A DNA stretch of 64,000 nucleotides from Burkholderiales bacterium (GTDB lineage: Bacteria; Pseudomonadota; Gammaproteobacteria; Burkholderiales; Eutrophovitaceae), in contig DASRFY010000211.1 of assembly GCA_035651315.1 (NCBI GenBank), positions 148 through 64,147 of the forward strand, written 5' to 3'. The position numbers and the translations under genes were made by a program. The notes under the pieces are model-generated. The model saw only the letters and a list, made by a program, of their open reading frames with translations. It was not told where the DNA came from and searched no databases. Shown in pieces: positions 1 to 64,000 of this stretch. Each line of letters begins with the position of its first letter. Within the stretch, counting starts at the first letter, position 1.

Positions 1-2
1 TC

Positions 3-1076
3 AACGCCGAGGACCTCGACGCCACCGTGCAGGCGCGGGTGACCCGCAAGCAATTGAACGACTACATCCGCGACCAGGGCCTGTTCTTTCCGATCGATCC
101 CGGCGCCGACGCCTCGCTCGGCGGCATGGCCGCCACCCGCGCCTCCGGCACCAACGCCGTGCGCTACGGCACGATGCGCGAGAACGTGCTGGGACTGACC
201 GTGGTGCTCTCCGACGGGCGCGTCATCCGCACCTCGCGCCGCGCGCGCAAGTCCGCCGCGGGCTACGACCTGACGCGGCTCTTCGTCGGCTCGGAAGGCA
301 CGCTCGGAATCATCACCGAGGTAACGCTGCGCCTGTACGGGCTGCCCGAGGCGATGGCCGCGGCGGTGTGCTCCTTCGACACCATCGAAGGCGCGGTCAA
401 TACCGTGATCCAGACCATCCAGCTCGGCGTCCCGGTGGCGCGCATCGAGCTTCTCGACGACGTGCAGATGGATTCGGTGAACCGGTTCTCCAGGCTCGAC
501 TACCCGGTAAAGGACACGCTGTTCCTCGAGTTCCACGGCACCGAGGCGGGGGTGCAGGAGCAGGCGCAACTCGTGCAGTCGATCGCCGCTGACAACGGCG
601 GCGGCGAGTTCAAGTGGGCCACCAAGCCCGAGGAGCGCAGCAAGCTGTGGGCCGCGCGCCACGACGTGACCTACGCCAACAAGGCGCTGCGGCCCGGATG
701 CGAGATCTGGGCGACCGACGTATGCGTGCCGATCTCGCGCCTCGCCGAATGCATCACCGAAACCAAGAGAGATCTCGCGGGCAGCTTCCTGACCGCGCCG
801 CTGGTGGGCCACGTCGGCGACGGCAATTTCCATCTCGGTTTTCTGATCGACCGCAATAGCCCGAAGGAGCTCGAGGAAGCGGAGCGGCTCAACGAGCGCC
901 TGGTGATGCGCGCGCTGGCGATGGACGGCACCTGCACCGGCGAGCACGGCATCGGGCTCGGCAAGCAGAAATTCCTCATCGCCGAGCACGGCGAAGCGGT
1001 CGCGGTCATGCGCAGCATCAAGAAAGCGCTCGATCCCGACAACATCCTCAACCCCGGCAAGATCTTCACCCTGTAG
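3..1076 (+). CDS. FAD-linked oxidase, D-lactate dehydrogenase (cytochrome)/GlcD-like; 5-prime end lies outside the window
   Basis: The frame is open from the window edge. Translation of ORF 27..1076 carries FAD-oxidase hallmarks (GGMAATRASGTNAVRYGTMRENVLGL, GTCTGEHGIGLGK, LDPDNILNPGK). Confidence 0.8.
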   Translation, partial: NAEDLDATVQARVTRKQLNDYIRDQGLFFPIDPGADASLGGMAATRASGTNAVRYGTMRENVLGLTVVLSDGRVIRTSRRARKSAAGYDLTRLFVGSEGTLGIITEVTLRLYGLPEAMAAAVCSFDTIEGAVNTVIQTIQLGVPVARIELLDDVQMDSVNRFSRLDYPVKDTLFLEFHGTEAGVQEQAQLVQSIAADNGGGEFKWATKPEERSKLWAARHDVTYANKALRPGCEIWATDVCVPISRLAECITETKRDLAGSFLTAPLVGHVGDGNFHLGFLIDRNSPKELEEAERLNERLVMRALAMDGTCTGEHGIGLGKQKFLIAEHGEAVAVMRSIKKALDPDNILNPGKIFTL

Positions 1077-1159
1077 GCGCGTGCCCTGCGATTCGACGCG
1101 CGGTGCGCCTGCCTGCCCGCGCCGCGATTGCGCATGATCGCCGATCCGGAAATTACGCC

Positions 1160-2002
1160 ATGGCGCCGGCGGTGATGGCGGCGGTGCTGTTCAGCGCGGT
1201 GCTGCATGCCGCGTGGAACACGCTGATCAAGGCCTCGCGGGACAAGCAGACCGACGCGACGCTGGTATGCATCGCCGGCGGCCTGATCGCGGCCGCGGCG
1301 CTGCCGTTTCTGCCGTCGCCGCTGCCGGCAAGCTGGACGTGGATCGGCGCATCGATCGTCCTGCACGTGGCCTACTTCTCGCTGGTCGCGCGCGCCTACC
1401 GCTTCGGCGATCTGTCCTACGTGTATCCGTTGATGCGGGGCAGCGCGCCGCTCATCGTGGCGCTCGCCACCGCGGTGCTGCTGCGGGAACGCCTGTCGGC
1501 GGGAGAATGGCTGGCAGTGGGGATGCTGTGCGCCGGCGTGCTCACGCTCGCATGGGAGGCGCATGCCGCCCGCCCCGGCCACGGCACGGCCACCGTGTCC
1601 GCGATCGCGAACGCGCTCGTCATCGCGGCCTACACCGTGGTGGACGGCATCGGCGCACGCGCCTCCGGCGATGCGGCGGCGTATACGCTATGGATGTTCC
1701 TGCTCACCGCAGCGCCGCTGACCGCAATGGGACTGTGGCGCGACCGGGCTGCGCTGCGCGCGCGTGCGGCCCGAAGCTGGTGGCTCGCGCTCGCCGGCGG
1801 GGCGTGCACGGTCGGCGCATATACGATCGTGCTGTGGGCGATGACCCGCGCGCCGATCGCGCTGGTCGCGGCGCTGCGCGAGACCTCGGTGCTGTTCGGC
1901 ACGCTGCTGGGCGGCCTGGTGCTGCGCGAACGCCTGGGCGGCGTGCGCAGCCTCGCGGTAGGGTTGATCGCCGCCGGCGCGATCGCGCTCAAGCTGCTCT
2001 AG
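1160..2002 (+). CDS. EamA/DMT-family membrane transporter
   Basis: ORF 1103..2002 is hydrophobic with about 10 predicted TM segments and a duplicated EamA-like organisation. ATG at 1160 (MAPAVMAAVLFSAVLHAAWNTLIK) is a more typical N-terminus than GTG at 1103. Confidence 0.75.
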   Translation: MAPAVMAAVLFSAVLHAAWNTLIKASRDKQTDATLVCIAGGLIAAAALPFLPSPLPASWTWIGASIVLHVAYFSLVARAYRFGDLSYVYPLMRGSAPLIVALATAVLLRERLSAGEWLAVGMLCAGVLTLAWEAHAARPGHGTATVSAIANALVIAAYTVVDGIGARASGDAAAYTLWMFLLTAAPLTAMGLWRDRAALRARAARSWWLALAGGACTVGAYTIVLWAMTRAPIALVAALRETSVLFGTLLGGLVLRERLGGVRSLAVGLIAAGAIALKLL

Positions 2003-2016
2003 AAAAAACCGGCGAG

Positions 2017-2439
2017 TCAACCCTGGAAGCCGATCTCGCGGTGGCTGCCGTCGCAGAACGGCTTGTTCTTCGACGCCCCGCAGCGGCAAAAGGAGGCCTG
2101 CGCGCCGGACCAGGCGACCCTGCCGTCCGCCTCGCACACTTCCATTTCTCCCTGCGCGCGCAGCGGCCCGTTGGACCTGACCGACACGCGCAGCGCCGGC
2201 CCCGCCGCGCCCGGTTCGACCGCTTTCGGCCGATAGTCACGCGAGACCCGCACCGGGTCGCGAAAGCCGGCGGTTCTGTGGGAACCGTCGCAGAACGGCT
2301 TGTGCGAGGATTTTCCGCAGCGGCAGAGCCGGGCCTCGGAAGTCTTCTGAATGAGGGTGCCGTCCGCGGCGAAGATCTCGATCTCGCCTTCGACTTGCAG
2401 CGGACCGTCGATTTGCGGGTGAATCAGATTCCGGTCCAT
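2017..2439 (-). CDS. CDGSH iron-sulfur domain protein (two CDGSH motifs)
   Basis: The C-terminal 140 aa of the over-long ORF 2017..3753 start at an ATG (cat at 2437-2439). They contain CRCGKSSHKPFCDGSH and CRCGASKNKPFCDGSH. Confidence 0.85.
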   Translation of the reverse strand: MDRNLIHPQIDGPLQVEGEIEIFAADGTLIQKTSEARLCRCGKSSHKPFCDGSHRTAGFRDPVRVSRDYRPKAVEPGAAGPALRVSVRSNGPLRAQGEMEVCEADGRVAWSGAQASFCRCGASKNKPFCDGSHREIGFQG

Positions 2440-2474
2440 CGCTTCTTCCCCGGGCCCGGCGCCTTCCGCCGGCC

Positions 2475-3257
2475 CTATTGTGCCACCCAGCCGCCGTCGA
2501 TCGGCAGCGCGGCGCCGGTGATCGAGGCCCCGGCCTCGCCGGTCAGGAATACCGCCAGCGCGGCCACCTCCTCGATCTTCACGAATTCCTTCGACGGCTG
2601 GCGCTCGAGAATCACCTTCCTGATCACCTCCTCGCGCGGGATGCCGTGCACTTTCGCCTGGTCTTCGATCTGCTTGTCGACAAGCGGCGTGTGCACGTAG
2701 CCGGGGCAGATCGCATTGCAGGTGACGCCGGTGCCCGCGACTTCCAGCGCCACCGTTTTCGTGAGCCCGACCATGCCGTGCTTGGCCGCGATGTAGGCGG
2801 ACTTGAACGGCGAGGCGACCAGGCCGTGGATGGAGGCGATGTTGACGATGCGGCCGAAGCCGCGCCGCTTCATTCCCGGCAGCGCGGCCCGGATCGCATG
2901 AAACGACGACGACAGATTGACGGCGAGGATGTGGTCCCATTTCTCGATCGGGAACTCGTCCACCGGCGCGACGTGCTGGATGCCGGCGTTGTTCACCAGC
3001 ACGTCTACCTTGCCCAGCCGCGACTCGCAGTCCTCGACCATCGCGGCGATCTCGGCCGGCCGCGTCATGTCGGCCGGGTGGTAGAAAGCCTGCACCTTGA
3101 ACTGCGCTTGGATGGCGCCGCGCGCCTTGTCGATCTGCGCCGCATCGCCGAGGCCGTTGAGCGTCACGTCGCATCCCTGGGCTGCAAAGGCGCGCGCGAT
3201 GCCCAGACCGATGCCGCTGGTCGAGCCGGTGACGATGACCGATTTTCCTTTCAGCAT
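2475..3257 (-). CDS. bdhA: 3-hydroxybutyrate dehydrogenase (SDR family)
   Basis: Starts MLKGKSVIVTGSTSGIGLGIA (TGxxxGIG NAD motif). Has the catalytic YxxxK (SAYIAAKHG) and is close to full length versus BdhA proteins. ATG at 3255-3257. Confidence 0.85.
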   Translation of the reverse strand: MLKGKSVIVTGSTSGIGLGIARAFAAQGCDVTLNGLGDAAQIDKARGAIQAQFKVQAFYHPADMTRPAEIAAMVEDCESRLGKVDVLVNNAGIQHVAPVDEFPIEKWDHILAVNLSSSFHAIRAALPGMKRRGFGRIVNIASIHGLVASPFKSAYIAAKHGMVGLTKTVALEVAGTGVTCNAICPGYVHTPLVDKQIEDQAKVHGIPREEVIRKVILERQPSKEFVKIEEVAALAVFLTGEAGASITGAALPIDGGWVAQ

Positions 3258-3311
3258 CCGAGATCCCTCGATCCGATGTCGTCGCGCCGCCGGACAGTCT
3301 AGCAAAGCACG

Positions 3312-4418
3312 CTACAGCGCCGGGCGAGCGAAGTAGCCGGTCAGCTCGAGATAGCCGAGCCCCGCGATGCGACCGTTTTCCAGCGCGCGCACCGCGCCTT
3401 CCCAGTACACGGTGCCAGTGCTGGCGCGGGCATCGAGCTCCTGGTCGTCCATCAACGGCTGCAGGAGGAATACCCGGTCGCCCGCGCGCAGCCGCATCGC
3501 GACCGGATACTGCGCATTCGTGCGCGGCGAGCGCCAGCGGCGCAAAGCCTCGAACGCGATGTTTCGGCTCGACAGCCGGCGCACCCGACCCGCGGGCTCG
3601 CGCAGCGTGCCGGCCGCCCACAGCGTGGCGCCGTCCCGCGCGCGAATGCGGAATGCCATCAACGCGCCGCCGTCGCTCAAGTTGACGCCGGTCCAGTCCC
3701 AGCCCGCCGCTTCTGGCGCAAGGTATTCGCTGGACCATTCGTGATCGAGCCATGCCTGCCCTGCGACGCGCAGCCGCCTACCTTCGATCTCGATCTGCCC
3801 GCTCACCGCGAGGTGCGGGCGGCTGTAGTAATAGCTCGCCTGCGCCGGCTTGCGCCCTTTCCGGCTGTAGCCGGCCTCGCCCTGCAGCAGGATCGGCTGC
3901 GTGGCCTCGAAGCGCAGATCGAGCGTGAATTCGCGCGCCGCGACGCGGGCGAGATAACGCTCGCCTTCGCGGCGCAGCCGCCAGTCGCCGATGCGCACGT
4001 CGGTGTCGTTCTCCCGCGCGTAGGCAAGGCCGAACCCCTCGCGCGCCGCGCGCTGATCGTGGCGCAGCCGGCCGGCGCGAGGATCGGCGATCGCCGCGTG
4101 CGCGAACAAGAGCTGCTTCGGGGCGAACGCAGACGGATTGTCTTCCTGCACGCCCGGCCGGCTGCGGAAGAACGTGACCTGGAAGCCGAACTCGCTTCCT
4201 CCTTCGTCCCGCAGCCAGCCGGTGACGTACCACCACTCGGTGCGAAAGGCGGAGTGCGCGCCGTCGTCGCGCGGAAATTCCAGCCGGTATCCCGGCCGCA
4301 CCTCGGGAAAGTCTGCGCCTTTTCCGGTCGAAGGCCAAAGAAAGGAGAAACACAACGCAAAGCCCGCAAAGGAGCGCAAAGGTCGCAAAGAAAGGCAAGA
4401 TTTTGGAATGAACGTCAA
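3312..4418 (-). CDS. Lipocalin-like / CrtC (hydroxyneurosporene synthase)-like, AttH-like protein
   Basis: Motif DDGAHSAFRTEWWYVTGWL is typical of the AttH/CrtC lipocalin-like family. The gene lies immediately downstream of FtsX-type ABC genes. The only in-frame start upstream of the signal-like region is TTG at 4418, so the start is uncertain. Confidence 0.7.
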   Translation of the reverse strand: MTFIPKSCLSLRPLRSFAGFALCFSFLWPSTGKGADFPEVRPGYRLEFPRDDGAHSAFRTEWWYVTGWLRDEGGSEFGFQVTFFRSRPGVQEDNPSAFAPKQLLFAHAAIADPRAGRLRHDQRAAREGFGLAYARENDTDVRIGDWRLRREGERYLARVAAREFTLDLRFEATQPILLQGEAGYSRKGRKPAQASYYYSRPHLAVSGQIEIEGRRLRVAGQAWLDHEWSSEYLAPEAAGWDWTGVNLSDGGALMAFRIRARDGATLWAAGTLREPAGRVRRLSSRNIAFEALRRWRSPRTNAQYPVAMRLRAGDRVFLLQPLMDDQELDARASTGTVYWEGAVRALENGRIAGLGYLELTGYFARPAL

Positions 4419-4570
4419 TGCAGCGGCCTGTTATTGCATCGGAGCGTCAACAGGTCAATGTTGTCAGGTATTGCCATCGGTACGCGGGTGACGCCCGGAA
4501 ACATCTCCGTTTTCCCTGTTTACCTTTGCGACCTTTGCGCTCCTTTGCGACCTCTGCGTCCTGCTTTTGT
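4351..4570. repeat. Element A: long inverted repeat built from tandem CGCAAAG heptamers
   Basis: Perfect 26-bp arms at 4365-4390 (cgcaaaggagcgcaaaggtcgcaaag) and 4524-4549 (exact reverse complement), with a 133-nt spacer. The left arm holds 4 CGCAAAG copies at 4356, 4365, 4375 and 4384. An imperfect 10-bp outer extension spans 4355-4364 / 4550-4559. Confidence 0.85.
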
Positions 4571-4594
4571 ATTCGTCGCTTGGGCGCCTTCAGC

Positions 4595-7096
4595 TTACCA
4601 ATCTTCCTTCACCGCCTGCACCGCTTCGTCCGACATCGCCTGGCGGCCGCTCAGCACCGCGGTGAGCACTGCGGCCGCGAGCAGCGCGGCGACGAACGCA
4701 GCCAGCGCGCCGAGCGGCCAGTGCATCTCCATGCTCCAGTGAAAGGATTGCCGGTTGACGACGTAGACCAGGATCACGCTGATCGTCGCGCCGAGGATCA
4801 GGCCGATGGCCGCCGCCATCGCCGCGACGACCAGGCCCTCCAGCACGAGCATCGCGCCGATCTGGGTCCGGCTCACGCCGAGATGCCGCAGCATGCCGAA
4901 CTCGCGCCGCCGTCCGAACGCGCGCACGGCGAAGTTCGCCGACAGCCCGGCCAGCGCGATCACCATCGCCGCGCCTTCGAGCGCGTAGGTTACGGCGAAG
5001 GTGCGGTCGAAGATCGCGAGCGAGCGCGCGCGGATCTCGCCCGGCTGCGCGATCTCGAGCCGGTCTCCGCCCTCGATCGACGCGCGTACCGCCTGCGCCA
5101 CGGCGGCCACGTCGGTGCCGGCGGCCAGCCACAGCCCGGCGTCGTTCGCGGTCGCATCGCCGGTCAGGCGCCGGTAGGTCGCGCGCGAGATCGCGAGCGC
5201 GCCGTTCTGCCTGGCGTAGTCGCGCCACACGCCCGCCACCGCGAAACGATGGGCGGCGCCGCCGAGCGGCAGGCTCACTACCTGACCGATCTTCCATCGG
5301 AACTCGTCCGCCACGTACTCGCTCACCCACACCGGCGGCGCGTCGGGCGGCAAGGCGCCGGCGCTCTTCACCAGCGGGATGGATCGGGCGGGATCGCTCT
5401 CGTCCAGATCACGCGCCAGCAGGGTCACCCGCGGCAGCGCGGGATCGAGCAGGATCTGCTGCACGCGCAGGAATTCCACCCGCCGCACGCCGGGCAGCGC
5501 GCGAATGCGCTCCTGGGTCTCGGGCGGCAGATAGGCGCTGTCGCCCTTCGGCGCGGCACGCAGATACAGATCCGCGGGCAGCACGCGGTCGAGCCAGCCC
5601 TCGAGCGAGACGCGAAAGGAGGCCACCATGATCGCCATCGCCACCGTGAGGCTCACCGCCGCGACCAGCGCCGCCAGACCGACGCTCACCTGTGCCGACG
5701 CAGCGCGCAACTGGGCGACGGCGAGCCGCCGCCACGGGCTGCGCCCCTCCGGCAACCATCGCGCCAGCACGGCGGTGAGGCGGGGCGTGAGCAGGATCGC
5801 GCCCAGCAGCAGCAGCGCGATCGCGAGATAACCGGACAGCGGCAGGCCTTCGACCGCCGGCAGCCAGGCCAGCGCCACGCCGAGCAGGACCAGCACCGCT
5901 CCCGGCCAGGGCGATTCCGCGCGCTCGAAGGCGTGCAGCTCGTCGCCGCTTTTCAATGCCTGCGCGGGCGGGATGCGCGCCGCATCGAGCGCCGGCGCGA
6001 GACTGCCCAGCACCGCGGCCGCCGTGCCGAGCAGGAGGAACAACGCGGTCGCCAGCGGGTCGATGGCCGCGCGCGCCCGCAGATCGCGGAAATACCCCGC
6101 GCCGAGGTCCGCGCCGAATGCATGCAGCATGGCCACAGCAAGCGCCGCGCCCGCGGCGATGCCCGCCGCCGCGCCGGCGCCGCCGACGATCGCGCCCTCG
6201 GCGACGAGCATCCGCAGCAAGGCGCCGCGCGTCACCCCGAGCACGCGCAACAGCGCGAGCTGGGCGCGGCGGCGCACCACCGAAAGCGCCTGCGCGGAGA
6301 ACACCAGCAGGCCGCCGGTGAACAATGCGACCAGCGCGAGCACGTCGAGGTTGACGCGATAGGCGCGGGTCAGCCGGGCGTTCGCCTCGAGAGCGGATTG
6401 CGGGCGCTGCACCGCCACGCCGGCGGGCAGCAGGCGCGATATTCCGGCAGCGAAGTCATCCGCGTCTATACCGGGACGCAGGCGCAGATCGACGCGCGTG
6501 ACCAGGCCTTGGCGCGCGAAGAGCCGCTGCGCGGCGGCGATGTCCATCAGCGCATAAGCCTGCGTTCCCGCGCCGCCGCCCAGAATGCCGGCAAACCGAA
6601 GCTTCGCCTCGCGCAGCCCCGCCTGGAGCGCGACGTGGTCGCCGAGCGCGAGGCGCAGCGCACGCGCCGCGGCGGGAGAGAGGTAGAGGGTGTCCGCGCG
6701 CAGCGTGTCGAGCGGGTCGTCTTGCGGCTCGCTCTCTCGGGCGATGAGCGCCGGCTGCACCCCGGCTGCGCGGAACACGTCGATGCCGATCACGCGCAAG
6801 GTTTCGTCGCGGCCGGCAAGACGCGCTTCGATCTCGAGCGCCGGGCTCGCCTCGCTCACCTCGGGCAACGCCGCGACCTGCGCGTAGAGGCGCTCGGAAA
6901 AACCGGCGCGCGGCCCGCGCAGGCTTAACTCGGCTTCGCCCGCCAGCGCCGCCTCGCCGCGCGCCATTTCCTCCATCGCGGCGCGGTTGATGATCTGCAC
7001 CGCGTAGCCGAGCGCCACGCCGAGCGCGATCGCGGCGGCGGACAGCGCACCTCGCGTCTTGCCGCGCCAGAGCATGCCGGCGACGTGGGCGATCAT
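4595..7096 (-). CDS. ABC transporter permease, FtsX/MacB-like (duplicated FtsX domains)
   Basis: The true start is MIAHVAGMLWRGKTRGALSAAAIALGVALG, with ATG at 7094-7096 overlapping the upstream stop (ATGA). About 833 aa with two FtsX-type 4-TM modules. The longer ORF 4595..7531 N-terminus is Arg-rich junk. Confidence 0.85.
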   Translation of the reverse strand: MIAHVAGMLWRGKTRGALSAAAIALGVALGYAVQIINRAAMEEMARGEAALAGEAELSLRGPRAGFSERLYAQVAALPEVSEASPALEIEARLAGRDETLRVIGIDVFRAAGVQPALIARESEPQDDPLDTLRADTLYLSPAAARALRLALGDHVALQAGLREAKLRFAGILGGGAGTQAYALMDIAAAQRLFARQGLVTRVDLRLRPGIDADDFAAGISRLLPAGVAVQRPQSALEANARLTRAYRVNLDVLALVALFTGGLLVFSAQALSVVRRRAQLALLRVLGVTRGALLRMLVAEGAIVGGAGAAAGIAAGAALAVAMLHAFGADLGAGYFRDLRARAAIDPLATALFLLLGTAAAVLGSLAPALDAARIPPAQALKSGDELHAFERAESPWPGAVLVLLGVALAWLPAVEGLPLSGYLAIALLLLGAILLTPRLTAVLARWLPEGRSPWRRLAVAQLRAASAQVSVGLAALVAAVSLTVAMAIMVASFRVSLEGWLDRVLPADLYLRAAPKGDSAYLPPETQERIRALPGVRRVEFLRVQQILLDPALPRVTLLARDLDESDPARSIPLVKSAGALPPDAPPVWVSEYVADEFRWKIGQVVSLPLGGAAHRFAVAGVWRDYARQNGALAISRATYRRLTGDATANDAGLWLAAGTDVAAVAQAVRASIEGGDRLEIAQPGEIRARSLAIFDRTFAVTYALEGAAMVIALAGLSANFAVRAFGRRREFGMLRHLGVSRTQIGAMLVLEGLVVAAMAAAIGLILGATISVILVYVVNRQSFHWSMEMHWPLGALAAFVAALLAAAVLTAVLSGRQAMSDEAVQAVKEDW

Positions 7097-7776
7097 GCGA
7101 TCCGCGACGGAGCGTTCTCGACCAGGCCACGTGGGGTGAGCGTGAGCACGCGATCCGCGGTCGCCGCCGCCAGCGTGGAGTGGGTGACGAGGATGCCTGC
7201 GGCAGCGCCCGATTTGACCTGCGCGCGCAGCAGCTGCAGCACCTGCGCCGCGGTGTCCGCGTCGAGATTGCCGGTCGGCTCGTCGGCGAGCACCAGTTGC
7301 GGCCGGTGCACCAGCGCCCGCGCGATCGCCACCCGCTGCAGCTCTCCGCCGGAAAGTGTGGCCGGCATGTCCGCGCCGCGCCCGGCAAGCCCGACCGCTG
7401 CGAGCATCTCCGCGACGCGCCGCTTGCTTTCGGCGCGGGGAACGCCGAGCAGGTCGAGCGGCAGCGCGACGTTGCGCGCGACGTCCAGATACGGCAGCAC
7501 GTGGAAGGCCTGAAACACGAAGCCCATGCACCGCCTGCGCAGCAGGGTGAGCGCGTCGTCCGACAGGGCCGACAAGGGCTCGCCTTCGAGCAACACTTCC
7601 CCGGTATCGGGGCGATCAAGCCCGGCGATCAGATTGAGCAGCGTAGATTTGCCGGCACCCGACTCGCCCATCACCGCGAGGTACTCGCCGCGCGAGAGCC
7701 TTAAGTCGACGCCGTTCAGCACCGTGCGCGGGCGCGGGCCGTCGTAGGACTTGGTGACCGATCGAATCAGCAGCAC
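7093..7776 (-). CDS. ABC transporter ATP-binding protein (LolD/MacB-type)
   Basis: Walker A GESGAGKST, signature LSGGELQRVAIARAL, Walker B LVLADEPTGNLD. GTG start at 7774-7776 is inferred, because there is no in-frame ATG near the conserved N-terminus VLLIRSVTKSY. Confidence 0.85.
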   Translation of the reverse strand: MLLIRSVTKSYDGPRPRTVLNGVDLRLSRGEYLAVMGESGAGKSTLLNLIAGLDRPDTGEVLLEGEPLSALSDDALTLLRRRCMGFVFQAFHVLPYLDVARNVALPLDLLGVPRAESKRRVAEMLAAVGLAGRGADMPATLSGGELQRVAIARALVHRPQLVLADEPTGNLDADTAAQVLQLLRAQVKSGAAAGILVTHSTLAAATADRVLTLTPRGLVENAPSRIA

Positions 7777-7865
7777 CCGCGGATCATAACGCTTCGTCCG
7801 GCGGCGCCGCTCTCGCGCCGCGCAACCGCGGCGCGCGGCGCCTTGCAAAGCGCTGCTATACTCGC

Positions 7866-7982
7866 GGCTCCTTGGGGAGTAGCCGCCCTCCGGTGTCGTG
7901 GAGGGGGATGCGTCAACACACTCGACCTGGCGGTCGTGGCGCATCCGGCGCCGCAGCGCGGGCATGGCGAGACCAATGGCAG
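7866..7982 (+). promoter_or_regulatory. yybP-ykoY (manganese) riboswitch candidate
   Basis: Conserved blocks are present in the right order: cuuGGGGAGUAGcc (7871-7884), a CCCUCC/GGAGGG hairpin, GUCAACACA (7912-7920), and GGCGAGACCaaugg (7966-7979) closing P1 against ccuugg. It sits upstream of a UPF0016/GDT1 gene, a known riboswitch-regulated family. Confidence 0.65.
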
Positions 7983-8056
7983 CAGCGCCGGCTCGGGGCT
8001 CGGGCGGCGGTGCTCTGCCATCGGTCCACCGCTGCCCAGCCCACCGCATCCTGTTC

Positions 8057-8626
8057 ATGGAAGCCTTTCTCGTCTCCGCCGGCATCGTTGCGATCGGCGA
8101 AATCGGCGACAAGACCCAGCTGCTCGCGCTCATGCTCGCCGCGCGCTTTCGGCGGCCGGTCCCGATCGTTCTCGGCATCTTCTGCGCCACGCTCGCCAAC
8201 CACGCCGCCGCCGGCGCGGTGGGCGGGCTCGCGCGCGCACTGGCGAGCCCGGAGGTGTTGCGCTGGGGCATGGGCCTGTCCTTCCTCGCGATCGCGATTT
8301 GGGCGTTGTTTCCGGACCGGGTGGACGAAGCCGAAGCGGCCGCGACGTCGCGCCTCGGCGTCTTCGCGTTGACGGTCGCGACTTTTTTTCTGGCCGAGAT
8401 CGGCGACAAGACGCAGATCGCAACGGTCGTGCTGGCGGCGCGCTACGACTCGCTGGTCGCGGTAGTGGCGGGAACGACTTGCGGCATGTTGCTCGCCGAC
8501 GTGCCCGCGGTTTTGCTCGGCCAGGCGGCGGCGCCGAAAGTACCGCTCAAGGCGGTTCGCATGGTCGCCGCGGCGCTGTTCGCGCTGATGGGCGCGGGCG
8601 CGATCGCGGGCTTCAACATTCTCTGA
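8057..8626 (+). CDS. UPF0016/GDT1 (TMEM165) family putative Mn2+/Ca2+ exporter
   Basis: Two EIGDKTQ motifs (AIGEIGDKTQLLAL and LAEIGDKTQIATV), 189 aa, 6 predicted TM segments. ATG at 8057. Confidence 0.85.
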   Translation: MEAFLVSAGIVAIGEIGDKTQLLALMLAARFRRPVPIVLGIFCATLANHAAAGAVGGLARALASPEVLRWGMGLSFLAIAIWALFPDRVDEAEAAATSRLGVFALTVATFFLAEIGDKTQIATVVLAARYDSLVAVVAGTTCGMLLADVPAVLLGQAAAPKVPLKAVRMVAAALFALMGAGAIAGFNIL

Positions 8627-8650
8627 GCCGACGGTGCGCCGGGCGGCGCG

Positions 8651-9457
8651 TCAGCGCGCAGCGCGGGCCGCATTCGGCTGCCGCAGCAAGCGGCGCACGA
8701 AACCGGCGAGGGCGTCGAGCGTGGCCTGCTTCCGGTCCAGGTGCGGCGCGTGCGCGCAGCGCTCGAGCATCAGCGTCTCGACCGGGCCGCGCAGTTGGCG
8801 CTCGATCGCCCTTACCTGGGCAACGGTTCCGTACTGGTCGTCCTCGCCCTGGATGAGCAGCACCCGCGCCCGCACGCCGGCCAGGTACGCTTCAATGTTC
8901 CAGCGCCGGAAGTCCGGATCCAGCCAGATGTCGTTCCAGCCCTGAAACGTCGAGGCAGGATCGTCGTGGTAGCGCGCGAGCTTCGCTGCAAGGTCGGTGG
9001 TCTCGAACGCGACTTTCGCCTGGGCGATGCTATTTACCGTCAGCTCTTCGACGAATACGTGCGGCGCCATCAGCACCAGCCCGCGTACCGGCCACCTGCC
9101 GCTGCCCGCATGAATGAGCGCGATCGACGCGCCGTCGCTGTGCCCCACCAGGATCGGACTCGCCACCCCGAGCTGGCGCAGGAGGTCGGGCAACGTCTCC
9201 AGCGCCTCGCGGTGCATGTAGTCGACCGCGCGCGGCGCGTCGAGCCGGTCGGATTTGCCGTAGCCGTAGCGAGAGTAGATGAGCGCCGGACAGCCGGTCG
9301 CCGCAGCCGCCTCCGACGGAAAGCCCTTCCACATTGCCAGCGAGCCCAGCCCTTCGTGCAGGAATACCAGCGCCGGGGCATGGGCGCCGGCGCGCGCCGG
9401 CCGGATCCATTGGTATTCGAGGCGGTGTCCGCCGGAGGTGAGGAAGGAAACGCTCAT
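8651..9457 (-). CDS. Alpha/beta-fold hydrolase
   Basis: HEGLGS oxyanion region and nucleophile elbow GHSDG. 268 aa. Lies 11 nt downstream of the benzoate-CoA ligase gene. Confidence 0.8.
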   Translation of the reverse strand: MSVSFLTSGGHRLEYQWIRPARAGAHAPALVFLHEGLGSLAMWKGFPSEAAAATGCPALIYSRYGYGKSDRLDAPRAVDYMHREALETLPDLLRQLGVASPILVGHSDGASIALIHAGSGRWPVRGLVLMAPHVFVEELTVNSIAQAKVAFETTDLAAKLARYHDDPASTFQGWNDIWLDPDFRRWNIEAYLAGVRARVLLIQGEDDQYGTVAQVRAIERQLRGPVETLMLERCAHAPHLDRKQATLDALAGFVRRLLRQPNAARAAR

Positions 9458-9468
9458 CGTCGGAGGCT

Positions 9469-11061
<1,593 letters not shown>

Positions 11062-11204
11062 GCCCCCCTCCTTTCCCCCTGTTCCCTGTATGGTGCGGCT
11101 CTTCGCGGCGGTTGCCGCGAGCGGGCAGTGTACCCAGAAGGCGCCACGGCGGCCGCAAACGGCGCCGGGCGCAACGCGCGTCGTGCAGGTTCTGCAGCGC
11201 TTCC

Positions 11205-11735
11205 CTAGGCCAATCCGAAATCGCCCCGCTGCGCGTCGCCCGCCGGCGCCGCCGCTGCCGCACCGCGGCACAGTGCGATCCAGCCTTCGATCCATTCCAC
11301 GGCTTCGTCCTCGGGCAGCGTACCGTCGCTCGCGTCGTTGAACATGATCTCGCCCACGCGCTTTGCGCCGAGTTCTCGGAGGATGCGGTCGAAGCGCTTG
11401 CCGCCGTTGCAGAACGTCTCGGCGTAGGTGCGGTCACCCAGCGCAACCACGCCGTAACGGACATTCGACAGGCCCGGACGCGCCGACTGCAGCGATTCGT
11501 AGAGCTGCTTGGCGTTGTCCGGCACGTCGCCCTGTCCGTAAGTCGACGTGCAGATCAGGAACAAGCCGCCGCGCGCGAAAAATTCGGCGCTCAGGTCGTC
11601 CATGAGCACGGTATGCGCGCGGACGTCGAGGTCCTCGAGCCGAAGCTCCAGGGCCTGGGCCACGAGCTGCGCGATTCCGGTCTGGGTGCCCACCAGGATA
11701 GTCAGCTCCAGTGCCTGCTGATCTGCGTCCGTCAC
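11205..11735 (-). CDS. Flavodoxin-domain protein
   Basis: Has ILVGTQTGIAQ (FMN phosphate loop) and ICTSTYGQGDVP (flavodoxin-like fold). The start is ambiguous: GTG at 11735 or upstream ATGs up to 11837. Confidence 0.65.
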   Translation of the reverse strand: MTDADQQALELTILVGTQTGIAQLVAQALELRLEDLDVRAHTVLMDDLSAEFFARGGLFLICTSTYGQGDVPDNAKQLYESLQSARPGLSNVRYGVVALGDRTYAETFCNGGKRFDRILRELGAKRVGEIMFNDASDGTLPEDEAVEWIEGWIALCRGAAAAAPAGDAQRGDFGLA

Positions 11736-11769
11736 GTCCGATCTTCCCCGGCTTGTATTGCGCCGTACA

Positions 11770-11813
11770 TGCATTATCATGCACATGATGGTGCTGATAG
11801 GCAATAAAGTGCA
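11770..11813. promoter_or_regulatory. Candidate BoxR/BzdR-type operator (TGCA repeats) in the divergent promoter region
   Basis: TGCA-N6-TGCA at 11770-11783 plus TGCA at 11810-11813, in the 101-bp AT-richer gap between the flavodoxin gene and boxR. BzdR/BoxR operators are reported to be built on TGCA repeats. Confidence 0.35.
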
Positions 11814-11836
11814 GCCGGCCGCGCTGCCTTGCCGCA

Positions 11837-12751
11837 ATGGGCGCGCGTGACCACAGGCCCGGCTCGAAAGCCCTCTCCTCGCCCGGAGCCGAGGACGCCG
11901 CGCTGCTGCGCACGCTCGGCGAGCGGGTGCGCGATGCGCGTTCGCGCCGCGGCCTGACGCGCAGGATGCTGGCGCGCGACTCCGGCGTGTCCGAGCGCTA
12001 CCTCGCCCAGCTCGAGTCCGGGCGCGGGAACGCCTCCATCCTGCTGCTGCGGCAGATCGGCGCGGCGGTCGGGCTTTCGCCGGCGGCCCTGTTGAGTCGG
12101 CCCGACGAAGAGCCCGCCGAACTGGGCTTCATCTACCAGTTCCTGCGCCGCCTGCCGCCGCAGCGGCTGGCGCGGGTGCGAGAGCAACTGCTGCGCGACT
12201 ATGGCAACGCGATGGCGGTTCGCGGCAAGCGCGTCGCGCTGGTCGGCCTGCGCGGCGCGGGCAAGTCCACGCTCGGCGCTGCGCTCGCCGCCGCGCTGCG
12301 CGTAGCGTTCATCGAGCTGGATCGCGAGATCGAACGCGAAGCGGCCACCAGCCTCGCGGAAATCTTCCTGCTCTACGGACAGCAGGGCTACCGCAGATAC
12401 GAGCGCCGCTGCCTGGAAAAGACGCTGGAGGCGCACGAGCGCTGCGTCATCGCCACCGGCGGCAGCATCGTCTCGGAGCCGTCCACCTACGACCTGCTGC
12501 GGTCCACCTGCTTCACCGTCTGGCTCAAGGCCTCGCCCGAGGAGCACATGGCGCGGGTGATTGCGCAGGGCGACACGCGCCCGATGGCCGGCAATGCGCA
12601 GGCGATGGACGACCTGCGACGGATCCTGGCCGGCCGCGCGCCGCTTTACGGGCAGGCGGACGCGACGGTCGAGACCGCCGGGCGCAGCGTGCGACAAAGC
12701 CTCGCGGCGCTCAAGCGCGCGATCCGGGCCCGGGAAGGAGGAGCACCATGA
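11837..12751 (+). CDS. boxR: BoxR/BzdR-type regulator (XRE HTH fused to a shikimate-kinase-like domain)
   Basis: N-terminal HTH (GLTRRMLARDSGVSERYLAQLESGRGN). The C-terminal P-loop GLRGAGKST with a shikimate-kinase-like fold is diagnostic of the BzdR/BoxR architecture. The stop overlaps the boxC start (ATGA). Confidence 0.85.
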   Translation: MGARDHRPGSKALSSPGAEDAALLRTLGERVRDARSRRGLTRRMLARDSGVSERYLAQLESGRGNASILLLRQIGAAVGLSPAALLSRPDEEPAELGFIYQFLRRLPPQRLARVREQLLRDYGNAMAVRGKRVALVGLRGAGKSTLGAALAAALRVAFIELDREIEREAATSLAEIFLLYGQQGYRRYERRCLEKTLEAHERCVIATGGSIVSEPSTYDLLRSTCFTVWLKASPEEHMARVIAQGDTRPMAGNAQAMDDLRRILAGRAPLYGQADATVETAGRSVRQSLAALKRAIRAREGGAP

Positions 12752-14433
12752 GCGCAGTCGCCCAGGGCGCGGCGCCGAAAGAGACGACGCCCGTCACGTT
12801 CGATACCCATCCGGACCGCTACGCGCACTGGCGGCTGTCGATCGACGAGCCGGTGGCGACGCTCGCGATGGACGTCGCCGAGGACAGGGGCCTGCAGCCG
12901 GGCTACCGGCTGAAGCTCAACTCCTACGACTTGGGCGTGGACATCGAGCTCAACGACGCGCTCAACCGCATCCGCTTCGAGCACCCGGCGGTGAAGTGCG
13001 TGGTCATCACCAGCGCAAAGGAGCGCATGTTCTGCTCCGGCGCCAACATCTACATGCTCGGCCAGTCCGGCCACGCGTGGAAAGTCAACTTCTGCAAGTT
13101 CACCAACGAGACCCGCAACGGCATGGAGGACTCCAGCCGCCACGAGGGCCTGAAGTTCCTGGCGGCGGTGAACGGCACGGTCGCCGGGGGAGGCTACGAG
13201 CTGGCGCTCGCCTGCGACGAGATCGCGATGATCGACGATCGCTCGTCCACGGTGAGCCTGCCGGAAGTGCCGCTGCTCGGCGTGCTGCCGGGAACGGGCG
13301 GCCTGACGCGGCTCCTCGACAAGAGGAAAGTCCGGCGCGATCTCGCCGATGTGTTTGCTTCCACGGCCGAAGGCGTGCGCGCCGATCGCGCGCAGCAGTG
13401 GAAGCTGGTGGATCATATCGCGCGCCCGCAGCAGTTCGCACAGGTCGTGAAGGAACGCGCCGCGGCGCTGTGCGCGCAAAGCACGCGAAGCGCAACAGGG
13501 CAAGGCGTATCGTTGCCACCGCTCGCGCGCACGATCGACGCGGAGGGCTTGCACTACCGCCACGTCGACGTGCGGATCGACCGCAAGGCGCGCAGCGCGA
13601 CGATCACGGTCCATGGGCCGGACGGCGCGCAGCCGGCAGACGCAGGCGAGATCCGGGAAGCCGGCGCGCAGTGGTGGCCGCTCGCCGTGGCGCGCGAGCT
13701 GGACGACGCGATCCTGATGTTACGCACCAACGAACTCGAGATCGGCCTCTGGCTTCTGAAGACCCTCGGCGACGTGCAGGCGGTACTCGCAACGGATGCC
13801 GTGCTGAAGGCGCAGCGCGACGACTGGTTCGTGCGCGAGACCGTAGGCTGGCTGCGGCGGGCGCTGGCGCGGCTGGATGTCAGCTCGCGTAGCCTGTTCG
13901 CGATCGTCGACCACGGTTCGTGCTTTGCCGGCACGCTCGCGGAGCTGGCGCTCGCTGCCGACCGCAGCTACATGCTGGCATCGCCGGAAGCGGAACCGGG
14001 CGCGCCCGAGATCGCGCTGTCGGAAATGAACTTCGGCGCCTACCCCATGGCGAACCGCTTGACGCGGCTGCAGACGCGCTTCTGCGGCGAAATCGCCGCC
14101 GCCCACGCGCTGCGCGCGCGGATCGGCCAGCCGCTGAAGGCTTCGCAGGCGCTCGCCCTCGGGCTGGTGACCTTCGCCCCCGACGACATCGACTGGGCGG
14201 AAGAGGTGCGCATCGCGGTGGAGGAACGCGCGAGCCTTTCGCCCGACGCGCTGACCGGCATGGAAGCCAACCTGCGCTTCGCCGGCTCGGAGACGATGGA
14301 GACGCGCATCTTCGGGCGTCTCTCGGCGTGGCAGAACTGGATCTTCGGCCGTCCGAATGCGGTCGGCGAGCACGGTGCATTGAAGGTTTACGGCTCCGGC
14401 GCCAAAGCCAAGTTCAGCTGGGAACGAGTGTGA
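12748..14433 (+). CDS. boxC: 2,3-epoxybenzoyl-CoA dihydrolase (benzoyl-CoA-dihydrodiol lyase)
   Basis: 561-aa crotonase-superfamily protein with BoxC-type length and N-terminal region (HPDRYAHWRL, LNSYDLGVDIELNDAL, FCSGANIYML). Confidence 0.9.
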   Translation: MSAVAQGAAPKETTPVTFDTHPDRYAHWRLSIDEPVATLAMDVAEDRGLQPGYRLKLNSYDLGVDIELNDALNRIRFEHPAVKCVVITSAKERMFCSGANIYMLGQSGHAWKVNFCKFTNETRNGMEDSSRHEGLKFLAAVNGTVAGGGYELALACDEIAMIDDRSSTVSLPEVPLLGVLPGTGGLTRLLDKRKVRRDLADVFASTAEGVRADRAQQWKLVDHIARPQQFAQVVKERAAALCAQSTRSATGQGVSLPPLARTIDAEGLHYRHVDVRIDRKARSATITVHGPDGAQPADAGEIREAGAQWWPLAVARELDDAILMLRTNELEIGLWLLKTLGDVQAVLATDAVLKAQRDDWFVRETVGWLRRALARLDVSSRSLFAIVDHGSCFAGTLAELALAADRSYMLASPEAEPGAPEIALSEMNFGAYPMANRLTRLQTRFCGEIAAAHALRARIGQPLKASQALALGLVTFAPDDIDWAEEVRIAVEERASLSPDALTGMEANLRFAGSETMETRIFGRLSAWQNWIFGRPNAVGEHGALKVYGSGAKAKFSWERV

Positions 14434-14448
14434 AAAGCGGAACATCAA

Positions 14449-14722
14449 CGCCTCAACGCAGTGGCGCAGAATCCAAATCCACTTCTCAACGCAGAGGCGC
14501 AGAGGACGCAGAGTTCGCAGAGGAAAATCGGGAATGAAATGTGTGGACAGCAGATCGTCGGACTTGAACATGGAGAAGCGCATTTGAGCACATCCGCGTC
14601 GACTGCCAATGCAAGACAAGGCCAATGCTTACACCCTATCTCTTCCACATAGCACGACTGTGGCTCCGGTATCGAGTTCTTTCTCTGCGAACTCTGCGTC
14701 CTCTGCGCCTCTGCGTTGAGAT
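14449..14722. repeat. Element B: long inverted repeat built from tandem CGCAGAG heptamers
   Basis: Perfect 38-bp arms at 14485-14522 (ctcaacgcagaggcgcagaggacgcagagttcgcagag) and 14683-14720, with a 160-nt spacer. CGCAGAG copies at 14490, 14498, 14507 and 14516. An unpaired partial copy of the arm start (ctcaacgcagtggcgcaga) lies at 14451-14469. Confidence 0.9.
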
Positions 14723-14743
14723 TTCGATGTTAGGAGTTAATTC

Positions 14744-16153
14744 GTGAGCATCAACTACAGCGAGCGGATTCCGAACAACGTCGACCTCGCGAACGACCGG
14801 GCGCTGCAGCGCGCGCTCGAGCACTGGCAGCCGAAGTTTCTCGACTGGTGGCGGGAAATGGGGCCGAACCGGTTCGCCTCAGACGAGGTGTACCTGCGCA
14901 CGGCGGTGGGCGTGGACGCGCAGGGTTGGGCGAGCTACGGCTTCGTGAAGATGCCGGACTATCGCTGGGGCATCTTTCTCGCCGATCCGACTCCGGATCG
15001 CACGATCGGTTTTGGCGATTACTTCGGACAGCCGGCCTGGCAGCAGGTGCCGGGCGAGCTGCGCTCGGCGTTCCGCCGCATCATCGTCACCCAGGGCGAC
15101 ACCGAACCCGCGTCGGTCGAGCAGCAGCACCTGCTCGGCCTCACCTGCCCCTCGCTGTACGACCTCAGGAACCTGTTCCAGGTGAACGTCGAGGAAGGGC
15201 GCCATCTGTGGGCGATGGTCTACCTGCTGCACGCCCATTTTGGGCGCGATGGGCGCGAAGAGGCGGAAGAGCTGCTGGCGCGCCACTCCGGGGACGCCGA
15301 CAAGCCGCGCATCCTCGGCACCTTCAACGAGCCGATCCGCGACTGGCTGTCTTTCTTCATGTTCACCTACTTCACCGACCGCGACGGCAAATTCCAGTTG
15401 AAAAGCCTCGCCGAGTCGGGGTTCGACCCGCTGGCGCGCACCTGCCGCTTCATGCTCACCGAGGAAGCGCACCACATGTTCGTCGGCGAGAGCGGGGTCG
15501 GGCGGGTGGTGAAGCGCACGCTGGAGGTGATGAGGGAGCTGGGCACCGACGATCCGGACGCGGTGCGAAGACAGGGAGCGATCGACCTGCCGACGATCCA
15601 GCGCTACCTGAATTTCTGGTACAGCTCCTCGCTGGACCTGTTCGGCTCGGAGGTGTCGTCGAACGCGGCATCCTCGTTCGCCAACGGCATCAAGGGGCGT
15701 CCCGACGAGACGCAATACGAAGACCATGATTGCGCCGATGCCAGCTTCGAGCTCGAGACGCCGCAAGGCAGGGAAGTCGTCGGCCTGCGCAACGCGATGA
15801 ACGAGGTGCTGCGCGAGGCCTACAGCAGGGACTGCGAGATCGGGGTCAGGCGCTGGAACATGCAGATCAGGCGCGCGGGGATCGATTTCGAGCTGAAGTT
15901 ACCGAGCTCGCGGTTCCGCCGCATGATCGGCGTCTGGGCCAATGCGACCGTCGATCCCGCCGGCAATGCGCTGGCGCGCGAAGAGTACGAGCGGCGCATT
16001 GCCGAGTGGATCCCGAGCGAGTCCGACCGCGCCTTCGTCCAAGGCTTGATGCAGCGCGTCGTCGAACCGGGGAAGGTGGCGAGCTGGATCGCCCCGCCGG
16101 AGCGCGGCATCAACAACCTGCCGGTGGATTACGAGTACGTGCGGCTCGACTGA
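14744..16153 (+). CDS. boxB: Benzoyl-CoA 2,3-epoxidase, oxygenase subunit B
   Basis: 469-aa diiron oxygenase with the typical BoxB N-terminus SINYSERIPNNVDL and EEGRH / EEAHH diiron ligand motifs. GTG start at 14744 with AGGAG 7 nt upstream. Confidence 0.9.
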   Translation: MSINYSERIPNNVDLANDRALQRALEHWQPKFLDWWREMGPNRFASDEVYLRTAVGVDAQGWASYGFVKMPDYRWGIFLADPTPDRTIGFGDYFGQPAWQQVPGELRSAFRRIIVTQGDTEPASVEQQHLLGLTCPSLYDLRNLFQVNVEEGRHLWAMVYLLHAHFGRDGREEAEELLARHSGDADKPRILGTFNEPIRDWLSFFMFTYFTDRDGKFQLKSLAESGFDPLARTCRFMLTEEAHHMFVGESGVGRVVKRTLEVMRELGTDDPDAVRRQGAIDLPTIQRYLNFWYSSSLDLFGSEVSSNAASSFANGIKGRPDETQYEDHDCADASFELETPQGREVVGLRNAMNEVLREAYSRDCEIGVRRWNMQIRRAGIDFELKLPSSRFRRMIGVWANATVDPAGNALAREEYERRIAEWIPSESDRAFVQGLMQRVVEPGKVASWIAPPERGINNLPVDYEYVRLD

Positions 16154-16244
16154 ACGGGGTCCGGCGGCGGCGCGCGGCCGGGACTTCGGGCGCCCCTGCG
16201 CGGCGCGCCCCGCGATCGCGTCGGCGCCGACGCGAGTCGATTCC

Positions 16245-16646
16245 TCAGGACGCCTTCTCTGCGCTCAGCGGGCCCGAGCCGTACACCACGACGTAGAGCA
16301 TGCCGCCCATGATCGCGAGATTCTTCATGAACTGGATCTGCTGCATCATCGCCTGGTCGGCGGGCGCGGCCCAGAAGGCATGGAAGAACAGGCCGGCGAG
16401 GAAGGTGAACACGAACAGCGCGGCCGCCGCCCAGCGCGCCTTCCAGCCGATCACCAGGAGAATGCCGCCGCCGAGTTCGACGATGATCGCAATGACCGTG
16501 AGCAATTGCGGAGCCGGCAGCCCCGCCGACTGGATGTAGCCCGCCGTGCCCTGGAAGCCCATGATCTTGCCGAGGCCCGAGATGATGAAGATCACCGCGA
16601 GCAGAATGCGTGCGACCAGCGGTCCGAATTTCTTGATCGTCGTCAT
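16245..16646 (-). CDS. DoxX family membrane protein
   Basis: 133 aa, 4 TM. Starts MTTIKKFGPLVARILLAVIFIISGLGK, typical of DoxX. ATG at 16644-16646 with GGGAGAA upstream. The rest of ORF 16245..16979 is a spurious extension. Confidence 0.85.
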   Translation of the reverse strand: MTTIKKFGPLVARILLAVIFIISGLGKIMGFQGTAGYIQSAGLPAPQLLTVIAIIVELGGGILLVIGWKARWAAAALFVFTFLAGLFFHAFWAAPADQAMMQQIQFMKNLAIMGGMLYVVVYGSGPLSAEKAS

Positions 16647-16764
16647 GATGGCGTTCTCCCTGTCAGGATTGATAAGGCATCGGGTAACTTCGGCTGCGCT
16701 GCTCCTGCTGCGAGGAAGCGGCCCAATATAGCCTTTCGCCGCGCCATACAACAAGCGCTTCACG

Positions 16765-17463
16765 TCAGGCCAGATCGAAAAGCAGCACCTCCGCCCGGCG
16801 GCCGTTGTCGATCGCGATGCGCCGCTCGCCGGTCGCCCCGAGCGCATCGCCGGCGGCAAGTGCCTTGCCATTGACTGCGGCTTCGCCGCGAGCAACGTGA
16901 ACATACGCGCGGCGGCCGGGCGCGATCTCGTGCTCGACCCGTTCTTCTCCGTCGACCAGCGCCGCGTAGAGGCAAGCATCCTGGTGAATCTTCACCGAGC
17001 CGTCGCCCCCATCGGGGGAGGCGAGCAGCCGCAACCTGCCGCGCTTTTCCGCGGGGTCGAAATACTTCTGCTCGTAGCTCGGCGCGATCGAATAGACCGC
17101 GGGCTCGATCCAGATCTGCAGAAAGTGCACGAGATCCCGTTGCGAGGGGTTGTATTCGCTGTGGAACACGCCGGTTCCGGCGCTCATGCGCTGCACATCC
17201 CCCGGCCGGATCACCGAGCCGTTGCCCATGCTGTCGCGGTGTTCGAGCGCCCCGTCGAGCACGTAGCTGATGATCTCCATGTCGCGATGCGGGTGCTTGT
17301 CGAAACCGGCGCCCGGCGCGACGCGGTCCTCGTTGATGACGCGCAGCGCGCCGAAGCCCACGTGGCGAGGGTCGTAGTACCCGGCAAACGAAAAGGTATG
17401 GAAGCTCCGCAGCCAGCCGTGGTCTGCAAAGCCCCGTTCGCCGCTCCTGCGAAGTTCGATCAT
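16765..17463 (-). CDS. Pirin family protein
   Basis: 232-aa bicupin with the pirin metal site HPHRDMEIISYV and FHSEYN. Confidence 0.9.
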   Translation of the reverse strand: MIELRRSGERGFADHGWLRSFHTFSFAGYYDPRHVGFGALRVINEDRVAPGAGFDKHPHRDMEIISYVLDGALEHRDSMGNGSVIRPGDVQRMSAGTGVFHSEYNPSQRDLVHFLQIWIEPAVYSIAPSYEQKYFDPAEKRGRLRLLASPDGGDGSVKIHQDACLYAALVDGEERVEHEIAPGRRAYVHVARGEAAVNGKALAAGDALGATGERRIAIDNGRRAEVLLFDLA

Positions 17464-17608
17464 ATTGACCTCATTTCTCCTTTCAGTCCGATCCGCAACT
17501 AAAGCAGGGGCAATATATGATTCAAGTACAAGATGTACAAGAATAATTATTGGAATGTATTATTCAATTTATCTGAATGTTTCAAGTGCACTCCGGCAGG
17601 AATTGGAC

Positions 17609-17767
17609 TCAAGTCATCGCGGGCGCGAGCGCGCAAAGCTTGAAATTGGCAAAGTCGATCAGCGACTCCGGCGACAGATAGGCGCGCAGCGCGAGTACGG
17701 TGAGCGCGAGACAGATGAGCGCGAGCACGACCCACCAGAGCGCGGATCGCCAGCCCGGCGCGATCAC
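17609..17767 (-). CDS. Candidate small membrane protein translationally coupled to the MFS gene (MFS small-subunit-like)
   Basis: 52 codons. GTG (17765-17767) overlaps the MFS TGA (GTGA) and GGAGG lies 10 nt upstream. There is one clear TM helix (ALWWVVLALICLALTVLAL). It appears only as the tail of the over-long ORF 17609..18967. Confidence 0.45.
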   Translation of the reverse strand: MIAPGWRSALWWVVLALICLALTVLALRAYLSPESLIDFANFKLCALAPAMT

Positions 17768-18984
17768 GCCGCCTGCGCCTCCACGCGCGCGAGCGGCCTT
17801 TCGTCGATCGGCAGATTGAGAATGGCGGCAACCACGCCCAGGACGATACTCCCCATCCAGACCGGATAGTACGAACCGCTCGCGTCGAAAAGATAACCGC
17901 CCAGCCACACCCCGGCGAAGCTGCCGATCTGATGGCTCAGGAAGACGATGCCGAACAGCATCGAGACGAAACGCACGCCGAAGATCTGCGCCACCAGGCC
18001 GTTGGTGAGCGGCACCGTGCCCAGCCACAGGAAGCCGATGCCGGCGGCAAACAGATACACCGTGACCGGGGAAACCGGCAGGAACAGGAACGCGGCGATG
18101 ATGACGGCGCGCAGAATGTAAATGCCCGACAGCAGATATTTCTTGCTGAAGCGGCCGCCGAGCATGCCGGCGGCAAACGACCCGGCGATATTGAACAGCC
18201 CGATGAGCGCGAGCGCGGTGGCGCCGACCGCAGGCGCCATCTTCAGGTCGATCAGATACGCGGGCAGATGCACCGAGATGAACGCCACCTGGAAGCCGCA
18301 GACGAAGAACCCCGCGGTCAGATACCAGAATCCGGCATGCGCGCCCGCTTCTCTCAAGGCGGCGCCGAGCGACTGCTCGGCCCGGGCTGACGTCGCGGAC
18401 CCGGGCCCACGCCGCTCGACCATTGCCGCCGCGAGCGGGACCGTTGCCAGTATCGTCCCGGCCAGCACGAGCAAGGCATGGTGCCAGCCAAGGCCGGAGA
18501 TCAAGAGCTGGCCGAAGGGCAGCATGAGGAACTGGCCGAACGACCCGCCCGACGAGGCGATGCCGAGCGCGAGGCTGCGCCGCGCCTGCGGAAAGGCGCG
18601 ACCCACTACGCCAAGAATGACTCCGAAGCTCACGCCGCTGATGCCCAGGCCGACGAGGATTCCAGCGCTGAAGTCCAGCATCAGGGGAGTGGTGGAATAC
18701 GGCATGAGCGCAAGCCCGGCGGCGAACAGCAGGCCCGACACCGCGACGACACGCCCGGCGCCCTGACGATCCGCCCAGGCGCCGAAGAAGGGTTGCGCCA
18801 TTCCCCAGATCAGATTGCACAGCGCCATTGCGAAGGAAAAGTGGCTGCGTCCCCAGCCCAATTCCGCGCTCATCGGCTGCAGGAACAGGCCGAAGCTCTG
18901 CCGGACTCCCAGCGCGAGCGTGAGGATGACGGCGCCGCACAGGAGTACTACGGCCGGCGTGCGCCAATGTGTGGTGGGATGCAT
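17764..18984 (-). CDS. MFS transporter (OFA/lactate-type)
   Basis: 12-TM hydrophobic profile. Start MHPTTHWRTPAVVLLCGAVIL at 18984, with AAGGA about 10 nt upstream. Confidence 0.85.
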   Translation of the reverse strand: MHPTTHWRTPAVVLLCGAVILTLALGVRQSFGLFLQPMSAELGWGRSHFSFAMALCNLIWGMAQPFFGAWADRQGAGRVVAVSGLLFAAGLALMPYSTTPLMLDFSAGILVGLGISGVSFGVILGVVGRAFPQARRSLALGIASSGGSFGQFLMLPFGQLLISGLGWHHALLVLAGTILATVPLAAAMVERRGPGSATSARAEQSLGAALREAGAHAGFWYLTAGFFVCGFQVAFISVHLPAYLIDLKMAPAVGATALALIGLFNIAGSFAAGMLGGRFSKKYLLSGIYILRAVIIAAFLFLPVSPVTVYLFAAGIGFLWLGTVPLTNGLVAQIFGVRFVSMLFGIVFLSHQIGSFAGVWLGGYLFDASGSYYPVWMGSIVLGVVAAILNLPIDERPLARVEAQAA

Positions 18985-19124
18985 CGATTTTCCGTCCTTG
19001 TTTCGAAGCGAGTATCGCGCGCCGAAATGCACGCCGCCGCAGGGCTCGACATCAGAAGCCGGAGACGGCGCCGCAGCCCCCCGCCGGCTTGCGCGCCGCC
19101 ACGCCTCATCTCCCTACTTATATA

Positions 19125-19160
19125 GATAAAAAGGCGGCAGGTGAATAAACACCTGCCGCC
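19125..19160 (-). terminator. Rho-independent terminator after the RND operon
   Basis: 11-bp GC-rich stem ggcggcaggtg / cacctgccgcc (19133-19143 / 19150-19160) with loop aataaa. On the minus strand it is followed by UUUUUA (complement of 19127-19132). It lies 38 nt downstream of the RND stop. Confidence 0.7.
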
Positions 19161-19197
19161 AGATTTGCGCCCCGAGCCGTGACGGTGCGCTGTCGCG

Positions 19198-22100
19198 CTA
19201 CAGCTCCTTGAGATCCTTGTGCGGCGCGGACAGCGCGCCGCTGCCGCCGGAAGCGGCGCCGGCCGGCAACGAAATCGCTTCTTCGTCTTCCAGGCTGGGC
19301 AGATGCACCCTGCGCACCAGGAGCGAATACACGGTCGGGATGACGAACAAGGTCAACAGCGTGCCGAAGGTCAGCCCCCCCACGACCACCCAGCCGATCG
19401 CCTGGCGCGATTCCGAACCCGCGCCGTGCGCGAGCGCGAGCGGGACCGCACCCAGCACCATCGCCGCAGTGGTCATCAGAATGGGGCGCAGCCGCAGCGT
19501 CGCCGCCTCCACCACCGCCTCGAACTTCTCCATTCCCTTGGCGCGCAACTGGTTGGCGAATTCCACGATCAGGATGCCGTGCTTGGTGATCAGGCCGACC
19601 AGCATCACCAGGCCGATCTTGGAATACACGTTGAGCGTGCCGCCGTGATCGAACTTGGCATTGATCCACATGGTGAGCAGCGCGCCCATGAACGCGAGCG
19701 GCACGGTGAACATGATCACGAACGGGCCGACGAAGCTCTCGAACTGCGCGGAGAGCACCAGGTAGATGAACACCAGCGCCAGCACCAGCGTGAACCAGAG
19801 CTGGCTGCCCGCCTCGCGGAACTCGCGCGACACCCCGTCGAGGTCGGTGCGCACTTCCTCCTGCAGCTCGCTCTTCACCAGACCGTCGATGTGATCGAGC
19901 ACCTGGCCCAGGCTGTAGCCCGGCCCGACGTTGGCGTTGATGACCGCGGCGCGCAGCTTGTTGAAGTGGTTGAGCTCCTTCGGCGCCACCGTCTCCTGCA
20001 GGCTGACCAGGTTGGACAACTGCACCAGATCGCCGCTCGCGCTGCGCACGTAGATGGAGGTGAGGTCGCTGGGCTGCATGCGTTTCGCGTCCTCCATCTC
20101 CACCACCACGTCGTACTGCTTGCCCTCGTGCTTGTAGCGCGTCGTGTCGCGCCCGCCGAGCAGGGTCTCCAGCGTGTGCCCGATCGCTTCCATCGACACG
20201 CCGACCGCCGAGGCCTTGTCGCGGTCGATGCGTACCGCGAGCTGCGGCTTGTTGAGCTTCAGGTCGGTATCCAGTCCGGTGACGCCGGGATACTGACTGA
20301 GCTTGGCCATCATCTTGTTGACGTAGCCCTGCAACTCCTCGTACGTGTTGCCGTAGATGACGTACTGCACCTGCTTGTCCAGGAAGCCCTGTCCCAGCGA
20401 CGGCGGATTGAGCGCGAAGGAAAGCGCCCCCGGCAGGCCGCCGTAGAGCTTGGGCGTGAGCTCCTTGGTAATCTGCTGCTGCGAGCGCTTGCGCTCGTCC
20501 CAGGGCTTCAGCACCGCGAAGGCGATGCCAAGGTTCACCGGGTTCGGACGATCCAGACCCGGCGCCACCACCGCGAACATGGTGTCGATCTCGGGAATGC
20601 CCTTGGCGATGCCCTCGACCGCGTGCATGTAGCTGTCGGTGTACTGCATGGTCGAGCCTTCCGGCGTCACCACGAAAGCGAGAAAGATGCTGCGGTCCTC
20701 GACCGGCGACAGCTCGTCCTTGAGCTGGGAGAACAGCCAGATCATCCCGGCGGCGACCGCCGCGAACAGGGCGCCGACGACCCAGCGGTGGCGCAGGCTC
20801 GCCCGCAGCACCGCCCGGTAGCCGTTGTTCATGCCCTCGAAAAAGGGCTCCGTCTTCTCGTAGACCCAGCCGTGATCGCCGGTCTTGAACAGCCTCGAGC
20901 ACATCATCGGCGTCAACGTCAGCGCGACGAAGCCGGACACGATTACCGAGGTCGCGACGGTCAGCGCGAACTCGGTAAAGAGCTTGCCGGTGTTGCCGGT
21001 CATGAACGAAAGCGGCGTGAACACCGCCGCCACCGTCACCGTCATCGCGATCACCGCGAAGCCGATCTCGCGGCTGCCGATCAGCGCCGCCTTGACGGGC
21101 TTCATGCCCTGCTCGATGTGGCGGTGGATGTTCTCCAGCATGACGATCGCATCGTCCACCACCAGGCCGATCGACAGCACCACGCCGAGCAGGGTCAGCG
21201 TGTTGATCGAGAAGCCGAGCGCCTTGAGGAAGGTGAAGTGGCCGATGATCGACACCGGGATCGCCACTGCCGGAATCAGGGTGGCCCGGGCGCTGCGCAG
21301 GAAGACGAGGATCACCAGCACCACCAGCGTCAGCGCCTCGAAGATGGTACGGTAGACGGCCTTGATCGATTCCTCGATGAAGATCGAGGTATCCACGGCG
21401 ACCCACGCCTTCATGCCCGGGGCGAGCGAGGCCTGCAGGCGAGGCAGCAGCGCCTTGACGCTTCGGGCCACCTCGAGGGTGTTGGCCGTGGACTGCTTGA
21501 CGACCCCCAGTCCCAGCGCCTCGTTGCCGCCGACGCGCACGATCTTTCGGTTCTCGTAGGGGCCGGGAGCGGCGTAGCCCACGTCCTTCAGCCGGATCGG
21601 GTAGCCGTTCACCGTCCGGATGATCATGTTGTTGAATTCCTCTGGCGACAGCAGGTCGGTGCGCGGCTGCACGGTGAATTCGCGCTGGTTGCTTTCGATG
21701 CGCCCGCCCGGCGAATCCAGGTTCTGAGCGTACAGCGCGTCCTCGACGTCCTGCACGGTCAGGCCCTGGGCCGCGAGGCGCTCGCGGTCCAGCCAGACGC
21801 GCATCGAATACTTGCGCTCGCCGCCGATGATCACCGAGGAAACGCCGGGCAGCGCCTTCAGCGGGTCGGTGAGATAGCGATCGGCGAAGTCGGTCAGTTC
21901 CATCGGCGAATGGCGGTCGCTGATGATGGCGATCCAGAGGATCGGCTGCGCGTCGGCCTCGATCTTCGACACCACCGGCTCGTCGGAGGTCTGGGGCAAC
22001 TGCTTGCGGATGCGCGCGACCCGGTCGCGCACGTCGGCGGCAGCGGCATCCACGTCGCGCCCGGTGAAGAAGGTGATGGTGATCTGGCTCACCTCTTCCC

Positions 22101-22353
22101 GGCTCTGCGACTTGATGGTCTTGATGCCTTCGATCCCGGAGAGCGAATCCTCGAGCGGCTGGGTGATGGCGCTTTCCATCACCTGCGCGGTCGCGCCCTT
22201 GTACACCGTGCGCACCGACACCACCGGCGGGTCGATGTTGGGGTACTCGCGCACTGCCATGCGGGTGAACGACAAATAGCCGACCAGGACGATGAGCAGG
22301 CTCATCACCGTGGCCAGCACCGGGCGTTTGATCGAGATGTCCGATAGAACCAT
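19198..22353 (-). CDS. RND efflux permease (HAE-1, AcrB/MdtB-like)
   Basis: 1051 aa. Has the N-terminus SDISIKRPVLATVMSLLIVL and 12-TM/2-loop RND topology. Confidence 0.9.
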   Translation of the reverse strand: MVLSDISIKRPVLATVMSLLIVLVGYLSFTRMAVREYPNIDPPVVSVRTVYKGATAQVMESAITQPLEDSLSGIEGIKTIKSQSREEVSQITITFFTGRDVDAAAADVRDRVARIRKQLPQTSDEPVVSKIEADAQPILWIAIISDRHSPMELTDFADRYLTDPLKALPGVSSVIIGGERKYSMRVWLDRERLAAQGLTVQDVEDALYAQNLDSPGGRIESNQREFTVQPRTDLLSPEEFNNMIIRTVNGYPIRLKDVGYAAPGPYENRKIVRVGGNEALGLGVVKQSTANTLEVARSVKALLPRLQASLAPGMKAWVAVDTSIFIEESIKAVYRTIFEALTLVVLVILVFLRSARATLIPAVAIPVSIIGHFTFLKALGFSINTLTLLGVVLSIGLVVDDAIVMLENIHRHIEQGMKPVKAALIGSREIGFAVIAMTVTVAAVFTPLSFMTGNTGKLFTEFALTVATSVIVSGFVALTLTPMMCSRLFKTGDHGWVYEKTEPFFEGMNNGYRAVLRASLRHRWVVGALFAAVAAGMIWLFSQLKDELSPVEDRSIFLAFVVTPEGSTMQYTDSYMHAVEGIAKGIPEIDTMFAVVAPGLDRPNPVNLGIAFAVLKPWDERKRSQQQITKELTPKLYGGLPGALSFALNPPSLGQGFLDKQVQYVIYGNTYEELQGYVNKMMAKLSQYPGVTGLDTDLKLNKPQLAVRIDRDKASAVGVSMEAIGHTLETLLGGRDTTRYKHEGKQYDVVVEMEDAKRMQPSDLTSIYVRSASGDLVQLSNLVSLQETVAPKELNHFNKLRAAVINANVGPGYSLGQVLDHIDGLVKSELQEEVRTDLDGVSREFREAGSQLWFTLVLALVFIYLVLSAQFESFVGPFVIMFTVPLAFMGALLTMWINAKFDHGGTLNVYSKIGLVMLVGLITKHGILIVEFANQLRAKGMEKFEAVVEAATLRLRPILMTTAAMVLGAVPLALAHGAGSESRQAIGWVVVGGLTFGTLLTLFVIPTVYSLLVRRVHLPSLEDEEAISLPAGAASGGSGALSAPHKDLKEL

Positions 22354-22379
22354 GGCGCCCCCTCCTCAGGCCGGGCCCC

Positions 22380-23621
22380 TCAGCCCGCCTTTTTCTCCGT
22401 TTGCGCCGGCATGCCGCCCGGCGCCGCAGGTGCGGCCGGCTGCGCGCCCATGACCATCACGGGCGCACCGTCCTTGAGCTTGATCTGCCCGTCGGTGACG
22501 ACCACGTCTTTGTCGCCCAGTCCGCTGGTCACCTCGACCTCGCCCGGCCGGCGCACGCCTAGCTCGATCTTGGTGAGCACGGCCTTGCCGTCGACGACGC
22601 GGAACACGAAGGCATCTCGGCCCTGCGGCCAGATCGCCTGCTCCGGAATGACGATGGCCTTGGGCCGGACATCCAGGGTGAGGCCCACGCGCACGAACAT
22701 GCCAGGCTTGAGCTTGCCGTTGCGATTCGGCACCCGCGCGCGCATCAGGACCGTGCGCGTCTTTTCGTCCACCGCCGGCTCGACGGCATAGACCCGGCCC
22801 CGGAACTCCTCGTTCGGATACGCATCCAGTCGCACCGCGACCTCCTGGTTGGGGCGGACCTTGGATAGAAAGACTTCGGGGATGCGGAAATCGAGCTTGA
22901 TCGAGCTCACGTTGTCCAGGCGCACGATGTTGTCGCCCGCCTTGACGTAGGCGCCGGGGCTTACTTCGCGCAGCCCCAGCGTGCCGGAGAACGGCGCGCG
23001 GATCACCGTCTTGGCAAGTTTAGCGCGCGCTTCGTCGGCGCGCGCCTTGAGCCGCTCCACCGAGCCGAGCTGCACATCCAGCGCCTCCTTGCTGATGAAC
23101 TTCTGCTGGAAGAGCTCTTGCGCGCGCTGGTAGCGTTGCTGTTCGGTGCGCAAGTCGGCTTCGATTGCCGCGAGCTGCGCCTCGTATTCGCTGCTGTCGA
23201 TGGTGACCAGCTTCTGGCCGGCCCCCACCGCCTGCCCTTCCTGGAACGGCAAGGCAGTGATGCGGCCGTCGATCTCGGGGCGGATGACGACGGATTCCTC
23301 GGCCAGCAGCGACCCGACGGCGGAAACCTCGTCTGCAACCTTGGTCACCTTGACCGGCGTGGCGCGCACCGGCAACCCCATCGGCTTGGCGGGAGTCTGG
23401 GCTTGCGAGGCGGGCGGCTGCGCGGCAGGCTTGGCCTGCTGCGCGTTGGCATCGTTCTTCGAGCCGCATCCGGACGCAAGCAGGACCCCGCACAGGAGCA
23501 AAGGCGGACCGAAAAGGGAAGTGCGCGAGCTGAGCAACAAAGGAATACTCCTCAATCGTCCGGAGTGCGAGGCGCCGTCGCGAAAGAAAGGCATCCTTCC
23601 CGCTGCATTCGCGTGGCGCAC
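22380..23621 (-). CDS. RND efflux periplasmic adaptor (MFP), lipoprotein
   Basis: Lipobox LLASGC followed by HlyD/MFP barrel-sandwich and coiled-coil regions. The start is ambiguous between 23621 and 23594. Confidence 0.85.
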   Translation of the reverse strand: MRHANAAGRMPFFRDGASHSGRLRSIPLLLSSRTSLFGPPLLLCGVLLASGCGSKNDANAQQAKPAAQPPASQAQTPAKPMGLPVRATPVKVTKVADEVSAVGSLLAEESVVIRPEIDGRITALPFQEGQAVGAGQKLVTIDSSEYEAQLAAIEADLRTEQQRYQRAQELFQQKFISKEALDVQLGSVERLKARADEARAKLAKTVIRAPFSGTLGLREVSPGAYVKAGDNIVRLDNVSSIKLDFRIPEVFLSKVRPNQEVAVRLDAYPNEEFRGRVYAVEPAVDEKTRTVLMRARVPNRNGKLKPGMFVRVGLTLDVRPKAIVIPEQAIWPQGRDAFVFRVVDGKAVLTKIELGVRRPGEVEVTSGLGDKDVVVTDGQIKLKDGAPVMVMGAQPAAPAAPGGMPAQTEKKAG

Positions 23622-23679
23622 CGGCGGGCGATCCGGACCAGTGCCAACGGTTGAGACAAGGTATTGGTTTGTTTTGTTT

Positions 23680-23695
23680 CTGACTATTTAGTCAG
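23680..23695. promoter_or_regulatory. LysR-type binding site candidate (dyad CTGACT-N4-AGTCAG)
   Basis: A perfect 6-bp dyad sits in the AT-rich 115-bp divergent region between the RND operon and the LysR gene, and fits the T-N11-A LysR box. Confidence 0.4.
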
Positions 23696-23736
23696 TTATT
23701 TGCCGCGCATGATAAACGACTTTTGATTTCCGGACC

Positions 23737-24669
23737 ATGAAAATTTCTCTGGACGCGCTCGCGGTCCTGGATGCCATCGTGCGCAACGGCAGCTTCGCCG
23801 CGGCCGCCGAAGAACTGCACCGCGTGCCCTCGGCGATCACCTACACCGTGCAAAAGCTGGAACAGGACCTGGGCGTGAAGCTGTTCGACCGCGGCCGCCA
23901 ACGCGCCCGGCTGACCAATGCCGGCGAAGAGCTGCTGCGCGAGGGCAGATTCCTGCTGCGGGCGGCCGCCGATCTCGAGTGCCGGGTACAGCGGGTCGCC
24001 ACCGGCTGGGAGTCCGAACTGCGCATCGCGGTGGAAGACATCGTCCCGGTCGAGAAGCTGTTTGCGCTGCTGAAGGAGTTCTATCGCCAAAACGCGGGCA
24101 CGAGAATCAGGCTGTCCGCCGAGATCCTCGGCGGCTGCTGGGATGCGCTGCTGTCCGGCCGTGCCGACCTGGCGATCGCCGCCCCGGGCGAGGTGCCGCC
24201 GGAGGCGTCGATCGCAGTCGAGCCCATGGGGCAGTTCGAGTTCGTGTTCGTCGTCGCGCCCGATCATCCGCTGGCACAGGCGCGGGAACCGCTCGCCGCC
24301 AGCGACCTGCTTGCGCACCGCGCCGTGCCGGCGGCGGATACTTCGCGCTTGCTCCCGCCGCGCAGCTCGGGGCTCGTCGAGGGCCAGGACACGCTGACCG
24401 TCCCCAACATGCGCGCCAAGCTGGCGGCGCAGATCGCGGGGCTGGGTGTGGGTTTTCTTCCGCTCAAATGGGCCGAACCCCATGTCAAGGCCGGGCGCCT
24501 GGTGCGCAAGGAAGTCGAAGGAAACAAGGCGGCCGCGAACGTCTTTCTGGCGTGGCATCCGCGGCAGGCGGGGAAAGCGCTTGACTGGTTCCTCGCGCGG
24601 CTGCGCGAGCCCAACATGCGCGCCTATCTGCTGGGCGAGGCCGCGTACCCTGGCGGGCGCGAAACCTAG
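23737..24669 (+). CDS. LysR family transcriptional regulator
   Basis: N-terminal wHTH (FAAAAEELHRVPSAITYTVQKLEQDLGVKLF) plus a LysR substrate-binding domain. Divergent from the RND operon. Confidence 0.9.
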   Translation: MKISLDALAVLDAIVRNGSFAAAAEELHRVPSAITYTVQKLEQDLGVKLFDRGRQRARLTNAGEELLREGRFLLRAAADLECRVQRVATGWESELRIAVEDIVPVEKLFALLKEFYRQNAGTRIRLSAEILGGCWDALLSGRADLAIAAPGEVPPEASIAVEPMGQFEFVFVVAPDHPLAQAREPLAASDLLAHRAVPAADTSRLLPPRSSGLVEGQDTLTVPNMRAKLAAQIAGLGVGFLPLKWAEPHVKAGRLVRKEVEGNKAAANVFLAWHPRQAGKALDWFLARLREPNMRAYLLGEAAYPGGRET

Positions 24670-24731
24670 GCAAATGCCGCAAACCGCCGCCCGCAGCGGG
24701 TAAGCGGGCGCAGTCTCGCTGCTTCAGAACA

Positions 24732-25106
24732 TCAGGACTGCGGTTGCGCTTCGCTGGCGGCGATCTCCTGATGCACCTGCTTCATGTCCAGCGACAGTGT
24801 CTTGTCGATCACCTGCGTCAGCGCCGAGGCCGGCAGCGCGCCGGCCTGCGAGAGCAGGATGACCTTCTCTCGCACCACCATCAGGGTGGGAATGGAGCGG
24901 ATGTTGAAGCTCGCCGCGAGTTCCGGCTCCTCCTCGGTGTTGACCTTGCCGAAGACGACGTTCGGATAATGCTCCGAGGCGGCCTCGAACACCGGCGCGA
25001 ACATGCGGCAGGGGCCGCACCAGGGAGCCCAGAAGTCGACGACGACGGTGTCGCTCCCGCCCACCACCTGCTCGAAGTTGTCCTTGGTCAGTTGGACCGT
25101 AGCCAT
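24732..25106 (-). CDS. Thioredoxin (with a short C-terminal extension)
   Basis: WCGPC active site. 124 aa. GGAGAAGGAA RBS upstream of the ATG at 25106. Confidence 0.9.
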   Translation of the reverse strand: MATVQLTKDNFEQVVGGSDTVVVDFWAPWCGPCRMFAPVFEAASEHYPNVVFGKVNTEEEPELAASFNIRSIPTLMVVREKVILLSQAGALPASALTQVIDKTLSLDMKQVHQEIAASEAQPQS

Positions 25107-25123
25107 CGAAATTCCTTCTCCAT

Positions 25124-25171
25124 GGCGCCGATGCGGCGCAAAGTATTTCCGGCGCCGCTGCGGCGCAAAGT
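25124..25171. repeat. Tandem duplicated 21-mer, each copy a small GC hairpin
   Basis: ggcgccgatgcggcgcaaagt (25124-25144) and ggcgccgctgcggcgcaaagt (25151-25171) match at 20/21 with period 27. Each contains a GCGCCG-N3-CGGCGC dyad. Confidence 0.7.
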
Positions 25172-25183
25172 GCGGGCAGTGTA

Positions 25184-28100
25184 TCAGGCGGTCGAGCGCC
25201 GCGCCTGCCCGCTTCGCGGCTGGAAGCGCCCGAAGTGCAGAAGCACGGTCGGCAGGACGAGCAGATTGAGTATCGTGGAAGTCGCCAGTCCGCCGACGAT
25301 GATGATCGCCATCGGCCCCTCGATTTCCCGCCCCGGCTCACCCGAGCCGACGGCGAGCGGCAGCAGCCCGAGCCCGGTCACCAGCGCGGTCATCAGGATG
25401 GACGGCAATCGCTCCGCGGCGCCGCGCAGCGCGGTTTCCAGCCCCCACGGCGCGCCCTCGGCTTCGACCAGATACTGATAGTGCGACACCAGCATGATGG
25501 AGTTGCGCAGCGTGATGCCGAACAGGGTGACGAATCCCACCAGCGAGCCCAGCGAGAGCCAGCCGCCGGTGCCGAGCACCGCGATCACCCCGCCGATCAG
25601 AGCGAACGGCAGATTGAGGAAGGTGATGACGAGGTTGTGCAGGCTGTTGAACGCGAGGTAGAGCAGCAGGAAGATGCCTACGCTCGCCAGCAGAGAATGC
25701 GCGACGAGATCGGTGCGCGCCTGCCGCTGTGCCGCGGCGGTGCCGCTCACCACGACGTAGTCGCCCGGCGAAAGCCGCACCTGCTTCGCGATCTGCCGGC
25801 TTGCATCCTGCTCGAAGGCCTGCAAGTCGCGGCCGTCGACATCGGCGGTCACGGTCTGGATGCGCCTTCCTCCCGAATGCAGCACCTTGTAGCGCCCGCC
25901 GGTCACTTCGATGTCGGCGACGTCGGACAGCCGCACCAGCCTGCCGTCCGGATTACGCATGGTGAGCCACCCCACCTGCGCAATGCTGTCGCGGATGCGC
26001 GGCGGCAGCACGACGACGAGATCGATCACCTGGGTGCCGCGGTAGATCTGGCCGACGGTTGCGCCCTCGTAAGCGGCGTGGACGGCCGCGAGCGCGGCCG
26101 CCGGCGTGAGCCCGAGCGCAGTCACGCGCTCGGGACGCAGCCGTACCGTGAGCTGCGGCGTGCCGGGCGGCGCCTGCAGCTGCACGTCCCGCGCGCCGGG
26201 AACCGCGGAAAGCGAAGACGCCACCGCCAGCGCGTCGCGGTCGAGCGCGTCCAGATTGGCGCCGTACAGGTTCACCACCAGCGGCGCCGCGTAGCCGCTG
26301 ATCGTCTCTTCGATGCGCTCGGTGAGGAAGGTATTGACCGCGAATGCCACGCCGGGAAAGCCGGCGCCGCGCGCGCCGGAGAGCGTGGCGCGGATTTCGT
26401 CCAGGATGCGCGCCTGCTCGGCTCCCCCCAGCGAGCCGATCTCGACCTCGAATTCGCTGTAGTGCGTGCCGAAGGTGTCGGCGCCGTTCTTCGAACGTCC
26501 GACCCATTGGGCGACCGTTTTCACGCCCTTGACCGACAGGATCGCTTCGGAGACGCGCCGGCCGATGCGCAGCGACTCGGCCTCCGAGGTGCCGGGCACC
26601 GCGGTCATGTGGATGATGTAGTGGCCTTCACGCAGCGCCGGGATGAACTCGCCGGAAAACAGCGGCAGGATGCCGATCCCGGCCGCGATCACCACGAATA
26701 CGGCGCCGACGATGCGGCCCGGATAGCGTTCGATCCGCCGCAGCAAGGCGAGATAGCGCGGCTTGAGCCACGCCACTGCGGGCGGATCGGTGGACTTCAG
26801 TTCGCTGCGCGCGAGCAGCAGGTAGCACAGCGCGGGCGTGAGCGTCACCGCCACCAGCAGCGATGCGAGGATGGCGAAGATATAGGCCATTCCCAGCGGG
26901 GCGAAGAGCTTGCCCGCGACGCCGGAGAGCGTGAGCAGCGGCACGAATACCAGGGCGACGATGAAGGTGGCATAGACGACCGAGCTGCGCACCTCGACCG
27001 AGGCATCGAGCACCACTTCCTGCGCCGGCCGCGGCGCCGCCGAGGCACGGTTCAGGCGCAGCCGCCGGAAGATATTCTCGGTGTCGATGATGGCGTCGTC
27101 GACCACTTCTCCGAGCGCGATCGCGAGCCCGCCCAGTACCATGACGTTGAGCCCCACGCCGAAATGGTCGAGCACCAGCACCGCCGTGAGCAGCGACACC
27201 GGGATCGCCAGCGTGCAGATGAACGCGGTGCGGGTGTTGAACAGGAACAGGAACAGCACCAGCACCACCAGCACCGAGCCGACCACGATGTCGCGCCGCA
27301 CGTTGGTGACCGCGGTCTCGATGAAGTTGGCGGGACGGAACAGCTCGGCGTGCAGGGTGACCTGCTCCTTCTCGAGCAGCGGTCCCAGCTCCTCCAGCGC
27401 GCGCTCCAGCTCCTGGGTCACCGCGTGCGTGTTGGCCCCGAGCTGGCCCTGCACCATCATGAATACGCCCGGCACGCCGTCGATCGCCGCCGCGCCGATC
27501 GACGGCGCCGGCCCCTCGGTCACTTCGGCGACGTCCGAAATGCGCACCGCCTGCCCCGCGCGATAGACCAGTATCACGCGCCCGACGTCCCCGATCGCGT
27601 GCGGCTGGGCGTCGGTCTGCACGATGATCTGCTGATTGGGCGTCTTCACGAATCCGGTGCCCGCCATCCCGGCCGCGCCGCGTGCCGCGGCCGCCACGTC
27701 CTCGATGGAAAGCGCGTAGCCGCGCAGCCGTTCCGGATCGACCTGGATCTGCCACTGGCGCACGTCGCCGCCGAACACGTTCACCTCCGCCACGCCCGGC
27801 ACCGCGAGCAGATGCGGGCGGATGGTCCAGTCGGTCAGCGTGCGCAGCTCCATCAGGCTGCGCGTCTTCGACGTGATGCCCACGCCGAGCACGGTGCTGG
27901 CGGAGGAAGTCAGCGGCGTCATGGTCGGCGGCGCGACTCCGCGCGGCATCTGCCCGGCGAGCACCGCGAGCCGCTCGTTGACCACCTGGCGGTTGCGGTA
28001 GGTGTCGGAGCCGTCCCGGAAGAACACGTGCACCACCGACAGGCCGGGGATCGATTGCGAGCGCAGCGACTCCAGCCCGGTCACGCCGCCGAGCGCGCTT

Positions 28101-28309
28101 TCGATCGGCTGCGTGACCAGCGTCTCCACCAGTTCCGCGGAAAGCCCCGGAGCCTCGGTCTGGATCACGACCTGGCTGGGGGAAAACTCCGGGAACACGT
28201 CGAGGTTGGCGCGAAACAACGTGTACAGGCCGTAGGCGATCAGGGTCGCCGCGAGCGCGACAACTACGCCCGCGTAGCGGATGGAAAACCGGACGATCGC
28301 TGCGATCAT
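25184..28309 (-). CDS. Heavy-metal-efflux RND permease (CusA/CzcA family)
   Basis: 1041 aa. The N-terminus MIAAIVRFSIRYAGVVVALA and overall HME-RND conservation (LDVFPEFSPSQVVIQTEAPG) support the call. Confidence 0.9.
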   Translation of the reverse strand: MIAAIVRFSIRYAGVVVALAATLIAYGLYTLFRANLDVFPEFSPSQVVIQTEAPGLSAELVETLVTQPIESALGGVTGLESLRSQSIPGLSVVHVFFRDGSDTYRNRQVVNERLAVLAGQMPRGVAPPTMTPLTSSASTVLGVGITSKTRSLMELRTLTDWTIRPHLLAVPGVAEVNVFGGDVRQWQIQVDPERLRGYALSIEDVAAAARGAAGMAGTGFVKTPNQQIIVQTDAQPHAIGDVGRVILVYRAGQAVRISDVAEVTEGPAPSIGAAAIDGVPGVFMMVQGQLGANTHAVTQELERALEELGPLLEKEQVTLHAELFRPANFIETAVTNVRRDIVVGSVLVVLVLFLFLFNTRTAFICTLAIPVSLLTAVLVLDHFGVGLNVMVLGGLAIALGEVVDDAIIDTENIFRRLRLNRASAAPRPAQEVVLDASVEVRSSVVYATFIVALVFVPLLTLSGVAGKLFAPLGMAYIFAILASLLVAVTLTPALCYLLLARSELKSTDPPAVAWLKPRYLALLRRIERYPGRIVGAVFVVIAAGIGILPLFSGEFIPALREGHYIIHMTAVPGTSEAESLRIGRRVSEAILSVKGVKTVAQWVGRSKNGADTFGTHYSEFEVEIGSLGGAEQARILDEIRATLSGARGAGFPGVAFAVNTFLTERIEETISGYAAPLVVNLYGANLDALDRDALAVASSLSAVPGARDVQLQAPPGTPQLTVRLRPERVTALGLTPAAALAAVHAAYEGATVGQIYRGTQVIDLVVVLPPRIRDSIAQVGWLTMRNPDGRLVRLSDVADIEVTGGRYKVLHSGGRRIQTVTADVDGRDLQAFEQDASRQIAKQVRLSPGDYVVVSGTAAAQRQARTDLVAHSLLASVGIFLLLYLAFNSLHNLVITFLNLPFALIGGVIAVLGTGGWLSLGSLVGFVTLFGITLRNSIMLVSHYQYLVEAEGAPWGLETALRGAAERLPSILMTALVTGLGLLPLAVGSGEPGREIEGPMAIIIVGGLATSTILNLLVLPTVLLHFGRFQPRSGQARRSTA

Positions 28310-28318
28310 GAATAACGA

Positions 28319-28478
28319 TTAACCACAGAGACTCAAAGACACAGAGAAAATCCGGATTAACCACCAAGGCACCAAGGAAATCGTAAAAGTTGTTCCTGAG
28401 TTTCTTGGTGTCTTTTGTGCCTTAGTGGTGATATATCGCTTTGGAAGTTCTCTGTGCCTCTGTGTCTCTGTGGTTCTA
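28319..28478. repeat. Element C: nested inverted repeats built from CACAGAG and CACCAAGG tandem units
   Basis: Outer arms 28321-28348 / 28448-28475 match at 25/28 and share aaccacagagac and cacagagaa. Inner arms 28359-28380 / 28401-28430 (accaccaaggcac vs accactaaggcac) are imperfect. The central loop is about 20 nt. Confidence 0.85.
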
Positions 28479-28488
28479 TGGTTGGTAT

Positions 28489-29556
28489 TCAGTCTTCATT
28501 CTCGTTTCTGATCTGGAACTTGAGTTCCTCGGACAGCAGCAGCTGCGCGCCGCTCACCACCACCTCGTCGCCTTCTTTCAGCTCGCCGCCTGCGTCGAAC
28601 CAGCCCCCGGCCAGCTCGCGCGAGGCGGAAATCGAATAGCGCGCGAAGATGTCGTCGTCCGCGCGCACGTACACCCACGGTTTGCCCGCGTGCCAGACCA
28701 CCGCCTCGCTGGGAACGATGACGCCGCGACGCTTGCCCGATCCGGTCCCGACCCGCGCCGCCACGCGCGACCCTACCCGCAGATCGGCGCCGTCGACCAG
28801 GTAAAAGAAGGTCTGCCCGGGCAGCGCGCCTTCTACCTGCGGCGCGTCGGAGACGAAACGGGCCGGCCGCGGTTTTGCCGCGCCGATCACCGGCGCGACC
28901 GAAAACTGCGAGCGGACGACCGTGCGGGGCAGGCCGTACGGAAAGGCGAGCTGGACCAGATGCGCTTCGCGCCGGAGCAGTCGCTGCAGGACCGCGGACT
29001 CGGGTCTGCTCGCCCAGCCCGCGATCGTCGGGCCCCAGGCGGTGCGCAACGTGTCGTATTGCGCCTCCACGTTCGCCTGCGCCGCGGCGGCCTGCGCGGT
29101 CTCGGCGCGATAGCGCGCTTCGGCATTGCGCAGCGCCTGCTCCGACGCGTTGCGCTCGTCGCGATACAGCGCCTGCGTGCGGCGATACTCGGCCTCCGCC
29201 GCCGCCGCGGTGGCGCGCCGCGCCCCCGCCTCGGCCGCCGCGGCCAGATACCGGCCGCGCGCCTCGAGCAGGGGCTGGATGTTGACCACGGTACCGTAGA
29301 CCTCGGTGACGTCGGCGGTTTCCGCGGCGGCGAGCGGCCGCGTGGCGATGCCGCTCGCCTTCTGGCTCTGCACAGACACGCGCACCACAGCCCGCCCGCC
29401 CTCGCTGCCGGCGCCGGAAGGCGTCTCGATGCTCGCCTGGCGCGAACCGGCCGCGGGCCGGATTTCGTCGCGCGCGAAAAACACGAGCGCCCAGGACAGC
29501 GCGGCGATGACAAGTGCCATTGCCGCGATCAGGATCTGCGTCGCGTTCGGCCTCAT
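28489..29556 (-). CDS. Efflux RND periplasmic adaptor (MFP) with N-terminal membrane anchor
   Basis: 355 aa starting MRPNATQILIAAMALVIAALSWALVFF. The ATG at 29554-29556 overlaps the OMP stop (ATGA). Has an Ala-rich coiled-coil hairpin and a C-terminal beta-barrel region. ORF 28489..30762 is a fused over-extension. Confidence 0.8.
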   Translation of the reverse strand: MRPNATQILIAAMALVIAALSWALVFFARDEIRPAAGSRQASIETPSGAGSEGGRAVVRVSVQSQKASGIATRPLAAAETADVTEVYGTVVNIQPLLEARGRYLAAAAEAGARRATAAAAEAEYRRTQALYRDERNASEQALRNAEARYRAETAQAAAAQANVEAQYDTLRTAWGPTIAGWASRPESAVLQRLLRREAHLVQLAFPYGLPRTVVRSQFSVAPVIGAAKPRPARFVSDAPQVEGALPGQTFFYLVDGADLRVGSRVAARVGTGSGKRRGVIVPSEAVVWHAGKPWVYVRADDDIFARYSISASRELAGGWFDAGGELKEGDEVVVSGAQLLLSEELKFQIRNENED

Positions 29557-30965
29557 CTGCCGCCTTCGGAATCCGCGACCGGCGGGAGCGGGCCGAGCGC
29601 GCCCAGAATTGGCCGCTGCAGCGCGTCTTCCAGCGCGGCGATCGCCCGCAGACGCGCGATACCCGCCTCGCGCTCCCGGTCCTGCGCCGCCAGCGCGGAC
29701 AGCCGCGCGGCGGTCAAATCCATGCGATCGGCGCCGCCCGCCGCGAACAGCTTTTCCACGCGCGCGAACTGGGCGCGCGCAAGCTCGGCCTGCCTTGCCG
29801 CCGCCTCGGATACCGCGCGCGCGGATTGCGCGCGCGTGAACGCCTGGCCGGTTTCCCCGATCACGGCGACTTGTTGCGCCTCGAAGACCCGTGCCGCAAG
29901 CTCGCGCCGGGCCTGCGCCTCGCGCACCAGGGCCTGGGCGCGGGATCCGGTCGGGAGAACGATATTCGCGGCGAGCGACCAGACGTTGTCGCCCTGGTCC
30001 CACAGATAGCCCGGCGAGAGGGAAAGCTCCGGATACTGCGATGCCACCGCGAGCTTGACCTCCGCATCGGCGGCGCCGAATTCGAGCAGGCGGCGGCGCA
30101 CGTCGAGACGATTGCGCAGCGCGAGCGCTCGCGCCCGGCTCGGCTCCGTCACCGCATCGGCGGGCGCGAAAGGCTCGTCCGCCACGGCAATGCGTTGCGC
30201 CGTGTCCTGCGGCAGGCCGAGCGCCTGCGCAAGCCGGGACTGGGCTTCCTGCACGCGCGCCCGCTCGAACGCGACGCCGGATTCGACCTCCCCGAGGGCG
30301 AGGTCTTCCTGCCCCAGGTCGCGCGACGACATCGCGCCCAGCTCCACGCGCCGCATCACCAGCGCGCGCATCTGGGCGCGCGCGGCGAGCCTCGCCTCCA
30401 GCGCCGCGAGGCGACGGCGCGCGTCCAGCAGGTCGATCAGGCTGTCGCGTACCCAGGCGCGCGCGCGCCACACCGCTTGCGCGACGTCGAGCTGTGCGGC
30501 CTCGTCGAGCATCGAGGCGCGCTCGGCACGCGCCTCGCGCCGGCCCGTCGTCACCCAGGGCAGTTCCAGCGCGACTCCGACGCTCCACGGCTGCGAAGGC
30601 TCGAGCCCGTTGCTGTGGTGCTCGACAAGTGGCTGCACGCCGAACGGCGGCCGCTGCGCGGCGGTGTTCAGTTCGGCGCGCGCCACCGCCGCCTGACCGC
30701 GGGCGACCCTCACCTCGGTGCTGAAATAGATCGCCGCAAGGGAAAGCTCCTCCAGCCGCCACTGCGCCGGCGGCCAGCTTCCCGCGTAACCGGCGCCGGC
30801 GGCGAACTGCGCGAGACCGGGCGCGGATTCGCTGCGCTCGCCAAAAGCGCGCGCGGAAGCTTCCGCGTCAATGGGCCGGGCCTGGTACGGCACGGGAGCG
30901 CAAGCGCACAGCCCCGCCGCGCACAGCGCGACCAGCCATAGCCCCGGGCGGCGCTCCGAGCACAT
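29553..30965 (-). CDS. Outer-membrane efflux protein (TolC/CusC family lipoprotein)
   Basis: 470 aa. Signal and lipobox-like region LVALCAAGLCAC, with the duplicated OEP repeat structure. Confidence 0.85.
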   Translation of the reverse strand: MCSERRPGLWLVALCAAGLCACAPVPYQARPIDAEASARAFGERSESAPGLAQFAAGAGYAGSWPPAQWRLEELSLAAIYFSTEVRVARGQAAVARAELNTAAQRPPFGVQPLVEHHSNGLEPSQPWSVGVALELPWVTTGRREARAERASMLDEAAQLDVAQAVWRARAWVRDSLIDLLDARRRLAALEARLAARAQMRALVMRRVELGAMSSRDLGQEDLALGEVESGVAFERARVQEAQSRLAQALGLPQDTAQRIAVADEPFAPADAVTEPSRARALALRNRLDVRRRLLEFGAADAEVKLAVASQYPELSLSPGYLWDQGDNVWSLAANIVLPTGSRAQALVREAQARRELAARVFEAQQVAVIGETGQAFTRAQSARAVSEAAARQAELARAQFARVEKLFAAGGADRMDLTAARLSALAAQDREREAGIARLRAIAALEDALQRPILGALGPLPPVADSEGGR

Positions 30966-30974
30966 CGCACAGGC

Positions 30975-32312
30975 TCAATGCAGCTTGACGTGCGGCTCGG
31001 TGCGCCGCGTGATCAGGCGCGCGAGGGTGTCGAGGAAGACCTTGGCGAAGCCATGCAGCGCGTACTCGTGCATCTTGTACAGGGAGAGATACATGAGCTT
31101 GGCAAAATATCCCTCGATCATGAGGCTGCCGCGCGAGATCGCGCCCATCAGGCTGCCCACGGTGCTGTAGGCGCCGAGCGAAACCAGCGAGCCGAAGTCG
31201 CGATAGGTCCAGGGCTTGATCGGCCTGCCCTCGATTGCCGCCGGCAGCCATTTCGCGAGATGACTTGCCTGCTGATGCGCCGCCTGGGCGCGCGGCGGCA
31301 CCGGCGTATCGCGCCCCGGCCAGGGACAGCTCGCGCAGTCACCGATGGCGAAGACGCTCGGGTCGCGCGTGGTCTGCAGAGTCTGCGTCACGACCAACTG
31401 GTTCAGCCGGTTCGTCTCCAGGCCGTCGATGTCCTTGAGAAAATCCGGCGCCTTGATTCCCGCGGCCCATACAACGAGCTCGGCCGGAATCAATTTGCCG
31501 CCTGCCGTGCGCACACCCTCGCCGCTTACCTCGGTCACGCGCTCGCCGGTCAGTACGTCCACTTTCAGTTTCCTGAGCAGCCGCAGGGTGGCCTCCGACA
31601 AACGCTCCGGCAGCGCGGGCAGGATGCGCGCCGCCGCCTCGATGATGGTGAGCTTGAGGTCGCGCTCCGGATCGATGCGGTCCAGGCCGAATGAAACCAG
31701 CTCGCGAATCGTGTTGTGCAGCTCGGCGGACAACTCCACCCCGGTCGCGCCGGCGCCGATGATGGCGACCTGCAGCTGCGCGGCGGTGAGCGGCTCGCTC
31801 TGCGCGTTGGCGCGCAGGCAGGCGTTGAGCAGGCGCGAATGGAACAGCGCCGCCTGCCGTGGCGTGTCCAGCGAAATCGCGTACTTCCCCGCGCCGGGCG
31901 TGCCGAAATCGTTGGTGCGGCTGCCGATCGCGAGCACCAGGGTGTCGTAGCGCACGCTGCGCGCGGGAATCACCTCGCGACCGTCGGCCTCGACGATCGC
32001 GGCAAGCTTCACCTCCCTGCGGGCGCGGTCCAGACCGATCATCTCGCCGAGCTGGAAGTGGAAATGATGCCAGCGCGCCTGCGCGAGATAGTCGAGCTCG
32101 TGGTCGTTGAGATCCATCGAGCCGGCGGCGACCTGATGCAGCAGCGGCTTCCACAGATGGGTGCGGGAGCGATCGACCAGCGTGACAAGCGCCTTCTTCC
32201 TTCGTCCCAGCCTTTCGCCGAGCCGGGTCGCGAGCTCGAGCCCGCCCGCGCCGCCGCCGACGATCACGATCCGGTGCAGCCCCGACCCGTGCGCGTCCGC
32301 CGCCTTGTTCAA
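30975..32312 (-). CDS. ndh: Type II NADH dehydrogenase (NDH-2)
   Basis: RIVIVGGGAGGLELATRLG and HLWKPLLHQVAAGS closely parallel the E. coli Ndh N-terminus. The ORF extends to 32384, but the TTG at 32310-32312 (GAGGGA upstream) gives the canonical N-terminal length. The start is uncertain. Confidence 0.8.
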   Translation of the reverse strand: MNKAADAHGSGLHRIVIVGGGAGGLELATRLGERLGRRKKALVTLVDRSRTHLWKPLLHQVAAGSMDLNDHELDYLAQARWHHFHFQLGEMIGLDRARREVKLAAIVEADGREVIPARSVRYDTLVLAIGSRTNDFGTPGAGKYAISLDTPRQAALFHSRLLNACLRANAQSEPLTAAQLQVAIIGAGATGVELSAELHNTIRELVSFGLDRIDPERDLKLTIIEAAARILPALPERLSEATLRLLRKLKVDVLTGERVTEVSGEGVRTAGGKLIPAELVVWAAGIKAPDFLKDIDGLETNRLNQLVVTQTLQTTRDPSVFAIGDCASCPWPGRDTPVPPRAQAAHQQASHLAKWLPAAIEGRPIKPWTYRDFGSLVSLGAYSTVGSLMGAISRGSLMIEGYFAKLMYLSLYKMHEYALHGFAKVFLDTLARLITRRTEPHVKLH

Positions 32313-32501
32313 TTCGTCCGTCCCTCGAAGCAAAGTGCGAAGGATAGAGGATTGCACGCGCTTTTCCCACCGCCGGGATGGCACTGCACCCGACGAGTGT
32401 TCACGGTGCGCGCGAGGCGACGCGCGAATGCGATCGATCTCGGTCCGGGTCTGCCCGCGATCCTTCGCAAGCCGCGCCCGCTCGATGAAATCTGAGCTTT
32501 C

Positions 32502-34037
32502 CTAGAGCTGCGGATTCAGGCGCTCCAGCCTGGAGTGCAGCTTGTTCAGCGCATTGAGATACGCCTTGGCGGAGGCCACCACGATGTCGGTGTCCGCACC
32601 CTGGCCGTTGACGATGCGGCCTCCCTTGGAAAGCCGCACGCTCACTTCGCCCTGCGAATCCGTGCCGCTGGTGATCGCGTTGACGGAATAGAGCTGCAGG
32701 TCGGCGCCGCTTGCCACGATCGACTCGATCGCCTTGAAGGTCGCGTCCACCGGTCCGCTGCCCCGCGCCTCTGCCTTTTTCTCCTCGCCCGCCTCGGACA
32801 CGACGATGCGCGCCACCGGCGTCTCGCCGGTTTCGGAGTGCGCGAGCAGCGACACAAGCTTGAAGTGCTCCTGCTCCTGGGTAACCGTTTCGTCGGAGAC
32901 GAGCATGACCAGGTCTTCATCGAAGATTTCGTGCTTCTTGTCGGCAAGCTCCTTGAAGCGCATGAACGCGGCGTTCACCGCCTCCTCCGACTCCAGCTCG
33001 ATGCCCAGCTCCCGCAGGCGCTGCTTGAACGCGTTGCGCCCCGAGTGCTTGCCGAGCACGAGCTTGTTGGCGCTCCAACCCACGTCCTCGGCGCGCATGA
33101 TCTCGTAGGTCTCGCGGTGCTTGAGCACGCCGTCCTGATGGATGCCCGACTCGTGCGCGAAGGCGTTGGCGCCGACGATCGCCTTGTTCGGCTGCACCGG
33201 GAAGCCGGTGATCGCCGACACCATCTTCGAGGCCGGCACGATCTGGGTGGCGTCGATGCGGGTGTCGCAGGGGAAGAAGTCCTGGCGCGTGCGCACCGCC
33301 ATCACCACTTCCTCCAAGGAAGCGTTGCCGGCGCGCTCGCCCAGCCCGTTGATGGTGCACTCCACCTGTCGTGCGCCGGCCGTCACGGCGGCGAGCGAGT
33401 TGGCTACCGCGAGCCCCAGGTCGTTATGGCAATGCACCGACCACACCACCTTGTCCGAGTTGCGAATGCGGCTGCGCAGTTCGCGGATCACGCCGGCGAA
33501 CTGCTCCGGCAAGGTGTAGCCGACGGTGTCGGGAATGTTGATAGTCCGCGCGCCAGCGTCGATCACCTTTTCCAGGATCCGGCACAGGAAATCAATCTCC
33601 GATCGCCCCGCGTCCTCGGGGGAGAATTCCACGTCCTCGGCGAGCGACCGGGCCAGCCTGACCGACTTCACCGCCTGCTCGATGACCTGCTCGGGCTGCA
33701 TGCGGAGCTTGCGCTCCATGTGGATCGGCGAGGTCGCGATGAAGGTATGGATGCGGCCCGCGGCCGCCGGCTGTACCGCCTCGCCGGCGCGCCGGATGTC
33801 GCTGTCGGCGGCGCGCGCCAGTGCGCATACGACGCTGTCCTTGACGACCTGCGCCACCGCGCGCACCGACTCGAAGTCGCCATTGCTCGCGGCGGGAAAG
33901 CCCGCCTCGATGACGTCCACGCGCATGCGCTCGAGCTGGCGGGCGATGCGCAGTTTTTCCTCCCTGGTCATCGACGCTCCCGGACTCTGCTCGCCGTCGC
34001 GCATCGTGGTGTCGAATATGATCAAACGCTCTTTCAT
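32502..34037 (-). CDS. leuA: 2-isopropylmalate synthase
   Basis: 511 aa. Has [14 protein letters not shown] and [17 protein letters not shown], plus a C-terminal LeuA dimerisation/regulatory domain. Confidence 0.92.
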
Positions 34038-34290
34038 GTACGGTCTCCGATTGGCTGGACTGGTTCGGCCCCCGAAGAGCGGCGTCCTCGGGGCGCAATT
34101 GCGCCGTCTAGGGCATTTCGGGTTTTCTCAGCAAACCCGACAAACTGTTGGGGGAGTCGAGAGTATTTAGCGCCCGAGGCGCAGCAGCAGGCCTGCCAGC
34201 AGAATGCTGGCATCGAGGAGGTTCTGTTGGCCGTGCTGCTCGAGAAGCATGGAACCGACTATAAGGGCTTTGGCGGCGAGGCGCAAGCGC

Positions 34291-35100
34291 TCAGGACTGG
34301 GGCGACCCCGGTTCCTTGCGCGGCGGGGGCGGCGGCTGCGGACCCTTGCGCCGGAAGGTCTGCAGGACCCACATGACGTAGCCGGAGCCGGCGTAGATCA
34401 AGAACAGAGAGAAGAGCACTTCCGGGAGATTGTCTGCGATCTGCACCAGCGCCACCACGCCGAAGGCGATCAGCACCACCACCCAGAACGGCACACTCTT
34501 GCGGAAATTGACGTCCTTGCCGCTGTAGAACTTGATGCTGCTCACCATGGTGAAACCGGCGAACAGTGTCAGCCCCCAGGCCAGCCAGGGCAGGTCGCGC
34601 CGCGGTATGTCGTAGGCCTCCATTGCCCACACCAGTCCGGCGATCACGCCCGCGGCGGCGGGACTGGGCAGTCCCTGGAAGAAACGCTTGTCGACGGTGC
34701 CGATGTTGGTGTTGAAGCGCGCCAGGCGCAGCGCGGCGCCGGCGCAGTAGACGAAGGCAGCGAACCAGCCCAGCCTGCCCATGCCCTTCAACGCCCATTC
34801 GTAGATCACCAGCGCCGGCGCAGCGCCGAAGGCGACCATGTCGGAGAGCGAGTCGTACTCGGCGCCGAACGCGGACTGGGTGCGCGTCAGCCGCGCCACG
34901 CGGCCGTCGAGCCCGTCGAACACCATCGCAACGAATATGCCCATCGCCGCCAGTTCGAAACGCAGGTTCATCGCCTGCACGATGGCGTAGAACCCCGAGA
35001 ACAGCGCACAGGTGGTGATCGCGTTGGGCAGCCAGTAGATGCCCGGCCGGGCAAGGCCGGTCTTGAGCAGCCATTTCGAGCGGGGTTCGGGATAGTTCAT
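34291..35100 (-). CDS. pssA: CDP-diacylglycerol--serine O-phosphatidyltransferase
   Basis: CDP-alcohol phosphotransferase motif [26 protein letters not shown]. 269 aa, multi-TM. Confidence 0.9.
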
Positions 35101-35756
35101 GCGAGCGAACTACTGGTCACCCGGGCAACGATGGTGCGTCCAGCATACACCTTGTCTCCGACCGAAGCAGCGGCGCGCGCGGCGGGCGGCAGGTAGAGAT
35201 CGACGCGCGAGCCGAAGCGGATGAAGCCGAAGCGCTGGCCGCGCGCGAGCGCGTCCCCCGGCTTGACGTAGCACAGAATGCGCCGCGCGATCAGCCCGGC
35301 GATCTGGACGCAGGTCAGCTCGATGCCGTCGGCGGTGCGGATCAGCAGGGCATTGCGCTCGTTTTCGAGCGAGGCCTTGTCCAGCGCGGCGTTGAGGAAT
35401 GTTCCGGCGTGGTACCAGACCTGTTTCACCTCCCCGTCGACCGGGCTGCGGTTGGAGTGCACGTTGAACACGTTCATGAAGACGCTGATCTTCAGCGCGT
35501 CGCGGCCGGTGTACGGATCGCGCGCCGCGCCCACCATCACGACACGGCCGTCGGCGGGCGCGAGCACGGCGTCGCGATCGGAGGGCGCCTGCCGCGCCGG
35601 ATCGCGGAAGAACTGCAGGATGAAGAGCACGACCAGCCAGAAAGGCAGCGACCACCAGGCGCCGATCGCCGTGACGGCCAGGGCGACGATCGCCGCCGCC
35701 GCCAGGAACGGCCAGCCTTCGCGGGCGATGATCGGGTGGGGGTAGTGGGACCGCAC
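35097..35756 (-). CDS. psd: Phosphatidylserine decarboxylase (short form)
   Basis: 219 aa with the self-cleavage region FGSRVD. The stop overlaps the pssA start. GTG start. Confidence 0.85.
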
Positions 35757-35802
35757 TGAGTAAGAAGCGAGGAGGGAGAGGAGGAGCGCTCCTCGCCCCT
35801 CG

Positions 35803-39160
<3,358 letters not shown>

Positions 39161-39200
39161 GGACGCACCTAAGTTGCGAGTTTTGCTGCGAAAACCAGTG

Positions 39201-39229
39201 ACGATACCGACTCGACTCTAGCCGGTCAA
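39201..39229 (-). promoter_or_regulatory. Candidate sigma70 promoter for ilvIHC
   Basis: On the minus strand: TTGACC (39229-39224), a 17-nt spacer, then TATCGT (39206-39201). It lies about 40 nt upstream of the ilvI ATG, which has an AGGTG RBS. Confidence 0.3.
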
Positions 39230-39336
39230 GGCATGGGCCGCAGCGCAGGATATAAAAGTGTAAGCGGTGTGACGCGCACCGGCGCGCATCGAGAAAACTG
39301 CGCAGCGCGCGCGGGGAGGAATACGGCGTCCGCGCG

Positions 39337-40161
39337 CTAGAGCCGGGCGCGCACCCAATCCTTCCAGGCGTCGAACAACTTCGCGTCGCGGGCCGCCAGC
39401 ACCGCACGGTGCCAGAGCTTGTCGGCCCAGAAGTCGTCCGAAGACAGCGTGCCCATCCGCCCTCCCGCCTCCTCGAGGATGAGCGAGCCGGCGGCGTAAT
39501 CCCACAGCTTCTGCCCGCCGTGCAGATACACGTCGAAGCGCCCGGCGGCGACGTAGCACCACTCGAGCGTGCTGGCCCCGAAGTTGCGCTGCGAGGAATA
39601 GGGAGGCGAGGCCGCGAGCGCCTGGGCGAGCCGGGCGGGCAATCGCTTGAAATCCACCTGCGCCATCGCGTTGCGAAGCAGGGGCACCTGCAGCTTGATC
39701 GGCAGCGGTTCGTCGTTCAGATACGCGCCCTGGCCCTTGCGAGCGTGGAACATCTCGTCGGCCACCGGGTCGTAGACCACACCCAATACGCTGCGCCCGC
39801 TTCGCATCAGCGCCACCGACACCGCGAAATACGGCAGCCCGTTGACGAAATTCGAGGTGCCGTCGATCGGATCGACGCACCACAACCCCTCTTCTCCGGC
39901 GATCCAGCGCTCGGCTTGCTGTTCCTGGGTCATTTCCTCGCCTACCACCGGACCGGGATGAATTTGCGGCAGCAACCGCGCCAGTGCGTCCTGGGCGGCG
40001 AGATCCGCCTCGGTGAACAGGCTTCCGTCGGCCTTGCGTCGGTGCGCCACCTTGAGGTAGCGAGGCATGATCTCCTCGGCGGCGACTTTGCGCACCACGG
40101 CCATTACCCGCGTCGCCGTGCCGCTCGCGGCTTTCAGCGTTGCTTCCACTTGATCGAGCAC
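39337..40161 (-). CDS. Inositol monophosphatase family protein
   Basis: WCVDPIDGTSNF metal-binding motif and WDYAAG motif. The start is uncertain: GTG 40161, GTG 40149 or ATG 40104. The first two overlap the upstream gene's 3-prime end. Confidence 0.75.
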   Translation of the reverse strand: MLDQVEATLKAASGTATRVMAVVRKVAAEEIMPRYLKVAHRRKADGSLFTEADLAAQDALARLLPQIHPGPVVGEEMTQEQQAERWIAGEEGLWCVDPIDGTSNFVNGLPYFAVSVALMRSGRSVLGVVYDPVADEMFHARKGQGAYLNDEPLPIKLQVPLLRNAMAQVDFKRLPARLAQALAASPPYSSQRNFGASTLEWCYVAAGRFDVYLHGGQKLWDYAAGSLILEEAGGRMGTLSSDDFWADKLWHRAVLAARDAKLFDAWKDWVRARL

Positions 40162-40685
40162 CCCATGCTCGCAATCTGCTGGGCCGGTCCTTTTCCGGTC
40201 TGCGCGATCTGCACCATCGCCTCGAACAGCTCGCGGCGCGCGCCGGGTAGCGCCGAGGTTCGGGACGCATCGAGGCGGCCGCGATACTGGAGTTCGAGAT
40301 TCTTGTTGAAGCCGAAGAAGTCGGGCGTGCATACCGCTGCGTAGTCGCGCGCCACTTCCTGGGACTCGTCGAACAGATAAGGAAAGGGGTACGAAAATTC
40401 GGCCGCCACCCGTTTCATGTTCTCGAAAGAATCCTCGGGATAGTCGGCAGGGTCGTTGGAGCTGATCGCCGCACAGCCCACGCCGTGCGCGGCGAGTTCC
40501 CTGCAATCGCGGATGATGCGTTCACGCACTGCCTTCACATACGGGCAGTGGTTGCAGATGAACATGACCAGCAGGCCGTTGGAGCCGCGCACTTCCGACA
40601 GCCGGTAGCGCTTGCCATCGGTACCCGGCAGATCGAAGTCTCGCGCCTTCCAGCCGAAGTCGCAGATCGGCGTTTGCGCAGCCAT
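40134..40685 (-). CDS. Thioredoxin-fold (AhpC/TSA-like) thiol-disulfide oxidoreductase
   Basis: 183 aa with a CNHCPYV CxxC motif in a thioredoxin-like fold context. Confidence 0.85.
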   Translation of the reverse strand: MAAQTPICDFGWKARDFDLPGTDGKRYRLSEVRGSNGLLVMFICNHCPYVKAVRERIIRDCRELAAHGVGCAAISSNDPADYPEDSFENMKRVAAEFSYPFPYLFDESQEVARDYAAVCTPDFFGFNKNLELQYRGRLDASRTSALPGARRELFEAMVQIAQTGKGPAQQIASMGCSIKWKQR

Positions 40686-40786
40686 TGCTTACACCTCGGA
40701 AAGCGGGGAGTTGCGCGCCACGCGGCGCGCGCGAAAGCGCGCAGCCGATGCATGACCCGGTCGTCGTCGCATGGCAAAATCTTAAC

Positions 40787-41560
40787 ATGGTTAAGGAGTT
40801 GCAGAAGAAACCGGCGCGGCCGGGCGTGCGCTTCTTCTACCCCGGCAATCTCGGCAGCGGCGCCGAAGTGCGCCTGCCCGCGGATGCCGCGTATCACGCG
40901 GTGCGCGTGCTGCGTCTGTCGGTGGGGGAAACCGTCGTGCTGTTCAATGGCCAGGGCGGGGAATTCGAGGCGCGCATCACCCGAATCGGAAAGGGGGACG
41001 TGTCGGTAAAGACCGGCGCGCAATCGGACCCGCAACGAGAATCGGCCCTGGACCTGATTCTCGCGCAAGGCGTCTCGAGCGGCGATCGCATGGATCTCAC
41101 GCTGCAAAAATCGGTCGAGCTCGGCGTGGCGTCGATCCAGCCGCTCACCACCGAGCGCAGCATCGTGCGACTGTCCGGCGAGCGCGCGGCGCGCCGTGCC
41201 GAGCACTGGCAGAACCTGGTGATTGCCGCGTGCGAGCAGTGCGGGCGTAACCGGGTGCCGCAGGTGGCGCCGCTCATGCGCTACGGGGAGTGGCTGGGCG
41301 CGCTTCCCGGGCAATGTGCGACCGGCGAGTTGCGCCTGCTGCTCGCACCCGAGGCGACGCTGCCGATCAGGGCCCTGCCGAAGTCTGCCTCGCGGGTGAT
41401 CCTACTCGCCGGACCGGAGGGCGGCTTCTCCGCGGCGGAAGCCGGGATGGCCGCCTCGCGCGGATTCGTTGCCGTCAGGCTGGGACCTCGCGTGCTGCGC
41501 ACGGAAACCGCGGCGCTCGCCGCGTTGGCGGCATTCCAGGCGCTGTGGGGCGACTTCTGA
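40787..41560 (+). CDS. rsmE: 16S rRNA (uracil1498-N3)-methyltransferase
   Basis: RFFYPG N-terminus, a PUA-like domain, and the SPOUT C-terminus [10 protein letters not shown]...[16 protein letters not shown]. The start at ATG 40787 is tentative. Confidence 0.8.
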
Positions 41561-41612
41561 TTGCCGCGCCGCTATACTTCGAACCTTTTCACGCTCGCCT
41601 CGCTCTCCAAAC

Positions 41613-42380
41613 ATGAACCTCAAGAACGGCGTCGTCATCGTCACCGGCGGCGCGTCCGGGCTGGGCGCCGCCACCGTCGAAATGATCGTCGCGGCCGGCG
41701 GCAACGCAATCATCGCGGATCAGTCGCGCGCCGCGGGAGAAGCGCTCGCCGCCAGGCTCGGCGCGCGCGCGCGCTTCGTCGAATGCGACGTCACGAAGGA
41801 AGAGCACGGGCGCGCCGCGGTCGCCGCCGCGCTGACGAACTTCGGCGCCCTGCACGGGCTGGTGAACTGCGCCGGCATCGCGATCGGCGAAAAGACCGTC
41901 GGCAAGGAGGGCCCGCACCGCCTCGACACCTTCGTGCGCGTCCTCAACGTCAATCTGATCGGCACCTTCAACATGATCCGTCTCGCCGCCGACGCGATGT
42001 CGAAACAACCGCCCAACGCGGCCGGCGAGCGCGGCGTGATCGTCAACACCGCATCGGTGGCGGCCTTCGACGGCCAGGTGGGGCAGGCCGCCTACTCCGC
42101 CTCCAAAGGCGGAATCGTCGGCATGACGCTGCCCGTCGCGCGCGACCTGTCGCGCAGCGGCATTCGCGTCATGACCATCGCGCCCGGCATCTTCGAAACA
42201 CCGATGCTCAAGGGCTTGCCGCAGGAGGTGCAGGACTCGCTCGGCATGCAGGTACCCTTCCCCTCGCGCCTCGGGCGCCCCGCCGAATACGCCCAGCTCG
42301 TGCGGAGCATCTTCGAGATCGAGATGCTCAACGGCGAAGTCATCCGCCTCGATGGCGCGATCAGGATGGCGCCGAAGTAA
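41613..42380 (+). CDS. 3-hydroxyacyl-CoA dehydrogenase type II-like SDR
   Basis: Starts [21 protein letters not shown], with [19 protein letters not shown]. 255 aa, HSD17B10/FadB2-like. Confidence 0.85.
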
Positions 42381-42395
42381 CCGGTCGTTGCGCCC

Positions 42396-43715
42396 ATGGC
42401 CTCCTCCGCACCGGAATCCTTCGTGCAGCGGTTCCGCGCCGCCGCGCAGTACATTCATGCGTTCCGCGGGCGCACCTTCGTCATCGCCTTCGGCGGCGAG
42501 GTGGTGGCGGACGGCAAGTTCGCCGCCCTCACCCACGACCTCAATCTGCTCGCCAGTCTCGGGGTGAGACTCGCGCTGGCGCACGGCGCGCGCCCGCAGA
42601 TCGAGCACGAGCTCGCCGCGCGCGGGTTGCAATCGCGCTACGTGGACGGCGTGCGCGTCACCGACGAGCAGACGCTTTCCTGTGTAAAACAGGCGAGCGG
42701 CCGCCTGCGCGTGGAGATCGAGGCGCAGCTGTCCACCGGCCTGGCGAACTCGCCGATGGCGGGCAGCCGCATTCGCGTGGCTTCCGGCAACTTCGTCGTC
42801 GCGCGCCCGCGCGGCGTGGTGCACGGCGTCGACATGCTCTACGCCGGCGAGGTGCGCAAGATCGACGCCGAGGCGGTGCGGCGCCGTCTGGACGACGAGG
42901 AGCTGGTGCTGCTCTCCCCGCTCGGCTATTCGCCCACCGGCGAGATATTCAATCTCACCGTCGAGGATGTCGCCGCGCAAACCGCCATTTCCCTCGGCGC
43001 GGACAAGCTGATCTTTCTCACCGACGAAGCGGGCCTGCCGGGCCGCGGCGGGGAACTGCTGCGCGAACTCACCGTCTCGGAGGCGGAAGCGCTGCTGCGC
43101 GACCGGCAGCGCCTGCCCGACGGCGTCAAGCCTTACCTGCCGTTCGCCATCCACGCCTGCCGCGGCGGCACGCCGCGCGTGCACCTAGTCAGCCGCCACG
43201 TCGACGGCGCGCTGCTGCTGGAGCTGTTCACCCACGAAGGCGTGGGCAGCATGGTGACGCAGGACCCGCTCGAGCGGCTGCGCGAGGCGACGATCGAGGA
43301 TGTCGGCGGCATCCTGCAGCTGATCGAACCGCTGGAGGCGGACGGCACGCTGGTCAAGCGCTCGCGCGAACTGCTGGAAATCGAGATCGAACGGTTCACC
43401 GTGCTCGAACACGATCGGATGATCGTGGGCTGCGCCGCGCTGTACCCGTTTCCCGAGGAACAGACGGGAGAACTCGCCTGCCTGGCGGTGCATCCGGACT
43501 ATCGCAATGCGCGCGCCGGCGAGCGACTGCTGCAGGCGATCGAGACGCGCGCCAAGGAAGCGAAACTCAGGCGCGTATTCGTGCTCACCACGCGCGCATC
43601 GCACTGGTTCATCGAGCACGGCTTCAGCGAGGCGCCGCTCGCCGCGCTGCCGGCGCGCAAGCAGGCGCTTTACAACTACCAGCGGCGCTCGAAAGTCTTC
43701 GCCAAGTCCGTCTGA
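42396..43715 (+). CDS. argA: Amino-acid N-acetyltransferase (N-acetylglutamate synthase)
   Basis: 439 aa. An AAK kinase-like domain (FRGRTFVIAFGGEVV) plus a C-terminal GNAT domain. Confidence 0.9.
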   Translation: MASSAPESFVQRFRAAAQYIHAFRGRTFVIAFGGEVVADGKFAALTHDLNLLASLGVRLALAHGARPQIEHELAARGLQSRYVDGVRVTDEQTLSCVKQASGRLRVEIEAQLSTGLANSPMAGSRIRVASGNFVVARPRGVVHGVDMLYAGEVRKIDAEAVRRRLDDEELVLLSPLGYSPTGEIFNLTVEDVAAQTAISLGADKLIFLTDEAGLPGRGGELLRELTVSEAEALLRDRQRLPDGVKPYLPFAIHACRGGTPRVHLVSRHVDGALLLELFTHEGVGSMVTQDPLERLREATIEDVGGILQLIEPLEADGTLVKRSRELLEIEIERFTVLEHDRMIVGCAALYPFPEEQTGELACLAVHPDYRNARAGERLLQAIETRAKEAKLRRVFVLTTRASHWFIEHGFSEAPLAALPARKQALYNYQRRSKVFAKSV

Positions 43716-43817
43716 CCCGGGCCGGCCTGGCGCGGGCCTATAATCATCCGCCTGAGTTGTCATGCGGCTGTAACGCGCTGGTCGCCGGCCGCGTGTAACC
43801 TACTGAAGCGTAAAACG

Positions 43818-44090
43818 ATGGCCAGAATGGTGAAGTGCGTAAAGCTGGGCCAGGACGCAGAAGGCCTGGACTTTCCCCCGTTTCCCGGCGCGCTTGGCAA
43901 GCGCATTTTCGAAAACGTCTCGAAAGAGGCATGGAAGGGCTGGCTCGAGCACCAGAAGATGCTGGTGAACGAGAACCGGCTCAACCTCGCGGATCCTCAA
44001 GCCCGCAGGTACCTGATGGAGCAGACCGAGCGCTACTTCTTCGGTCCGGGCGCCGACGTTGCCGCGGGGTATGTGCCGCCCGGACGCTAG
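43818..44090 (+). CDS. yggX: Fe(2+)-trafficking / oxidative damage protection protein
   Basis: 90 aa. Starts [24 protein letters not shown], with [15 protein letters not shown] as in YggX. Confidence 0.9.
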
Positions 44091-44099
44091 TCGCCCGCT

Positions 44100-46346
44100 G
44101 TGCGGGGAGCCGGCCCCGCAATTGCACTTCACCCGGCTGTCATTTCGGCGCGGGAGGACATCATTAGCGACGCGGCATTCAACAAGGCCGAAGCGCCCGA
44201 GCTGCCGGCGGGACCGGCGGCCGAAAAGGCGGCGCGCAAGAAGGCGGCGATCGCCGGCGCCAAGAGCGGCAAGCCGCGCGGCGCCGACCCGCACCTTTTC
44301 CTGAACCGGGAGCTGTCCCAGCTCGAGTTCAACCGGCGCGTGCTGGCGCAGGCCGAGGACCCCGCCGTTCCTCTGCTGGAGCGGCTGCGTTTCCTGTGCA
44401 TCGTATCGAGCAATCTCGACGAGTTCTTCGAGATCCGCGTGGCGGGACTCAAGGCCCAGATCGAGCTCGGCGTCGACGCGAGCGGGCCGGACGGCGCGCA
44501 GCCGATGCAGGTGTTCCGCCAGGTCGCCGCACGCACGCACGAACTGGTGGCACACCAGTACCGGCTGTGGAACGAGCAGCTGTTGCCGCAGCTCGCGGAG
44601 CACGGCGTGTGCTTTCTACGCCGGCGCGACTGGAACGAGCAGCAGAAGACCTGGATCCGGGCCTACTTCCGGCGCGAGATCATGCCCGTGATGACGCCGA
44701 TCGGGCTCGATCCGGCGCATCCCTTCCCGCGCATCCTCAACAAGAGCCTGAATTTCGCGGTGCAGCTCTCCGGCAAGGATGCCTTCGGCCGACGCTCCGG
44801 CATCGCGCTGGTGCAGGCCCCGCGCGTGCTGCCGCGCGTGATCCAGCTGCCGGCCGGCATCGCCGGCGCGGACCACGCCTTCGTCTTCCTGTCTTCCATC
44901 ATCCACGCGCACGTCGGCGAGCTGTTCGCCGGCATGGAAGTGCAGGGCTGTTACCAGTTCCGCGTCACGCGCAACTCCGAACTGTTCGTCGACGAGGAGG
45001 AGGTGAAGAACCTGCGTATCGCGCTGCAGGGCGAACTGCCGCAGCGGCATTTCGGCGATGCGGTGCGGCTCGAGGTGGCCGACCTGTGCTCGAGCGAGAT
45101 CTCGGACTTCCTGCTGCAGCAGTTCAATCTCGGCCCCGACGACCTGTACCGCGTCAGCGGCCCGGTCAACCTGGTGCGGCTGATGCAGATCCCGGATCTG
45201 GTCGATCATCCGGAGCTGAAGTACCGGCCTTTCGTGCCGGGGCTGCCGGCGGCGCTGGCGGAGAACGACGACATGTTCGCCGCGATCCGCCGCGGGGACC
45301 TGCTGCTGCACCACCCGTACCAGTCCTTCAAGCCGGTGGTGGGTTTCATCCAGCAGGCGGCCGCCGACCCGAACGTGGTGGCGATCAAGCAGACGGTGTA
45401 TCGCACCGGCGTGAACTCCGAGCTGATGCAGTCGCTGATCGACGCGGCCCGCAGCGGCAAGGAGGTCACCGTGGTCGTCGAGCTGCTCGCGCGGTTCGAT
45501 GAAGAAGCGAACATCAACTGGGCGCAGCGGCTCGAGGAGGTCGGCGCGCACGTCGTATACGGCGTGGTCGGCCACAAGACCCACGCCAAGATGGCGATGG
45601 TGGTGCGGCGGGAGGAAGGCGGGCTGAAGCGTTACGTGCATCTCGGCACCGGCAACTATCACGCGCGCACCGCGCAGCTTTATACCGATTTCGGCCTGCT
45701 CACCTGCGAAGAGGCGATCTGCGCCGACGTGAACGACCTGTTCATGCAGCTCACCGGGCTGGGCAAGGCGAGCAAGCTCAAGCACCTGTGGCAGTCGCCC
45801 TTCACGCTGCACGCGCAGATACTCGGGGCGATCCGTCGCGAGGCGGACGCGGCGCGCGCCGGGCAGCCAGCCCAGATCATCGCCAAGATGAACGCCCTGC
45901 TCGAGCCGGAGATCATCGCCGCGCTTTATCAGGCCTCCAAGGCGGGCGTGCAGATCGATCTCATCGTGCGCGGCGTGTGTGCGCTGCGCCCGGGCTTGGG
46001 CGGCACTTCGGACAAGATCCGCGTGCGCTCGATCATCGGCCGCTTCCTCGAGCACCACCGCGTGTTCTACTTCCGCAGCGCGGACGCGGTGTATCTCGCC
46101 AGCGCCGACTGGATGGACCGCAATTTCTTCCGGCGCATCGAGGTGTGCTTCCCGGTGCTCGATCCGAAACTGAAAAAGCGCGTCGTCGACGAATCGCTGA
46201 AGACCTGTCTCGCCGACAACGTGCAGGCGTGGGAAATGGACGCCGCGGGGCACTACCTGCGCCGGCAGCCGAACCGCGCCAAGCCGGCGGCGGCGCAGGC
46301 GGTCCTGCTGGATCAACTCGCCGCGAATCCCGGCGGCCAAGCCTAG
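44100..46346 (+). CDS. ppk1: Polyphosphate kinase 1
   Basis: FLNRELSQLEFNRRVL and the four PPK1 domains, including two PLD-like C-terminal domains. The GTG at 44100 is the only canonical start upstream and gives an Ala/Lys-rich N-terminal extension of about 60 aa. Confidence 0.9.
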   Translation: MRGAGPAIALHPAVISAREDIISDAAFNKAEAPELPAGPAAEKAARKKAAIAGAKSGKPRGADPHLFLNRELSQLEFNRRVLAQAEDPAVPLLERLRFLCIVSSNLDEFFEIRVAGLKAQIELGVDASGPDGAQPMQVFRQVAARTHELVAHQYRLWNEQLLPQLAEHGVCFLRRRDWNEQQKTWIRAYFRREIMPVMTPIGLDPAHPFPRILNKSLNFAVQLSGKDAFGRRSGIALVQAPRVLPRVIQLPAGIAGADHAFVFLSSIIHAHVGELFAGMEVQGCYQFRVTRNSELFVDEEEVKNLRIALQGELPQRHFGDAVRLEVADLCSSEISDFLLQQFNLGPDDLYRVSGPVNLVRLMQIPDLVDHPELKYRPFVPGLPAALAENDDMFAAIRRGDLLLHHPYQSFKPVVGFIQQAAADPNVVAIKQTVYRTGVNSELMQSLIDAARSGKEVTVVVELLARFDEEANINWAQRLEEVGAHVVYGVVGHKTHAKMAMVVRREEGGLKRYVHLGTGNYHARTAQLYTDFGLLTCEEAICADVNDLFMQLTGLGKASKLKHLWQSPFTLHAQILGAIRREADAARAGQPAQIIAKMNALLEPEIIAALYQASKAGVQIDLIVRGVCALRPGLGGTSDKIRVRSIIGRFLEHHRVFYFRSADAVYLASADWMDRNFFRRIEVCFPVLDPKLKKRVVDESLKTCLADNVQAWEMDAAGHYLRRQPNRAKPAAAQAVLLDQLAANPGGQA

Positions 46347-46411
46347 GAAGGCTCTGCACAAGCTACACGACGCGGGCGATGTCGCGGCATTTGTTCGCGG
46401 GCACAGCACGA

Positions 46412-47947
46412 ATGAGCACCGAGATCGAGCTCAAGCTCAGCGTTCCGGCCGCGCGCGCGGGAATGCTGTGGAAGACCCGCGCGCTCGCCCGCCTGCCGCA
46501 CGCGCCTCCGATGACGCGGCGGCTGTTTTCCGCCTATTACGATACGAAAGACTTCGCGCTCCATGCGGCCGGCGTAACGGTGCGCCTTCGGCGCGAGGCC
46601 GGCCGCTGGGTGCAGACCGTCAAGGGCGGCGGGGAAGCGAGCGGCGGGCTGCACAGCCGCAGCGAAAGCGAGGAGCGGGTACCGGCGCAACTGTTGAATC
46701 TGCCGGCGCTGGCGCAGGCCGGACTCGGCGAATTGCTCGAACGCGGCGCGCTGCACCGCGGGCTCGGCGTCGTGTTCGCGACGCAGGTCCGGCGCACCAC
46801 GACCATGGTGGAGCCGCTGCCGGGCAGCCGCGTGGAGCTGAGCCTGGATCGCGGCGAGATCGTGGCCGGCGTGCGCCGCGAGCCGTTGTGCGAAATCGAG
46901 CTGGAGCTGAAATCGGGTTCGACGGACGCGCTGTTCTCGCTCGCGAGCGCGCTCGCGCACGAACTGCCGCTGCGACTGGACAATGCATCGAAGGCGCAGC
47001 GCGGTTACCGGCTCGCGATCGGCGAGCGAGCGACGCCCGCCAAGGCCGCTCCTGTCGCGTTGCCCGGGAGCGCAACGGTCGACGAAGGTTTCCGCACGGT
47101 GGCCTTTGCCTGCCTGCAGCAGCTGCAAGCCAACGAATCGGGCGTGTTGCACTCGCCCGATCCGGAATACGTCCACCAGGCCCGCGTCGCGCTGCGGCGG
47201 CTGCGCTCGGCGTTTACTGCCTTTTCCGGCGCGGTGCCGAAGGATTTTTTCTCCGCCCAGTTCGGCGCGCTGCGCGCGCTGGCGGCAACGCTCGGAGAAG
47301 CGCGCGACTGGGACGTGTTCGTCGGCCAGACGCTGCGCCAGGCAGCCGGCGGCGGCGCCATTCCAGCGGCGCTGGCGCGCTTGAAGCGCCGCGCCGCCGC
47401 ACAGCGCCGTCGCGCCCGCTCTGCGGCGAAGCAGGCGCTGGAGAACGCCGATTACACGCTGTTGCTGATCGATCTGGTCCGCATGTTGCACGCCGGCGAC
47501 TGGGTGCGATCGCGCACGCCCGAGCAGGCACAGGCGGCACGGGAAGACCTGGCGCGCTTCGCCGCGCGCTCGCTCGCCCGGCGCGACGCCAGGCTGCGCA
47601 GCCGCGCGGACGAGGCCGAGGACTGCGACCCCGCGGCAGTGCATCGCCTGCGCATCGAGGCGAAGAAACTGCGCTATGCGTGCGAATTCTTCGGCGGCCT
47701 GTTCGCGCACAAGAAAGTGCGCGGCTATCTTTCCCGCCTCCTCGATCTGCAGGAACTGCTCGGCGCCGTCAACGACGCGGCAACGACGCACCGACTGCTG
47801 GAAACGCTGGCCGAACGGGGCGCAAAATCCGACTGCGCGGACGCGCTGAGCTTTCTGCACGGATACACTGCAGCACGGATGCAGGCGCGGCTCGATGCGC
47901 TGCCGGCGGCGCTGGGCGCGGTTGTCCGCGCCAAGCCTTTCTGGTAA
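46412..47947 (+). CDS. CYTH and CHAD domain-containing protein
   Basis: N-terminal EIELKL (CYTH ExExK signature). C-terminal CHAD helices (HQARVALRRLRSAF, VHRLRIEAKKLRYACEFF). An alternative ATG lies at 46379. Confidence 0.8.
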   Translation: MSTEIELKLSVPAARAGMLWKTRALARLPHAPPMTRRLFSAYYDTKDFALHAAGVTVRLRREAGRWVQTVKGGGEASGGLHSRSESEERVPAQLLNLPALAQAGLGELLERGALHRGLGVVFATQVRRTTTMVEPLPGSRVELSLDRGEIVAGVRREPLCEIELELKSGSTDALFSLASALAHELPLRLDNASKAQRGYRLAIGERATPAKAAPVALPGSATVDEGFRTVAFACLQQLQANESGVLHSPDPEYVHQARVALRRLRSAFTAFSGAVPKDFFSAQFGALRALAATLGEARDWDVFVGQTLRQAAGGGAIPAALARLKRRAAAQRRRARSAAKQALENADYTLLLIDLVRMLHAGDWVRSRTPEQAQAAREDLARFAARSLARRDARLRSRADEAEDCDPAAVHRLRIEAKKLRYACEFFGGLFAHKKVRGYLSRLLDLQELLGAVNDAATTHRLLETLAERGAKSDCADALSFLHGYTAARMQARLDALPAALGAVVRAKPFW

Positions 47948-47958
47948 CGAGCGAGGCT

Positions 47959-48411
47959 ATGGACCTTATCTTTTGGCGGCACGCCGAGGCAGAGGACGGC
48001 CTGCCGGATCTCGCCCGCAAGCTCACGCCGAAAGGCGTCAAGCAGGCGCGCGCCATGGCCGAGTGGCTGCGCCCCAGACTGCCGCGCAGGACGCGGGTAA
48101 TTGTCAGCCCCGCCGAGCGCGCCAGGCAGACGGTGCGCGCGCTGACCGACGACTTCGAGATCGTGAAGGATGTCGCGCCGGGCGCGTCGCATGCGGCGCT
48201 GCTCGGCGCGGCCGGATGGCCGCACGCCGAACATGCGGTGCTCGTGGTCGGCCACCAACCGGCACTCGGCTACGCCGCTTCGCTGCTGCTCGCCGGGACG
48301 GAAGCGGAATGGAGCATCAAGAAAGGCGCCGTGTGGTGGCTGAGCCGCCGCGCGCGCCGCGAAGAAAGCCAGGTCGTGCTGCGCGCCGTGATGTCTCCGG
48401 ACCTGCTTTGA
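47959..48411 (+). CDS. Histidine phosphatase family protein (SixA-like)
   Basis: 150 aa. RHAEA catalytic-His motif at the N-terminus and a GHQP motif, as in SixA-type phosphohistidine phosphatases. Confidence 0.8.
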   Translation: MDLIFWRHAEAEDGLPDLARKLTPKGVKQARAMAEWLRPRLPRRTRVIVSPAERARQTVRALTDDFEIVKDVAPGASHAALLGAAGWPHAEHAVLVVGHQPALGYAASLLLAGTEAEWSIKKGAVWWLSRRARREESQVVLRAVMSPDLL

Positions 48412-48424
48412 ATGGGGAGTCGCC

Positions 48425-49903
48425 GTGTTCGAGTCCGCCGAGCTGGGCCATGCGATCGCCAAGAGCATTTACGCGCGGCAGGTGCCGAAGCTGCGCGAGG
48501 CGCTGCTCGACGCGCAATACGACCTTTCCCGCAACGGCCGCTTCCCGGTCATCATCCTGATCGGCGGCGTCGACGGCGCCGGCAAGGGCGAGACCCTCAA
48601 CATCCTCAACGAATGGATGGATCCACGCCACATCCGGACGGTGGCTTTCGACGAGCCTACCGACGAGGAGGCGGAGCGCCCTCGCATGTGGCGCTTCTGG
48701 CGCGCGCTGCCGCCGAAAGGCAAAATCGGCATCCTGTTCGGCCACTGGTATACCCAGCCCGTCGTCGACCGGGTGTATGGCGCGATCAGGCAGGCGCGGC
48801 TGGCGCAGAACATCGAAGACATCGTGCGCTTCGAGAGAATGCTCACCGACGAAGGCGCGCTGCTGCTCAAGTTCTGGTTCCACCTCTCCAAGGCGCAGCA
48901 AAAGAAGCGCCTGAAGTCGCTGGAGAAAGACCGTGCCACCCGCTGGCGCGTCACCGATACCGACTGGGAGCGGTTCAAGCTCTACGACAAATTCCGCAGG
49001 GTCTCCGAGTTCACGCTGCGCAACACCAGCAGCGCCGAGGCGCCATGGGTCGTCGTGGAAGGCGCCGACGCCTACTATCGCAATCTCACCGTCGGCAAGA
49101 CCCTGCTCGCGGCGATGCGCGAGCGGCTCGACCAGAAACCGGTGCGGCGGGTCGAGGACCGCGTGCCGCCGATCCCGCGCGCGCTGGATCGACGCGACGT
49201 GCTCAACTCGCTGGACCTGTCGCTCGCGCTCGACGTCAAGCAATACGCCGCAGCGCGCGCCGCATACCAGGGCAGGCTGAACCGTCTGTCACGGCATCCG
49301 AAATTCGCGAAGCGCTCTGCGATCCTGGTGTTCGAGGGCAACGACGCGGCGGGCAAGGGCGGGGCCATCCGGCGCGTGACCGCGGCGCTCGACGCGCGCC
49401 AATATCACATTGTACCGACCGCGGCGCCGAGCGAAGAAGAGCGCGCCCAGCCCTACCTGTGGCGCTTCTGGCGGCACGTTCCGCGGCGCGGGCGCTTCGC
49501 CATCTTCGACCGCTCGTGGTACGGGCGCGTGCTGGTGGAGCGCGTCGAGGGCTTGTGCACCGAGGCGGACTGGGCGCGCGCCTACGGCGAGATCAACGAT
49601 TTCGAGCAGCAACTCACCGACAACGGCGCGATCGTGCTCAAGTTCTGGCTGGCGATCGGCAAAGACGAGCAGTACCGGCGCTTCGAGGAGCGCGAGAAGA
49701 CCGCGTTCAAGCGCTTCAAGATCACGCCCGAGGACTGGCGCAACCGCGAGAAGTGGGAGGCGTACGAGGCCGCGGTGTGCGACATGGTCGACCGCACCTC
49801 CACCGCCATCGCCCCCTGGACACTGGTCGAGGCCAACGACAAGCACTACGCGCGCATCAAGATCCTGAGGACCGTGTGCGAGCGGATCGAGCAGGCGCTC
49901 TGA
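48425..49903 (+). CDS. ppk2: Two-domain polyphosphate kinase 2 (polyphosphate:AMP phosphotransferase-like)
   Basis: 492 aa with two PPK2 P-loop modules (GGVDGAGKGETLN and EGNDAAGKGGAIR). GTG start at 48425. Confidence 0.9.
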   Translation: MFESAELGHAIAKSIYARQVPKLREALLDAQYDLSRNGRFPVIILIGGVDGAGKGETLNILNEWMDPRHIRTVAFDEPTDEEAERPRMWRFWRALPPKGKIGILFGHWYTQPVVDRVYGAIRQARLAQNIEDIVRFERMLTDEGALLLKFWFHLSKAQQKKRLKSLEKDRATRWRVTDTDWERFKLYDKFRRVSEFTLRNTSSAEAPWVVVEGADAYYRNLTVGKTLLAAMRERLDQKPVRRVEDRVPPIPRALDRRDVLNSLDLSLALDVKQYAAARAAYQGRLNRLSRHPKFAKRSAILVFEGNDAAGKGGAIRRVTAALDARQYHIVPTAAPSEEERAQPYLWRFWRHVPRRGRFAIFDRSWYGRVLVERVEGLCTEADWARAYGEINDFEQQLTDNGAIVLKFWLAIGKDEQYRRFEEREKTAFKRFKITPEDWRNREKWEAYEAAVCDMVDRTSTAIAPWTLVEANDKHYARIKILRTVCERIEQAL

Positions 49904-49990
49904 CAATGACGCGCGAAAGCCTCGATTCGCGCATTGCCCTTCGCTGATCGCTCGGACCGAGAGGAACCTCGCGCCGAAAGCGGGGCCAGA

Positions 49991-50428
49991 ATGCAGCCTG
50001 CATCCCCCAAGTCCGGCTATACTTTTACCGTGGAGCGTTTGAAGATCCTTCTGATCCTGCTGATCTCGTTCTGGCTTCCGATGCAGGGGGCGAGCGCGGT
50101 GGTCATGCCCTATTGCAAGCACGACCAGTCGGGCTCTGCGCGAACGTCCGTCTCCGCGCACCACACCGCGGCCGGGCACGGGGCCGTCGGTCATGTCGGG
50201 CACGAAGACGGGGATCATTCGACAGGCCACAACTCGGTGCCGGCAGCCGCACTTTCTCCCTGCGACGGCTGCGGGCACTGCCATCTGGCCTGCGCGTTCA
50301 CGCTGCCTTCCCGCAGTCTTGCCGCCAGCGAATTCATCTCGTTCGCTGCACCCTCGTTCACGCCGCAGCTTCCGCACGGCATCACACCCCACCCGCTGCA
50401 CCGGCCTCCGCTCCTCGCGCGCGCCTGA
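49991..50428 (+). CDS. Secreted His/Cys-rich protein, DUF2946-like
   Basis: Hydrophobic signal ILLILLISFWLPMQGASA, a His-rich tract, CDGCGHCHLAC, and a C-terminal HRPP motif. The start is ambiguous (ATG 49991, GTG 50030). Confidence 0.55.
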   Translation: MQPASPKSGYTFTVERLKILLILLISFWLPMQGASAVVMPYCKHDQSGSARTSVSAHHTAAGHGAVGHVGHEDGDHSTGHNSVPAAALSPCDGCGHCHLACAFTLPSRSLAASEFISFAAPSFTPQLPHGITPHPLHRPPLLARA

Positions 50429-50500
50429 ATCCGTGCCGCCGGAAGGCGGCCCTCGTCGTCTGAACGCGAGCGTTTCGCTCGCCCATCGCGTGAGGAACTC

Positions 50501-50752
50501 ATGGTTGACATTCGCATGCATGCGCTCGCCGCAGCGGGCGCGTTGATTCTTTCCGGCTGCGCCGTCGTGGCGCCGTCGCCGATCGGGCCGGACCATCCGG
50601 CCGATCCCGCCGCAGCTGCGGCACCGCTCGATCCCGCCCCATCGGCGCTTTCCGGCTACAAGCCGGCGGCGGCCTTCGCAAGCAGTCCGCCAGGCATGGA
50701 CAGCGGCGCGAGCGCGCACGACCACGACCCGACCAAGGAGGAGCAGAAATGA
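50501..50752 (+). CDS. Small lipoprotein (Pro/Ala-rich)
   Basis: Lipobox ILSGC. GAGGA RBS. The stop overlaps the TolC-like start (ATGA). Confidence 0.6.
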   Translation: MVDIRMHALAAAGALILSGCAVVAPSPIGPDHPADPAAAAAPLDPAPSALSGYKPAAAFASSPPGMDSGASAHDHDPTKEEQK

Positions 50753-52212
50753 GCCGCTGCGCGAGTCCGATATCGAGGCGCGGCGCGGCAGCAATGCTGG
50801 CAATCGCGCTGCTCATCGCCGGCTGCGCCAGCGTGCCGCGCGAGGCCGGTTTCGACACCGTGCGGGATACCGTCGCCTCTCGCGTGCCGTACCAGGTGAA
50901 GTGGAACCGCGACGCCGCGGAAGACGCGGAAGTGCGCGCGGCGGTGCAGCGCATGCTCGCCGACGCGCTGAGCGCCGACGAGGCGGTGCAGATCGCGCTG
51001 CTCAACAACCGCAGCCTGCAGGCGCAGTACGAGCGACTGGGCATCAGCCAGGCCGACGTCGTGCAGGCCGGGCTGCTCGACAACCCGGTCATTTCGATCA
51101 CCGCCATGTCCGGCGCGGGCACGGAGAAGGACTACGACCTGGTCCAGGATTTTCTCGGCGTGATCACGCTCGCCGCGCGCAAGAAGACCGCGCTGGCCGC
51201 ATTCGAGGCGGTCAAGCTCGACGTGGCGAACGAGGCGCTGCGACTCGCCGCCGACGTGAAGTCGGCCTATTTCGCGGTGCAAGGCGACGAGCAGGCGCTG
51301 GAGCTGTTCCGAACCGCGGCGGGCGCCGCGGAAGCGGCCGCGATGCTCGCCGAGCGGCAGCGCGAGGCCGGCACCACGCATCGCCTGAACCAGTCGATGC
51401 AGCAGGGCTTCTACGCACAGACGCTGCTGGAGGTCGCGCGCACCGAGGCACAGCTTCGCGCCGACCGCGAGAAGCTCAACCGGCTGATGGGACTGTACGG
51501 CGGGGAGACGCGCTGGAAGCTGCCCGGCCGGCTGCCCGAGCTGCCGGCGGCGCTGCCGCAGGAGCAGGCGCTGGAAGCCTGGGCGGTCGAGCGCCGCATC
51601 GATCTCGCCGCGCTGCGACGGGAATCGGAAGCGATCGCCACCGCGCTGCAGTTCAATCTCGACTACCGCTGGCTGTCGGTGCTGGGAGTGGGCTACTCGG
51701 TCACCGAGCAGGCCGAAGGCGGCACCATCAAGGGGCCGCAGCTCGAGTTCGGCGTTCCGCTGTTCGACCGCGGGCAGGCGCGCATCGCGCGGCTGCAATC
51801 CGAGCTGCGCCGAAGCGAGCAGGCGCTGTACGCCGCGGCGGTCAACGCACGCTCCGAAGTGCGCGAAGCGCGCGATCTGCTCGCCGCCGCCTACGAGCAG
51901 GCCCGGTTCCTGCGCGACACGATGCTGCCGCTGCAGCAGTCGATCGTGAACGAAACGCTGCTGCGCTACAACGGCATGCTGCTCGGCGTGTACGACCTGT
52001 TGCTCGCCAAGCAGAACCAGCTCAACGCCGCACGCGACTTCGTGCGCGCCAGCCGCGATTTCTGGGTCGCCTATGCGCAGCTCGAGCGCGCCGCCGGTGG
52101 CGGATTGCCGCCGGAGTTTCCCCATCCGGCCGCTTCGACGGCCCCCGCCGCGCAATCTTCGCCGGGAACGCCCGCCGCGGATCAGCCGCATCCATCCGAT
52201 GGAGATCACTGA
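50749..52212 (+). CDS. TolC-family outer membrane efflux lipoprotein
   Basis: Lipobox LIAGC, the duplicated OEP architecture, and an AAGGAGGAG RBS. Confidence 0.85.
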   Translation: MSRCASPISRRGAAAMLAIALLIAGCASVPREAGFDTVRDTVASRVPYQVKWNRDAAEDAEVRAAVQRMLADALSADEAVQIALLNNRSLQAQYERLGISQADVVQAGLLDNPVISITAMSGAGTEKDYDLVQDFLGVITLAARKKTALAAFEAVKLDVANEALRLAADVKSAYFAVQGDEQALELFRTAAGAAEAAAMLAERQREAGTTHRLNQSMQQGFYAQTLLEVARTEAQLRADREKLNRLMGLYGGETRWKLPGRLPELPAALPQEQALEAWAVERRIDLAALRRESEAIATALQFNLDYRWLSVLGVGYSVTEQAEGGTIKGPQLEFGVPLFDRGQARIARLQSELRRSEQALYAAAVNARSEVREARDLLAAAYEQARFLRDTMLPLQQSIVNETLLRYNGMLLGVYDLLLAKQNQLNAARDFVRASRDFWVAYAQLERAAGGGLPPEFPHPAASTAPAAQSSPGTPAADQPHPSDGDH

Positions 52213-52213
52213 A

Positions 52214-53521
52214 ATGCTTACCCGACGCGACATCCTCAAGACCGGGGCGGCGATGCTCGCCACCGGCGCCGTCACCCTTGCGGCGCGCAACGCGACCGCC
52301 GCCGAGAAATCCGCCGCCGCCACGCGGCCGCCGATTCCGGTGCCCGCCGGCCAGAGCTACACGCCCTGCGTGACGCCCAACGGCTCGACGCTGCCGTGGA
52401 AGATGGACAACGGCGTGAAGGTGTTCCATCTGATCGCCGAGCCGGTGAAGCGCGAGTTCGCGCCCGGCATGGTGGTGAACTGCTGGGGTTACAACGGCCA
52501 GACGCCCGGGCCGACGATCGAAGCGGTGGAAGGCGACCGGCTGCGCATCTACGTGACCAACCGTCTCGGCGAGCCGACCTCCGTGCACTGGCACGGGCTC
52601 TTCGTCCCGAATGGCATGGACGGGGTGGCGGGACTGACCCAGAAACACATTCCGCCGGGCAAGACCTACGTCTACGAGTTCGCCCTGCGGCAGAACGGCT
52701 CCTTCATGTACCACCCGCATTCCGACGAAATGCTGCAGATGGCGCTGGGCATGATGGGCTGGTTCATCGTCCATCCCAAGGACCCGGGGATGCATCGCGT
52801 CGACCGGGATTTTCTGCTCATGCTGCACAACTGGGACGTGGAGCCCGGCGCGTTCACGCCGCAGCCGGCCACCATGACCGAGTTCAACATGTGGACGATG
52901 AACAGCCGCATCTTCCCCGGCACCGATCCGCTGGTCGTGCGCAGGGGCGACCGGGTGCGCATCCGGGTGGCGAACCTGTCCATGCACGAGCACCCGATGC
53001 ACATCCACGGCTATTCGATGCTGGTCACCGGCACCGACGGCGGCTGGCTCGAGCCCTCCGCGCGCTGGAGCGAGACCACGGCACTGATTCCGGTAGGCGC
53101 GATTCGTGCCCTGGAGTTCGTCGCAGGCGAGCCGGGAGACTGGGCATTTCACTGCCACAAATCGCATCACACGATGAATGCGATGGGGCACACCGTCCCC
53201 AACATGGTCGGGGTGGACCAGTCCGGCGTGTCGGACAAGATCTCCGATCTTCTGCCCGATTACATGGCGATGGGCAGCAAGGGCATGGGCGACATGGCCA
53301 TGATGCAGGAAATGGGCATGCCGCTGCCCGAGAACACGCTGCCGATGATGACCGGCACCGGGCCGTTCGGTCCGGTCGAGATGGGCGGCATGTTCACCGT
53401 GATCAAGGTGCGCGACGGCATCGCGCCCGGCGACTACGCCGATCCGGGCTGGTACAAGCATCCGCCCGGCACCGTCGCCTGGGAAGCGTCCGAGGAGGAA
53501 ATGAAACGCCTGTTCGGCTGA
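52214..53521 (+). CDS. Multicopper oxidase (Tat-exported)
   Basis: Twin-arginine signal MLTRRDILKTGAAML. Copper ligand motifs HWHG, HPH, HPMHIHG and HCHKSHH. GGAGA lies 8 nt upstream of ATG 52214, with an alternative ATG at 52199. Confidence 0.88.
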   Translation: MLTRRDILKTGAAMLATGAVTLAARNATAAEKSAAATRPPIPVPAGQSYTPCVTPNGSTLPWKMDNGVKVFHLIAEPVKREFAPGMVVNCWGYNGQTPGPTIEAVEGDRLRIYVTNRLGEPTSVHWHGLFVPNGMDGVAGLTQKHIPPGKTYVYEFALRQNGSFMYHPHSDEMLQMALGMMGWFIVHPKDPGMHRVDRDFLLMLHNWDVEPGAFTPQPATMTEFNMWTMNSRIFPGTDPLVVRRGDRVRIRVANLSMHEHPMHIHGYSMLVTGTDGGWLEPSARWSETTALIPVGAIRALEFVAGEPGDWAFHCHKSHHTMNAMGHTVPNMVGVDQSGVSDKISDLLPDYMAMGSKGMGDMAMMQEMGMPLPENTLPMMTGTGPFGPVEMGGMFTVIKVRDGIAPGDYADPGWYKHPPGTVAWEASEEEMKRLFG

Positions 53522-53576
53522 CGGCGCCCGATCCGATTTGTTCGTCCACTCTCGTTCCGACCGAAAGGAGAAGCAC

Positions 53577-53915
53577 ATGAAACGCACGACCATACTGTTC
53601 AGCACGCTCGCTCTCGTCGCCGGCCTGGCGCAGCCGGCCCTTGCCGCGGAGAAAGACCACGAAGTGATCCGGGTCGCACAAGCCGGGGAAGCGCACAAGG
53701 CCAAGGGCGTGGTGAAGGCGGTGGATCCCGCAACCGGCAAGGTCAACATCGCCCACGAGCCGATCGAATCCCTGGGCTGGCCGGCGATGCGGATGAACTT
53801 CAAGACCCGGGATCCGGCGTTGCTGAAGGGCATCGAACCGGGTCAAAAGGTGGAATTCGAACTCCTGAAATCGGGCAACGAATACCTCGTCACCAAGATC
53901 TCGCCGGTCCAATGA
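53577..53915 (+). CDS. cusF: CusF-like periplasmic copper-binding protein
   Basis: Signal peptide plus HEPIESLGWPAMRMNF (the His/Trp/Met-Met Cu(I) site of CusF). AAAGGAG RBS. Confidence 0.85.
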   Translation: MKRTTILFSTLALVAGLAQPALAAEKDHEVIRVAQAGEAHKAKGVVKAVDPATGKVNIAHEPIESLGWPAMRMNFKTRDPALLKGIEPGQKVEFELLKSGNEYLVTKISPVQ

Positions 53916-53972
53916 CCCGACGCAACCAGCGCCCGATCGGAACGATCCTCCGATCGGGCCGAGGAGAATGAC

Positions 53973-54473
53973 ATGAAAACCAGCGCGCCACTCGTCTGCG
54001 CATTCGCCATTGCACTCGCGACCGCCGCCGCGGCCAGCCTCGCACACGACGATCAGCCGACTACAGCGCATGCGAATCATCCACACGACGCCGGCACGTT
54101 CTCCGACGCAGGACAACCCGGCAAGCCATCGGCGGTTACCCGCACCATCCGCGTGAGGATGCTCGACAGCATGCGCTTCGATCCGTCGTCGATCACCGTC
54201 AAGACCGGCGACACCGTGCGCTTCGTGGCGGTGAACGAGGGAAGGCTGCGCCACGAGTTCGGCATCGGGACCCATGAGGAGCAGCTCGAGCACGACGAGA
54301 TGATGAAAGTGATGCCTGACATGGTCCACGACGACCCGAACGTAGTGACTCTGGAGCCTGGGCAGACCAGGGAGCTCATCTGGCAATTCACCAAACCCGG
54401 CACTTTTGAAATCGCCTGCCACACACCGGGTCATTACCCGGCCGGCATGAAAATGTCGGTGCGCGCCAAGTAG
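53973..54473 (+). CDS. Cupredoxin (plastocyanin/azurin-like, CopI-like)
   Basis: Signal peptide, a His-rich N-terminus, and the type-1 Cu site CHTPGHYPAGM. Confidence 0.85.
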   Translation: MKTSAPLVCAFAIALATAAAASLAHDDQPTTAHANHPHDAGTFSDAGQPGKPSAVTRTIRVRMLDSMRFDPSSITVKTGDTVRFVAVNEGRLRHEFGIGTHEEQLEHDEMMKVMPDMVHDDPNVVTLEPGQTRELIWQFTKPGTFEIACHTPGHYPAGMKMSVRAK

Positions 54474-54682
54474 CCGCGTCCCCGGCGGCCGCGCATTCGC
54501 GTGCGGCAAAGGCGTCCGCGGTAACGGACCGAAACAGCCGCCCGGCGCGCGGACTGCGAAGATTGATCTACGTCAATTGCCTTTCCCCGAGCGCGCGTAG
54601 ATTGGGAACCGGAATCAGCCCGTGTATTTCCTATCCGGGCGGTGATGATTTCAAGTTTCACGCCGTCGAAGGGGGGTCAATC

Positions 54683-54832
54683 ATGCGTCGCTATGTGCAG
54701 TGGATACCGGCAGTCCTGTTCGCACTCGCAGCCGGAGTCGCTTTCGCGGCCGACAAGGATGCGATGAAGAAGCACGAGGAAATGGGCAAGAAGGATGTTT
54801 ATCCAGAGGGAAAGCCGGACACCGGGAAGTAA
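54683..54832 (+). CDS. Small secreted Lys/Met-rich peptide (hypothetical)
   Basis: 49 codons. Signal IPAVLFALAAGVAFA. GAAGGGGGG RBS 6 nt upstream of the ATG. Confidence 0.45.
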   Translation: MRRYVQWIPAVLFALAAGVAFAADKDAMKKHEEMGKKDVYPEGKPDTGK

Positions 54833-54894
54833 GCTGACGCGGCGCGATAAAGCGGTTTAACCATTCGGTTCCCGATGGAGCGGCCGGGACGAAC

Positions 54895-55356
54895 ATGGAT
54901 AAGGCATTGTTTGTGCGCATAGCGCGCGCACTGGTCTTCGTATGGCCACTGGCGTGGACCGCGAACGCCATCGCCGCCGACTGCGGTGTTGTGGCGACGC
55001 TGGATGGGCACGCCACCAGCACGCACGAAGCGCATTCCGCAAGCGGGCCCCATCCTCCCGGCCATACGCCCCACCTTGCCGGCAAGCATGCCTTGCACGA
55101 CTCGGTCGATGACGACTCGCACGATGACGATGGAAGCGGGTGCTGCTGCGACAGTATCCAGCCCGCGAATGCGGCGGCGAATCCGCTTCTCATCGCGCCA
55201 GACCATCGCGCAGACGCGCAATACTATTTCCTGGCAATGCCGGCGTCCGCCGGCGCACCGGTTCTTCGGTCAGCGACCTTTCGGTCTCCCGACAGACCAC
55301 CACCAAGTCATCCCTCCGTTCCCCTCTTCCTGCTCTACGGCAGGCTGATCAACTAG
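54895..55356 (+). CDS. Secreted His/Asp/Cys-rich hypothetical protein
   Basis: Signal ALVFVWPLAWTANAIA, then a His-rich tract (HEAHSASGPHPPGHTPH), a CCC cluster and a distal RPPP motif. The layout parallels the protein at 49991..50428. Confidence 0.5.
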   Translation: MDKALFVRIARALVFVWPLAWTANAIAADCGVVATLDGHATSTHEAHSASGPHPPGHTPHLAGKHALHDSVDDDSHDDDGSGCCCDSIQPANAAANPLLIAPDHRADAQYYFLAMPASAGAPVLRSATFRSPDRPPPSHPSVPLFLLYGRLIN

Positions 55357-55564
55357 TCCCTCGCCGAGCGTACGGATGTCTCGCGCATGTCCGGTGACTT
55401 CGAGAGCCGGACCCGCGAGACGAAGCAAGCCGGGCATGGCGCCGGCGACGCGGCGCGCATAGTCGTCCGAGCCCGGCCCTGGATGAATAAGCGCTACTGC
55501 CGGTAGCGGAAGGCGCAGCGATCACCGGATCAGTTGCGCGATCAGTGAAATCACGGAGCGACAA

Positions 55565-55975
55565 ATGAGAGTCACCGAATTGGCACGACAGACCAGGGTT
55601 TCGCCGCATGCCATCCGATTCTATGCGCGCAGCGGCCTTCTGAAGCCGGACAAGAACCGCAGCAACGGGTACAAGATGTTCGGTCAGAACGATGTCCAGC
55701 GATTGCGCTTCATCCGCATGGCGCAGTGCCTGGGCTACACCCTTTCCGAGATCGCCGAACTGCTCGCCCGTCTCGAGGAGGGAGACAACCCCTGTGAACG
55801 GATGGAGAGAATCCTCCGGCAAAGGCTGGAAGAAACCGCCGGCAAACTGGAATCGCTGCAAAGGACGCGTGTGGCGATGGAGCGTGCCCTGGCGTGCCTG
55901 GAGAAGGGCGACTGGCATGTTGCAGACGTCGAAGGCCTGTGCGCGCACTTCCAGGCCGTGGTGGCGAGCGGTTGA
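55565..55975 (+). CDS. MerR family transcriptional regulator (paralog 1)
   Basis: N-terminal HTH (MRVTELARQTRVSPHAIRFYARSGLL), a coiled-coil dimerisation helix, and Cys residues at NPCERM, ACLEKG and LCAHF. Confidence 0.85.
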   Translation: MRVTELARQTRVSPHAIRFYARSGLLKPDKNRSNGYKMFGQNDVQRLRFIRMAQCLGYTLSEIAELLARLEEGDNPCERMERILRQRLEETAGKLESLQRTRVAMERALACLEKGDWHVADVEGLCAHFQAVVASG

Positions 55976-56062
55976 TGGCTTGACCTGTGCGTCGCTCACA
56001 TGTTTTATCGTGCATGCAATGGGGCGGATTGCCCGGCCACCGTTGATGATCGCGCGAAAGCA

Positions 56063-56467
56063 ATGAACGTGGTCGGCGTGGTGCGCAAGACGGGTGCGAC
56101 AGCGGACACGGTGCGTTATTACGCCCGGATCGGCCTGCTCCAGCCGCGACGCGATCCCCGTAACCGGTACAAGACGTTCACCGAGGCTGACGTCACGCGG
56201 CTGCGATTCATCCTCCGGGCGCGGCAACTGGGCTTTTCGTTGCGTGATATCGGCGAGATTCTTCAACGCAGCGACCTGGGTGGGACACCCTGTCCGCTGG
56301 TGCGGGAAATCATCCGCCGAAGACTCGACGAACAGGCGCGCGAGCTCGACGCCATCCTGATCCTGCGCGAGCGTATGCGGATGGCGCTCGCGAAGTGGCA
56401 GGAAATGCCGGATCGTCTGCCCGACGGCAAGGAGATTTCCGCCTTGATCGCATCGGTGGACACCTGA
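56063..56467 (+). CDS. MerR family transcriptional regulator (paralog 2)
   Basis: HTH VVRKTGATADTVRYYARIGLL and a TPCPLV Cys at the position equivalent to paralog 1. ATG at 56063. Confidence 0.85.
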   Translation: MNVVGVVRKTGATADTVRYYARIGLLQPRRDPRNRYKTFTEADVTRLRFILRARQLGFSLRDIGEILQRSDLGGTPCPLVREIIRRRLDEQARELDAILILRERMRMALAKWQEMPDRLPDGKEISALIASVDT

Positions 56468-56468
56468 C

Positions 56469-56756
56469 GTGATGCGACACCGTGGCGCAAACGTTCGCGC
56501 TTGGCTGCCGGGACTATTGCTCGCGACAGTCCTCGCGTGTTCCGGTCGAACCGAGGATACGCAAGCACTGAGCGGATATTCCGGCACGGTCGAGGGTGTC
56601 ACCGTCTATCTGGGCGTGCTGCCCAGCGCGATGCTGCGCCGACATCCGCCCGATCACGCGGAAAGCTCGATGCACGACGGCCCCTCGGCCGCCCGCGGAG
56701 AGCATCACGTCCTGATTTCGCACGCGGTTTTCATCTACCGGCAATCGCAGCCATAG
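56469..56756 (+). pseudogene. Lipoprotein gene that appears 3-prime truncated
   Basis: Lipobox LATVLACSG. The conserved-looking core (VYLGVLPSAMLRRHPPDHAESSMHDGPS...EHHVLIS) ends abruptly after about 95 codons with an unrelated tail. Truncation is inferred from memory of longer relatives and is not verified. Confidence 0.35.
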
Positions 56757-56788
56757 GACACCGGGACATTGGAAGCAGGCAAGGCGCA

Positions 56789-57049
56789 GTGAACCACGAA
56801 CATCGCAACGAAGACGGAAGGAGGGCGGGCACCGCAAGGTGGAAGTGGGCGTTCGCCGGCTTCCTCGCCATCGCTGCATTTTTCCTGCTCACCGAACATC
56901 GGGCGCACGTGCTCGGCTGGCTGCCCTTCCTGATCCTGCTCGCCTGCCCGCTGTTGCATGGGTTCCTGCACGGCGGCCACCAGGGACACGGAGGAAGTGC
57001 GCCGCCCGGCGACGGTGAGGATCGGCAACGCGGAGGCGATTGCAAATGA
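56789..57049 (+). CDS. DUF2933 family small membrane protein
   Basis: Two TM helices and the [17 protein letters not shown] motif typical of DUF2933. GTG start at 56789 is inferred. Confidence 0.7.
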
Positions 57050-57705
57050 ACAAGGAAGCGGTACCGGCATACGGGTTGTGGGGACTGGTGATCGTCAACT
57101 CGCTGGTGTTGATCATCTTCGCGTTCAGCTTCGCCAAGCCGCGGGAGGCGCGCGACTGGAGATCGTTCGGCGCCTTCTCCGCGTTCATCGTAGCGCTGTT
57201 CACCGAGATGTACGGCTTCCCGCTCACCATCTATCTGCTGTCGGGCTGGCTCGGCAGCCGCTTTCCCGGCGTGGATTTCATGAGCCACGACGCCGGTCAC
57301 CTGTTGGAGACACTGTTCGGTTGGCGAGCCAACCCGCACTTCGGGCCGTTCCACTTTCTGAGCTTCGTCTTCATCGGCGGCGGTTTCTGGTTGCTCGCCG
57401 CGGCGTGGCCGGTGCTGTACGAGGCGCAGCAGTCGCACCGCATCGCCGTCTCCGGTCCCTACGCCCGCATCCGGCACCCGCAATACGTCGGCTTCGTCCT
57501 CGTCATGATCGGCTTTCTGTTCCAGTGGCCGACGATCCTGACGGTGGCAATGTTCCCGGTCCTGCTGTTCATGTACTGGCGGCTGTCGATCAGCGAAGAG
57601 CGCCAGGCCCGGAGTGAATTCGGCGAGACCTACGATCGGTATGCGGCGCAAACGCCGCGCTTCATTCCGAGATTGCGTACACCGGGTGGGGCGAAAAACG
57701 CATAA
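57046..57705 (+). CDS. Isoprenylcysteine carboxyl methyltransferase (ICMT/PEMT-like) family protein
   Basis: The ATG at 57046 overlaps the DUF2933 stop (ATGA) with CGGAGG upstream. Has the [15 protein letters not shown] motif and multiple TM segments. Confidence 0.85.
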
Positions 57706-57740
57706 CAGGTTTCCGGCACGCAAGACGTGGACGTCTCCTG

Positions 57741-58442
57741 TTGGAACAGACAATTCCGCCCTACTGGAATCACATCTGGCTGCTATGGTCGGCCGCCTTC
57801 CTCCTGCCGTGGCTGGCCTTGTTCCTCGCCTTTCCGCGGCACCGGAAAGTGATGCGGCAAGCGAGCATCTTCACCATGCCGTTCGGCCTGTCGGAGCCGC
57901 TGTTCGTGCCCGCATACTGGAACCCGCCCACGCTTTTCGCGCTTGCACAGCGGACGGGATTCGATATCGAAAGCCTGATCTTTTCTTTCGCCATCGGAGG
58001 GGTTGCGGCGGTTCTCTACAACATCCTGACGGCGAGTCTTCCCGTCCCGATGCCGGAGACGCATCACCGCAGGCACCGATACCACCGGGTCGCTCTGCTC
58101 ACGCCGGCGGTTTCGTTTCCGGTGTTGCTGTTCCTGCCCTGGAATCCGATCTATCCGGCGATCGCGTCCATGGCGCTCGGCGCCCTCGCGACCATCTCCT
58201 GCCGGCCGGACCTGACGAAGAAGACGTTCATCGGCAGCGCGCTGTTTGCCGCCTATTATCTGGTCTTCATGGTCGGATTGACGCTGACCGCGCCCGGATA
58301 TATCGCGCGCGTCTGGAATCTCGGCGCGCTGTCGGGCGTGCTCATTCACGGGATTCCACTGGAAGAGCTGTTGTTCGGCGCGGCCTTCGGCGCCTACTGG
58401 TCGAGCATCTACGAACACCTCACCTGGCGGCGGCTCAATTGA
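57741..58442 (+). CDS. Lycopene cyclase domain-containing membrane protein
   Basis: 233 aa, about 7 TM, with a PLEELLFG motif as in CrtYc/Yd-type domains. TTG start. Confidence 0.65.
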   Translation: MEQTIPPYWNHIWLLWSAAFLLPWLALFLAFPRHRKVMRQASIFTMPFGLSEPLFVPAYWNPPTLFALAQRTGFDIESLIFSFAIGGVAAVLYNILTASLPVPMPETHHRRHRYHRVALLTPAVSFPVLLFLPWNPIYPAIASMALGALATISCRPDLTKKTFIGSALFAAYYLVFMVGLTLTAPGYIARVWNLGALSGVLIHGIPLEELLFGAAFGAYWSSIYEHLTWRRLN

Positions 58443-58550
58443 AAACCCTCGCGCCGGGGTCAGCGAAGATGCCGGGGCGGTCTTGACCTGAGACCTGTGC
58501 GCAAGTTTTACTGTTGCCCGACGCCCATCGCAACCCGCAGGACCGTCATC

Positions 58551-60959
58551 ATGATGAAACGGGACGTCGCATCCGGTACCCCAGAACAACCCCTTGCCGC
58601 AGAAGAGCTGGGACGCATCGATGCGTACTGGCGCGCCGCCAACTACCTGTCGGTGGGGCAGATCTACCTGTACGACAATCCGCTGCTTCGCGTGCCGCTC
58701 GAAGCGGCGCACATCAAGCCGCGCCTGCTCGGGCATTGGGGCACGACGCCGGGGCTCAACTTCATCTATGTCCACCTGAATCGCGTCATCAAGGCGCGCG
58801 ACTTGAACATGATCTACGTCACCGGGCCCGGCCACGGCGGTCCGGCGCTGGTGGCGAACGTGTATCTGGAAGGCACGTACTCGGAGGTGTACCCCAACGT
58901 GTCGCAGGACGAGGAAGGGATGAAGAGGCTGTTCACGCAGTTCTCCTTCCCCGGCGGCATCCCGAGCCATGTCGCGCCGGAAACGCCGGGATCGATCCAC
59001 GAGGGCGGCGAGCTGGGCTACGCGCTGTCGCATGCCTTCGGCGCCGCGTTCGACAATCCGGACCTGATCGTCACCTGCGTGGTGGGCGACGGCGAAGCCG
59101 AAACCGGCCCGCTCGCCACCGCGTGGCATGCGAACAAGTTTCTCAATCCGGCGCGCGACGGCGCGGTGCTGCCGATCCTGCACCTGAACGGCTACAAGAT
59201 CGCCGGCCCCTCGGTGCTCGCCCGGATCGGCGGCGACGAGCTGGAGGCGCTGCTCGTCGGCTACGGCTACCAGCCCTATTTCGTGGAAGGCGCCGAGCCC
59301 GAAGCGATGCACCAGAAAATGGCCGCCACGCTGGACCGGGTGCTGGACGCGATAGGCGCCATCCAGACCGCCGCGCGCAGTAGCAAGGGAGTGTCGAGGC
59401 GACCGCGCTGGCCGATGATCGTCCTGAAGACGCCCAAGGGCTGGACCGGACCGAAGGAAGTCGACGGCAAGAAGACCGAGGGGTACTGGCGCAGCCACCA
59501 AGTGCCGCTATCCGAACTGCACGACAATCCGGCGCACGTGAAGCTCCTCGAGCAATGGATGCGGAGCTATCGGCCGGAAGAGCTGTTCGACGAGACCGGC
59601 CGTCTGCTTCCCCGGTTGCAGGAACTCGCGCCGCGCGGCGCGCGGCGCATGGGCGCCAACCCGCACGCCAACGGCGGCCTGCTGCTCAAGGACCTGCGCA
59701 TGCCGGACTTTCGCGACCATGCGGTGCGGGTGGGCGCGCCGGGGCGGACCGTTGCCGAGGCGACGCGGACCATGGGCCTGTTCCTGCGCGACGTGATGAA
59801 GATGAACCTGCGGACGTCCAACTTCCGCGTGTTCGGTCCTGACGAAACCGCCTCCAACCGGCTCGGCAACCTGTTCGACGTCACCGACCGCACCTGGCTT
59901 GCGGAGCGGCTCGACTACGACGACCACCTGTCGCCGGACGGCCGGGTGATGGAGATCCTGTCCGAACACACCTGCCAGGGCTGGCTCGAGGGCTACCTCC
60001 TCACCGGGCGCCACGGCCTGTTCTCCTGCTACGAAGCATTCATCCACATCGTCGATTCGATGTTCAACCAGCACGCCAAATGGCTGAAGGTCGCCGGCCG
60101 GCAAATCCCCTGGCGGCGGCCGATCGCCTCGCTGAACTACCTGCTGACTTCCCACGTGTGGCGGCAGGACCAGAACGGCTTCTCGCACCAGGATCCCGGC
60201 TTCATCGATCACGTCGTCAACAAGAAAGCCGATGTCATCCGCGTCTACCTGCCTCCGGACGCCAACACCCTGCTCTGCGTCACGGACCAATGTCTGCGCA
60301 GCCGCAACCTCATCAACGTCATCGTGGCGGGCAAGCAACCCGCCCTGCAGTACCTCGACATGGATGCGGCCATCAAGCACTGCACCGCGGGCATCGGCAT
60401 CTGGGAGTGGGCCGGCAGCGACAAAGGCAGCGAGCCCGATGTGGTGATGGCCTGCGCGGGCGACGTGCCGACGCTGGAGACGCTCGCGGCCGTCGATCTC
60501 CTGCAACGCCTGGTACCGGAGCTGAAAGTCCGCGTGGTGAACGTGGTGGACCTGATGACGCTGCAGCCGTCGGCGGAACACCCGCACGGCCTCTCCGACC
60601 GCGACTTCGACGCGCTCTTCACCACCGACAAGCCGATCATCTTCGCCTATCACGGCTACCCGTGGCTGATTCACCGCCTGACCTATCGGCGAACCAATCA
60701 CCGCAACCTGCACGTGCGCGGATACAAGGAGGAAGGGACGACCACCACGCCCTTCGACATGGTGGTACTGAACGATCTGGACCGTTTTCACCTGGTCGTC
60801 GACGTGGTGGAGCGCGTGCCCGCCGCAGCGCCTCGCGCGGCCCACATCAAGCAGGCGATGCGCGACAGGCTGATCGAACACCGCCAGTACATCACCCGCT
60901 ACGGCGAAGACATGCCCGAGATCCGCGACTGGAAGTGGGGCGAGAGCCGGGACGTTTGA
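58551..60959 (+). CDS. xfp: Phosphoketolase (xylulose-5-P/fructose-6-P)
   Basis: 802 aa. Has [25 protein letters not shown] and [11 protein letters not shown] as in XFP. Confidence 0.93.
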
Positions 60960-60981
60960 ACGCCGCGCGGCGACCCATCCG

Positions 60982-62622
60982 ATGAACCTCAGCCCCCTGG
61001 CGGGCAAGCCCGCCCCTGCGTCCCTGCTGATCGACGTGGCGCGGCTGGTCACCGCGTATTACGCCGAGCGGCCCGACCCCGCCGTGGCCGCGCAGCGGGT
61101 GGCGTTCGGCACCTCCGGCCATCGCGGCTCGGCGCTCAACGGCGGCTTCAACGAGATGCACATCCTGGCCGTGACGCAGGCGATCTGCGACTTCCGCCGC
61201 GCGCAGGGCGTCGCCGGCCCGCTGTTCCTGGGCCGGGACACGCACGCCCTCTCGCAACCGGCATTCACCACCGCGCTGGAGGTGCTGGCCGGAAACGAAG
61301 TCGAGGTCAGGATCGACCGCGAGCTCGGCTACACGCCGACACCGGTGATCTCCCACGCGATCCTCACGCATAACCGCGGCAGCAGCGCGGCGGCCGACGG
61401 CATCGTGATCACGCCCTCGCACAATCCGCCGGAGGACGGCGGCTTCAAATACAACCCGCCGCACGGCGGGCCAGCCGACACCGAAGCGACGAGGGCGATC
61501 GAACGGCGCGCCAACGCCCTGATGGCGGAGGGCCTGCGCGAGGTGAAGCGGATTGCGTACGCGCGCGCGCTCGCCGCGACTGCCACGCGCCGGCACGACT
61601 ACATCGGCGGCTACGTCGACGATCTTGGGAGCGTCGTGGACCTCGATCCGGTGCGTTCGGCAGCGCTTCGCATCGGCGTGGATGCGCTGGGCGGCGCGGC
61701 ACTCGCGTACTGGCGGCATGTGGCGGAGCGCCACGGCCTCGACATCTCGGTCGTCAACGATGCGCCGGACCCGACTTTCCGCTTCATGACCGTGGATCGC
61801 GACGGCCGGATCCGCATGGACTGCTCGTCTCCCTACGCCATGGCCGGCCTGATCGGGCTGAAGGAGCGCTTCGACGTCGCCTTCGGCAACGACACCGATA
61901 CGGACCGCCATGGCATCGTCACGCGCAGCGCGGGCCTGCTCGCGCCCAACGCCTATCTCGCCACCGCCTTGTCCTATCTCCTCACCCATCGCCCGCAATG
62001 GCCCGCCGGTGCTTGCGTGGGCAAGACGGTGGTGAGCAGCAGCCTCATCGACCGGGTCGCGGCCCAGCTCGGCCGGCGCGTCTTCGAGACCCCGGTCGGA
62101 TTCAAATGGTTCGTGCAAGGCCTGCTGGAGGGTTCGACGCTGTTCGCAGGCGAGGAAAGCGCGGGCGCTACATTCGCGCGCCGCGACGGCAGCGCCTGGA
62201 CCACCGACAAGGACGGCATCATTCTCGGGCTGCTGGCCGCCGAGATGACGGCCAGGACCGGGCGCGATCCCGGCGAGCTGTATCGGGAGCTGGCGAGCCG
62301 GCTCGGCGAGCCGGCTTACGAACGCATCGATGCCCCGGCTGGCGCAGCACAGAAGGCCGCACTGATGGAACTGTCGCAGGATCGGCTGCGCCTGGAGATG
62401 CTGGCGGGCGATCCGGTGCGCGCAGTGCTGGCAACGGCGCCCGGCAACGGCGCGCCGATCGGCGGCATCAAGGTCGTCTCCGACAACGGCTGGTTCGCCG
62501 TGCGGCCGTCGGGAACGGAAGACGTGTACAAGCTCTACGCCGAGAGCTTCGTGGGCGTGCCGCATTTGCGCCGCATCCAGGAAGAGGCCCAGGAGACGAT
62601 CGCCCGGTCACTCGGTCACTAA
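60982..62622 (+). CDS. pgm: Phosphoglucomutase (alpha-D-glucose phosphate-specific)
   Basis: 546 aa. Has the active-site TPSHNP, and FGTSGHRG and GEESAG motifs. Confidence 0.93.
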
Positions 62623-62764
62623 GCGCCGCGGTTGCGCGTCGGTCGCTCAGCCCTCGGCCGCATCGCAGATCGTGGCGGCCTGTCCGCGGTCCGCGTGCAC
62701 AGGCCCTCGATCCTGACGTCGTCCACTACCGGCCGGATGCAACGTCATCCGGCGCGGAAGGTGG

Positions 62765-63196
62765 TCACTGGCCGTGCATCTGGCCGTGCATCTTGCCCTG
62801 CAAGACCTGCATCTGATTCATCATCTGTTCCATCATCATCTGCATCATGTCCATCCGGTTCTGCATTCTCTTCTCGCGGTCCTCGGGGCTCATCATCCCC
62901 TTGTCGTGCATGCCGCCGCCACCCTGCATGCCCATCATCATTCCGCCGCCCATCCCGCGCATCTCCCGCATCTGTTCCTGCATGGTCTGCATGTGCTCCT
63001 GCAGCAGCTTGTCGCGCTCCTTCGGGTCCTTGGCCTTGCGGAGTCGGTCCATCTGCTCGTTCATCGTCTGCATGCGCTTTTCCATTTGCTGCAACTGCTT
63101 TTCCTCCTTGCCCTTCTCCGCCTCGCCCTGCGCCAGCGCGACGGGCAGTGCGAGCGTAAAAGTCGCCAGCAGCGCAATCAGCCACGACATCTTCAT
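62765..63196 (-). CDS. Met-rich periplasmic protein (putative Cu(I)/metal-binding)
   Basis: Sec signal WLIALLATFTLALPVALA. The mature part is about 23% Met (GMGGGMMMGMQGGGGM, MDMMQMMMEQMMNQM). GGAGG sits 6 nt upstream of the ATG at 63196, and upstream in-frame ATGs reach 63202. Confidence 0.7.
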   Translation of the reverse strand: MKMSWLIALLATFTLALPVALAQGEAEKGKEEKQLQQMEKRMQTMNEQMDRLRKAKDPKERDKLLQEHMQTMQEQMREMRGMGGGMMMGMQGGGGMHDKGMMSPEDREKRMQNRMDMMQMMMEQMMNQMQVLQGKMHGQMHGQ

Positions 63197-63433
63197 GGTC
63201 ATCCTCCATCGTACGAATAGCCGGGCTGGTTGAGTGCCTCACGGAAGCGAGCCCGGAGCACTTCCGACGATCCTGCCGCAAGCTGGATAAAACCCTGGCA
63301 CCGAGGAGTCCCTGCGTCGACCACTCGGCCGGCACGTTCCGCGCTGCCGCCATGCAAGCGGCATCGTTACAAATGCAAACATACTCTCGTGCCGCCGCCT
63401 CAACTTGACCTGCGTCAACGATGCGAGAAGCGA

Positions 63434-63464
63434 TTGACCTGTGAGTAACTCACAGGATTGCAAT
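63434..63464 (+). promoter_or_regulatory. MerR-type promoter/operator (19-bp spacer with perfect dyad)
   Basis: TTGACC (63434-63439), a 19-nt spacer, then TGCAAT (63459-63464). The perfect 9-bp dyad CCTGTGAGT-A-ACTCACAGG (63438-63456) is positioned as in PzntA/PcadA-type MerR promoters. Confidence 0.5.
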
Positions 63465-63676
63465 CCACGGCGGAGAATCTTCGGGCATGGACGTAACCGC
63501 AACGCGTGCAGCGCCGTGCCGGCCCTAGGCGGCGTGCGCCGGCCGCGCACCCGGCGCCCGCATCGTTGCTCCGTTGCGACGACGGTAGTGCGCAATTGAT
63601 CTTGGTCAACCGGTCGAAGGCGGATTCCCTCGATACTTTTCGCGACGATCGGGCGTCTTTCTCGTGGAGGCAGGCA

Positions 63677-63904
63677 ATGTTTGGTGACGGACTCTGGTTT
63701 TTCGGGATGCATGCACTGTGGTGGGTCTTCTGGGTGGTGGTCATCGTCGCGCTCGTTGCCTTCGTCCTGCCGGGATGGAACAGGGGGGAACGGGAAACGC
63801 CGCTCGAGATCCTGAAGCGCCGCTACGCGGCCGGAGAGATTTCGAAAGACGAATACGAGGAGCGCAGGGCGACGTTGACGCGGGACACCGATCCCGGCAA
63901 TTGA
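63677..63904 (+). CDS. SHOCT-domain small membrane protein
   Basis: 75 aa. An N-terminal TM (WWVFWVVVIVALVAFVL) plus the SHOCT motif LEILKRRYAAGEISKDEYEERR. GGAGG RBS. Confidence 0.75.
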   Translation: MFGDGLWFFGMHALWWVFWVVVIVALVAFVLPGWNRGERETPLEILKRRYAAGEISKDEYEERRATLTRDTDPGN

Positions 63905-63937
63905 CTCGCAGCGGCATCCTTACACGAGGAGTGGATC

Positions 63938-64000
63938 ATGGATTGGCTGTCGCAGAACTGGTTCTGGGTGTTGATCTTTGTCGCGTTCATCGCCATGCAT
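63938..64000 (+). CDS. DUF2933-like small membrane protein, 3-prime end outside the window
   Basis: MDWLSQNWFWVLIFVAFIAMH resembles DUF2933 N-termini. GAGGAG RBS. Only 21 codons are visible. Confidence 0.5.
   Translation, partial: MDWLSQNWFWVLIFVAFIAMH

What the first reader, a model, noticed from the sequence alone, without database searches (positions are those of the whole stretch)
4351..28478. A family of intra-operon long hairpins whose arms are tandem 7-8-mers: same architecture, different repeat unit, always self-complementary
Three intergenic elements (4351-4570, 14449-14722, 28319-28478) share one design. The left arm is 2-4 tandem copies of a C-R-C-A-R-A-G unit with period 8-10 nt, and the right arm is the exact complement. 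The unit differs per element: CGCAAAG/CTTTGCG in A, CGCAGAG/CTCTGCG in B, and CACAGAG/CTCTGTG plus CACCAAGG/CCTTGGTG in C. Between copies the sequence changes but the pairing is kept, which is compensatory covariation and argues for selection on a folded structure rather than on a sequence. The junctions are also related. Arms start with cWcaaC or ttaaCC. After the left arm, B has gagGAAAATCGGGAATGAA and C has gagAAAATCCGGATTAA, and A shares GGAATGAA with B. The right arm is preceded by atcg...gttct in B and C. All three lie between consecutive same-strand genes of an operon: permease/attH-like, boxC/boxB, and MFP/RND. Every transition mismatch in A and C (4360/4554, 4364/4550, 28336/28460, 28339/28457, and the single c/t transition in the inner arms of C) becomes a G-U wobble only on the minus strand, which is the transcribed strand at both loci. 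I do not know of a described element class with these properties. REP/BIME, Correia and ERIC elements have fixed arm sequences.
Basis: partly seen in the sequence, partly recalled or inferred. Interest (0 to 1): 0.85.

Follow-up and report, generated by a model that had tools for sequence, protein, structure and literature searches.

The report
Hairpin insertion elements with tandem-heptamer arms
The three hairpins are real, gene-less copies of a very widespread but barely described bacterial repeat element whose two arms are short arrays of a 7-base unit; its full-length form carries a small nuclease-fold gene of unknown function (GxxExxY), a link I found reported in none of the papers I could search.

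Summary
Observation confirmed. A (4348-4566), B (14477-14728) and C (28321-28475) are the three strongest inverted repeats in the window. Their arms are 2-4 tandem CRCARAG units, and each lies between same-strand genes.

They are not operon-specific regulators. The boxC-boxB junction is 32 nt or less in 45 of 67 relatives, and other relatives carry different elements there.

Polarity is fixed, with the purine-rich array 5' (46:4 and 26:2). The ends share a TTYAM motif. Neighbouring hairpins use many other units.

New link: in the full-length form these arms bracket a ~125-aa GxxExxY gene (Pfam PF13366, PD-(D/E)XK fold, function unknown). All 10 gene copies chosen by protein alone carry the arrays, including copies inside the fabD-fabG operon of sphingomonads.

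Orthologue comparisons show constrained arms: 95.5% identity against 66% in the loop. They also show unit-number slippage and compensatory pair changes.

Best reading: gene-less members of a mobile cassette class whose arms form an RNA stem in the co-transcribed operon. Cleavage of that stem by RNase III is inferred, and so is mobilisation by GxxExxY.

New variant of a known kind; interest 0.7.

The parts
4348..4390 (.). Element A, left arm: CGCAAAG x4 (4356, 4365, 4375, 4384) preceded by AAACACAA
   Evidence: (I2)
4391..4523 (.). Element A, loop (133 nt). No homologue in any fetched locus and no ORF remnant.
4524..4566 (.). Element A, right arm: CTTTGCG x3 plus CTCTGCG. 37 of 43 positions complementary to the left arm.
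14441..14474 (.). Element B, extra partial copy of the left end (AACATCAACGCCTCAACGCAGTGGCGCAGA...). About 32 nt of it are absent from the orthologous element in L207, so it is a lineage-specific partial duplication.
   Evidence: (I5)
14477..14525 (.). Element B, left arm: TCTCAA + CGCAGAG g CGCAGAG ga CGCAGAG tt CGCAGAG. Perfect 39-bp pairing for 14484-14522.
   Evidence: (I1)
14526..14679 (.). Element B, loop (154 nt). 66% identical to the L207 orthologue, similar to 4-fold degenerate sites. No ORF remnant, promoter or terminator.
14680..14728 (.). Element B, right arm: CTCTGCG aa CTCTGCG tc CTCTGCG c CTCTGCG + TTGAGA. It ends about 15 nt before the boxB ribosome-binding site.
28321..28353 (.). 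Element C, outer left arm: AAC CACAGAG ac TCAAAG a CACAGAG
   Evidence: (I3)
28360..28378 (.). Element C, inner (nested) left arm: AC CACCAAGG CACCAAGG, preceded by the same GATTAACCAC end motif as the outer arm
28404..28429 (.). Element C, inner right arm: CTTGGTG t CTTTTGTG c CTTAGTGGT
28443..28475 (.). Element C, outer right arm: CTCTGTG c CTCTGTG t CTCTGTG GTT
12748..14433 (+). boxC-like enoyl-CoA hydratase family gene, immediately upstream of B (context)
14744..16153 (+). boxB (benzoyl-CoA 2,3-epoxidase subunit B), immediately downstream of B (context)
4595..7531 (-). FtsX/MacB-type permease gene, upstream of A on the transcribed (minus) strand (context)
25184..28309 (-). AcrB-family RND pump gene, downstream of C on the minus strand (context)

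Best explanation
A, B and C are three independent, gene-less copies of a pan-bacterial class of inverted-repeat insertion elements.

Anatomy of the class:
- Each arm is a short array of 2-4 copies of a 7-nt core, here CRCARAG, separated by 1-3 free spacer bases.
- The purine-rich array is always the 5' arm on either strand.
- The arms end in a TTYAM / KTRAA terminal motif.

Full-length and gene-less forms. In the full-length form the two arms bracket a ~125-aa GxxExxY gene (Pfam PF13366, PD-(D/E)XK nuclease fold). The window copies have only unconstrained loop sequence between the arms.

Behaviour. The elements settle in intergenic spacers, often between cistrons of an operon, and are co-transcribed. 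Array length changes by unit slippage. The cores and the arm pairing are kept by selection while the loop drifts.

Inferred, not shown:
- In the polycistronic RNA the arms form a 25-45-bp duplex that acts as an RNase III-type processing or insulating stem. This would resemble the stems that bracket rRNAs, 23S intervening sequences and T7 early cistrons, and would let the insertion sit in an operon without polarity.
- The repeated cores are the sites through which a GxxExxY nuclease supplied in trans mobilises or maintains the elements, much as RAYT acts on REPINs.
For: Shown in the window:
- The three elements are far beyond chance.
- Their loops are unrelated to each other.

Shown across genomes:
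- Polarity is fixed: 46:4 (p = 4e-10) and 26:2.
- The outer ends share a consensus of T 59%, T 53%, C/T, A 51%, A/C. TTCAC is the commonest form.
- Loci chosen for CGCARAG arrays hold about 26 further paired arrays with other units in 856 kb. The unselected boxB loci hold 2 in 453 kb.

Insertion status of B:
- The boxC-boxB junction has a median of 10 nt, and is 32 nt or less in 45 of 67 relatives.
- L122, L209 and L210 carry elements with other units and unrelated loops at the same junction.

Orthologous copy in L207 (BoxB 89% amino-acid identity):
- Arms are 64/67 identical and the loop 102/155, against 4-fold sites at 61-77%. Fisher p = 5e-7.
- There is one 9-nt unit indel and one compensated spacer change.

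GxxExxY link:
- Nine PF13366 ORFs lie in the array-selected loci. Eight have arrays directly beside them, and the ninth has only array-like codons in its N-terminal extension. There are none in the 453-kb control.
- All 10 gene copies chosen by protein alone are flanked by the arrays. These are 9 independent loci and include 4 finished replicons.
- One of them, L204 5630-6013, uses the CACAGAG unit of element C.
- E27, D67, E77 and K79 are invariant. The AlphaFold model has pLDDT 92.9, and its best PDB matches are Cas4 and lambda-exonuclease-type nucleases.

Evidence for RNA-level pairing:
- In the fabD-GxxExxY-fabG element of three sphingomonads the arms are about 430 nt apart yet 97.5% paired.
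- Three pairs there changed on both sides. All three one-sided changes are G-U on the sense strand.
- In the window, 8 of 9 transitions are G-U on the sense strand.
Against: - No GxxExxY gene or remnant is present in the window, in about 85 kb from five Burkholderiales relatives, in the beta-proteobacterial array loci, or in 1.07 Mb of IMG/VR loci that carry the arrays. The link to the window copies therefore rests on shared arm type, polarity, ends and insertion habit.
- No target-site duplication is visible, and no empty-versus-filled pair close enough to define the insertion junction was found.
- Loops of A, B and C share nothing, unlike copies of a classical MITE.
- Old copies (L048) tolerate many unpaired positions.
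- The sense-strand G-U bias is weak in the broad set, 33:24 with p = 0.14.
- Neither RNase III cleavage nor any GxxExxY activity has been observed.
- The tandem-heptamer periodicity is not explained by an RNase III role.
Confidence: 0.6

Rival explanations
1. Host cis-regulatory RNA. Each hairpin is a structured intercistronic RNA selected to tune expression of its own operon through processing, stability or translational coupling. The sequence is free as long as the stem is kept.
For: - All three window copies lie between same-strand cistrons.
- The stems are very stable.
- Arms are conserved and the loop is not in the window-L207 pair.
- Compensatory changes and sense-strand G-U are seen.
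Against: - The orthologous boxC-boxB junction is empty in most relatives and holds unrelated elements in others.
- The same elements occur between convergent and divergent genes and in IMG/VR contigs.
- Arm sequence, not only pairing, is conserved: heptamer cores are 48/49 identical between orthologues.
- Fixed array polarity and shared end motifs across phyla point to common descent of a mobile unit rather than local invention.
Confidence: 0.15
2. In-situ origin without mobility. Heptamer simple-sequence repeats expand by polymerase slippage, and the complementary array is created and kept perfect by intrastrand template switching (quasipalindrome correction). Each locus would then arise on the spot.
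For: - Unit-number indels are seen between orthologues, and there are pure direct arrays (L208; L312).
- Heptamer SSRs are reported to be over-represented in prokaryotes (PMC4692102 citing Mrazek 2007).
- Loops differ between copies in the window.
- B keeps a perfect 39-bp stem despite 34% loop divergence.
Against: - The same core, the same polarity (46:4 and 26:2) and the same terminal motif recur in about 20 phyla at 30-73% GC.
- Copies within one genome can share loop sequence (L048, L029, L202).
- Arms about 430 nt apart around an ORF still covary, which template switching across a hairpin does not readily explain.
- The tight association with one protein family is not predicted.
Confidence: 0.12
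3. Ordinary REP/BIME (REPIN) elements mobilised by a RAYT (TnpA-REP) tyrosine transposase.
For: - They are intergenic, palindromic and multi-copy, often at the 3' ends of genes.
- The associated gene is flanked by the repeats in inverted orientation, as RAYT genes are.
Against: - Arms are arrays of 7-nt units rather than a single 20-40-nt palindrome.
- No GTAG/CGTC tag is seen at the ends.
- The gene found with them is PF13366 (PD-(D/E)XK), not a Y1/HUH transposase.
Confidence: 0.05
4. Integron attC sites, or clusters of attC sites lacking an integrase (CALIN-like). These are structure-conserved, sequence-variable recombination hairpins that bound gene cassettes.
For: - The structure is conserved while the sequence varies.
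- B's ends, CTCAAC...GTTGAG, resemble RYYYAAC/GTTRRRY.
- L048 has four elements at about 1.1-kb spacing.
- Small toxin-antitoxin genes lie beside the arrays.
Against: - Most ends are TTCAC/GTGAA, not AAC/GTT.
- The genes between the L048 elements are ordinary ABC-transporter operon genes.
- The elements sit inside conserved operons such as box and fab.
- No integrase was seen in any locus gene table.
Confidence: 0.03

Closest known systems
Xanthomonas GGGAATC heptamer repeats in convergent inverted pairs (Rehm et al. 2015, PMC4692102); more generally, the heptamer SSR excess of prokaryotic intergenic DNA (Mrazek 2007, cited there) and cyanobacterial STRR heptamers
   Same: - Tandem 7-nt units lie in intergenic DNA.
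- About 40% of arrays occur as plus/minus convergent pairs able to form stem-loops.
- They lie between the same genes in sister species, with extensive length and sequence variation.
- They are transcribed.
   Different: - That work read them as G-quadruplex motifs in two genera.
- The units here have no G-tracts.
- No cross-phylum class, fixed polarity, terminal motif or associated gene was described.
REP / BIME / REPIN elements with their RAYT (TnpA-REP) gene
   Same: - Both are high-copy intergenic palindromes that are co-transcribed.
- In both, a small single-copy gene is flanked by the repeats in inverted orientation.
- Both show long-term vertical persistence.
   Different: - Arm design differs: arrays of 7-mers with free spacers rather than one tagged palindrome.
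- There is no GTAG tag.
- The partner protein has a PD-(D/E)XK fold, not HUH/Y1.
MITEs inserted in operons (for example Chunjie of Geobacter, Correia/NEMIS of Neisseria, ERIC); comparison from general knowledge
   Same: - Size is 100-300 nt, with terminal inverted repeats.
- They insert between cistrons without breaking the operon.
- Hairpin transcripts are processed by RNase III in the Correia case.
   Different: - No target-site duplication is seen, and no transposase.
- Internal sequence is not conserved among the window copies.
- Arm sequence differs from element to element.
23S rRNA intervening sequences and rRNA or T7 intercistronic processing stems (from general knowledge)
   Same: - A long duplex is formed by sequences that bracket an optional small ORF inside a transcription unit.
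- The stem is cut by RNase III, so the insert is tolerated.
- In some genomes the small ORF families concerned (23S_rRNA_IVP; here GxxExxY) are multi-copy. A 23S_rRNA_IVP gene lies in a GxxExxY locus.
   Different: - Those stems are not built of tandem heptamers.
- Cleavage has not been shown for the present elements.

Membership tests
   A, B and C. Class examples.
   A, B and C all have CRCARAG first. Class counts are 46:4 and 26:2.
   B has TCTCAA, C has TTAAC and A has ACACAA, against the class consensus. B and C fit; A fits only partly.
   B only: 45 of 67 relatives have 32 nt or less at the junction. A and C could not be tested because look-ups were exhausted.
   hmmsearch --max of the six-frame window found nothing. 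The window copies are gene-less, so they are filed as non-autonomous members.
REP/BIME (REPIN-RAYT) | Single 20-40-nt imperfect palindrome carrying a conserved GTAG or CGTC tag at one end | tested here: not met
   Arms are arrays, and no such tag is seen at the ends.
REP/BIME (REPIN-RAYT) | Cognate RAYT (Y1 transposase) gene flanked by the repeats | not tested
   The source genome is not available. The flanked gene found in other genomes is PF13366.
MITE | Terminal inverted repeats, 50-500 bp, no coding capacity | tested here: met
MITE | Target-site duplication flanking the inverted repeats | tested here: not met
   No direct repeat abuts the arm ends of A, B or C, by inspection.
MITE | Copies share internal sequence and derive from an IS with a matching transposase | tested here: not met
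   Loops of A, B and C are unrelated. Some other genomes do show shared loops. No transposase was identified.
Xanthomonas-type G-rich heptamer inverted repeats (PMC4692102) | Tandem heptamers in convergent plus/minus pairs in intergenic DNA | tested here: met
Xanthomonas-type G-rich heptamer inverted repeats (PMC4692102) | GGG tracts able to form G-quadruplexes | tested here: not met
   The units CGCAGAG, CGCAAAG and CACAGAG lack G-tracts.
Integron attC | R''/R' core sites RYYYAAC ... GTTRRRY at the ends | tested here: not met
   B resembles this (CTCAAC/GTTGAG), but the class consensus is TTCAC/GTGAA.
Integron attC | Bounds promoterless cassettes near an intI gene | tested here: not met
   The elements lie inside the box, RND-pump and fab operons. 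No integrase appears in the locus gene tables.
RNase III processing stem (rRNA / IVS / T7 type) | Duplex of 20 bp or more formed within a transcript by sequences bracketing the excised segment | tested here: met
   Predicted stems of 33-49 bp. Covariation is seen across a 430-nt loop.
RNase III processing stem (rRNA / IVS / T7 type) | Cleavage by RNase III in vivo | not testable with these tools
   Needs transcript end mapping with and without rnc.
Any Rfam family | Covariance-model score at or above the gathering threshold | tested here: not met
   The only hits are sub-threshold matches to eukaryotic miRNA-precursor hairpins in C.

The most novel reading that the evidence does not exclude
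These hairpins, together with the long-noted excess of heptamer repeats in prokaryotic intergenic DNA, are the footprint of a previously unrecognised pan-bacterial cassette system. In it, a minimal PD-(D/E)XK nuclease (GxxExxY, PF13366, function unknown) is carried between heptamer-array arms. Those arms would act both as its DNA recognition sites and as an RNA excision stem that lets the cassette live inside essential operons. The gene-less copies in this window would be its REPIN-like satellites, maintained or replaced in place by the nuclease.
Probability: 0.35. Interest if true: 0.85.

Novelty: new variant of a known kind. Interest (0 to 1): 0.7.

Why it matters
- It gives a concrete, testable context for a very large protein family with no known function. 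PF13366 filled all 8,000 scored candidates at E <= 1e-10 in two searches.
- It gives the same for the unexplained excess of 7-nt tandem repeats in bacterial intergenic DNA.
- It shows that long perfect hairpins between cistrons of catabolic, efflux and even fatty-acid-synthesis operons are insertions of a shared element class. Annotators and transcript-structure studies should treat them as such.
- These repeats break short-read assemblies (contigs end inside them) and spawn spurious ORFs.
- The sphingomonad fabD-GxxExxY-fabG locus and the Bacteroides copies are in cultured organisms, so both the RNA-processing and the nuclease hypotheses can be tested directly.

Tried and rejected
1. Rfam, at gathering threshold over the whole window and at E <= 1 on each element, gave no family.
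2. blastn of B against 72,556 plasmids gave only a chance 38-nt hit in a Streptomyces NRPS gene.
3. A literal search for the arm sequence in 8 million papers found none. 'GxxExxY' or PF13366 appears only in incidental mentions, listed as function unknown. Elhai 2008 and Mrazek 2007 could not be opened.
4. I looked for a decayed GxxExxY ORF in the loops of A, B and C and found none.
5. Loop homology among A, B, C and the elements at the same junction in relatives exists only for window-L207 and the L210 duplicates. 'Covariation among A, B and C' is therefore rejected as a comparison of homologues.
6. A general test for sense-strand G-U across 36 co-directional elements gave 33:24, not significant. 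The gene calls were crude.
7. The integron attC idea (L048 spacing, AAC/GTT ends) is rejected by end consensus and gene content.
8. Terminator or promoter function in B: no matches.
9. Assembly artefact is rejected, because the arrays are present in finished genomes of cultured isolates (Sorangium NC_021658, and Sphingomonas, Bacteroides and Gemmatirosa replicons).
10. The near-identical strain protein P0122 was not on record, so no same-species empty site was obtained.
11. PDB sequence search for GxxExxY gave no hit. The fold search gave only generic PD-(D/E)XK nucleases at E about 1e-3.


Full report

Yes. A search of the whole 64-kb window (66.9% GC) for inverted repeats ranks the three loci first, second and third.
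- B: arms 14477-14525 / 14680-14728, 49 nt, 92% complementary.
- A: arms 4348-4390 / 4524-4566, 43 nt, 86%.
- C: arms 28321-28353 / 28443-28475, 33 nt, 85%.

Arm-against-arm alignment shows a perfect 39-bp core in B (14484-14522 / 14683-14721). A has six mismatches and C has five. C also holds a nested inner pair built of CACCAAGG units.

Folded as RNA of the transcribed strand, the regions give -108.8, -131.3 and -72.0 kcal/mol. The z-scores are -8.1, -8.8 and -9.8, and none of 200 shuffles does as well. The tandem units are as described. CRCARAGNNCRCARAG occurs 8 times against 0.00 expected, and only in A and B.

- A lies between an FtsX/MacB permease and a CrtC/AttH-like protein.
- B lies between boxC and boxB.
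- C lies upstream of an AcrB-type pump. The 'MFP' above C matches the adaptor family only weakly.

No Rfam family matches. B has no promoter-like or terminator-like site. Names attached to identical and near-identical BoxB proteins place the window in an uncultured Burkholderiales bacterium.

**2. The elements are insertions, not conserved parts of the operons.**

I fetched 80 relatives of boxB from metagenomes. In the 67 with both genes, the boxC-boxB spacer has a median of 10 nt, is 32 nt or less in 45, and exceeds 100 nt in only 9. The window has 310 nt.

The closest of these relatives, L122, has a 210-nt element at the same spot. Its arms are GGTGAAT x5 / ATTCACC x6. Other long spacers hold unrelated palindromic repeat families.

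Five closer Burkholderiales relatives were obtained through protein look-ups.
- L207 (BoxB 89% identical) has the same element as the window.
- L208 has a 63-nt spacer with only a direct GTCACTC x3 array.
- L209 has a 164-nt element, TTCAC-CGCAAAG/CGCGAAG ... CTTCGCG/CTTTGCG-GTGA.
- L210 and L211 have a 411-nt spacer with a duplicated element. Its units are CGCTGAG/CGCGGAG/CGCAGAG, and the complements CTCAGCG/CTCCGCG lie in the other arm.

Loop sequences are homologous only between the window and L207 (z = 19) and between the two L210 copies (z = 37). All other pairs, including A, B and C with each other, are at noise level.

L209 and L210 are as close to each other (boxB nucleotide identity 0.889) as the window is to L207 (0.891). 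Yet they differ in arms and loops at both junctions they share, the boxC/boxB junction and an ABC/ABC junction. Elements therefore turn over at occupied sites.

Two assemblies break inside the element.

**3. The architecture is pan-bacterial.**

A scan of one genome per species (185,579 species) for three CGCARAG units spaced 1-3 nt stopped at its 120-locus limit. The loci come from the following groups, at 33-74% GC, and include cultured isolates and finished genomes:
- Chloroflexota, Acidobacteriota, Planctomycetota, Verrucomicrobiota, Cyanobacteria and Bacteroidota;
- alpha-, beta-, gamma-, delta- and zeta-proteobacteria;
- Nitrospirota, Nitrospinota, Gemmatimonadota, Armatimonadota, Methylomirabilota, Cloacimonadota and Firmicutes.

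The typical copy reads ttCAC-CGCAGAGnCGCAGAGnnCGCAGAG - loop of 11-440 nt - CTCTGCGnCTCTGCG-GTGaa.

Two features argue for shared descent rather than 'any hairpin'.
- The purine-rich array is the 5' arm in 46 of 50 neighbouring array pairs in genomes (p = 4e-10) and in 26 of 28 in IMG/VR. The reverse order would fold equally well.
- The five bases outside the first core share a consensus across phyla: T 59%, T 53%, C/T, A 51%, A/C. TTCAC is the commonest form.

The same 8-kb loci hold about 26 further paired arrays with other units, among them AATATCC, CATCTGA, TAGGGAA, GAATGGC, CAGGGTT, CAGTGTA x9, GGTTCAA, CACGAATT and CACAGAG. The 453 kb of boxB loci, which were not chosen for arrays, hold only 2. 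'Same design, different unit' is thus a property of the class.

Nested or compound arms like those of C are common (L003, L231).

By crude gene calls the elements lie between co-directional (36), convergent (15) and divergent (8) genes. They are intergenic rather than specifically intra-operon.

**4. The link to GxxExxY genes.**

Looking for array pairs with long spacers, I found that in L087 (Algoriphagus) the arms bracket a 125-aa ORF. The same holds in L006 and L052. Pfam assigns these ORFs to PDDEXK_3 (PF13366, E about 1e-43) and NCBIfam to 'GxxExxY protein'.

A local profile search finds nine such ORFs in eight of the 120 array-selected loci. Eight have arrays directly beside them. For the ninth, at the edge of L052, the only sign is array-like codons in its N-terminal extension. 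The 453-kb control and the window have none. One copy, L081, has CACGAAG/CTTCGTG arms.

The reverse test matters more. All ten gene copies, in nine independent loci, are flanked by the arrays. Examples:
- L204: TCA-CGCAAAGgCGCAAAGgTGCAAAG-[ORF]-CTTGGCGtCTTCGCGcCTTTGCG-TGA, wedged between two genes of a polysaccharide operon.
- L204, second copy: CACAGAG arms, the unit of window element C.
- Sphingomonas parapaucimobilis: fabD-[TTCA-CGCGAAG...ORF...CTTCGCG-TGAA]-fabG.
- Bacteroides finegoldii: radA-[TTCAC-CACAGAGgaCGCAGAGgaCACGGAG-ORF-CTCTGTGacCTCTGTGtcCTCTGTG-GTGAA].

The ORF lies either in the loop of one large hairpin or between complete small hairpins.

On the protein itself:
- The family is very large. 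All 8,000 scored candidates had E <= 1e-10, and many sit on contigs of 0.5-3 kb.
- E27, D67, E77 and K79, the PD-(D/E)XK catalytic pattern, are invariant.
- The AlphaFold model is confident (pLDDT 92.9). Its best PDB matches are Cas4, lambda-exonuclease-like and tRNA-splicing nucleases at E about 1e-3.
- It has no sequence relative in the PDB.
- The one survey that lists the family gives its function as unknown (PMC3424549). 'GxxExxY' otherwise appears only incidentally.

Caveats. No GxxExxY gene occurs in the window, in the Burkholderiales loci, or in 1.07 Mb of IMG/VR loci with arrays. In IMG/VR other small ORFs sometimes occupy the loop.

**5. How the arms evolve.**

Window B and its orthologue in L207 (alignment A1):
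- The arms are 35/38 and 29/29 identical (95.5%).
- The loop is 102/155 identical (66%).
- 4-fold degenerate sites are 77% identical in boxB and 61% in boxC.
- The arm-versus-loop contrast has Fisher p = 5e-7. Three or fewer differences in 67 positions at the loop rate has probability 5e-9.

Within the arms the heptamer cores are 48/49 identical, while two of five left-arm spacer bases changed. TT became GT with the partner AA becoming AC, which is compensated. GA became GC, and its partner unit is deleted. One whole 9-nt unit is missing from the L207 right arm. The window has an extra 32-nt partial duplication of the left end.

Cores are therefore under sequence constraint, spacers are free but paired, and unit number slips.

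The fabD-GxxExxY-fabG element is shared by Sphingomonas and Sphingobium. Its arms are about 430 nt apart yet 97.5% paired. Three pairs changed on both sides (A-U to G-C), against 1.0 expected in shuffles (15 of 500 shuffles reach it). All three one-sided changes are G-U on the sense strand.

In the window, 8 of 9 transition mismatches are G-U on the sense strand. Pooled, that is 11 of 12, p = 0.003. The broad set gives only 33:24, p = 0.14.

Four paralogous copies in L048 show many uncompensated mismatches. Pairing is therefore favoured, not absolute.

**6. Interpretation.**

Shown:
- A, B and C belong to a widespread class of heptamer-array inverted repeats.
- B is an insertion that has persisted since before the window/L207 split.
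- Its arms are constrained in sequence and pairing, and its loop is not.
- The class brackets GxxExxY genes.

Inferred:
- (i) The window copies are gene-less satellites of GxxExxY cassettes. This rests on identical arm type, polarity, end motif and insertion habit.
- (ii) The arms act as an RNA duplex in the operon transcript. Covariation across a 430-nt loop and sense-strand G-U favour RNA over a DNA cruciform. A perfect duplex of 25-45 bp is the canonical RNase III substrate, as in rRNA, IVS and T7 processing stems (general knowledge).
- (iii) The repeated cores are protein recognition sites, GxxExxY being the obvious candidate, in analogy to REPIN-RAYT.
- (iv) Periodic arms make the stem tolerant of indels and able to grow by slippage.

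Not explained: the mobilisation mechanism, the lack of target-site duplications, the fixed array polarity, and the replacement of elements at occupied sites.

**7. Comparison with what is known, and verdict.**

The closest published description is the set of GGGAATC heptamer arrays of Xanthomonas. There are about 186 per genome, and 70-75 of them are convergent inverted pairs lying between the same genes in sister species with variable length. They were interpreted as G-quadruplex motifs (PMC4692102). That paper also notes the unexplained heptamer SSR excess in prokaryotes. TAACTGA direct repeats (PMC4679880) and cyanobacterial STRRs are related phenomena.

REP/BIME-RAYT, operon-resident MITEs and IVS-type stems are functional analogues, but each fails at least one defining feature (see the membership table).

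The window elements are ordinary members of a class that is itself poorly described. I found no prior report of the cross-phylum unity of the class, its fixed polarity and end motif, or its association with PF13366.

I rate the finding as a new variant of a known kind, with interest 0.7.

Noticed in passing
window 7862-8001 (+) and 7883-8626 (+): A manganese riboswitch (yybP-ykoY, RF00080, 57.4 bits) lies directly in front of a GDT1-family divalent-cation transporter ORF. This is the usual pairing for that riboswitch.
   Followed up: partly
window 28489-~29550 (-): The presumed periplasmic adaptor ('MFP') gene upstream of element C has no Pfam hit. It has only a sub-threshold NCBIfam RND_mfp match over residues 267-348 (36 bits against a cut-off of 94.9). 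The gene is divergent or damaged.
   Followed up: partly
L213 1495-1923; L338 1501-1932; L340 1501-1917: In Sphingomonas and Sphingobium a GxxExxY gene with heptamer arms is a conserved resident between fabD and fabG of the fatty-acid synthesis operon (protein identity 75-95% across genera). The right arm is read through as a C-terminal tail (...SASSRLRVNQ).
   Followed up: yes
L130 2834-2995, L137 2661-2807; L157 2757-3001, L162 2787-2974: The boxC-boxB spacer of other soil relatives holds two further, unrelated palindromic repeat families: 'gcccccctgttaaggggggaagcgagcg...' and 'ttgtcatcacgagcg...cgtgatgacaa'.
   Followed up: no
L208 9937-10001: In this relative the junction carries only a direct array GTCACTC/GTCACTT x3 with no complementary arm. 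It could be a half-element or an SSR seed.
   Followed up: no
L210 9589-10001 (= L211 1109-1521): There is a tandem duplication of the 3' end of boxC together with the element. This gives two diverged copies of the hairpin in one spacer.
   Followed up: partly
L218 2771-3051; L219 9469-9879 (IMG/VR contigs): The same CGCAGAG arms bracket other small ORFs in contigs classed as viral. One is a ~75-aa ORF and one, on the reverse strand, looks gp49-like to my eye. No GxxExxY gene occurs in 1.07 Mb of such loci.
   Followed up: partly
L203 4552-5140 and 6338-6798; L206 738-3712 and 8377-8393; L052 ~4240-4542: GxxExxY/heptamer-hairpin regions are interleaved with small toxin-antitoxin genes (PemK, ParE/YoeB with Phd, PIN with Phd, MqsA-like) and a 23S_rRNA_IVP gene, inside polysaccharide-synthesis clusters.
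   Followed up: no
L001 position 1 (= window ~14606); L212 position 1: Two independent short-read assemblies end inside the boxC-boxB element, and many GxxExxY proteins are known only from 0.5-3-kb contigs. These inverted repeats fragment assemblies.
   Followed up: partly
L312 6845-6948: A long pure tandem run of the CGCAGAG-type unit. blastn matches to arm B recur at 24-nt steps over about 100 nt, and I did not look for a complementary arm.
   Followed up: no

Follow-up and report, generated by a model that had tools for sequence, protein, structure and literature searches.

The DNA analyzed here, a stretch of 64,000 nucleotides from a Burkholderiales bacterium to which we refer as the window, carries an extended inverted repeat (element A) at the junction of two genes, one for an FtsX/MacB-type permease and one for a CrtC/AttH lipocalin. 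These flanking genes are co-directional, as the initial annotation had recognized. The features of this junction, followed by two sister elements found elsewhere in the window, are as follows.

4595-7072, minus strand: upstream FtsX/MacB-type ABC permease gene; stop at 4595-4597, start approximate
4524-4566, minus strand: promoter-proximal arm of element A (5' arm in mRNA sense); minus-strand reading CGCAGAG, then three CGCAAAG; perfect core 4524-4549
4391-4523, minus strand: loop of element A, 133 nt; holds an upstream open reading frame (ORF) of 29 codons and the probable AttH start; unlike the loops of elements B and C
4415-4504, minus strand: small loop ORF, from ATG 4504 to TGA 4415 (MFPGVTRVPM...), as read from the sequence
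4348-4390, minus strand: promoter-distal arm of element A (3' arm in mRNA sense); CTTTGCG units; perfect core 4365-4390; in frame inside the AttH ORF, where it encodes ..SLRPLRSFAGFALCF.. of the signal peptide
3312-4418, minus strand: AttH/CrtC-like lipocalin gene; start probably TTG 4418, with 4388 or 4379 possible; Pfam domain starting ∼50 residues from the N terminus
14477-14728, no strand assigned: sister element B; 49-nt arms with four CGCAGAG units, 92% complementary; 154-nt loop; TCTCAA/TTGAGA outer clamp
28321-28475, no strand assigned: sister element C; outer arms with CACAGAG units and nested inner arms with CACCAAGG units

The arms 4365-4390 and 4524-4549 of element A proved to be perfect complements, 26 bp long and 133 nt apart, exactly as first annotated, and the four CGCAAAG units were verified at 4356, 4365, 4375, and 4384. 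On the opposite arm, CTTTGCG occurs at 4524, 4533, and 4543 and CTCTGCG at 4552, giving four heptamers per arm at a spacing of 9 to 10 nt. The arms can be extended to 4348-4390 and 4524-4566, 43 nt each, which are 86% complementary, with all six mismatches confined to 4350-4364 and hence outside the 26-bp core. The outer edge reads ACACAA...TCCTGC, with decay across the outer 17 bp; the outer clamp usual among relatives, of the TTCAC/GTGAA type or in the forms TTTAAC...GTTAAA and TCTCA...TGAGA, is absent from element A. The CGCAAAGNNNCGCAAAG motif is found twice in the window, against 0.02 occurrences expected from shuffled sequences, and arrays of at least three CRCNRAG units (consensus of the heptamer, see below) are found five times, again against 0.02 in shuffles. 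The drop in GC content noted initially was also borne out, with values of 0.51 to 0.54 at the element and ∼0.70 in its flanks.

The start of AttH at this locus is called differently by different gene callers. The stop codon of the loop ORF overlaps TTG 4418 as ATTGA, and the VTRV.M segment of the same ORF matches the called N terminus of an AttH ortholog, P0045. The initial annotation had placed element A in the 176-nt gap between the two genes, almost all of which it was said to fill. The arithmetic of that gap (4419-4594) is right, but with TTG 4418 as the start, the AttH ORF includes the arm at 4348-4390, and element A is therefore not wholly between two genes. The claim of a wholly intergenic element had to be given up, since the promoter-distal arm encodes approximately residues 10 to 24 of the AttH signal peptide. 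A scan of positions 4200-4700 returned no promoter-like or terminator-like sites, which makes it plausible, as far as the sequence can indicate, that element A is cotranscribed with the operon.

RNA folding on both strands, which the initial annotation had proposed as a check, gave −117.6 kcal/mol (z = −6.95) for the minus strand and −111.9 kcal/mol (z = −5.58) for the plus strand, and none of 200 shuffled sequences was as stable on either strand. The hairpin is thus slightly better in the mRNA-sense orientation, in agreement with the asymmetry originally described for the 10 bp beyond the core, where the minus strand offers two G·U pairs and one G·G and the plus strand A·C, C·C, and C·A. All transition-type arm mismatches of element A (4 of 4), and all of those in elements A, B, and C together (7 of 7), are G·U on the mRNA-sense strand. 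Across the family to which these elements belong, no sign of selection at the RNA level was seen, with a ratio of G·U to A·C mismatches on the sense strand of 62:70 among elements with a gene and 67:80 among short elements and no skew per element (P = 0.61). The 7 of 7 in the window could reflect chance or a transcription-linked mutation bias. Element A has no match in Rfam 15 at the gathering score, a permissive scan of 4250-4650 yielded nothing credible, and 11 related loci likewise gave no Rfam match. The sole match in the window at the gathering score is an Mn riboswitch at 7862-8001.

The initial annotation had treated the hairpin as a feature of the permease-AttH junction. This view did not hold, since the window contains two sister copies and relatives occur in many phyla. 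Element B is flanked by two plus-strand genes, one for a boxC-like enoyl-CoA hydratase and one boxB-like. Element C separates two minus-strand genes, with the stop codon of a membrane-fusion gene on one side and the start codon of an RND pump gene on the other; each of the three elements is placed between co-directional genes. They have a common layout, namely, CAA, unit, spacer, unit, and so on, followed by an A-rich stretch, and their loops have no significant similarity to one another in either orientation. Small cysteine-rich or other peptides were considered as loop cargo and rejected, as none recurs and element C has none. When the 64-kb window was searched using nhmmer with an arm profile built solely from arms at metagenomic loci of the GxxExxY gene (described below), all 11 matches at E < 1 fell inside element A, B, or C, with best E values of 0.035, 1.4e-4, and 4e-3, respectively; other registers and the other arm of element A gave E values of 0.17 to 0.26. 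The profile support for membership of element A is weak but specific.

Elements A, B, and C belong to a dispersed family of inverted repeats, and the fold of element A is strong. In this family the 5' arm consists of three or four tandem heptamers with the consensus CRCNRAG and a period of 8 to 11 nt, and the 3' arm is the complement; an outer clamp is frequent but not universal, being present in element B and absent in element A. Element A has at least three tandem CRCNRAG units, a complementary array downstream, a profile match, and a loop of less than 200 nt, the characteristics by which members were recognized. Heptamer positions 1, 3, 6, and 7 (C, C, A, and G) recur across phyla and positions 2, 4, and 5 vary, in units that were detected by the CRCNRAG pattern itself.

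The raw pattern of three CGCARAG units was found at a minimum of 120 loci in genomes and at least 120 in viral contigs. Such counts were discarded as evidence, since patterns with a scrambled heptamer were found at 77 and at least 120 loci, most of them repeats on one strand with a period of 9, and we therefore relied on inverted pairing, polarity, and gene linkage alone. A complementary array was nearby at 9 of 120 and 21 of 120 loci with the real unit and at 0 of 77 and 0 of 120 loci with the scrambled controls. Among the 120 genome loci listed, which come from many phyla, 89 of 157 CGCARAG arrays have an inverted partner within 1.6 kb, and the unit array precedes the complement array in 54 of 57 adjacent pairs. 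Cultivable bacteria that carry such elements include Algoriphagus sp. A40 (locus L089), Sorangium cellulosum So0157-2 (L068 and L118), Geomonas propionica, and a Flavobacterium. Target-site duplications were absent from the flanks of 63 delimited elements, A and B included. A link to rRNA intervening sequences was rejected, as rRNA motifs were absent from every locus fetched. Nested, onion-like copies were seen at locus L014 as well as in element C, and in one orthologous pair (L131/L149) the differences clustered in one arm agree with the sequence of the other arm, a pattern suggestive of conversion between arms. No description of a tandem-heptamer inverted repeat was found in the published literature or in Rfam, nor did we find any paper with the array sequences.

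The loops of the family are bimodal in length, with a short mode of ∼10 to 190 nt that holds no gene, to which the 133-nt loop of element A belongs, and a long mode of at least 350 nt. In full-length relatives the loop consists of one small ORF, which in cellular genomes almost always encodes a GxxExxY PD-(D/E)XK nuclease; 32 of 34 loops of ≥350 nt hold such an ORF, five of them from genomes that had been selected for the repeat. Conversely, among 74 metagenomic GxxExxY loci sampled irrespective of repeats, 44 genes are bracketed by such inverted repeats, with shuffled controls well below the threshold. The arms usually lie 0 to 30 nt from the start and stop codons of the enclosed ORF, and GxxExxY cassettes are co-oriented with the upstream neighbor in a ratio of 32:4 and with the downstream neighbor in a ratio of 31:7. 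The enclosed gene corresponds to PF13366/TIGR04256, a PD-(D/E)XK protein of ∼125 amino acids present in many copies per genome, and the D..ExK catalytic residues are invariant among GxxExxY proteins. Of the 8,000 candidates scored in a protein search, 7,999 matched at E ≤ 1e-10, a lower bound on the number of matches. The protein has no sequence homolog in the PDB, and its AlphaFold model (pLDDT of 42) was unusable; a 2012 survey of PD-(D/E)XK proteins listed the function of the family as unknown (PMC3424549), and the mention of GxxExxY in one other paper has a subject other than flanking repeats. Neither the window nor the short loops contain a GxxExxY gene or a remnant of one. In viral contigs (120 loci listed), the same arms occur without any GxxExxY gene and bracket other genes, which weakens the case for GxxExxY as the mobilizing enzyme.

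A comparison of orthologous junctions, which the initial annotation had named among the tests that could refute its reading, gave a mixed outcome. In the closest ortholog, with 88% identity, the permease stop overlaps the AttH start and no element is recognizable, whereas the locus of a 71%-identity ortholog (L002) holds a decayed, loop-shortened homolog of element A. The two have TTGCGCTCCTTTGCG in common (15 of 15 nt, in frame, LRSFA), as well as the loop sequence GGAGATGTTTC, and L002 also has a 5' arm in degenerate form. The case for their homology consists of two collinear exact matches, a 15-mer and an 11-mer, plus the peptide in frame; the arm profile gave no match at the junctions of L002 and of another locus, L001, because the arms are too decayed. 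Traces of element A in L001 are doubtful. The AttH signal peptide is conserved in two orthologs, P0007 and P0045. The decayed copy at L002 indicates that element A is old, and the element would have entered the permease-AttH junction before the lineages of the window and of L002 split, its 3' arm then being co-opted to encode part of the AttH signal peptide, with the AttH start in the loop. The perfect 26-bp core speaks against this account of an ancient insertion, as neutral decay does not explain it.

Taken together, these observations make it probable that element A represents a copy, lacking a gene, of an inverted-repeat family dispersed across many phyla and that it folds into an extended duplex within the operon mRNA. 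Transcribed with the operon, it would form a duplex of 36 to 43 bp in which the C/U-rich arm is buried and which may be a substrate for a double-strand-specific RNase of the RNase III type. Element A might then serve as a structure or processing module between cistrons, and ribosomes starting in its loop would have to melt the duplex for AttH to be translated. At the DNA level, the arms may be the ends via which the family is copied or homogenized, the leading candidate enzyme being the GxxExxY nuclease. Given that target-site duplications were not found and that the window has no GxxExxY gene, mobility and its enzyme remain putative.

Unlikely, in our estimation, is the alternative that the arms function solely as DNA, with the RNA hairpin an irrelevant by-product. 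They would then be terminal inverted repeats, a cruciform, or protein-binding arrays with heptamers about one helical turn apart, recognized by a host protein or by an enzyme of the nuclease or recombinase type, for example GxxExxY. The recurrence of unit positions 1, 3, 6, and 7 alongside variable positions 2, 4, and 5 and the strict polarity, which fits sequence-specific ends, are in line with this proposal, as are the lack of a family-wide G·U preference among arm mismatches and the invariant D..ExK of the GxxExxY proteins; nested copies (L014 and element C) further suggest insertion into existing copies, and the L131/L149 pair suggests conversion between arms. However, target-site duplications are not found, the spacing of the units is not constant (8 to 10 nt), viral copies do without GxxExxY, and all seven transition-type mismatches in the window elements form wobble pairs on the sense strand. 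Moreover, the arms abut start and stop codons and the cassettes follow the orientation of the flanking genes, which points to a role in expression.

We regard as improbable that element A is a dedicated AttH riboregulator selected at this locus, in which the early coding region pairs with an upstream complement to control translation or mRNA stability. Such a role would agree with a 3' arm that spans approximately AttH codons 10 to 24, with the probable start in the loop, with a perfect 26-bp core in an insertion that is older than the divergence from L002 (whose arms have decayed), and with the exclusive G·U character, on the mRNA strand, of the four transition-type mismatches of element A. 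The same architecture is nevertheless found at the boxC/boxB and RND pump operons of the window and in many phyla, and the ortholog with 88% identity has tightly coupled stop and start codons and no recognizable element. Nor is there an Rfam match or a conserved loop resembling a ligand pocket.

It is highly improbable that the repeat is a local accident unrelated to any family, in which template switching placed an inverted duplication of the AttH signal-peptide region 133 nt upstream. The promoter-distal arm is ancestral coding sequence common to L002 and, as protein, to P0045, and the profile match of element A (E = 0.035) is marginal, both of which such an event would explain; yet four heptamers with family-typical spacing and polarity would be improbable in an ordinary signal-peptide region, elements B and C have the same layout, all profile matches in the window fall within the three elements, and remnants of the upstream arm and of the loop persist in L002. 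The probability that element A is a transcription terminator or attenuator dividing the permease and AttH transcripts is very low, since this large, stable hairpin does follow a stop codon but has no U-tract within 4200-4700, differs with its 133-nt loop and 43-nt arms from intrinsic terminators (which combine a short, G+C-rich stem with a small loop and a U-tract), and has a downstream arm that is translated.

Read as a gene-less copy of a cassette-like repeat, element A can be compared with several known systems. REP sequences of E. coli stabilize mRNA within operons. The heptamer family resembles REP/BIME and REPIN-RAYT elements in consisting of dispersed, short, intergenic hairpin repeats that often lie inside operons, and in the combination of a small nuclease-type gene flanked by repeats with many gene-less copies elsewhere (for background on REPINs and RAYTs, see PMC3116915 and PMC3733652). 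REPs and REPINs, however, are 20- to 40-nt palindromes with a GTAG/CGTC head, whereas the arms of element A are tandem heptamers without such a head; RAYT is a Y1 (HUH) transposase, whereas relatives of element A enclose the ∼125-amino-acid PD-(D/E)XK GxxExxY protein, which the window lacks; and the heptamer family spans many phyla and viral contigs.

In 23S rRNA intervening sequences and at the RNase III sites of phage T7, as in the heptamer elements, a long stem joins the ends of an inserted segment, sometimes with a small ORF. In those known systems the stem is cleaved by RNase III in a way that leaves the flanking RNA functional, which offers a model for the proposed RNA step. The heptamer elements differ in not residing in rRNA, the stems of the intervening sequences have no tandem heptamers, and cleavage of element A is only predicted. 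Miniature inverted-repeat transposable elements (MITEs) such as Correia and Nezha are likewise small, noncoding, and intergenic with terminal inverted repeats, but the heptamer elements have no target-site duplication, no common internal sequence, and no known DDE or other transposase parent. The palindromic elements of Rickettsia are hairpin repeats able to join protein-coding sequence in frame. The 3' arm of element A, encoding part of the AttH signal peptide, is similar in this respect; in sequence, architecture, and host range the two are not known to be related. Finally, contiguous heptamer repeats, the cyanobacterial STRR and the TAACTGA repeats of Beggiatoaceae (PMC4679880), are also intergenic, often lie just 5' of start codons, and, like the CRCNRAG family, occur in both Cyanobacteria and Bacteroidota. 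They are arranged head to tail with a period of 7 on one strand and have no complementary array (PMC4679880), whereas CRCNRAG elements have spacers of 1 to 3 nt (a period of 9 to 10 nt in element A), an inverted partner, and a fixed polarity.

More tentatively, element A may be part of a new class of ORF-bracketing cassettes in bacterial phyla and phage contigs, whose CRCNRAG arms would be recognized or processed by the GxxExxY nuclease or, on the operon transcript, by RNase III, in a manner akin to REPIN-RAYT or to rRNA intervening sequences. If true, such a class would explain both the large GxxExxY paralog families and the large population of gene-less hairpins in operons. For genome annotation, heptamer hairpins are expected to break assemblies and can mislead start-codon calls, as at AttH, and they can also supply coding sequence, an arm of element A being part of a signal peptide. 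GxxExxY (TIGR04256/PF13366) is one of the large multicopy families of unknown function in environmental bacteria, and its genes usually lie exactly inside a tandem-heptamer inverted repeat, whose gene-less form is dispersed among phage contigs and the operons of many phyla. The repeat gives the family a concrete candidate substrate, either DNA ends or an RNA duplex, and makes its function testable.

The inverted repeat described in the initial annotation, here called element A, is present as placed between a permease gene and an AttH-like gene, where GC drops locally, as had been claimed; it measures 0.51-0.54. Its components are as follows.

4348-4390 and 4524-4566: extended arms of A, 43 nt each, 86% complementary, 133-nt gap
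4365-4390 and 4524-4549: perfect core of A, 26 bp
4356, 4365, 4375 and 4384: CGCAAAG units of the left arm
4524, 4533 and 4543: CTTTGCG units of the right arm, with CTCTGCG at 4552
end at 4595, minus strand: FtsX/MacB_PCD permease gene, flanking A
minus strand: CrtC/AttH lipocalin gene, flanking A

All four annotated CGCAAAG units were thus recovered, as were the two G·U pairs in the minus-strand extension of the helix. The six arm mismatches are confined to 4350-4364, leaving the 26-bp core uninterrupted, and the doublet CGCAAAGNNNCGCAAAG occurs twice in the window against 0.02 expected. Folding of both strands gave -117.6 kcal/mol (z = -6.95) for minus-strand RNA and -111.9 kcal/mol (z = -5.58) for plus-strand RNA. 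A folds strongly and is embedded in an operon. The nearest named AttH homologs come from uncultured Burkholderiales. Directly upstream of the permease operon region lies a manganese (yybP-ykoY) riboswitch match (7862-8001, plus strand; 57.4 bits, E = 1.7e-12).

Scanning the window for inverted repeats revealed two further elements built like A.

14477-14728: element B, each arm with four CGCAGAG units; flanked by plus-strand boxC-like and boxB-like genes
28321-28475: element C, outer arms of CACAGAG and, nested within them, inner arms of CACCAAGG; flanked by the membrane-fusion gene and the RND pump gene of a minus-strand efflux operon

The arms of A and B have a common layout: CAA, then units alternating with spacers, with an A-rich stretch after them. 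No relatedness was seen among the loops of A, B and C, and Rfam gave no match at their positions. The inner arm pair of C (28354-28442) uses a different unit, CACCAAGG / CTTGGTG. Immediately outside the left arm of B, additional degenerate units (CAACGCAGTGGCGCAGAAT, 14450-14476) have the appearance of an incomplete arm layer, either duplicated or older. Two low-GC intergenic stretches, 17480-17600 and 23650-23730 (minima 37% and 47% GC), contain no heptamer arrays and resemble ordinary divergent promoter regions, one of them upstream of a LysR-like gene.

Genomes, one for each species, were scanned for three CGCARAG units separated by 1- to 3-nt spacers, and at least 120 loci were returned. 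The matches listed include Chloroflexota, Acidobacteriota, Planctomycetota, Verrucomicrobiota, Cyanobacteria, Bacteroidota (among them Flavobacterium at 33% GC), several proteobacterial classes, Sorangium, Geomonas, and other Burkholderiales (Rubrivivax and Polaromonas). Since scrambled-heptamer controls in viral contigs also yielded 77 and at least 120 loci, mainly same-strand period-9 repeats, the bare count has little meaning, and pairing is the specific signal. Under strict matching, a complementary array lay nearby at 21 of 120 genome loci and 9 of 120 viral loci, compared to 0/77 and 0/120 in the controls. An inverted partner was found within 1.6 kb for 89 of 157 arrays, mostly across loops of 10-190 nt, and in adjacent pairs the CRCNRAG array preceded its complement 54 times and followed it 3 times (binomial p < 1e-12). 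Arm ends frequently carry an outer clamp such as TTCAC...GTGAA, and onion-like nesting is frequent (fetched loci L014 560-1280 and L019 5767-6063, and C in the window); no target-site duplications were seen at the elements.

Several individual loci showed further arrangements. In L119 the array (6349-6440) stops about 20 nt before an apparent tRNA gene (GGGGCGTAGCTCAGTT...). L003 carries a solo pyrimidine-type array (2012-2048; CCCCGCG, CTCCGCG, CTCTGCG, then GTGA; profile E = 3.6e-4) at an SDR-to-CDGSH junction; this array is decayed in L002 (5880-5925) and missing from the window (2440-2480), a presence/absence polymorphism of another copy. In L204 (6334-7354), L142 (914-1405) and L008 (5300-6148), a solo 5' arm and a gene precede a complete short hairpin sharing the same arms, a recurring layout in which one 3' arm could pair in two alternative ways.

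When ORFs within 400 nt of arrays were clustered, the sole family recurring across phyla was GxxExxY, a small PD-(D/E)XK nuclease family (TIGR04256 and PF13366 confirmed, with a weak Cas4-like match) whose D..ExK catalytic residues are invariant. The arms bracket this ORF exactly in L089, L122, L008, L083 and the frameshifted L085. Loop lengths over all elements are bimodal: 65 elements have loops under 200 nt and no gene, 2 fall at 200-350 nt, and 32 of the 34 with loops of 350 nt or more, a majority of them from loci picked for this gene, contain a GxxExxY ORF. A length of 373-400 nt is common among the long loops, the ORF itself measuring 378 nt. In the reverse test, 80 metagenomic GxxExxY loci were chosen by protein motifs only; among the 74 with enough flank, the flanks formed an inverted repeat (score ≥16) in 44, far above shuffled flanks, with units such as CGCAGAG, CACAGAG, CGCAAAG and CACGGAG and with start and stop codons mostly 0-30 nt away from the arms. 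The cassettes are oriented like their upstream neighbor in 32:4 cases and like their downstream neighbor in 31:7, which is consistent with units that have no promoter of their own and are read as part of operons of the host. No GxxExxY gene occurred among the 120 viral-contig loci listed, although hairpins of this kind were present there; the viral arms enclose other ORFs, among which are genes for a GH108 lysozyme and an N4 gp49-like protein. The arms are thus a general bracket, and GxxExxY is their commonest cargo in cells.

The repeat family exists and A is one of its members. An HMM trained solely on arms of metagenomic GxxExxY loci gave 11 matches at E < 1 in the 64-kb window, all of them within the three elements, on both arms and with correct polarity (E = 1.4e-4 for B, 4e-3 for C and 0.035 for A). 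A has the unit, spacing, polarity and loop of the family; the usual outer clamp was not found at A, whose outer 17 bp have decayed.

Orthologous junctions gave a divided answer on the annotated element. In L001 (88% identity) the permease stop overlaps the AttH start (TGATG), the signal peptide differs from that of the window, and no element is recognizable, any traces being doubtful. L002 (71% identity) retains collinear remnants of A: a degenerate 5' arm (GACGCGATGGCCGCAAATGG...), an exact 11-mer (GGAGATGTTTC) with its counterpart in the loop, and an exact 15-mer (TTGCGCTCCTTTGCG) with its counterpart in the 3' arm. The 15-mer is in frame and codes for LRSFA of the AttH signal peptide. The same signal peptide region occurs in the homologous protein P0045, whose called N-terminus matches the window's loop ORF (VTRV.M), a 29-codon frame from ATG 4504 to TGA 4415. 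From the L002 remnants and the P0045 matches it follows that A was inserted before these lineages split and that its 3' arm was exapted as coding sequence. The most likely AttH start is TTG 4418 within the loop, directly after the loop ORF (overlap ATTGA). The contigs of P0003 and P0005 (L003 1-51) start inside the signal peptide region, with the AttH domain 24-52 nt further downstream; two independent metagenome contig starts there would be expected if the junction hairpin breaks assemblies.

Because the L002 arms are so far decayed, the perfect 26-bp core of A is contrary to neutral-decay expectation. Either pairing is selected, or the upstream arm has been repeatedly corrected against the coding arm. 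In the orthologous GxxExxY cassettes of L131 and L149 (arms flanking 1501-1875; genes 94.7% identical), 5'-arm changes are clustered and the L149 version matches its opposite arm, which hints at arm-to-arm conversion in this pair.

Because no promoter-like or terminator-like sites were detected around A, it is probably cotranscribed with its flanking genes. The resulting long RNA duplex would bury the C/U-rich arm and, by analogy with the processing sites of phage T7 and the intervening sequences of rRNA, would be cleaved by an enzyme of the RNase III type; ribosomes starting in the loop would have to unwind the duplex for AttH translation. In the three elements of the window, every transition-type mismatch (7/7; one-sided p = 0.008) is G·U on the mRNA-sense strand, which counts for an RNA role and against the element working at the DNA level only. 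Across the family, the ratios of G·U to A·C mismatches are 62:70 in gene-bearing and 67:80 in short elements, and individual elements show no skew; these figures count against a general RNA constraint and favor such DNA-only action. Given both observations, we regard DNA-only action as unlikely, and a locus-specific riboregulator at A as more doubtful still.

The conceptually nearest systems are REP/REPIN-RAYT and MITEs, whose defining features were tested and found lacking here, and rRNA intervening sequences. Period, strand and pairing also set the present elements apart from the contiguous heptamer repeats known in cyanobacteria and Beggiatoaceae. Neither the arrays nor repeats flanking GxxExxY genes are described in Rfam and the searchable literature, the coverage of which is incomplete, so that an earlier description elsewhere is possible. 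The family to which A belongs consists of hairpin repeats that are dispersed and linked to a gene for a small nuclease.

Follow-up and report, generated by a model that had tools for sequence, protein, structure and literature searches.

A gene-less heptamer-array hairpin between boxC and boxB of a Burkholderiales bacterium and its relation to a widespread hairpin family

A long perfect hairpin, here called Element B, lies between boxC and boxB in the analysed stretch of 64,000 nucleotides (the window), and on sequence grounds it is a gene-less copy of a generic family of heptamer-array hairpins and not a box-specific structure. The original prediction had treated the hairpin as a feature of the box operon; this framing was not supported, as the same design occurs three times in the window and also in many phyla and in phages. 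The explanation that we favor, with a probability of roughly 70%, is that a gene-less hairpin of mobile type was acquired at the boxC–boxB spot and has drifted since. In our view the main interest of Element B lies in the family that it reveals and not in a role in benzoate metabolism.

The two arms of Element B, at 14484–14522 (plus strand, four CGCAGAG units) and at 14683–14721 (plus strand, four CTCTGCG units), are exact reverse complements of 39 bp. A perfect repeat of 38 bp (14485–14522 and 14683–14720) with a 160-nt spacer had been predicted; both statements were exact, and the match goes one base further. When mismatches were allowed, the inverted repeat extended to 49 nt at 92% (14477–14525 and 14680–14728). 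The unit starts are 8, 9 and 9 nt apart, and the order CGCAGAG...CTCTGCG places the purine-type array at the 5′ side and the pyrimidine-type array at the 3′ side. A 29-nt piece of the arm was found in the window only at the two arms, and it had no match in 100 shuffles. The loop of 160 nt (14523–14682, plus strand) has a G+C content of 50%, compared with 67% in the whole window, and contains no conserved ORF; an Rfam scan of 13500–15500 (E ≤ 1), which includes the loop, gave no match. Folded as RNA, the boxC–boxB spacer reached −133.9 kcal/mol (z = −7.7), and folded as DNA −67.5 kcal/mol (z = −8.7).

Outside the left arm, the ancestral outer left end with a diverged partial arm (CTCAACGCAGTGGCGCAGA, 14441–14476, plus strand) forms the first copy of a tandem duplication of about 33 nt. 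The original prediction had described an extra left copy without a partner on the right. The copy is real, since 14444–14470 is an 85% identical direct repeat of 14477–14503, while the lack of a partner did not stand: 14441–14470 is 83% complementary to 14702–14731, which covers the outer part of the right arm and its flank, and pairing is possible there. The outer right flank itself (ATTTCGATGT, 14722–14731, plus strand) is complementary to the outer left end. At the outer edge, CTTCTCAA stands before CGCAGAG and resembles the AAACGCAGAG variant of L134, L177, L190 and L193, lacking the C. A second assembly of the same organism (L121, GCA_037024535.1) starts inside the loop, its position 1 being position 14606 of the window; its four-unit right arm is identical, and it therefore confirms the right half of the element only and not the perfect left arm. 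The break at this place indicates that such hairpins may break short-read assemblies.

The gene before the hairpin, boxC (12748–14433, plus strand, 561 aa), was recognised from the ORF list, from Pfam matches to ECH_1/ECH_2 of the enoyl-CoA hydratase family and from the gene order kept in related loci. The gene behind it, boxB (14744–16153, plus strand, 469 aa), has homologues named benzoyl-CoA 2,3-epoxidase subunit BoxB. The gap of 310 nt (14434–14743) and a separate AGGAG for boxB, both given earlier, were reproduced. Element B is located after the boxC stop and before this Shine-Dalgarno sequence (14732–14736), which together with the GTG start at 14744 (14732–14746, plus strand) lies just outside the hairpin; the GTG aligns with an ATG start in the related cluster L122. 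Scans for promoter-like and terminator-like sites in the gap (terminators over 14300–14850) found none, so that read-through from boxC to boxB is likely, and the stem is probably transcribed as part of the boxC–boxB mRNA. The sequence after the stem is ATTTCGATGTTAGGAG, which has no T-run. To regard the 39-bp stem as a processing or stability determinant of this transcript would be reasonable, and cleavage of the boxCB transcript by RNase III at Element B is plausible because of the parallel with the intervening sequence (IVS) in Coxiella 23S rRNA. A reading of Element B as a BoxR binding site was considered and set aside.

Through an inverted-repeat scan of the whole window, we found that three elements of one design, A, B and C, rank at the top. 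A strict search revealed five arrays of at least three CRCNRAG units, compared with 0.055 expected from shuffles. Element A (4348–4566, without strand assignment) consists of arms with four CGCAAAG units (4348–4390 and 4524–4566) and a 133-nt loop, and its two neighbours are minus-strand genes, one for a MacB/FtsX-like permease (stop at 4595) and the other CrtC-like. Element C (28321–28475, without strand assignment) has CACAGAG arms (28321–28353 and 28443–28475) and a nested inner repeat CACCAAGG; the genes on either side, again both on the minus strand, encode an RND adaptor (stop at 28489) and an AcrB-family protein (start at 28309). Each of the three elements is located between two co-directional genes, and Elements A and C each sit in a transporter operon.

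We defined the family by two inverted arrays, each of at least three CRCNRAG units, with unit starts 8–13 nt apart. The arms are arrays of 3–4 units about 9 nt apart, with the purine-type array 5′ on both strands. Element B has both the arrays and the purine-5′/pyrimidine-3′ order, and it also has the placement of the family: between co-directional genes, upstream of a ribosome-binding site, and absent in a relative (L123). The pattern CGCARAG-N(1-3)-CGCARAG-N(1-3)-CGCARAG was searched in a collection of species-representative genomes, which yielded at least 120 loci; the hosts among the matches listed included Chloroflexota, Acidobacteriota, Bacteroidota, Planctomycetota, cyanobacteria and several classes of Pseudomonadota. 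Among the matches listed, a partner arm in purine-then-pyrimidine order was present for 87 of 157 arm matches, a partner in reverse order for 9, and no clear partner for 61. The loops of the matches listed ranged from 3 to about 1200 nt and were mostly shorter than 130 nt; judged by loop length, the gene-less form is the majority of these arm-selected loci. The same pattern was also found in viral contigs, with many matches among those listed. Through literature searches on the unit sequence, GxxExxY, PF13366 and heptamer hairpins, we found no description of the family, except for the heptamers of the Coxiella IVS.

Four related clusters with the gene order kept (L122, L123, L124 and L125) were compared with the window, and a family hairpin was found at the boxC–boxB spot in four of these five Burkholderiales box clusters. 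L122, with BoxB 89% identical and a spacer of 266 nt, contains the orthologue of Element B: flanks and arms are near-identical, the same outer pairing is present over 43 nt, and the loop, which is 70% identical over its first 98 nt, is overall less conserved than the arms. The spacer of L124 (164 nt) contains a CGCAAAG hairpin whose loop measures 52 nt and whose right end is duplicated over 16 nt. That of L125 (411 nt) contains a CGCAGAG/CGCGGAG hairpin inside a tandem duplication of about 209 nt, which includes the 3′ end of boxC. In L123 the spacer is only 63 nt and has no hairpin; a head-to-tail run of a different heptamer (GCTCGTCACTCGTCACTTGTCACTC) was observed in it (9938–10000), which may be what is left of one arm or an unrelated sequence. 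Units and loops at this site differ even between genomes with 94% identical BoxB, and the elements around the spot are, as far as these alignments indicate, unstable in detail. As the spacers of the relatives are mostly filled by hairpins, the spot is one that has been occupied repeatedly or persistently in the clade. The expectation of short spacers in other box clusters was thus right for one of the four (L123, 63 nt) and wrong for the other three, where 164, 266 and 411 nt are each filled by a family hairpin. Long spacers of unrelated sequence in most clusters had been named in advance as evidence against a specific role; long spacers were indeed found in three of four, but they hold family hairpins with other units or loops, and the outcome thus falls cleanly on neither side.

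In the alignment with L122, 33 nt are inserted in the window as a duplicate of the outer left end, by which the predicted extra copy is the ancestral end, and the right arm of the window contains an additional unit of 9 nt. Between the units, the window has G, GA and TT on both arms; L122 has G, GC and GT on the left and G and GT on the right. Since the two arms of the window agree in these spacers with each other but not with L122, at least one copying event from arm to arm is indicated after the two lineages had split. It is known that template switching can turn near-palindromes into perfect ones. Tandem duplications at the hairpins were observed in three lineages (about 209 nt at 9536–9957 of L125, 16 nt at 9951–9982 of L124 and 33 nt at 14444–14509 of the window), which suggests replication slippage or template switching at palindromes.

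In several loci of the family, the arms enclose an ORF of about 125 aa, and these ORFs match NCBIfam TIGR04256 “GxxExxY protein” (E = 1e-44) and Pfam PF13366 (PDDEXK_3). In an alignment of seven GxxExxY sequences, E27, D67, E77 and K79 were invariant, which are residues expected of a PD-(D/E)XK active site. PDDEXK_3 was listed with unknown function and many transfers in a superfamily survey of 2012 (PMC3424549), and we found no literature that links GxxExxY or PF13366 to a DNA element. PDDEXK_3/GxxExxY is a very large family; a protein search for GxxExxY returned at least 8000 candidates. Sequence search against solved structures gave no match, the predicted structure reached a pLDDT of only 51 from a shallow alignment, and PADLOC and PHROGs gave only weak Cas4-like matches.

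For a test in the reverse direction, 80 loci were chosen from metagenome contigs by GxxExxY protein motifs alone, and the 300 nt upstream of the ORF were compared with the 300 nt downstream, which could be done for 77 loci. The flanks were inverted-repeat (score ≥36) in 40 of the 77. In nearly all of these 40, units such as CGCAGAG, CGCAAAG, CACAGAG or CACGGAG form the array of the upstream arm, which stops 0–45 nt short of the ORF. Array density was 3.44 per kb within 150 nt of the ORF ends versus 0.07 per kb at more than 400 nt. The commonest units in these wrappers are CGCAGAG (100), CACAGAG (95) and CGCAAAG (58), which are the units of Elements B, C and A, respectively. Units most often start 9 nt apart, so that both the unit of Element B and its 9-nt period are the commonest among GxxExxY wrappers. 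The consensus of their outer edge is T-T-T-N-A-C. The dominant unit was common to 21 of 23 protein pairs with at least 75% identity versus 5 of 114 pairs with less than 50% identity; as unit sharing tracks protein identity, arms and gene evolve together as a single cassette.

Between the two arms of the wrappers, 93% of unit positions are complementary, and 59% of the positions in the spacers between units. Positions 1, 3, 6 and 7 of the unit reach at least 97%, position 4 only 72%. Among the transition mismatches in the wrappers, read relative to the ORF strand, G:U-compatible pairs were not favoured over A:C pairs (106 vs 92, p = 0.36). With paired units, poorly paired spacers and no G:U bias, the conserved feature looks like an inverted motif at the DNA level and not like an RNA stem, and the conserved arrays suggest recognition by a protein.

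GxxExxY was the only recurrent cargo between the arms, making up 27 of 36 candidate wrapped ORFs; three of the other nine have no overlap with a GxxExxY ORF. The loop of Element B contains no GxxExxY/PDDEXK_3 gene, for which reason we file it as the gene-less form, and six-frame translation with profile search of this loop revealed no remnant (E > 0.9). When the loops of Elements A, B and C and of the relatives' hairpins were compared by blastn and by an unfiltered profile search, only those of orthologues were related, and again no GxxExxY remnant was found. The gene was also absent from the window, from 78 kb of related box loci and, among the viral matches listed, from the hairpin-carrying loci (at least 120 loci, 1.07 Mb), so that the nuclease is not always nearby. 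None of the 40 cassette loci lies inside an rRNA gene. We also looked in the fetched loci for S23p cargo by an NIAEG-type motif, which we take to mark the four-helix-bundle S23p; five motif matches were found, none of them S23p by eye.

Related viral contigs of 75–90% identity differ by one hairpin of about 150–260 nt, as seen in L247 vs L323, L264 and L317 vs L229, and L317 vs L296. In every filled/empty pair the hairpin follows the stop codon of one gene and precedes the ribosome-binding site of the gene behind it, and in the four comparisons no target-site duplication or defined terminus was seen. Hairpins were also found in two spacers of the neighbouring ABC-transporter operon in L124 and L125, and in one orthologous spacer of this operon the two hairpins differ completely in units and loops. 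By these alignments, members of the hairpin family are shown to have been gained or lost between related genomes. The viral contig L208 (10.8 kb) contains five hairpins between co-directional genes (1003–1085, 2085–2322, 2772–3051, 6187–6265 and 9477–9556); small ORFs other than GxxExxY lie inside two of the five, and in phages the wrapper may thus carry different cargo.

The closest published parallel to Element B is the IVS in the 23S rRNA of Coxiella burnetii, which has a 28-bp terminal stem and 3–4 tandem heptamers (GACAGAT) just upstream of a small ORF; strains differ in how many heptamers they have, RNase III, which cleaves at the first repeat, excises the element from the transcript, and the authors regard it as selfish (PMC4990558). 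Both elements have a terminal-repeat stem with tandem heptamers, in Element B a stem of 39 bp with four heptamers per arm. However, Element B is located in an mRNA spacer between protein genes and not in helix 25 or 45 of 23S rRNA, the gene carried within the family encodes a PD-(D/E)XK-type protein instead of the four-helix-bundle S23p, and the unit sequence differs. Gene-less IVSs of about 100 nt exist in other bacteria.

Correia elements of Neisseria (CREE/NEMIS) are likewise small inverted-repeat elements scattered between genes and co-transcribed with them. Their terminal repeat is fixed (26 bp), their core is conserved, the TA target is duplicated, and to our knowledge they are confined to Neisseria; the heptamer-array family, in contrast, is built of unit arrays around unrelated loops, gave no sign of a target duplication and spans a very broad set of hosts. 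According to one study (PMC2649163), Correia elements bind RNase III, are cleaved or protected, and alter neighbouring expression. The family also resembles REP, BIME and REPIN sequences in being abundant extragenic palindromes, often between cistrons, of which inverted pairs form long hairpins. REP/BIME sequences can stabilise upstream mRNA, and REPINs are moved by RAYT transposases. REPs are single imperfect palindromes of 20–40 nt with a GTAG-type head and are species-specific. We rejected a REP/REPIN reading, as the arms of Element B are direct arrays of a non-palindromic heptamer; moreover, the gene linked to the family encodes a PD-(D/E)XK-type protein and not an HUH transposase. Phages have two comparable kinds of hairpin between cistrons. 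The RNase III processing hairpins between early genes of T7 are fixed genome parts and not insertions. The promoter-stem-loop cassettes (PeSL) of T4-type phages border small accessory ORFs and are exchanged from one genome to another. The hairpins of L208 appear to shuffle likewise, but neither T7 hairpins nor PeSL have heptamer arrays or any sequence relation to the family. Our verdict is that Element B belongs with IVS-like or MITE-like palindromic elements.

Considering these results, the following course of events might be proposed. In its full form, the hairpin wraps the GxxExxY (PDDEXK_3) nuclease gene of about 125 aa, and arms and gene travel as one cassette. Hairpins that lack the gene are far more numerous; in operons of bacteria and phages they stand between two cistrons, close before the ribosome-binding site of the second. 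One such hairpin would have entered the gap that follows the boxC stop and precedes the boxB ribosome-binding site in an ancestor of this Burkholderiales lineage, presumably as a mobile or selfish insertion, after which the arms were kept and the loop drifted. In the lineage of the window, the arms would recently have been made perfect when one arm was copied from the other, probably by template switching at the near-palindrome, and the same event may have left the partial extra left copy. Once co-transcribed, the 39-bp stem would form double-stranded RNA that RNase III might cut as in rRNA intervening sequences, and such a cut would physically separate the boxC and boxB cistrons. As the mover of the hairpins, the leading candidate would be the GxxExxY nuclease acting in trans.

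Several results count against parts of this explanation. The case for a nuclease acting in trans is weakened by the absence of its gene from the window, the related loci and the viral loci listed, and the hairpins may spread or persist without it. As the loops of Elements A, B and C and of the relatives' hairpins are free of any GxxExxY trace, a gene-carrying cassette is only a conjectural ancestor of Element B. The filled/empty pairs, having neither target-site duplication nor defined terminus, speak against a mobile insertion, and the weak pairing of the spacers beside the units, with no G:U bias in the mismatches, speaks against a role as an RNA stem. The spot is occupied in two lineages, so the hairpin could also be useful there, and the perfect left arm is without confirmation in L121.

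We weighed this acquisition of a generic hairpin against four other explanations. Element B could be a dedicated regulatory RNA structure of the box operon, evolved or kept there because it sets the BoxB/BoxC ratio through processing, pausing or stabilising of the transcript. The presence of a hairpin in four of five clusters from two lineages, arms conserved over a drifting loop between the window and L122, the fold energy, and a stem that is probably transcribed with no internal promoter would all agree with it. However, the same design is present in two unrelated operons of the window, in the ABC-transporter spacers of the relatives, in many phyla and in phages; the units and loops at the box site change even where BoxB is 94% identical; L123 manages with 63 nt and no hairpin; no Rfam family matches; and the mismatches of the wider family have no RNA-strand bias. 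We consider a dedicated regulator unlikely. An intrinsic terminator or attenuator between boxC and boxB would fit a very stable stem directly after the boxC stop codon, but the scan of 14300–14850 was negative and no T-run follows, a 160-nt loop on a 39-bp stem is unlike intrinsic terminators, and boxB would be left with no promoter; this we regard as extremely improbable.

The other two alternatives concern the origin of the sequence itself. A classical MITE would account for terminal inverted repeats, small size, intergenic position, several copies per genome and presence/absence polymorphism. Yet the copies have only arm units in common while their loops are unrelated, the four filled/empty comparisons of family members gave no target-site duplication, the arms are arrays of short, copy-variable units and not a fixed terminus, and the only recurrent cargo is a 125-aa PD-(D/E)XK-type protein and not a transposase, which makes a classical MITE quite unlikely. 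Palindromes are prone to assembly errors, and the second assembly breaks inside the loop with the left arm uncovered; the perfect symmetry and the partial left duplication could thus be artefacts, the true sequence being an imperfect hairpin like that of L122. Since the four-unit right arm is identical in L121, the orthologue is independently present at the same site in L122, and L124 has a comparable end duplication, we hold an artefact to be very unlikely. Acquisition of a gene-less family hairpin followed by drift is therefore the explanation that we retain.

For the box pathway, the long boxC–boxB spacer in this clade would then be a resident hairpin of selfish type and not a purpose-built regulator, and any uncoupling of BoxB from BoxC would be a side effect of it. 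That GxxExxY genes are regularly wrapped in inverted arrays of 7-base units gives a hypothesis for what the protein recognises, and the long-unexplained rRNA intervening sequences would be tied to a wider class. The family would also be one frequent reason why metagenome-assembled genomes contain spurious short ORFs and assembly breaks. We might further speculate, tentatively and with more doubt than belief, that the hairpins and the GxxExxY nuclease form an unrecognised class of mobile cassettes of bacteria and phages, with the rRNA IVS as a special case and Element B as a non-autonomous member. Such cassettes would insert between cistrons upstream of ribosome-binding sites, the hairpin would let the transcript be cut around the cassette, and the gene-less copies would be recognised through their CRCNRAG units by a nuclease encoded elsewhere.

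Some of the fetched loci had further features. In L002 (1185–1500), the loop of a CGCARAG hairpin holds another repeat, the translation of which reads like SPLVGEGQGEG/LSPALSHQGRGS motifs, presumably those that occur as spurious ORFs in numerous genomes of proteobacteria; palindromic elements may thus be nested in one another. In L016 (5767–6063), a CGCARAG hairpin is located within an outer inverted repeat of a different short motif (CCAACA/GGAACATCCAATGTCCAAG), forming a layered, onion-like palindrome that resembles Element C. The hairpin at about 5260–5350 of L058 lies inside a reading frame of 534 aa and is translated in frame (...RRDAENAEEAQRERANLRETSAELCASAVS...), and may be a tolerated insertion within a gene. 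Two related metagenome contigs, L134 (982–1267) and L152 (983–1270), contained strong Rfam matches to the 5′ ureB sRNA (108–118 bits) about 230 nt upstream of the GxxExxY cassette, which probably mark an adjoining urease gene.

Follow-up and report, generated by a model that had tools for sequence, protein, structure and literature searches.

Nested palindromic repeats of a dispersed, probably mobile family lie between the adaptor and pump genes of a Burkholderiales RND efflux operon

REPs are typically found within operons and immediately downstream of stop codons, and they alter mRNA stability, as in the case of the malE-malF REP. A REP near a stop codon reportedly affects upstream translation as well, and a stem within 15 nt is said, in work by Liang, Rudd and Deutscher from 2015, to stall the terminating ribosome. 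In the intervening sequences (IVS) of 23S rRNA, complementary ends form a long stem, and RNase III removes the insertion at the RNA level. Such sequences, for example the IVS of Coxiella burnetii, are selfish insertions with a small ORF inside (PMC4990558). REPs are described as single imperfect palindromes of 20–40 bp with a GTAG or CGTC tag (PMC3733652). Bacterial MITEs (Correia/NEMIS, ERIC, RUP) are non-coding elements of less than 300 bp with terminal inverted repeats and long stem-loop transcripts; they are co-transcribed with their neighbours, Correia RNA is an RNase III substrate, ERIC alters the stability of flanking mRNA, and most of the families tabulated have target-site duplications and TA ends (PMC2229807).

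Paired repeats have also been described in the genome of Geobacter metallireducens, where paired sites on opposite strands, at variable distance from each other, fall into three classes in the passages of PMC2700814 devoted to them:

Class 1: 24 pairs, each site with four tandem GTTGCTYN
Class 2: 21 pairs, each site with three tandem TCTCCGTS[Y]
Class 3: 8 pairs, each site with five tandem MTYCTGA

Of all these pairs, one is located between proB and proA, and in those passages Aklujkar et al. (2009) predict the paired sites to be bound by a global regulator (IHF/HU) (PMC2700814).

Here we describe a 155-nt palindrome, at positions 28321–28475 of a 64-kb window (the whole stretch of Burkholderiales DNA analysed), that occupies the gap between the adaptor and RND pump genes of an efflux operon. 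The locus comprises the following features:

25184–28309, minus strand: RND pump gene (ACR_tran; closest to CusA/CzcA)
28310–28320, minus strand: 11-nt spacer from the outer stem to the RND ATG, without a Shine-Dalgarno (SD) sequence
28321–28475: outer palindromic element, ORF-less; ends AACC-ACAGAG...CTCTGT-GGTT; arm units CACAGAG(N)
28321–28353, plus-strand coordinates: outer left arm; CACAGAG, CTCAAAG, CACAGAG, then AAAATCC; helices at 28321–28332 and 28334–28348
28360–28429: inner family member, lying within the outer loop; ACCACCAAGG...CCTTAGTGGT; 13-bp helix
28443–28475: outer right arm; CTCTGTG three times; its reverse complement CACAGAGACACAGAGGCACAGAG is a 23-mer found identically in the related locus L002
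28476–28488, minus strand: 13-nt spacer separating the outer stem base from the adaptor stop
28489–29556, minus strand: divergent periplasmic adaptor (MFP-like) gene, 355 aa; conserved C-terminus KFQIRNENED, then stop
29553–30965, minus strand: outer-membrane factor gene, the first of the three; OEP domains

The order outer-membrane factor, adaptor, RND was kept in all 80 related loci fetched, in which the nearest RND proteins were 78% identical; the close RND relatives all belong to MAGs of uncultured Burkholderiales/Betaproteobacteria. A preliminary description of this DNA had called the two genes beside the hairpin RND and MFP. The RND call stands, with a CusA/CzcA-like protein that scores 640.9 bits against a cutoff of 701 for the CusA/CzcA-type NCBI model, whereas the MFP call holds only roughly: the protein had no match in Pfam, its match to NCBIfam RND_mfp (E 3e-9) is below cutoff and covers the last 80 residues, and the ORF is real only from 29556 (MRPNATQ...). 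This upstream ORF is best called a divergent adaptor. The RND ATG at 28309 is the first start codon of its frame after a stop and aligns with the N-termini of 80 homologues. It lies 11 nt from the outer stem and has no SD, as had been described, the preceding ggttaatcgttattcATG holding none. In orthologues with a short gap, the sole SD-like sequence for the pump is a GAGGA within the last codons of the adaptor (those of the KFQIRNENED terminus), indicating that the pump is probably translated by coupling.

The preliminary description had recognised a nested double hairpin built on two different 8-mers, CACAGAG outside and CACCAAGG inside, and both the sequence and a repeat search bear this out. 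The outer arms (28321–28348 and 28448–28475) pair at 25 of their 28 positions, the exceptions being T/A, A/G and A/G; both A/G differences give G-U pairs on the minus strand, which can be read directly in the sequence as previously reported. The repeat search stretches these arms to 33 nt at 85%. The inner arms, which lie within the outer loop, do carry two copies of CACCAAGG on one side and three degenerate units (CACTAAGG, CACAAAAG and CACCAAG) on the other, but their boundaries are refined here to 28360–28378 and 28411–28429 (19 nt, 84%). It is also correct that the structure takes up the 179 nt that separate the adaptor stop codon (28489–28491) from the RND ATG. The outer arms consist of CACAGAG units spaced 8 nt apart (3+3 units) and the inner arms of CACCAAGG units (2+3), so that each arm has at least two tandem units of 8–9 nt, with the arms inverted and the purine-rich version 5′. 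Both palindromes begin with ACC and the first unit and finish with the last unit and GGT: the outer one runs from AACCACAGAG at 28321 to CTCTGTGGTT at 28475, and the inner one from ACCACCAAGG at 28360 to TAGTGGT at 28429. All five copies of CACAGAG in the window are inside the double hairpin, and the GC content at 28300–28499 is 42%, compared with 67% for the window.

The minus-strand structure suggested in the preliminary description is supported by folding predictions: RNA from 28295–28495 gave −77.3 kcal/mol, as compared with −42.2 ± 4.3 for shuffled sequences (z −8.2), and none of 200 shuffles folded as well. The plus-strand RNA of the same region also folded strongly (z −7.4). On refolding with longer flanks, the outer helix of 12+15 bp and the inner one of 13 bp persisted; these helices alone are robust. 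Pairing of the adaptor stop with the RND start at the base of the stem was rejected as a robust feature, since it changes with the length of flank folded. No promoter or terminator was predicted in the gap, and the hairpin does not have the short GC-rich stem and U-tract of an intrinsic terminator. A search of 28250–28550 against Rfam with an E-value threshold returned chance miRNA-like matches only, far below threshold, and blastn of the double hairpin against plasmids returned no match. In a separate scan of the whole window at the Rfam gathering threshold, the one genuine match lay away from the hairpin and was a Mn riboswitch.

Ranked across the 64 kb, the top three inverted repeats all share the tandem-unit-arm design. 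Besides the double hairpin, they are:

4348–4566: second family member; CGCAAAGG units; between MacB/FtsX-type permease and CrtC-like genes, both on the minus strand
14441–14731: third family member; CGCAGAGG units and an extra outer partial arm; fills the gap between BoxC-like ECH and BoxB-like genes

The window therefore holds several copies at unrelated loci (four elements at three loci), each between co-directional genes, and the likeness among the three is limited to the arms.

At orthologous loci, between 0 and 238 nt separated the adaptor stop from the RND start. Octamer-arm elements were present in the gap of 10 of 29 close loci, and in addition in L005, whose contig begins within a CTTTGCG arm, 20 nt upstream of the start of the RND gene. 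The junctions contained:

CACAGAG units: L002, L049
CACAGAG and CACCGAG units: L033
CGCCAAG units: L003, L007, L019, L021
CGCAAAG units: L014, L025
CACGGAG units: L017
REP-like pairs of CCCTCTCC and GGAGAGGG: L004, L006, L009, L010; the contig of L011 starts in one
A palindrome of 238 nt: L040
A conserved hairpin motif with 8 covarying pairs: Methylophilaceae
No insert, gap of 3–20 nt: L012, L015, L022, L027–L031, L036

On the RND tree, the junction types were patchy and sister loci differed. Thus, L015 is empty, with an 11-nt gap, while its sisters L017 and L007 carry CACGGAG and CGCCAAG elements, respectively; L003 has an octamer element and L006 other repeats; and L002 has CACAGAG units where L021 has CGCCAAG. 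Filled and empty orthologous sites therefore both exist (L015 versus L017 and L007, with L012 and L022 also empty), and comparison of L015 (TGA-AACGGCTGTAG-atg) with L017 (TGA-(ACCACGGAG...CTCCGTGGT)-TAACCGGCTTTAG-atg) reveals a clean insertion straight after the stop codon, with no target-site duplication. Beside one arm lies the internal motif GAGAAAAYCCGGA, which has the antisense orientation relative to the operon in the window but the sense orientation in L002; the exact 23-mer CACAGAGACACAGAGGCACAGAG is common to these two elements despite their opposite orientation. The patchy units, the differing sisters and the flipped GAGAAAAYCCGGA argue for repeated gain and replacement, and against a conserved regulatory hairpin. 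The preliminary description had implied a dedicated regulatory device, to be looked for at orthologous junctions; this part is not supported, as orthologous sites conserve no more than the family design, close sister loci differ, and the repeat family is dispersed over unrelated loci and phyla, being present, absent or replaced at the orthologous junction. Neither the orthologous conservation nor the match to a curated family that would mark a cis-regulatory RNA was found.

The palindrome reads alike on both strands, so orientation is given only by the internal motif GAGAAAAYCCGGA; for the same reason, the rule that the purine-rich arm always comes first was rejected as an orientation signal. 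Among 13 elements of known transcription sense, sense and antisense RNAs folded equally and had similar G-U counts, giving no sign of selection on one RNA strand. Elements at the junction lie 0–17 nt after the stop and 10–50 nt before the start. Their occupancy is about 1 in 3 at the junction versus about one per 130–170 kb elsewhere in the same loci (3–4 elements in about 0.5 Mb of other intergenic regions), with extra copies away from the junction in L019, L025 and L049.

As an observation in its own right, the rate of occupation of this junction greatly exceeds that of other intergenic regions in the same loci, and the occupants include unrelated palindromes; it may be a preferred target, or a hairpin there may be useful.

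The family at large has arms of 2–4 tandem units of 8–9 nt (CRCNRAG plus 1–2 nt), inverted with respect to each other, and ends ACC...GGT. Its CACAGAG version, CACAGAGNCACAGAGNCACAGAG, was found in at least 120 metagenome contigs with a GC content of 0.33–0.75, and 67 matches among the contigs listed had an inverted partner within 420 nt. These 67 paired matches end in (TTC)ACCACAGAG...CTCTGTGGT(GAA), and the loops of the paired elements listed are 15–190 nt long and unrelated between contigs. Two of the matches listed, L098 and L109, have CACAGAG units outside and CACCAAGG inside, the same nesting as in the double hairpin, and L145 has CGCAGAG-type units inside a CACAGAG element; bystander elements in the CACAGAG contigs have CATTGAG, CACGAAT or CGCAGAT units. 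L185 carries two copies 7 kb apart that are about 88% identical only between ACCACAGAG and CTCTGTGGT, with unrelated flanks and no target-site duplication. Across 63 elements, direct repeats at the boundaries were no more than expected from shuffling, which gives no indication of target-site duplications; the commonest extension beyond the first unit was AC (17 of 63), with GC in 5. A crude analysis of gene context for 53 elements placed 29 between co-directional, 15 between convergent and 9 between divergent genes, and many of the 53 start 1–36 nt downstream of a stop. Contigs that differ widely in GC content share the exact 23-mer CACAGAGACACAGAGGCACAGAG, and such identical CACAGAG arms point to horizontal spread or else to sequence-level constraint. 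The likeness of arms and units within a copy may, at a guess, come from replication slippage and template switching in quasi-palindromes. The family is common in soil metagenomes and extends to Bacteroides; our full-text literature search for the arm sequences found no paper containing them.

The only ORF type found within family members is GxxExxY. Two CACAGAG-armed elements with long loops, L126 and L166, enclose a GxxExxY gene whose product matches TIGR04256 (E about 1e-43) and Pfam PDDEXK_3; the latter appears in PMC3424549 among the PD-(D/E)XK families whose function is unknown. Further GxxExxY genes were sampled irrespective of their flanks, from plasmid records and viral contigs:

L201, Gemmatirosa: a complete CGCAGAGG hairpin on either side of the gene
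L202, Sphingomonas parapaucimobilis: between fabD and fabG; arms TTCACGCGAAGGCGCGAGGACGCGA and TCGCGTCTTCGCGGCTTCGCGTGAA
L203, Bernardetia: CACAGAG-type arms
L204, Bacteroides finegoldii: between radA and an FAD-protein gene; arms TTCACCACAGAGGACGCAGAGGACACGGAG and CTCTGTGACCTCTGTGTCCTCTGTGGTGAA, inverted arrays TTCACCACAGAGG...CCTCTGTGGTGAA
Treponema (plasmid record): one weak unit
Prevotella (plasmid record): no arms
L207, L208, L209 (viral contigs): flanking tandem-unit arrays in all three

Clear inverted arrays of tandem units surround about 9 of 12 GxxExxY genes, from several phyla, and the other three (L172, L205, L206) have weak or no arms, those of L172 being weak only. L208 has complete hairpins on both sides of the gene and L209 has AT-rich units; in L201 and L208 there is a separate hairpin on each side rather than one enclosing hairpin. 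In 1.4 Mb of related Burkholderiales loci, no ordinary gene was bracketed by such arrays, and neither these loci nor the window contained a GxxExxY gene. The loops of the three window elements hold no GxxExxY ORF or remnant of one, and the double hairpin is an ORF-less member. GxxExxY proteins had no match in PADLOC and no relative among PDB sequences, and a full-text literature search on GxxExxY, PDDEXK_3 and TIGR04256 found no paper describing hairpins.

Compared with the described systems, the family resembles REP/BIME/REPIN elements in that its members are short palindromes, dispersed in many copies and lacking target-site duplications. It differs from them in its arms of tandem 8-nt units, its ACC...GGT ends, its length of 60–300 nt and its variable loops; the double hairpin has neither a GTAG or CGTC end tag nor the form of a single 20–40-bp palindrome, and the associated ORF encodes a PD-(D/E)XK protein, in contrast to the Y1 transposase of the REP/RAYT system. 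Terminal inverted repeats, small size and filled and empty sites among relatives are MITE-like, whereas the absence of target-site duplications in 63 elements and the internally repetitive arms are unlike a classical MITE. We know of no IS-type transposase with ends that match this family. The 23S rRNA IVS are likewise selfish insertions with a small internal ORF and stem-forming ends, but their ORF encodes an S23p four-helix bundle, they lie inside rRNA, and tandem-unit arms are not known to be documented for them. The Geobacter sites are alike in being paired arrays of 3–5 tandem octa- or heptanucleotides, dozens per genome, at 3′ or 5′ gene ends and inside operons, and the class 2 consensus as given there, TCTCCGTS (TCTCCGTG), is the reverse complement of the CACGGAGA unit in L017 and L025. 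The passages concerned read the sites as binding IHF/HU, not as hairpin-forming mobile repeats, and draw no link to GxxExxY. Judged by its published consensus and description, Geobacter class 2 very probably belongs to the same family, whose nature as hairpin repeats then went unrecognised.

The repeat is multi-copy, lies at unrelated loci in several phyla, is gained, lost and replaced at the junction, and has sharp boundaries without target-site duplication, and its ORF-bearing relatives carry a GxxExxY gene (PDDEXK_3, PD-(D/E)XK fold) in the loop. We conclude that the double hairpin most likely represents two nested, ORF-less copies of a dispersed REP/MITE-like mobile palindromic repeat, any effect on the pump being probably a side effect. 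An outer CACAGAG copy would have landed in a short adaptor-RND spacer, and a CACCAAGG copy would then have landed in its loop; insertion of one family member into the loop of another, as in L098 and L109, would account for the two different 8-mers. Spread may take place at the DNA level through a hairpin or cruciform form, on which the GxxExxY nuclease perhaps acts in trans. The element is presumably co-transcribed with the operon and would fold into an outer helix of about 27 bp and an inner helix of 13 bp. This folding would loop out about 155 nt, leaving about 24 nt between the adaptor stop and the RND start, a geometry that would preserve termination-reinitiation coupling for the SD-less RND gene and would explain why the insertion was tolerated. 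Possible side effects include cutting of the long helix by RNase III, blocking of 3′ exonucleases to the benefit of the upstream genes, and ribosome stalling at a stem located 13 nt beyond the stop; if pump expression is altered, the change is probably of this incidental kind, as for REP, ERIC and Correia hairpins. Some observations count against this reading. Occupancy of about one-third at the junction, versus 3–4 elements in about 0.5 Mb, hints at targeting or selection rather than neutral landing. Three of 12 GxxExxY genes have weak or no arms, and neither the window nor the 1.4 Mb of related loci holds such a gene, so that a mobilising partner in this lineage is hypothetical, as is the mechanism of spread, for which the absence of target-site duplications gives no sign of classical transposition.

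The junction statistics could also reflect domestication: whatever the origin of the hairpin, it would be under selection because it determines the adaptor:pump ratio, either by way of mRNA processing or stability or by enforcing translational coupling, with different lineages using different palindromes. At least four unrelated kinds of strongly folding inserts at the same junction of related operons, the occupancy of this junction as compared with the rest of the loci, and the consistent placement just after the stop and shortly before the start all fit such selection. However, many close relatives do well with a gap of 3–20 nt, there is no orientation or strand preference, and shared ancestry inflates the occupancy count; moreover, the family usually resides in short co-directional gaps that follow stop codons, so tolerance alone could yield the pattern. 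We therefore regard domestication as rather unlikely. A dedicated cis-acting RNA switch, in which the folding state gates RND translation, would suit an SD-less gene preceded by a very stable fold whose stem ends 11 nt before the ATG, a pump made dependent on coupling by the likely SD (GAGGA) of short-gap orthologues in the last adaptor codons, and the pairing of the stop codon with the start region in one folding context. That pairing is lost when more flank is folded, however, and there is neither an alternative conformer nor a conserved loop resembling a ligand pocket, loops being unrelated between copies. Orthologous sites conserve the family design only, sister loci lack the hairpin, the same repeat lies between unrelated genes, and there is no Rfam match, all of which makes a switch improbable.

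Two further readings are less probable still. The tandem units could be arrays of DNA sites for a protein such as IHF or HU, acting on supercoiling or transcription, as the passages on the Geobacter paired arrays propose (PMC2700814); the skeleton C-R-C-N-R-A-G shared by the units, and the recurrence of the 23-mer CACAGAGACACAGAGGCACAGAG across very different GC content, which suggests constraint on sequence, agree with this. Yet the assignment to IHF/HU in those passages is a proposal only, and a period of 8–9 nt sets successive sites on different faces of the helix. Units also vary widely (CATTGAG, CACGAAT, CGCAGAT, and the AT-rich units of L209), while the two arms of an element always match, which points to structure rather than a fixed binding motif. 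We consider binding-site arrays very improbable. An intra-operon terminator or attenuator that lowers RND transcription is barely credible: a very stable hairpin does lie between two cistrons, but no U-tract follows the stem, the terminator scan was empty, intrinsic terminators have far shorter stems, and the pump would be left without a promoter, none having been matched.

Two nested copies of a mobile repeat remain our preferred reading of the hairpin, and a broader form of it can be entertained, although only tentatively. Hairpins with tandem-octamer arms would constitute a class of mobile element that crosses phyla, with an autonomous form, encoding the uncharacterised GxxExxY nuclease, that may move by way of a hairpin or cruciform intermediate and without target duplication, by preference into short gaps after stop codons and into loops of other copies, and ORF-less copies at the junction might have been retained repeatedly because the RNA hairpin tunes the adaptor:pump ratio.

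The family appears to have been noticed only once, in Geobacter and as nucleoid-protein sites, and is barely described. For the operon described here, the implication is that experiments are needed before the hairpin is labelled a metal-efflux riboregulator. The family is also a source of many "structured" intergenic regions that may be mistaken for regulatory RNAs. It accounts, too, for some of the MAG contigs that break at the adaptor-RND junction. The link to GxxExxY gives a widespread protein family of unknown role a testable function, as a nuclease acting on hairpin or cruciform DNA. Finally, the recurrence of unrelated palindromes at one junction offers a natural experiment on translational coupling and on subunit stoichiometry in tripartite pumps.

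The DNA encoding the adaptor 3′ end, AAGTTCCAGATCCGCAACGAGAACGAGGAYTGA (KFQIRNENED*), is near-invariant at 28489–28520 of the window (minus strand), where it reads GAATGAAGAC, and at the matching position in the related loci L001–L033. In loci where the adaptor and RND genes are separated by 3–20 nt, the GAGGA within this adaptor-coding sequence is the only S-D-like sequence available to the RND gene. When a longer sequence context was folded, the window's RND start codon was held in a small local hairpin of 7 bp (AUGAUCG-CAG-CGAUCGU; 28293–28309, minus strand).

The adaptor-RND junction carries other inserts in relatives. A conserved hairpin motif, with a consensus of approximately TCNTCGTTTCGGTGGAGACT-hairpin-GTCGNAGCCAAAATGA, fills the gap at 3562–3699 of L037 and in L006, L042, L050, L058, L079 and L080; these loci are mostly labelled Methylophilaceae (Methylotenera, Methylophilus), with L006 and L079 in addition. 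RNAalifold reported 20 pairs for this motif, 8 of them with compensatory changes, and a search of Rfam returned no match to it. The motif is a possible genuine cis-regulatory RNA for these RND pumps. Other close relatives have a different repeat at this junction, consisting of paired hairpins CCCTCTCC-loop-GGAGAGGG with CACCCC/GGGGTG on the flanks (L004, L006, L009 and L010, in the gap before position 10001; L011, 1–194), and the junction of a Methylobacillus MAG is occupied by a near-perfect 238-nt palindrome (L040, 3745–3982; MFE −149 kcal/mol). In two MAG contigs, L005 (1–43) and L011 (1–194), the sequence starts within a repeat element that lies shortly before the RND gene, consistent with assemblies having broken at multi-copy arms.

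Within the window, the tandem-unit palindrome family has two members besides the element at the adaptor-RND junction:

4348–4566, element A, CGCAAAGG units, in the intra-operon gap after a MacB-type permease gene
14441–14731, element B, CGCAGAGG units, in the intra-operon gap between boxC-like and boxB-like genes, with an additional partial outer arm (14441–14470 / 14702–14731)

Tandem-unit arms are absent from two further low-GC (45–50%) intergenic stretches of the window, 17431–17661 and 23621–23781, the latter separating a CusB-like adaptor/RND operon (19198–23621, minus strand) from a divergently oriented, unannotated plus-strand ORF (23737–24669). The window also contains a manganese (yybP-ykoY) riboswitch at 7862–8001 on the plus strand (Rfam RF00080, scoring 57.4 bits against a gathering threshold of 45). 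In several Burkholderiales copies of the repeat, one arm is immediately followed by a shared short internal motif, GA(G)AAAAYC(C)GGRA (window 28346–28358 and 14519–14535; L019 22772–22810; the L002 gap), which suggests a local subfamily. The motif also gives an orientation to otherwise symmetric elements.

Inverted arrays of short tandem units also accompany GxxExxY (PDDEXK_3) genes in several phyla:

L126, 3182–3712
L166, 5103–5556
L201, 394–1064, one complete hairpin on each side of the gene
L202, 562–998
L203, 554–1004
L204, 431–902
L207, 748–1260
L208, 631–1296, one complete hairpin on each side of the gene
L209, 620–1304

Most array-flanked GxxExxY genes occupy the loop of a single hairpin, and many have conserved operon junctions as their location, for instance between fabD and fabG in Sphingomonas, or between radA and the gene for a FAD protein in Bacteroides finegoldii. 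In Geobacter metallireducens, a constant distance is reported between the IS110-family insertion sequences ISGme8 and ISGme9 and the class 1 tandem-octanucleotide sites (PMC2700814); hence, tandem-octanucleotide repeats may be targets of other mobile elements.
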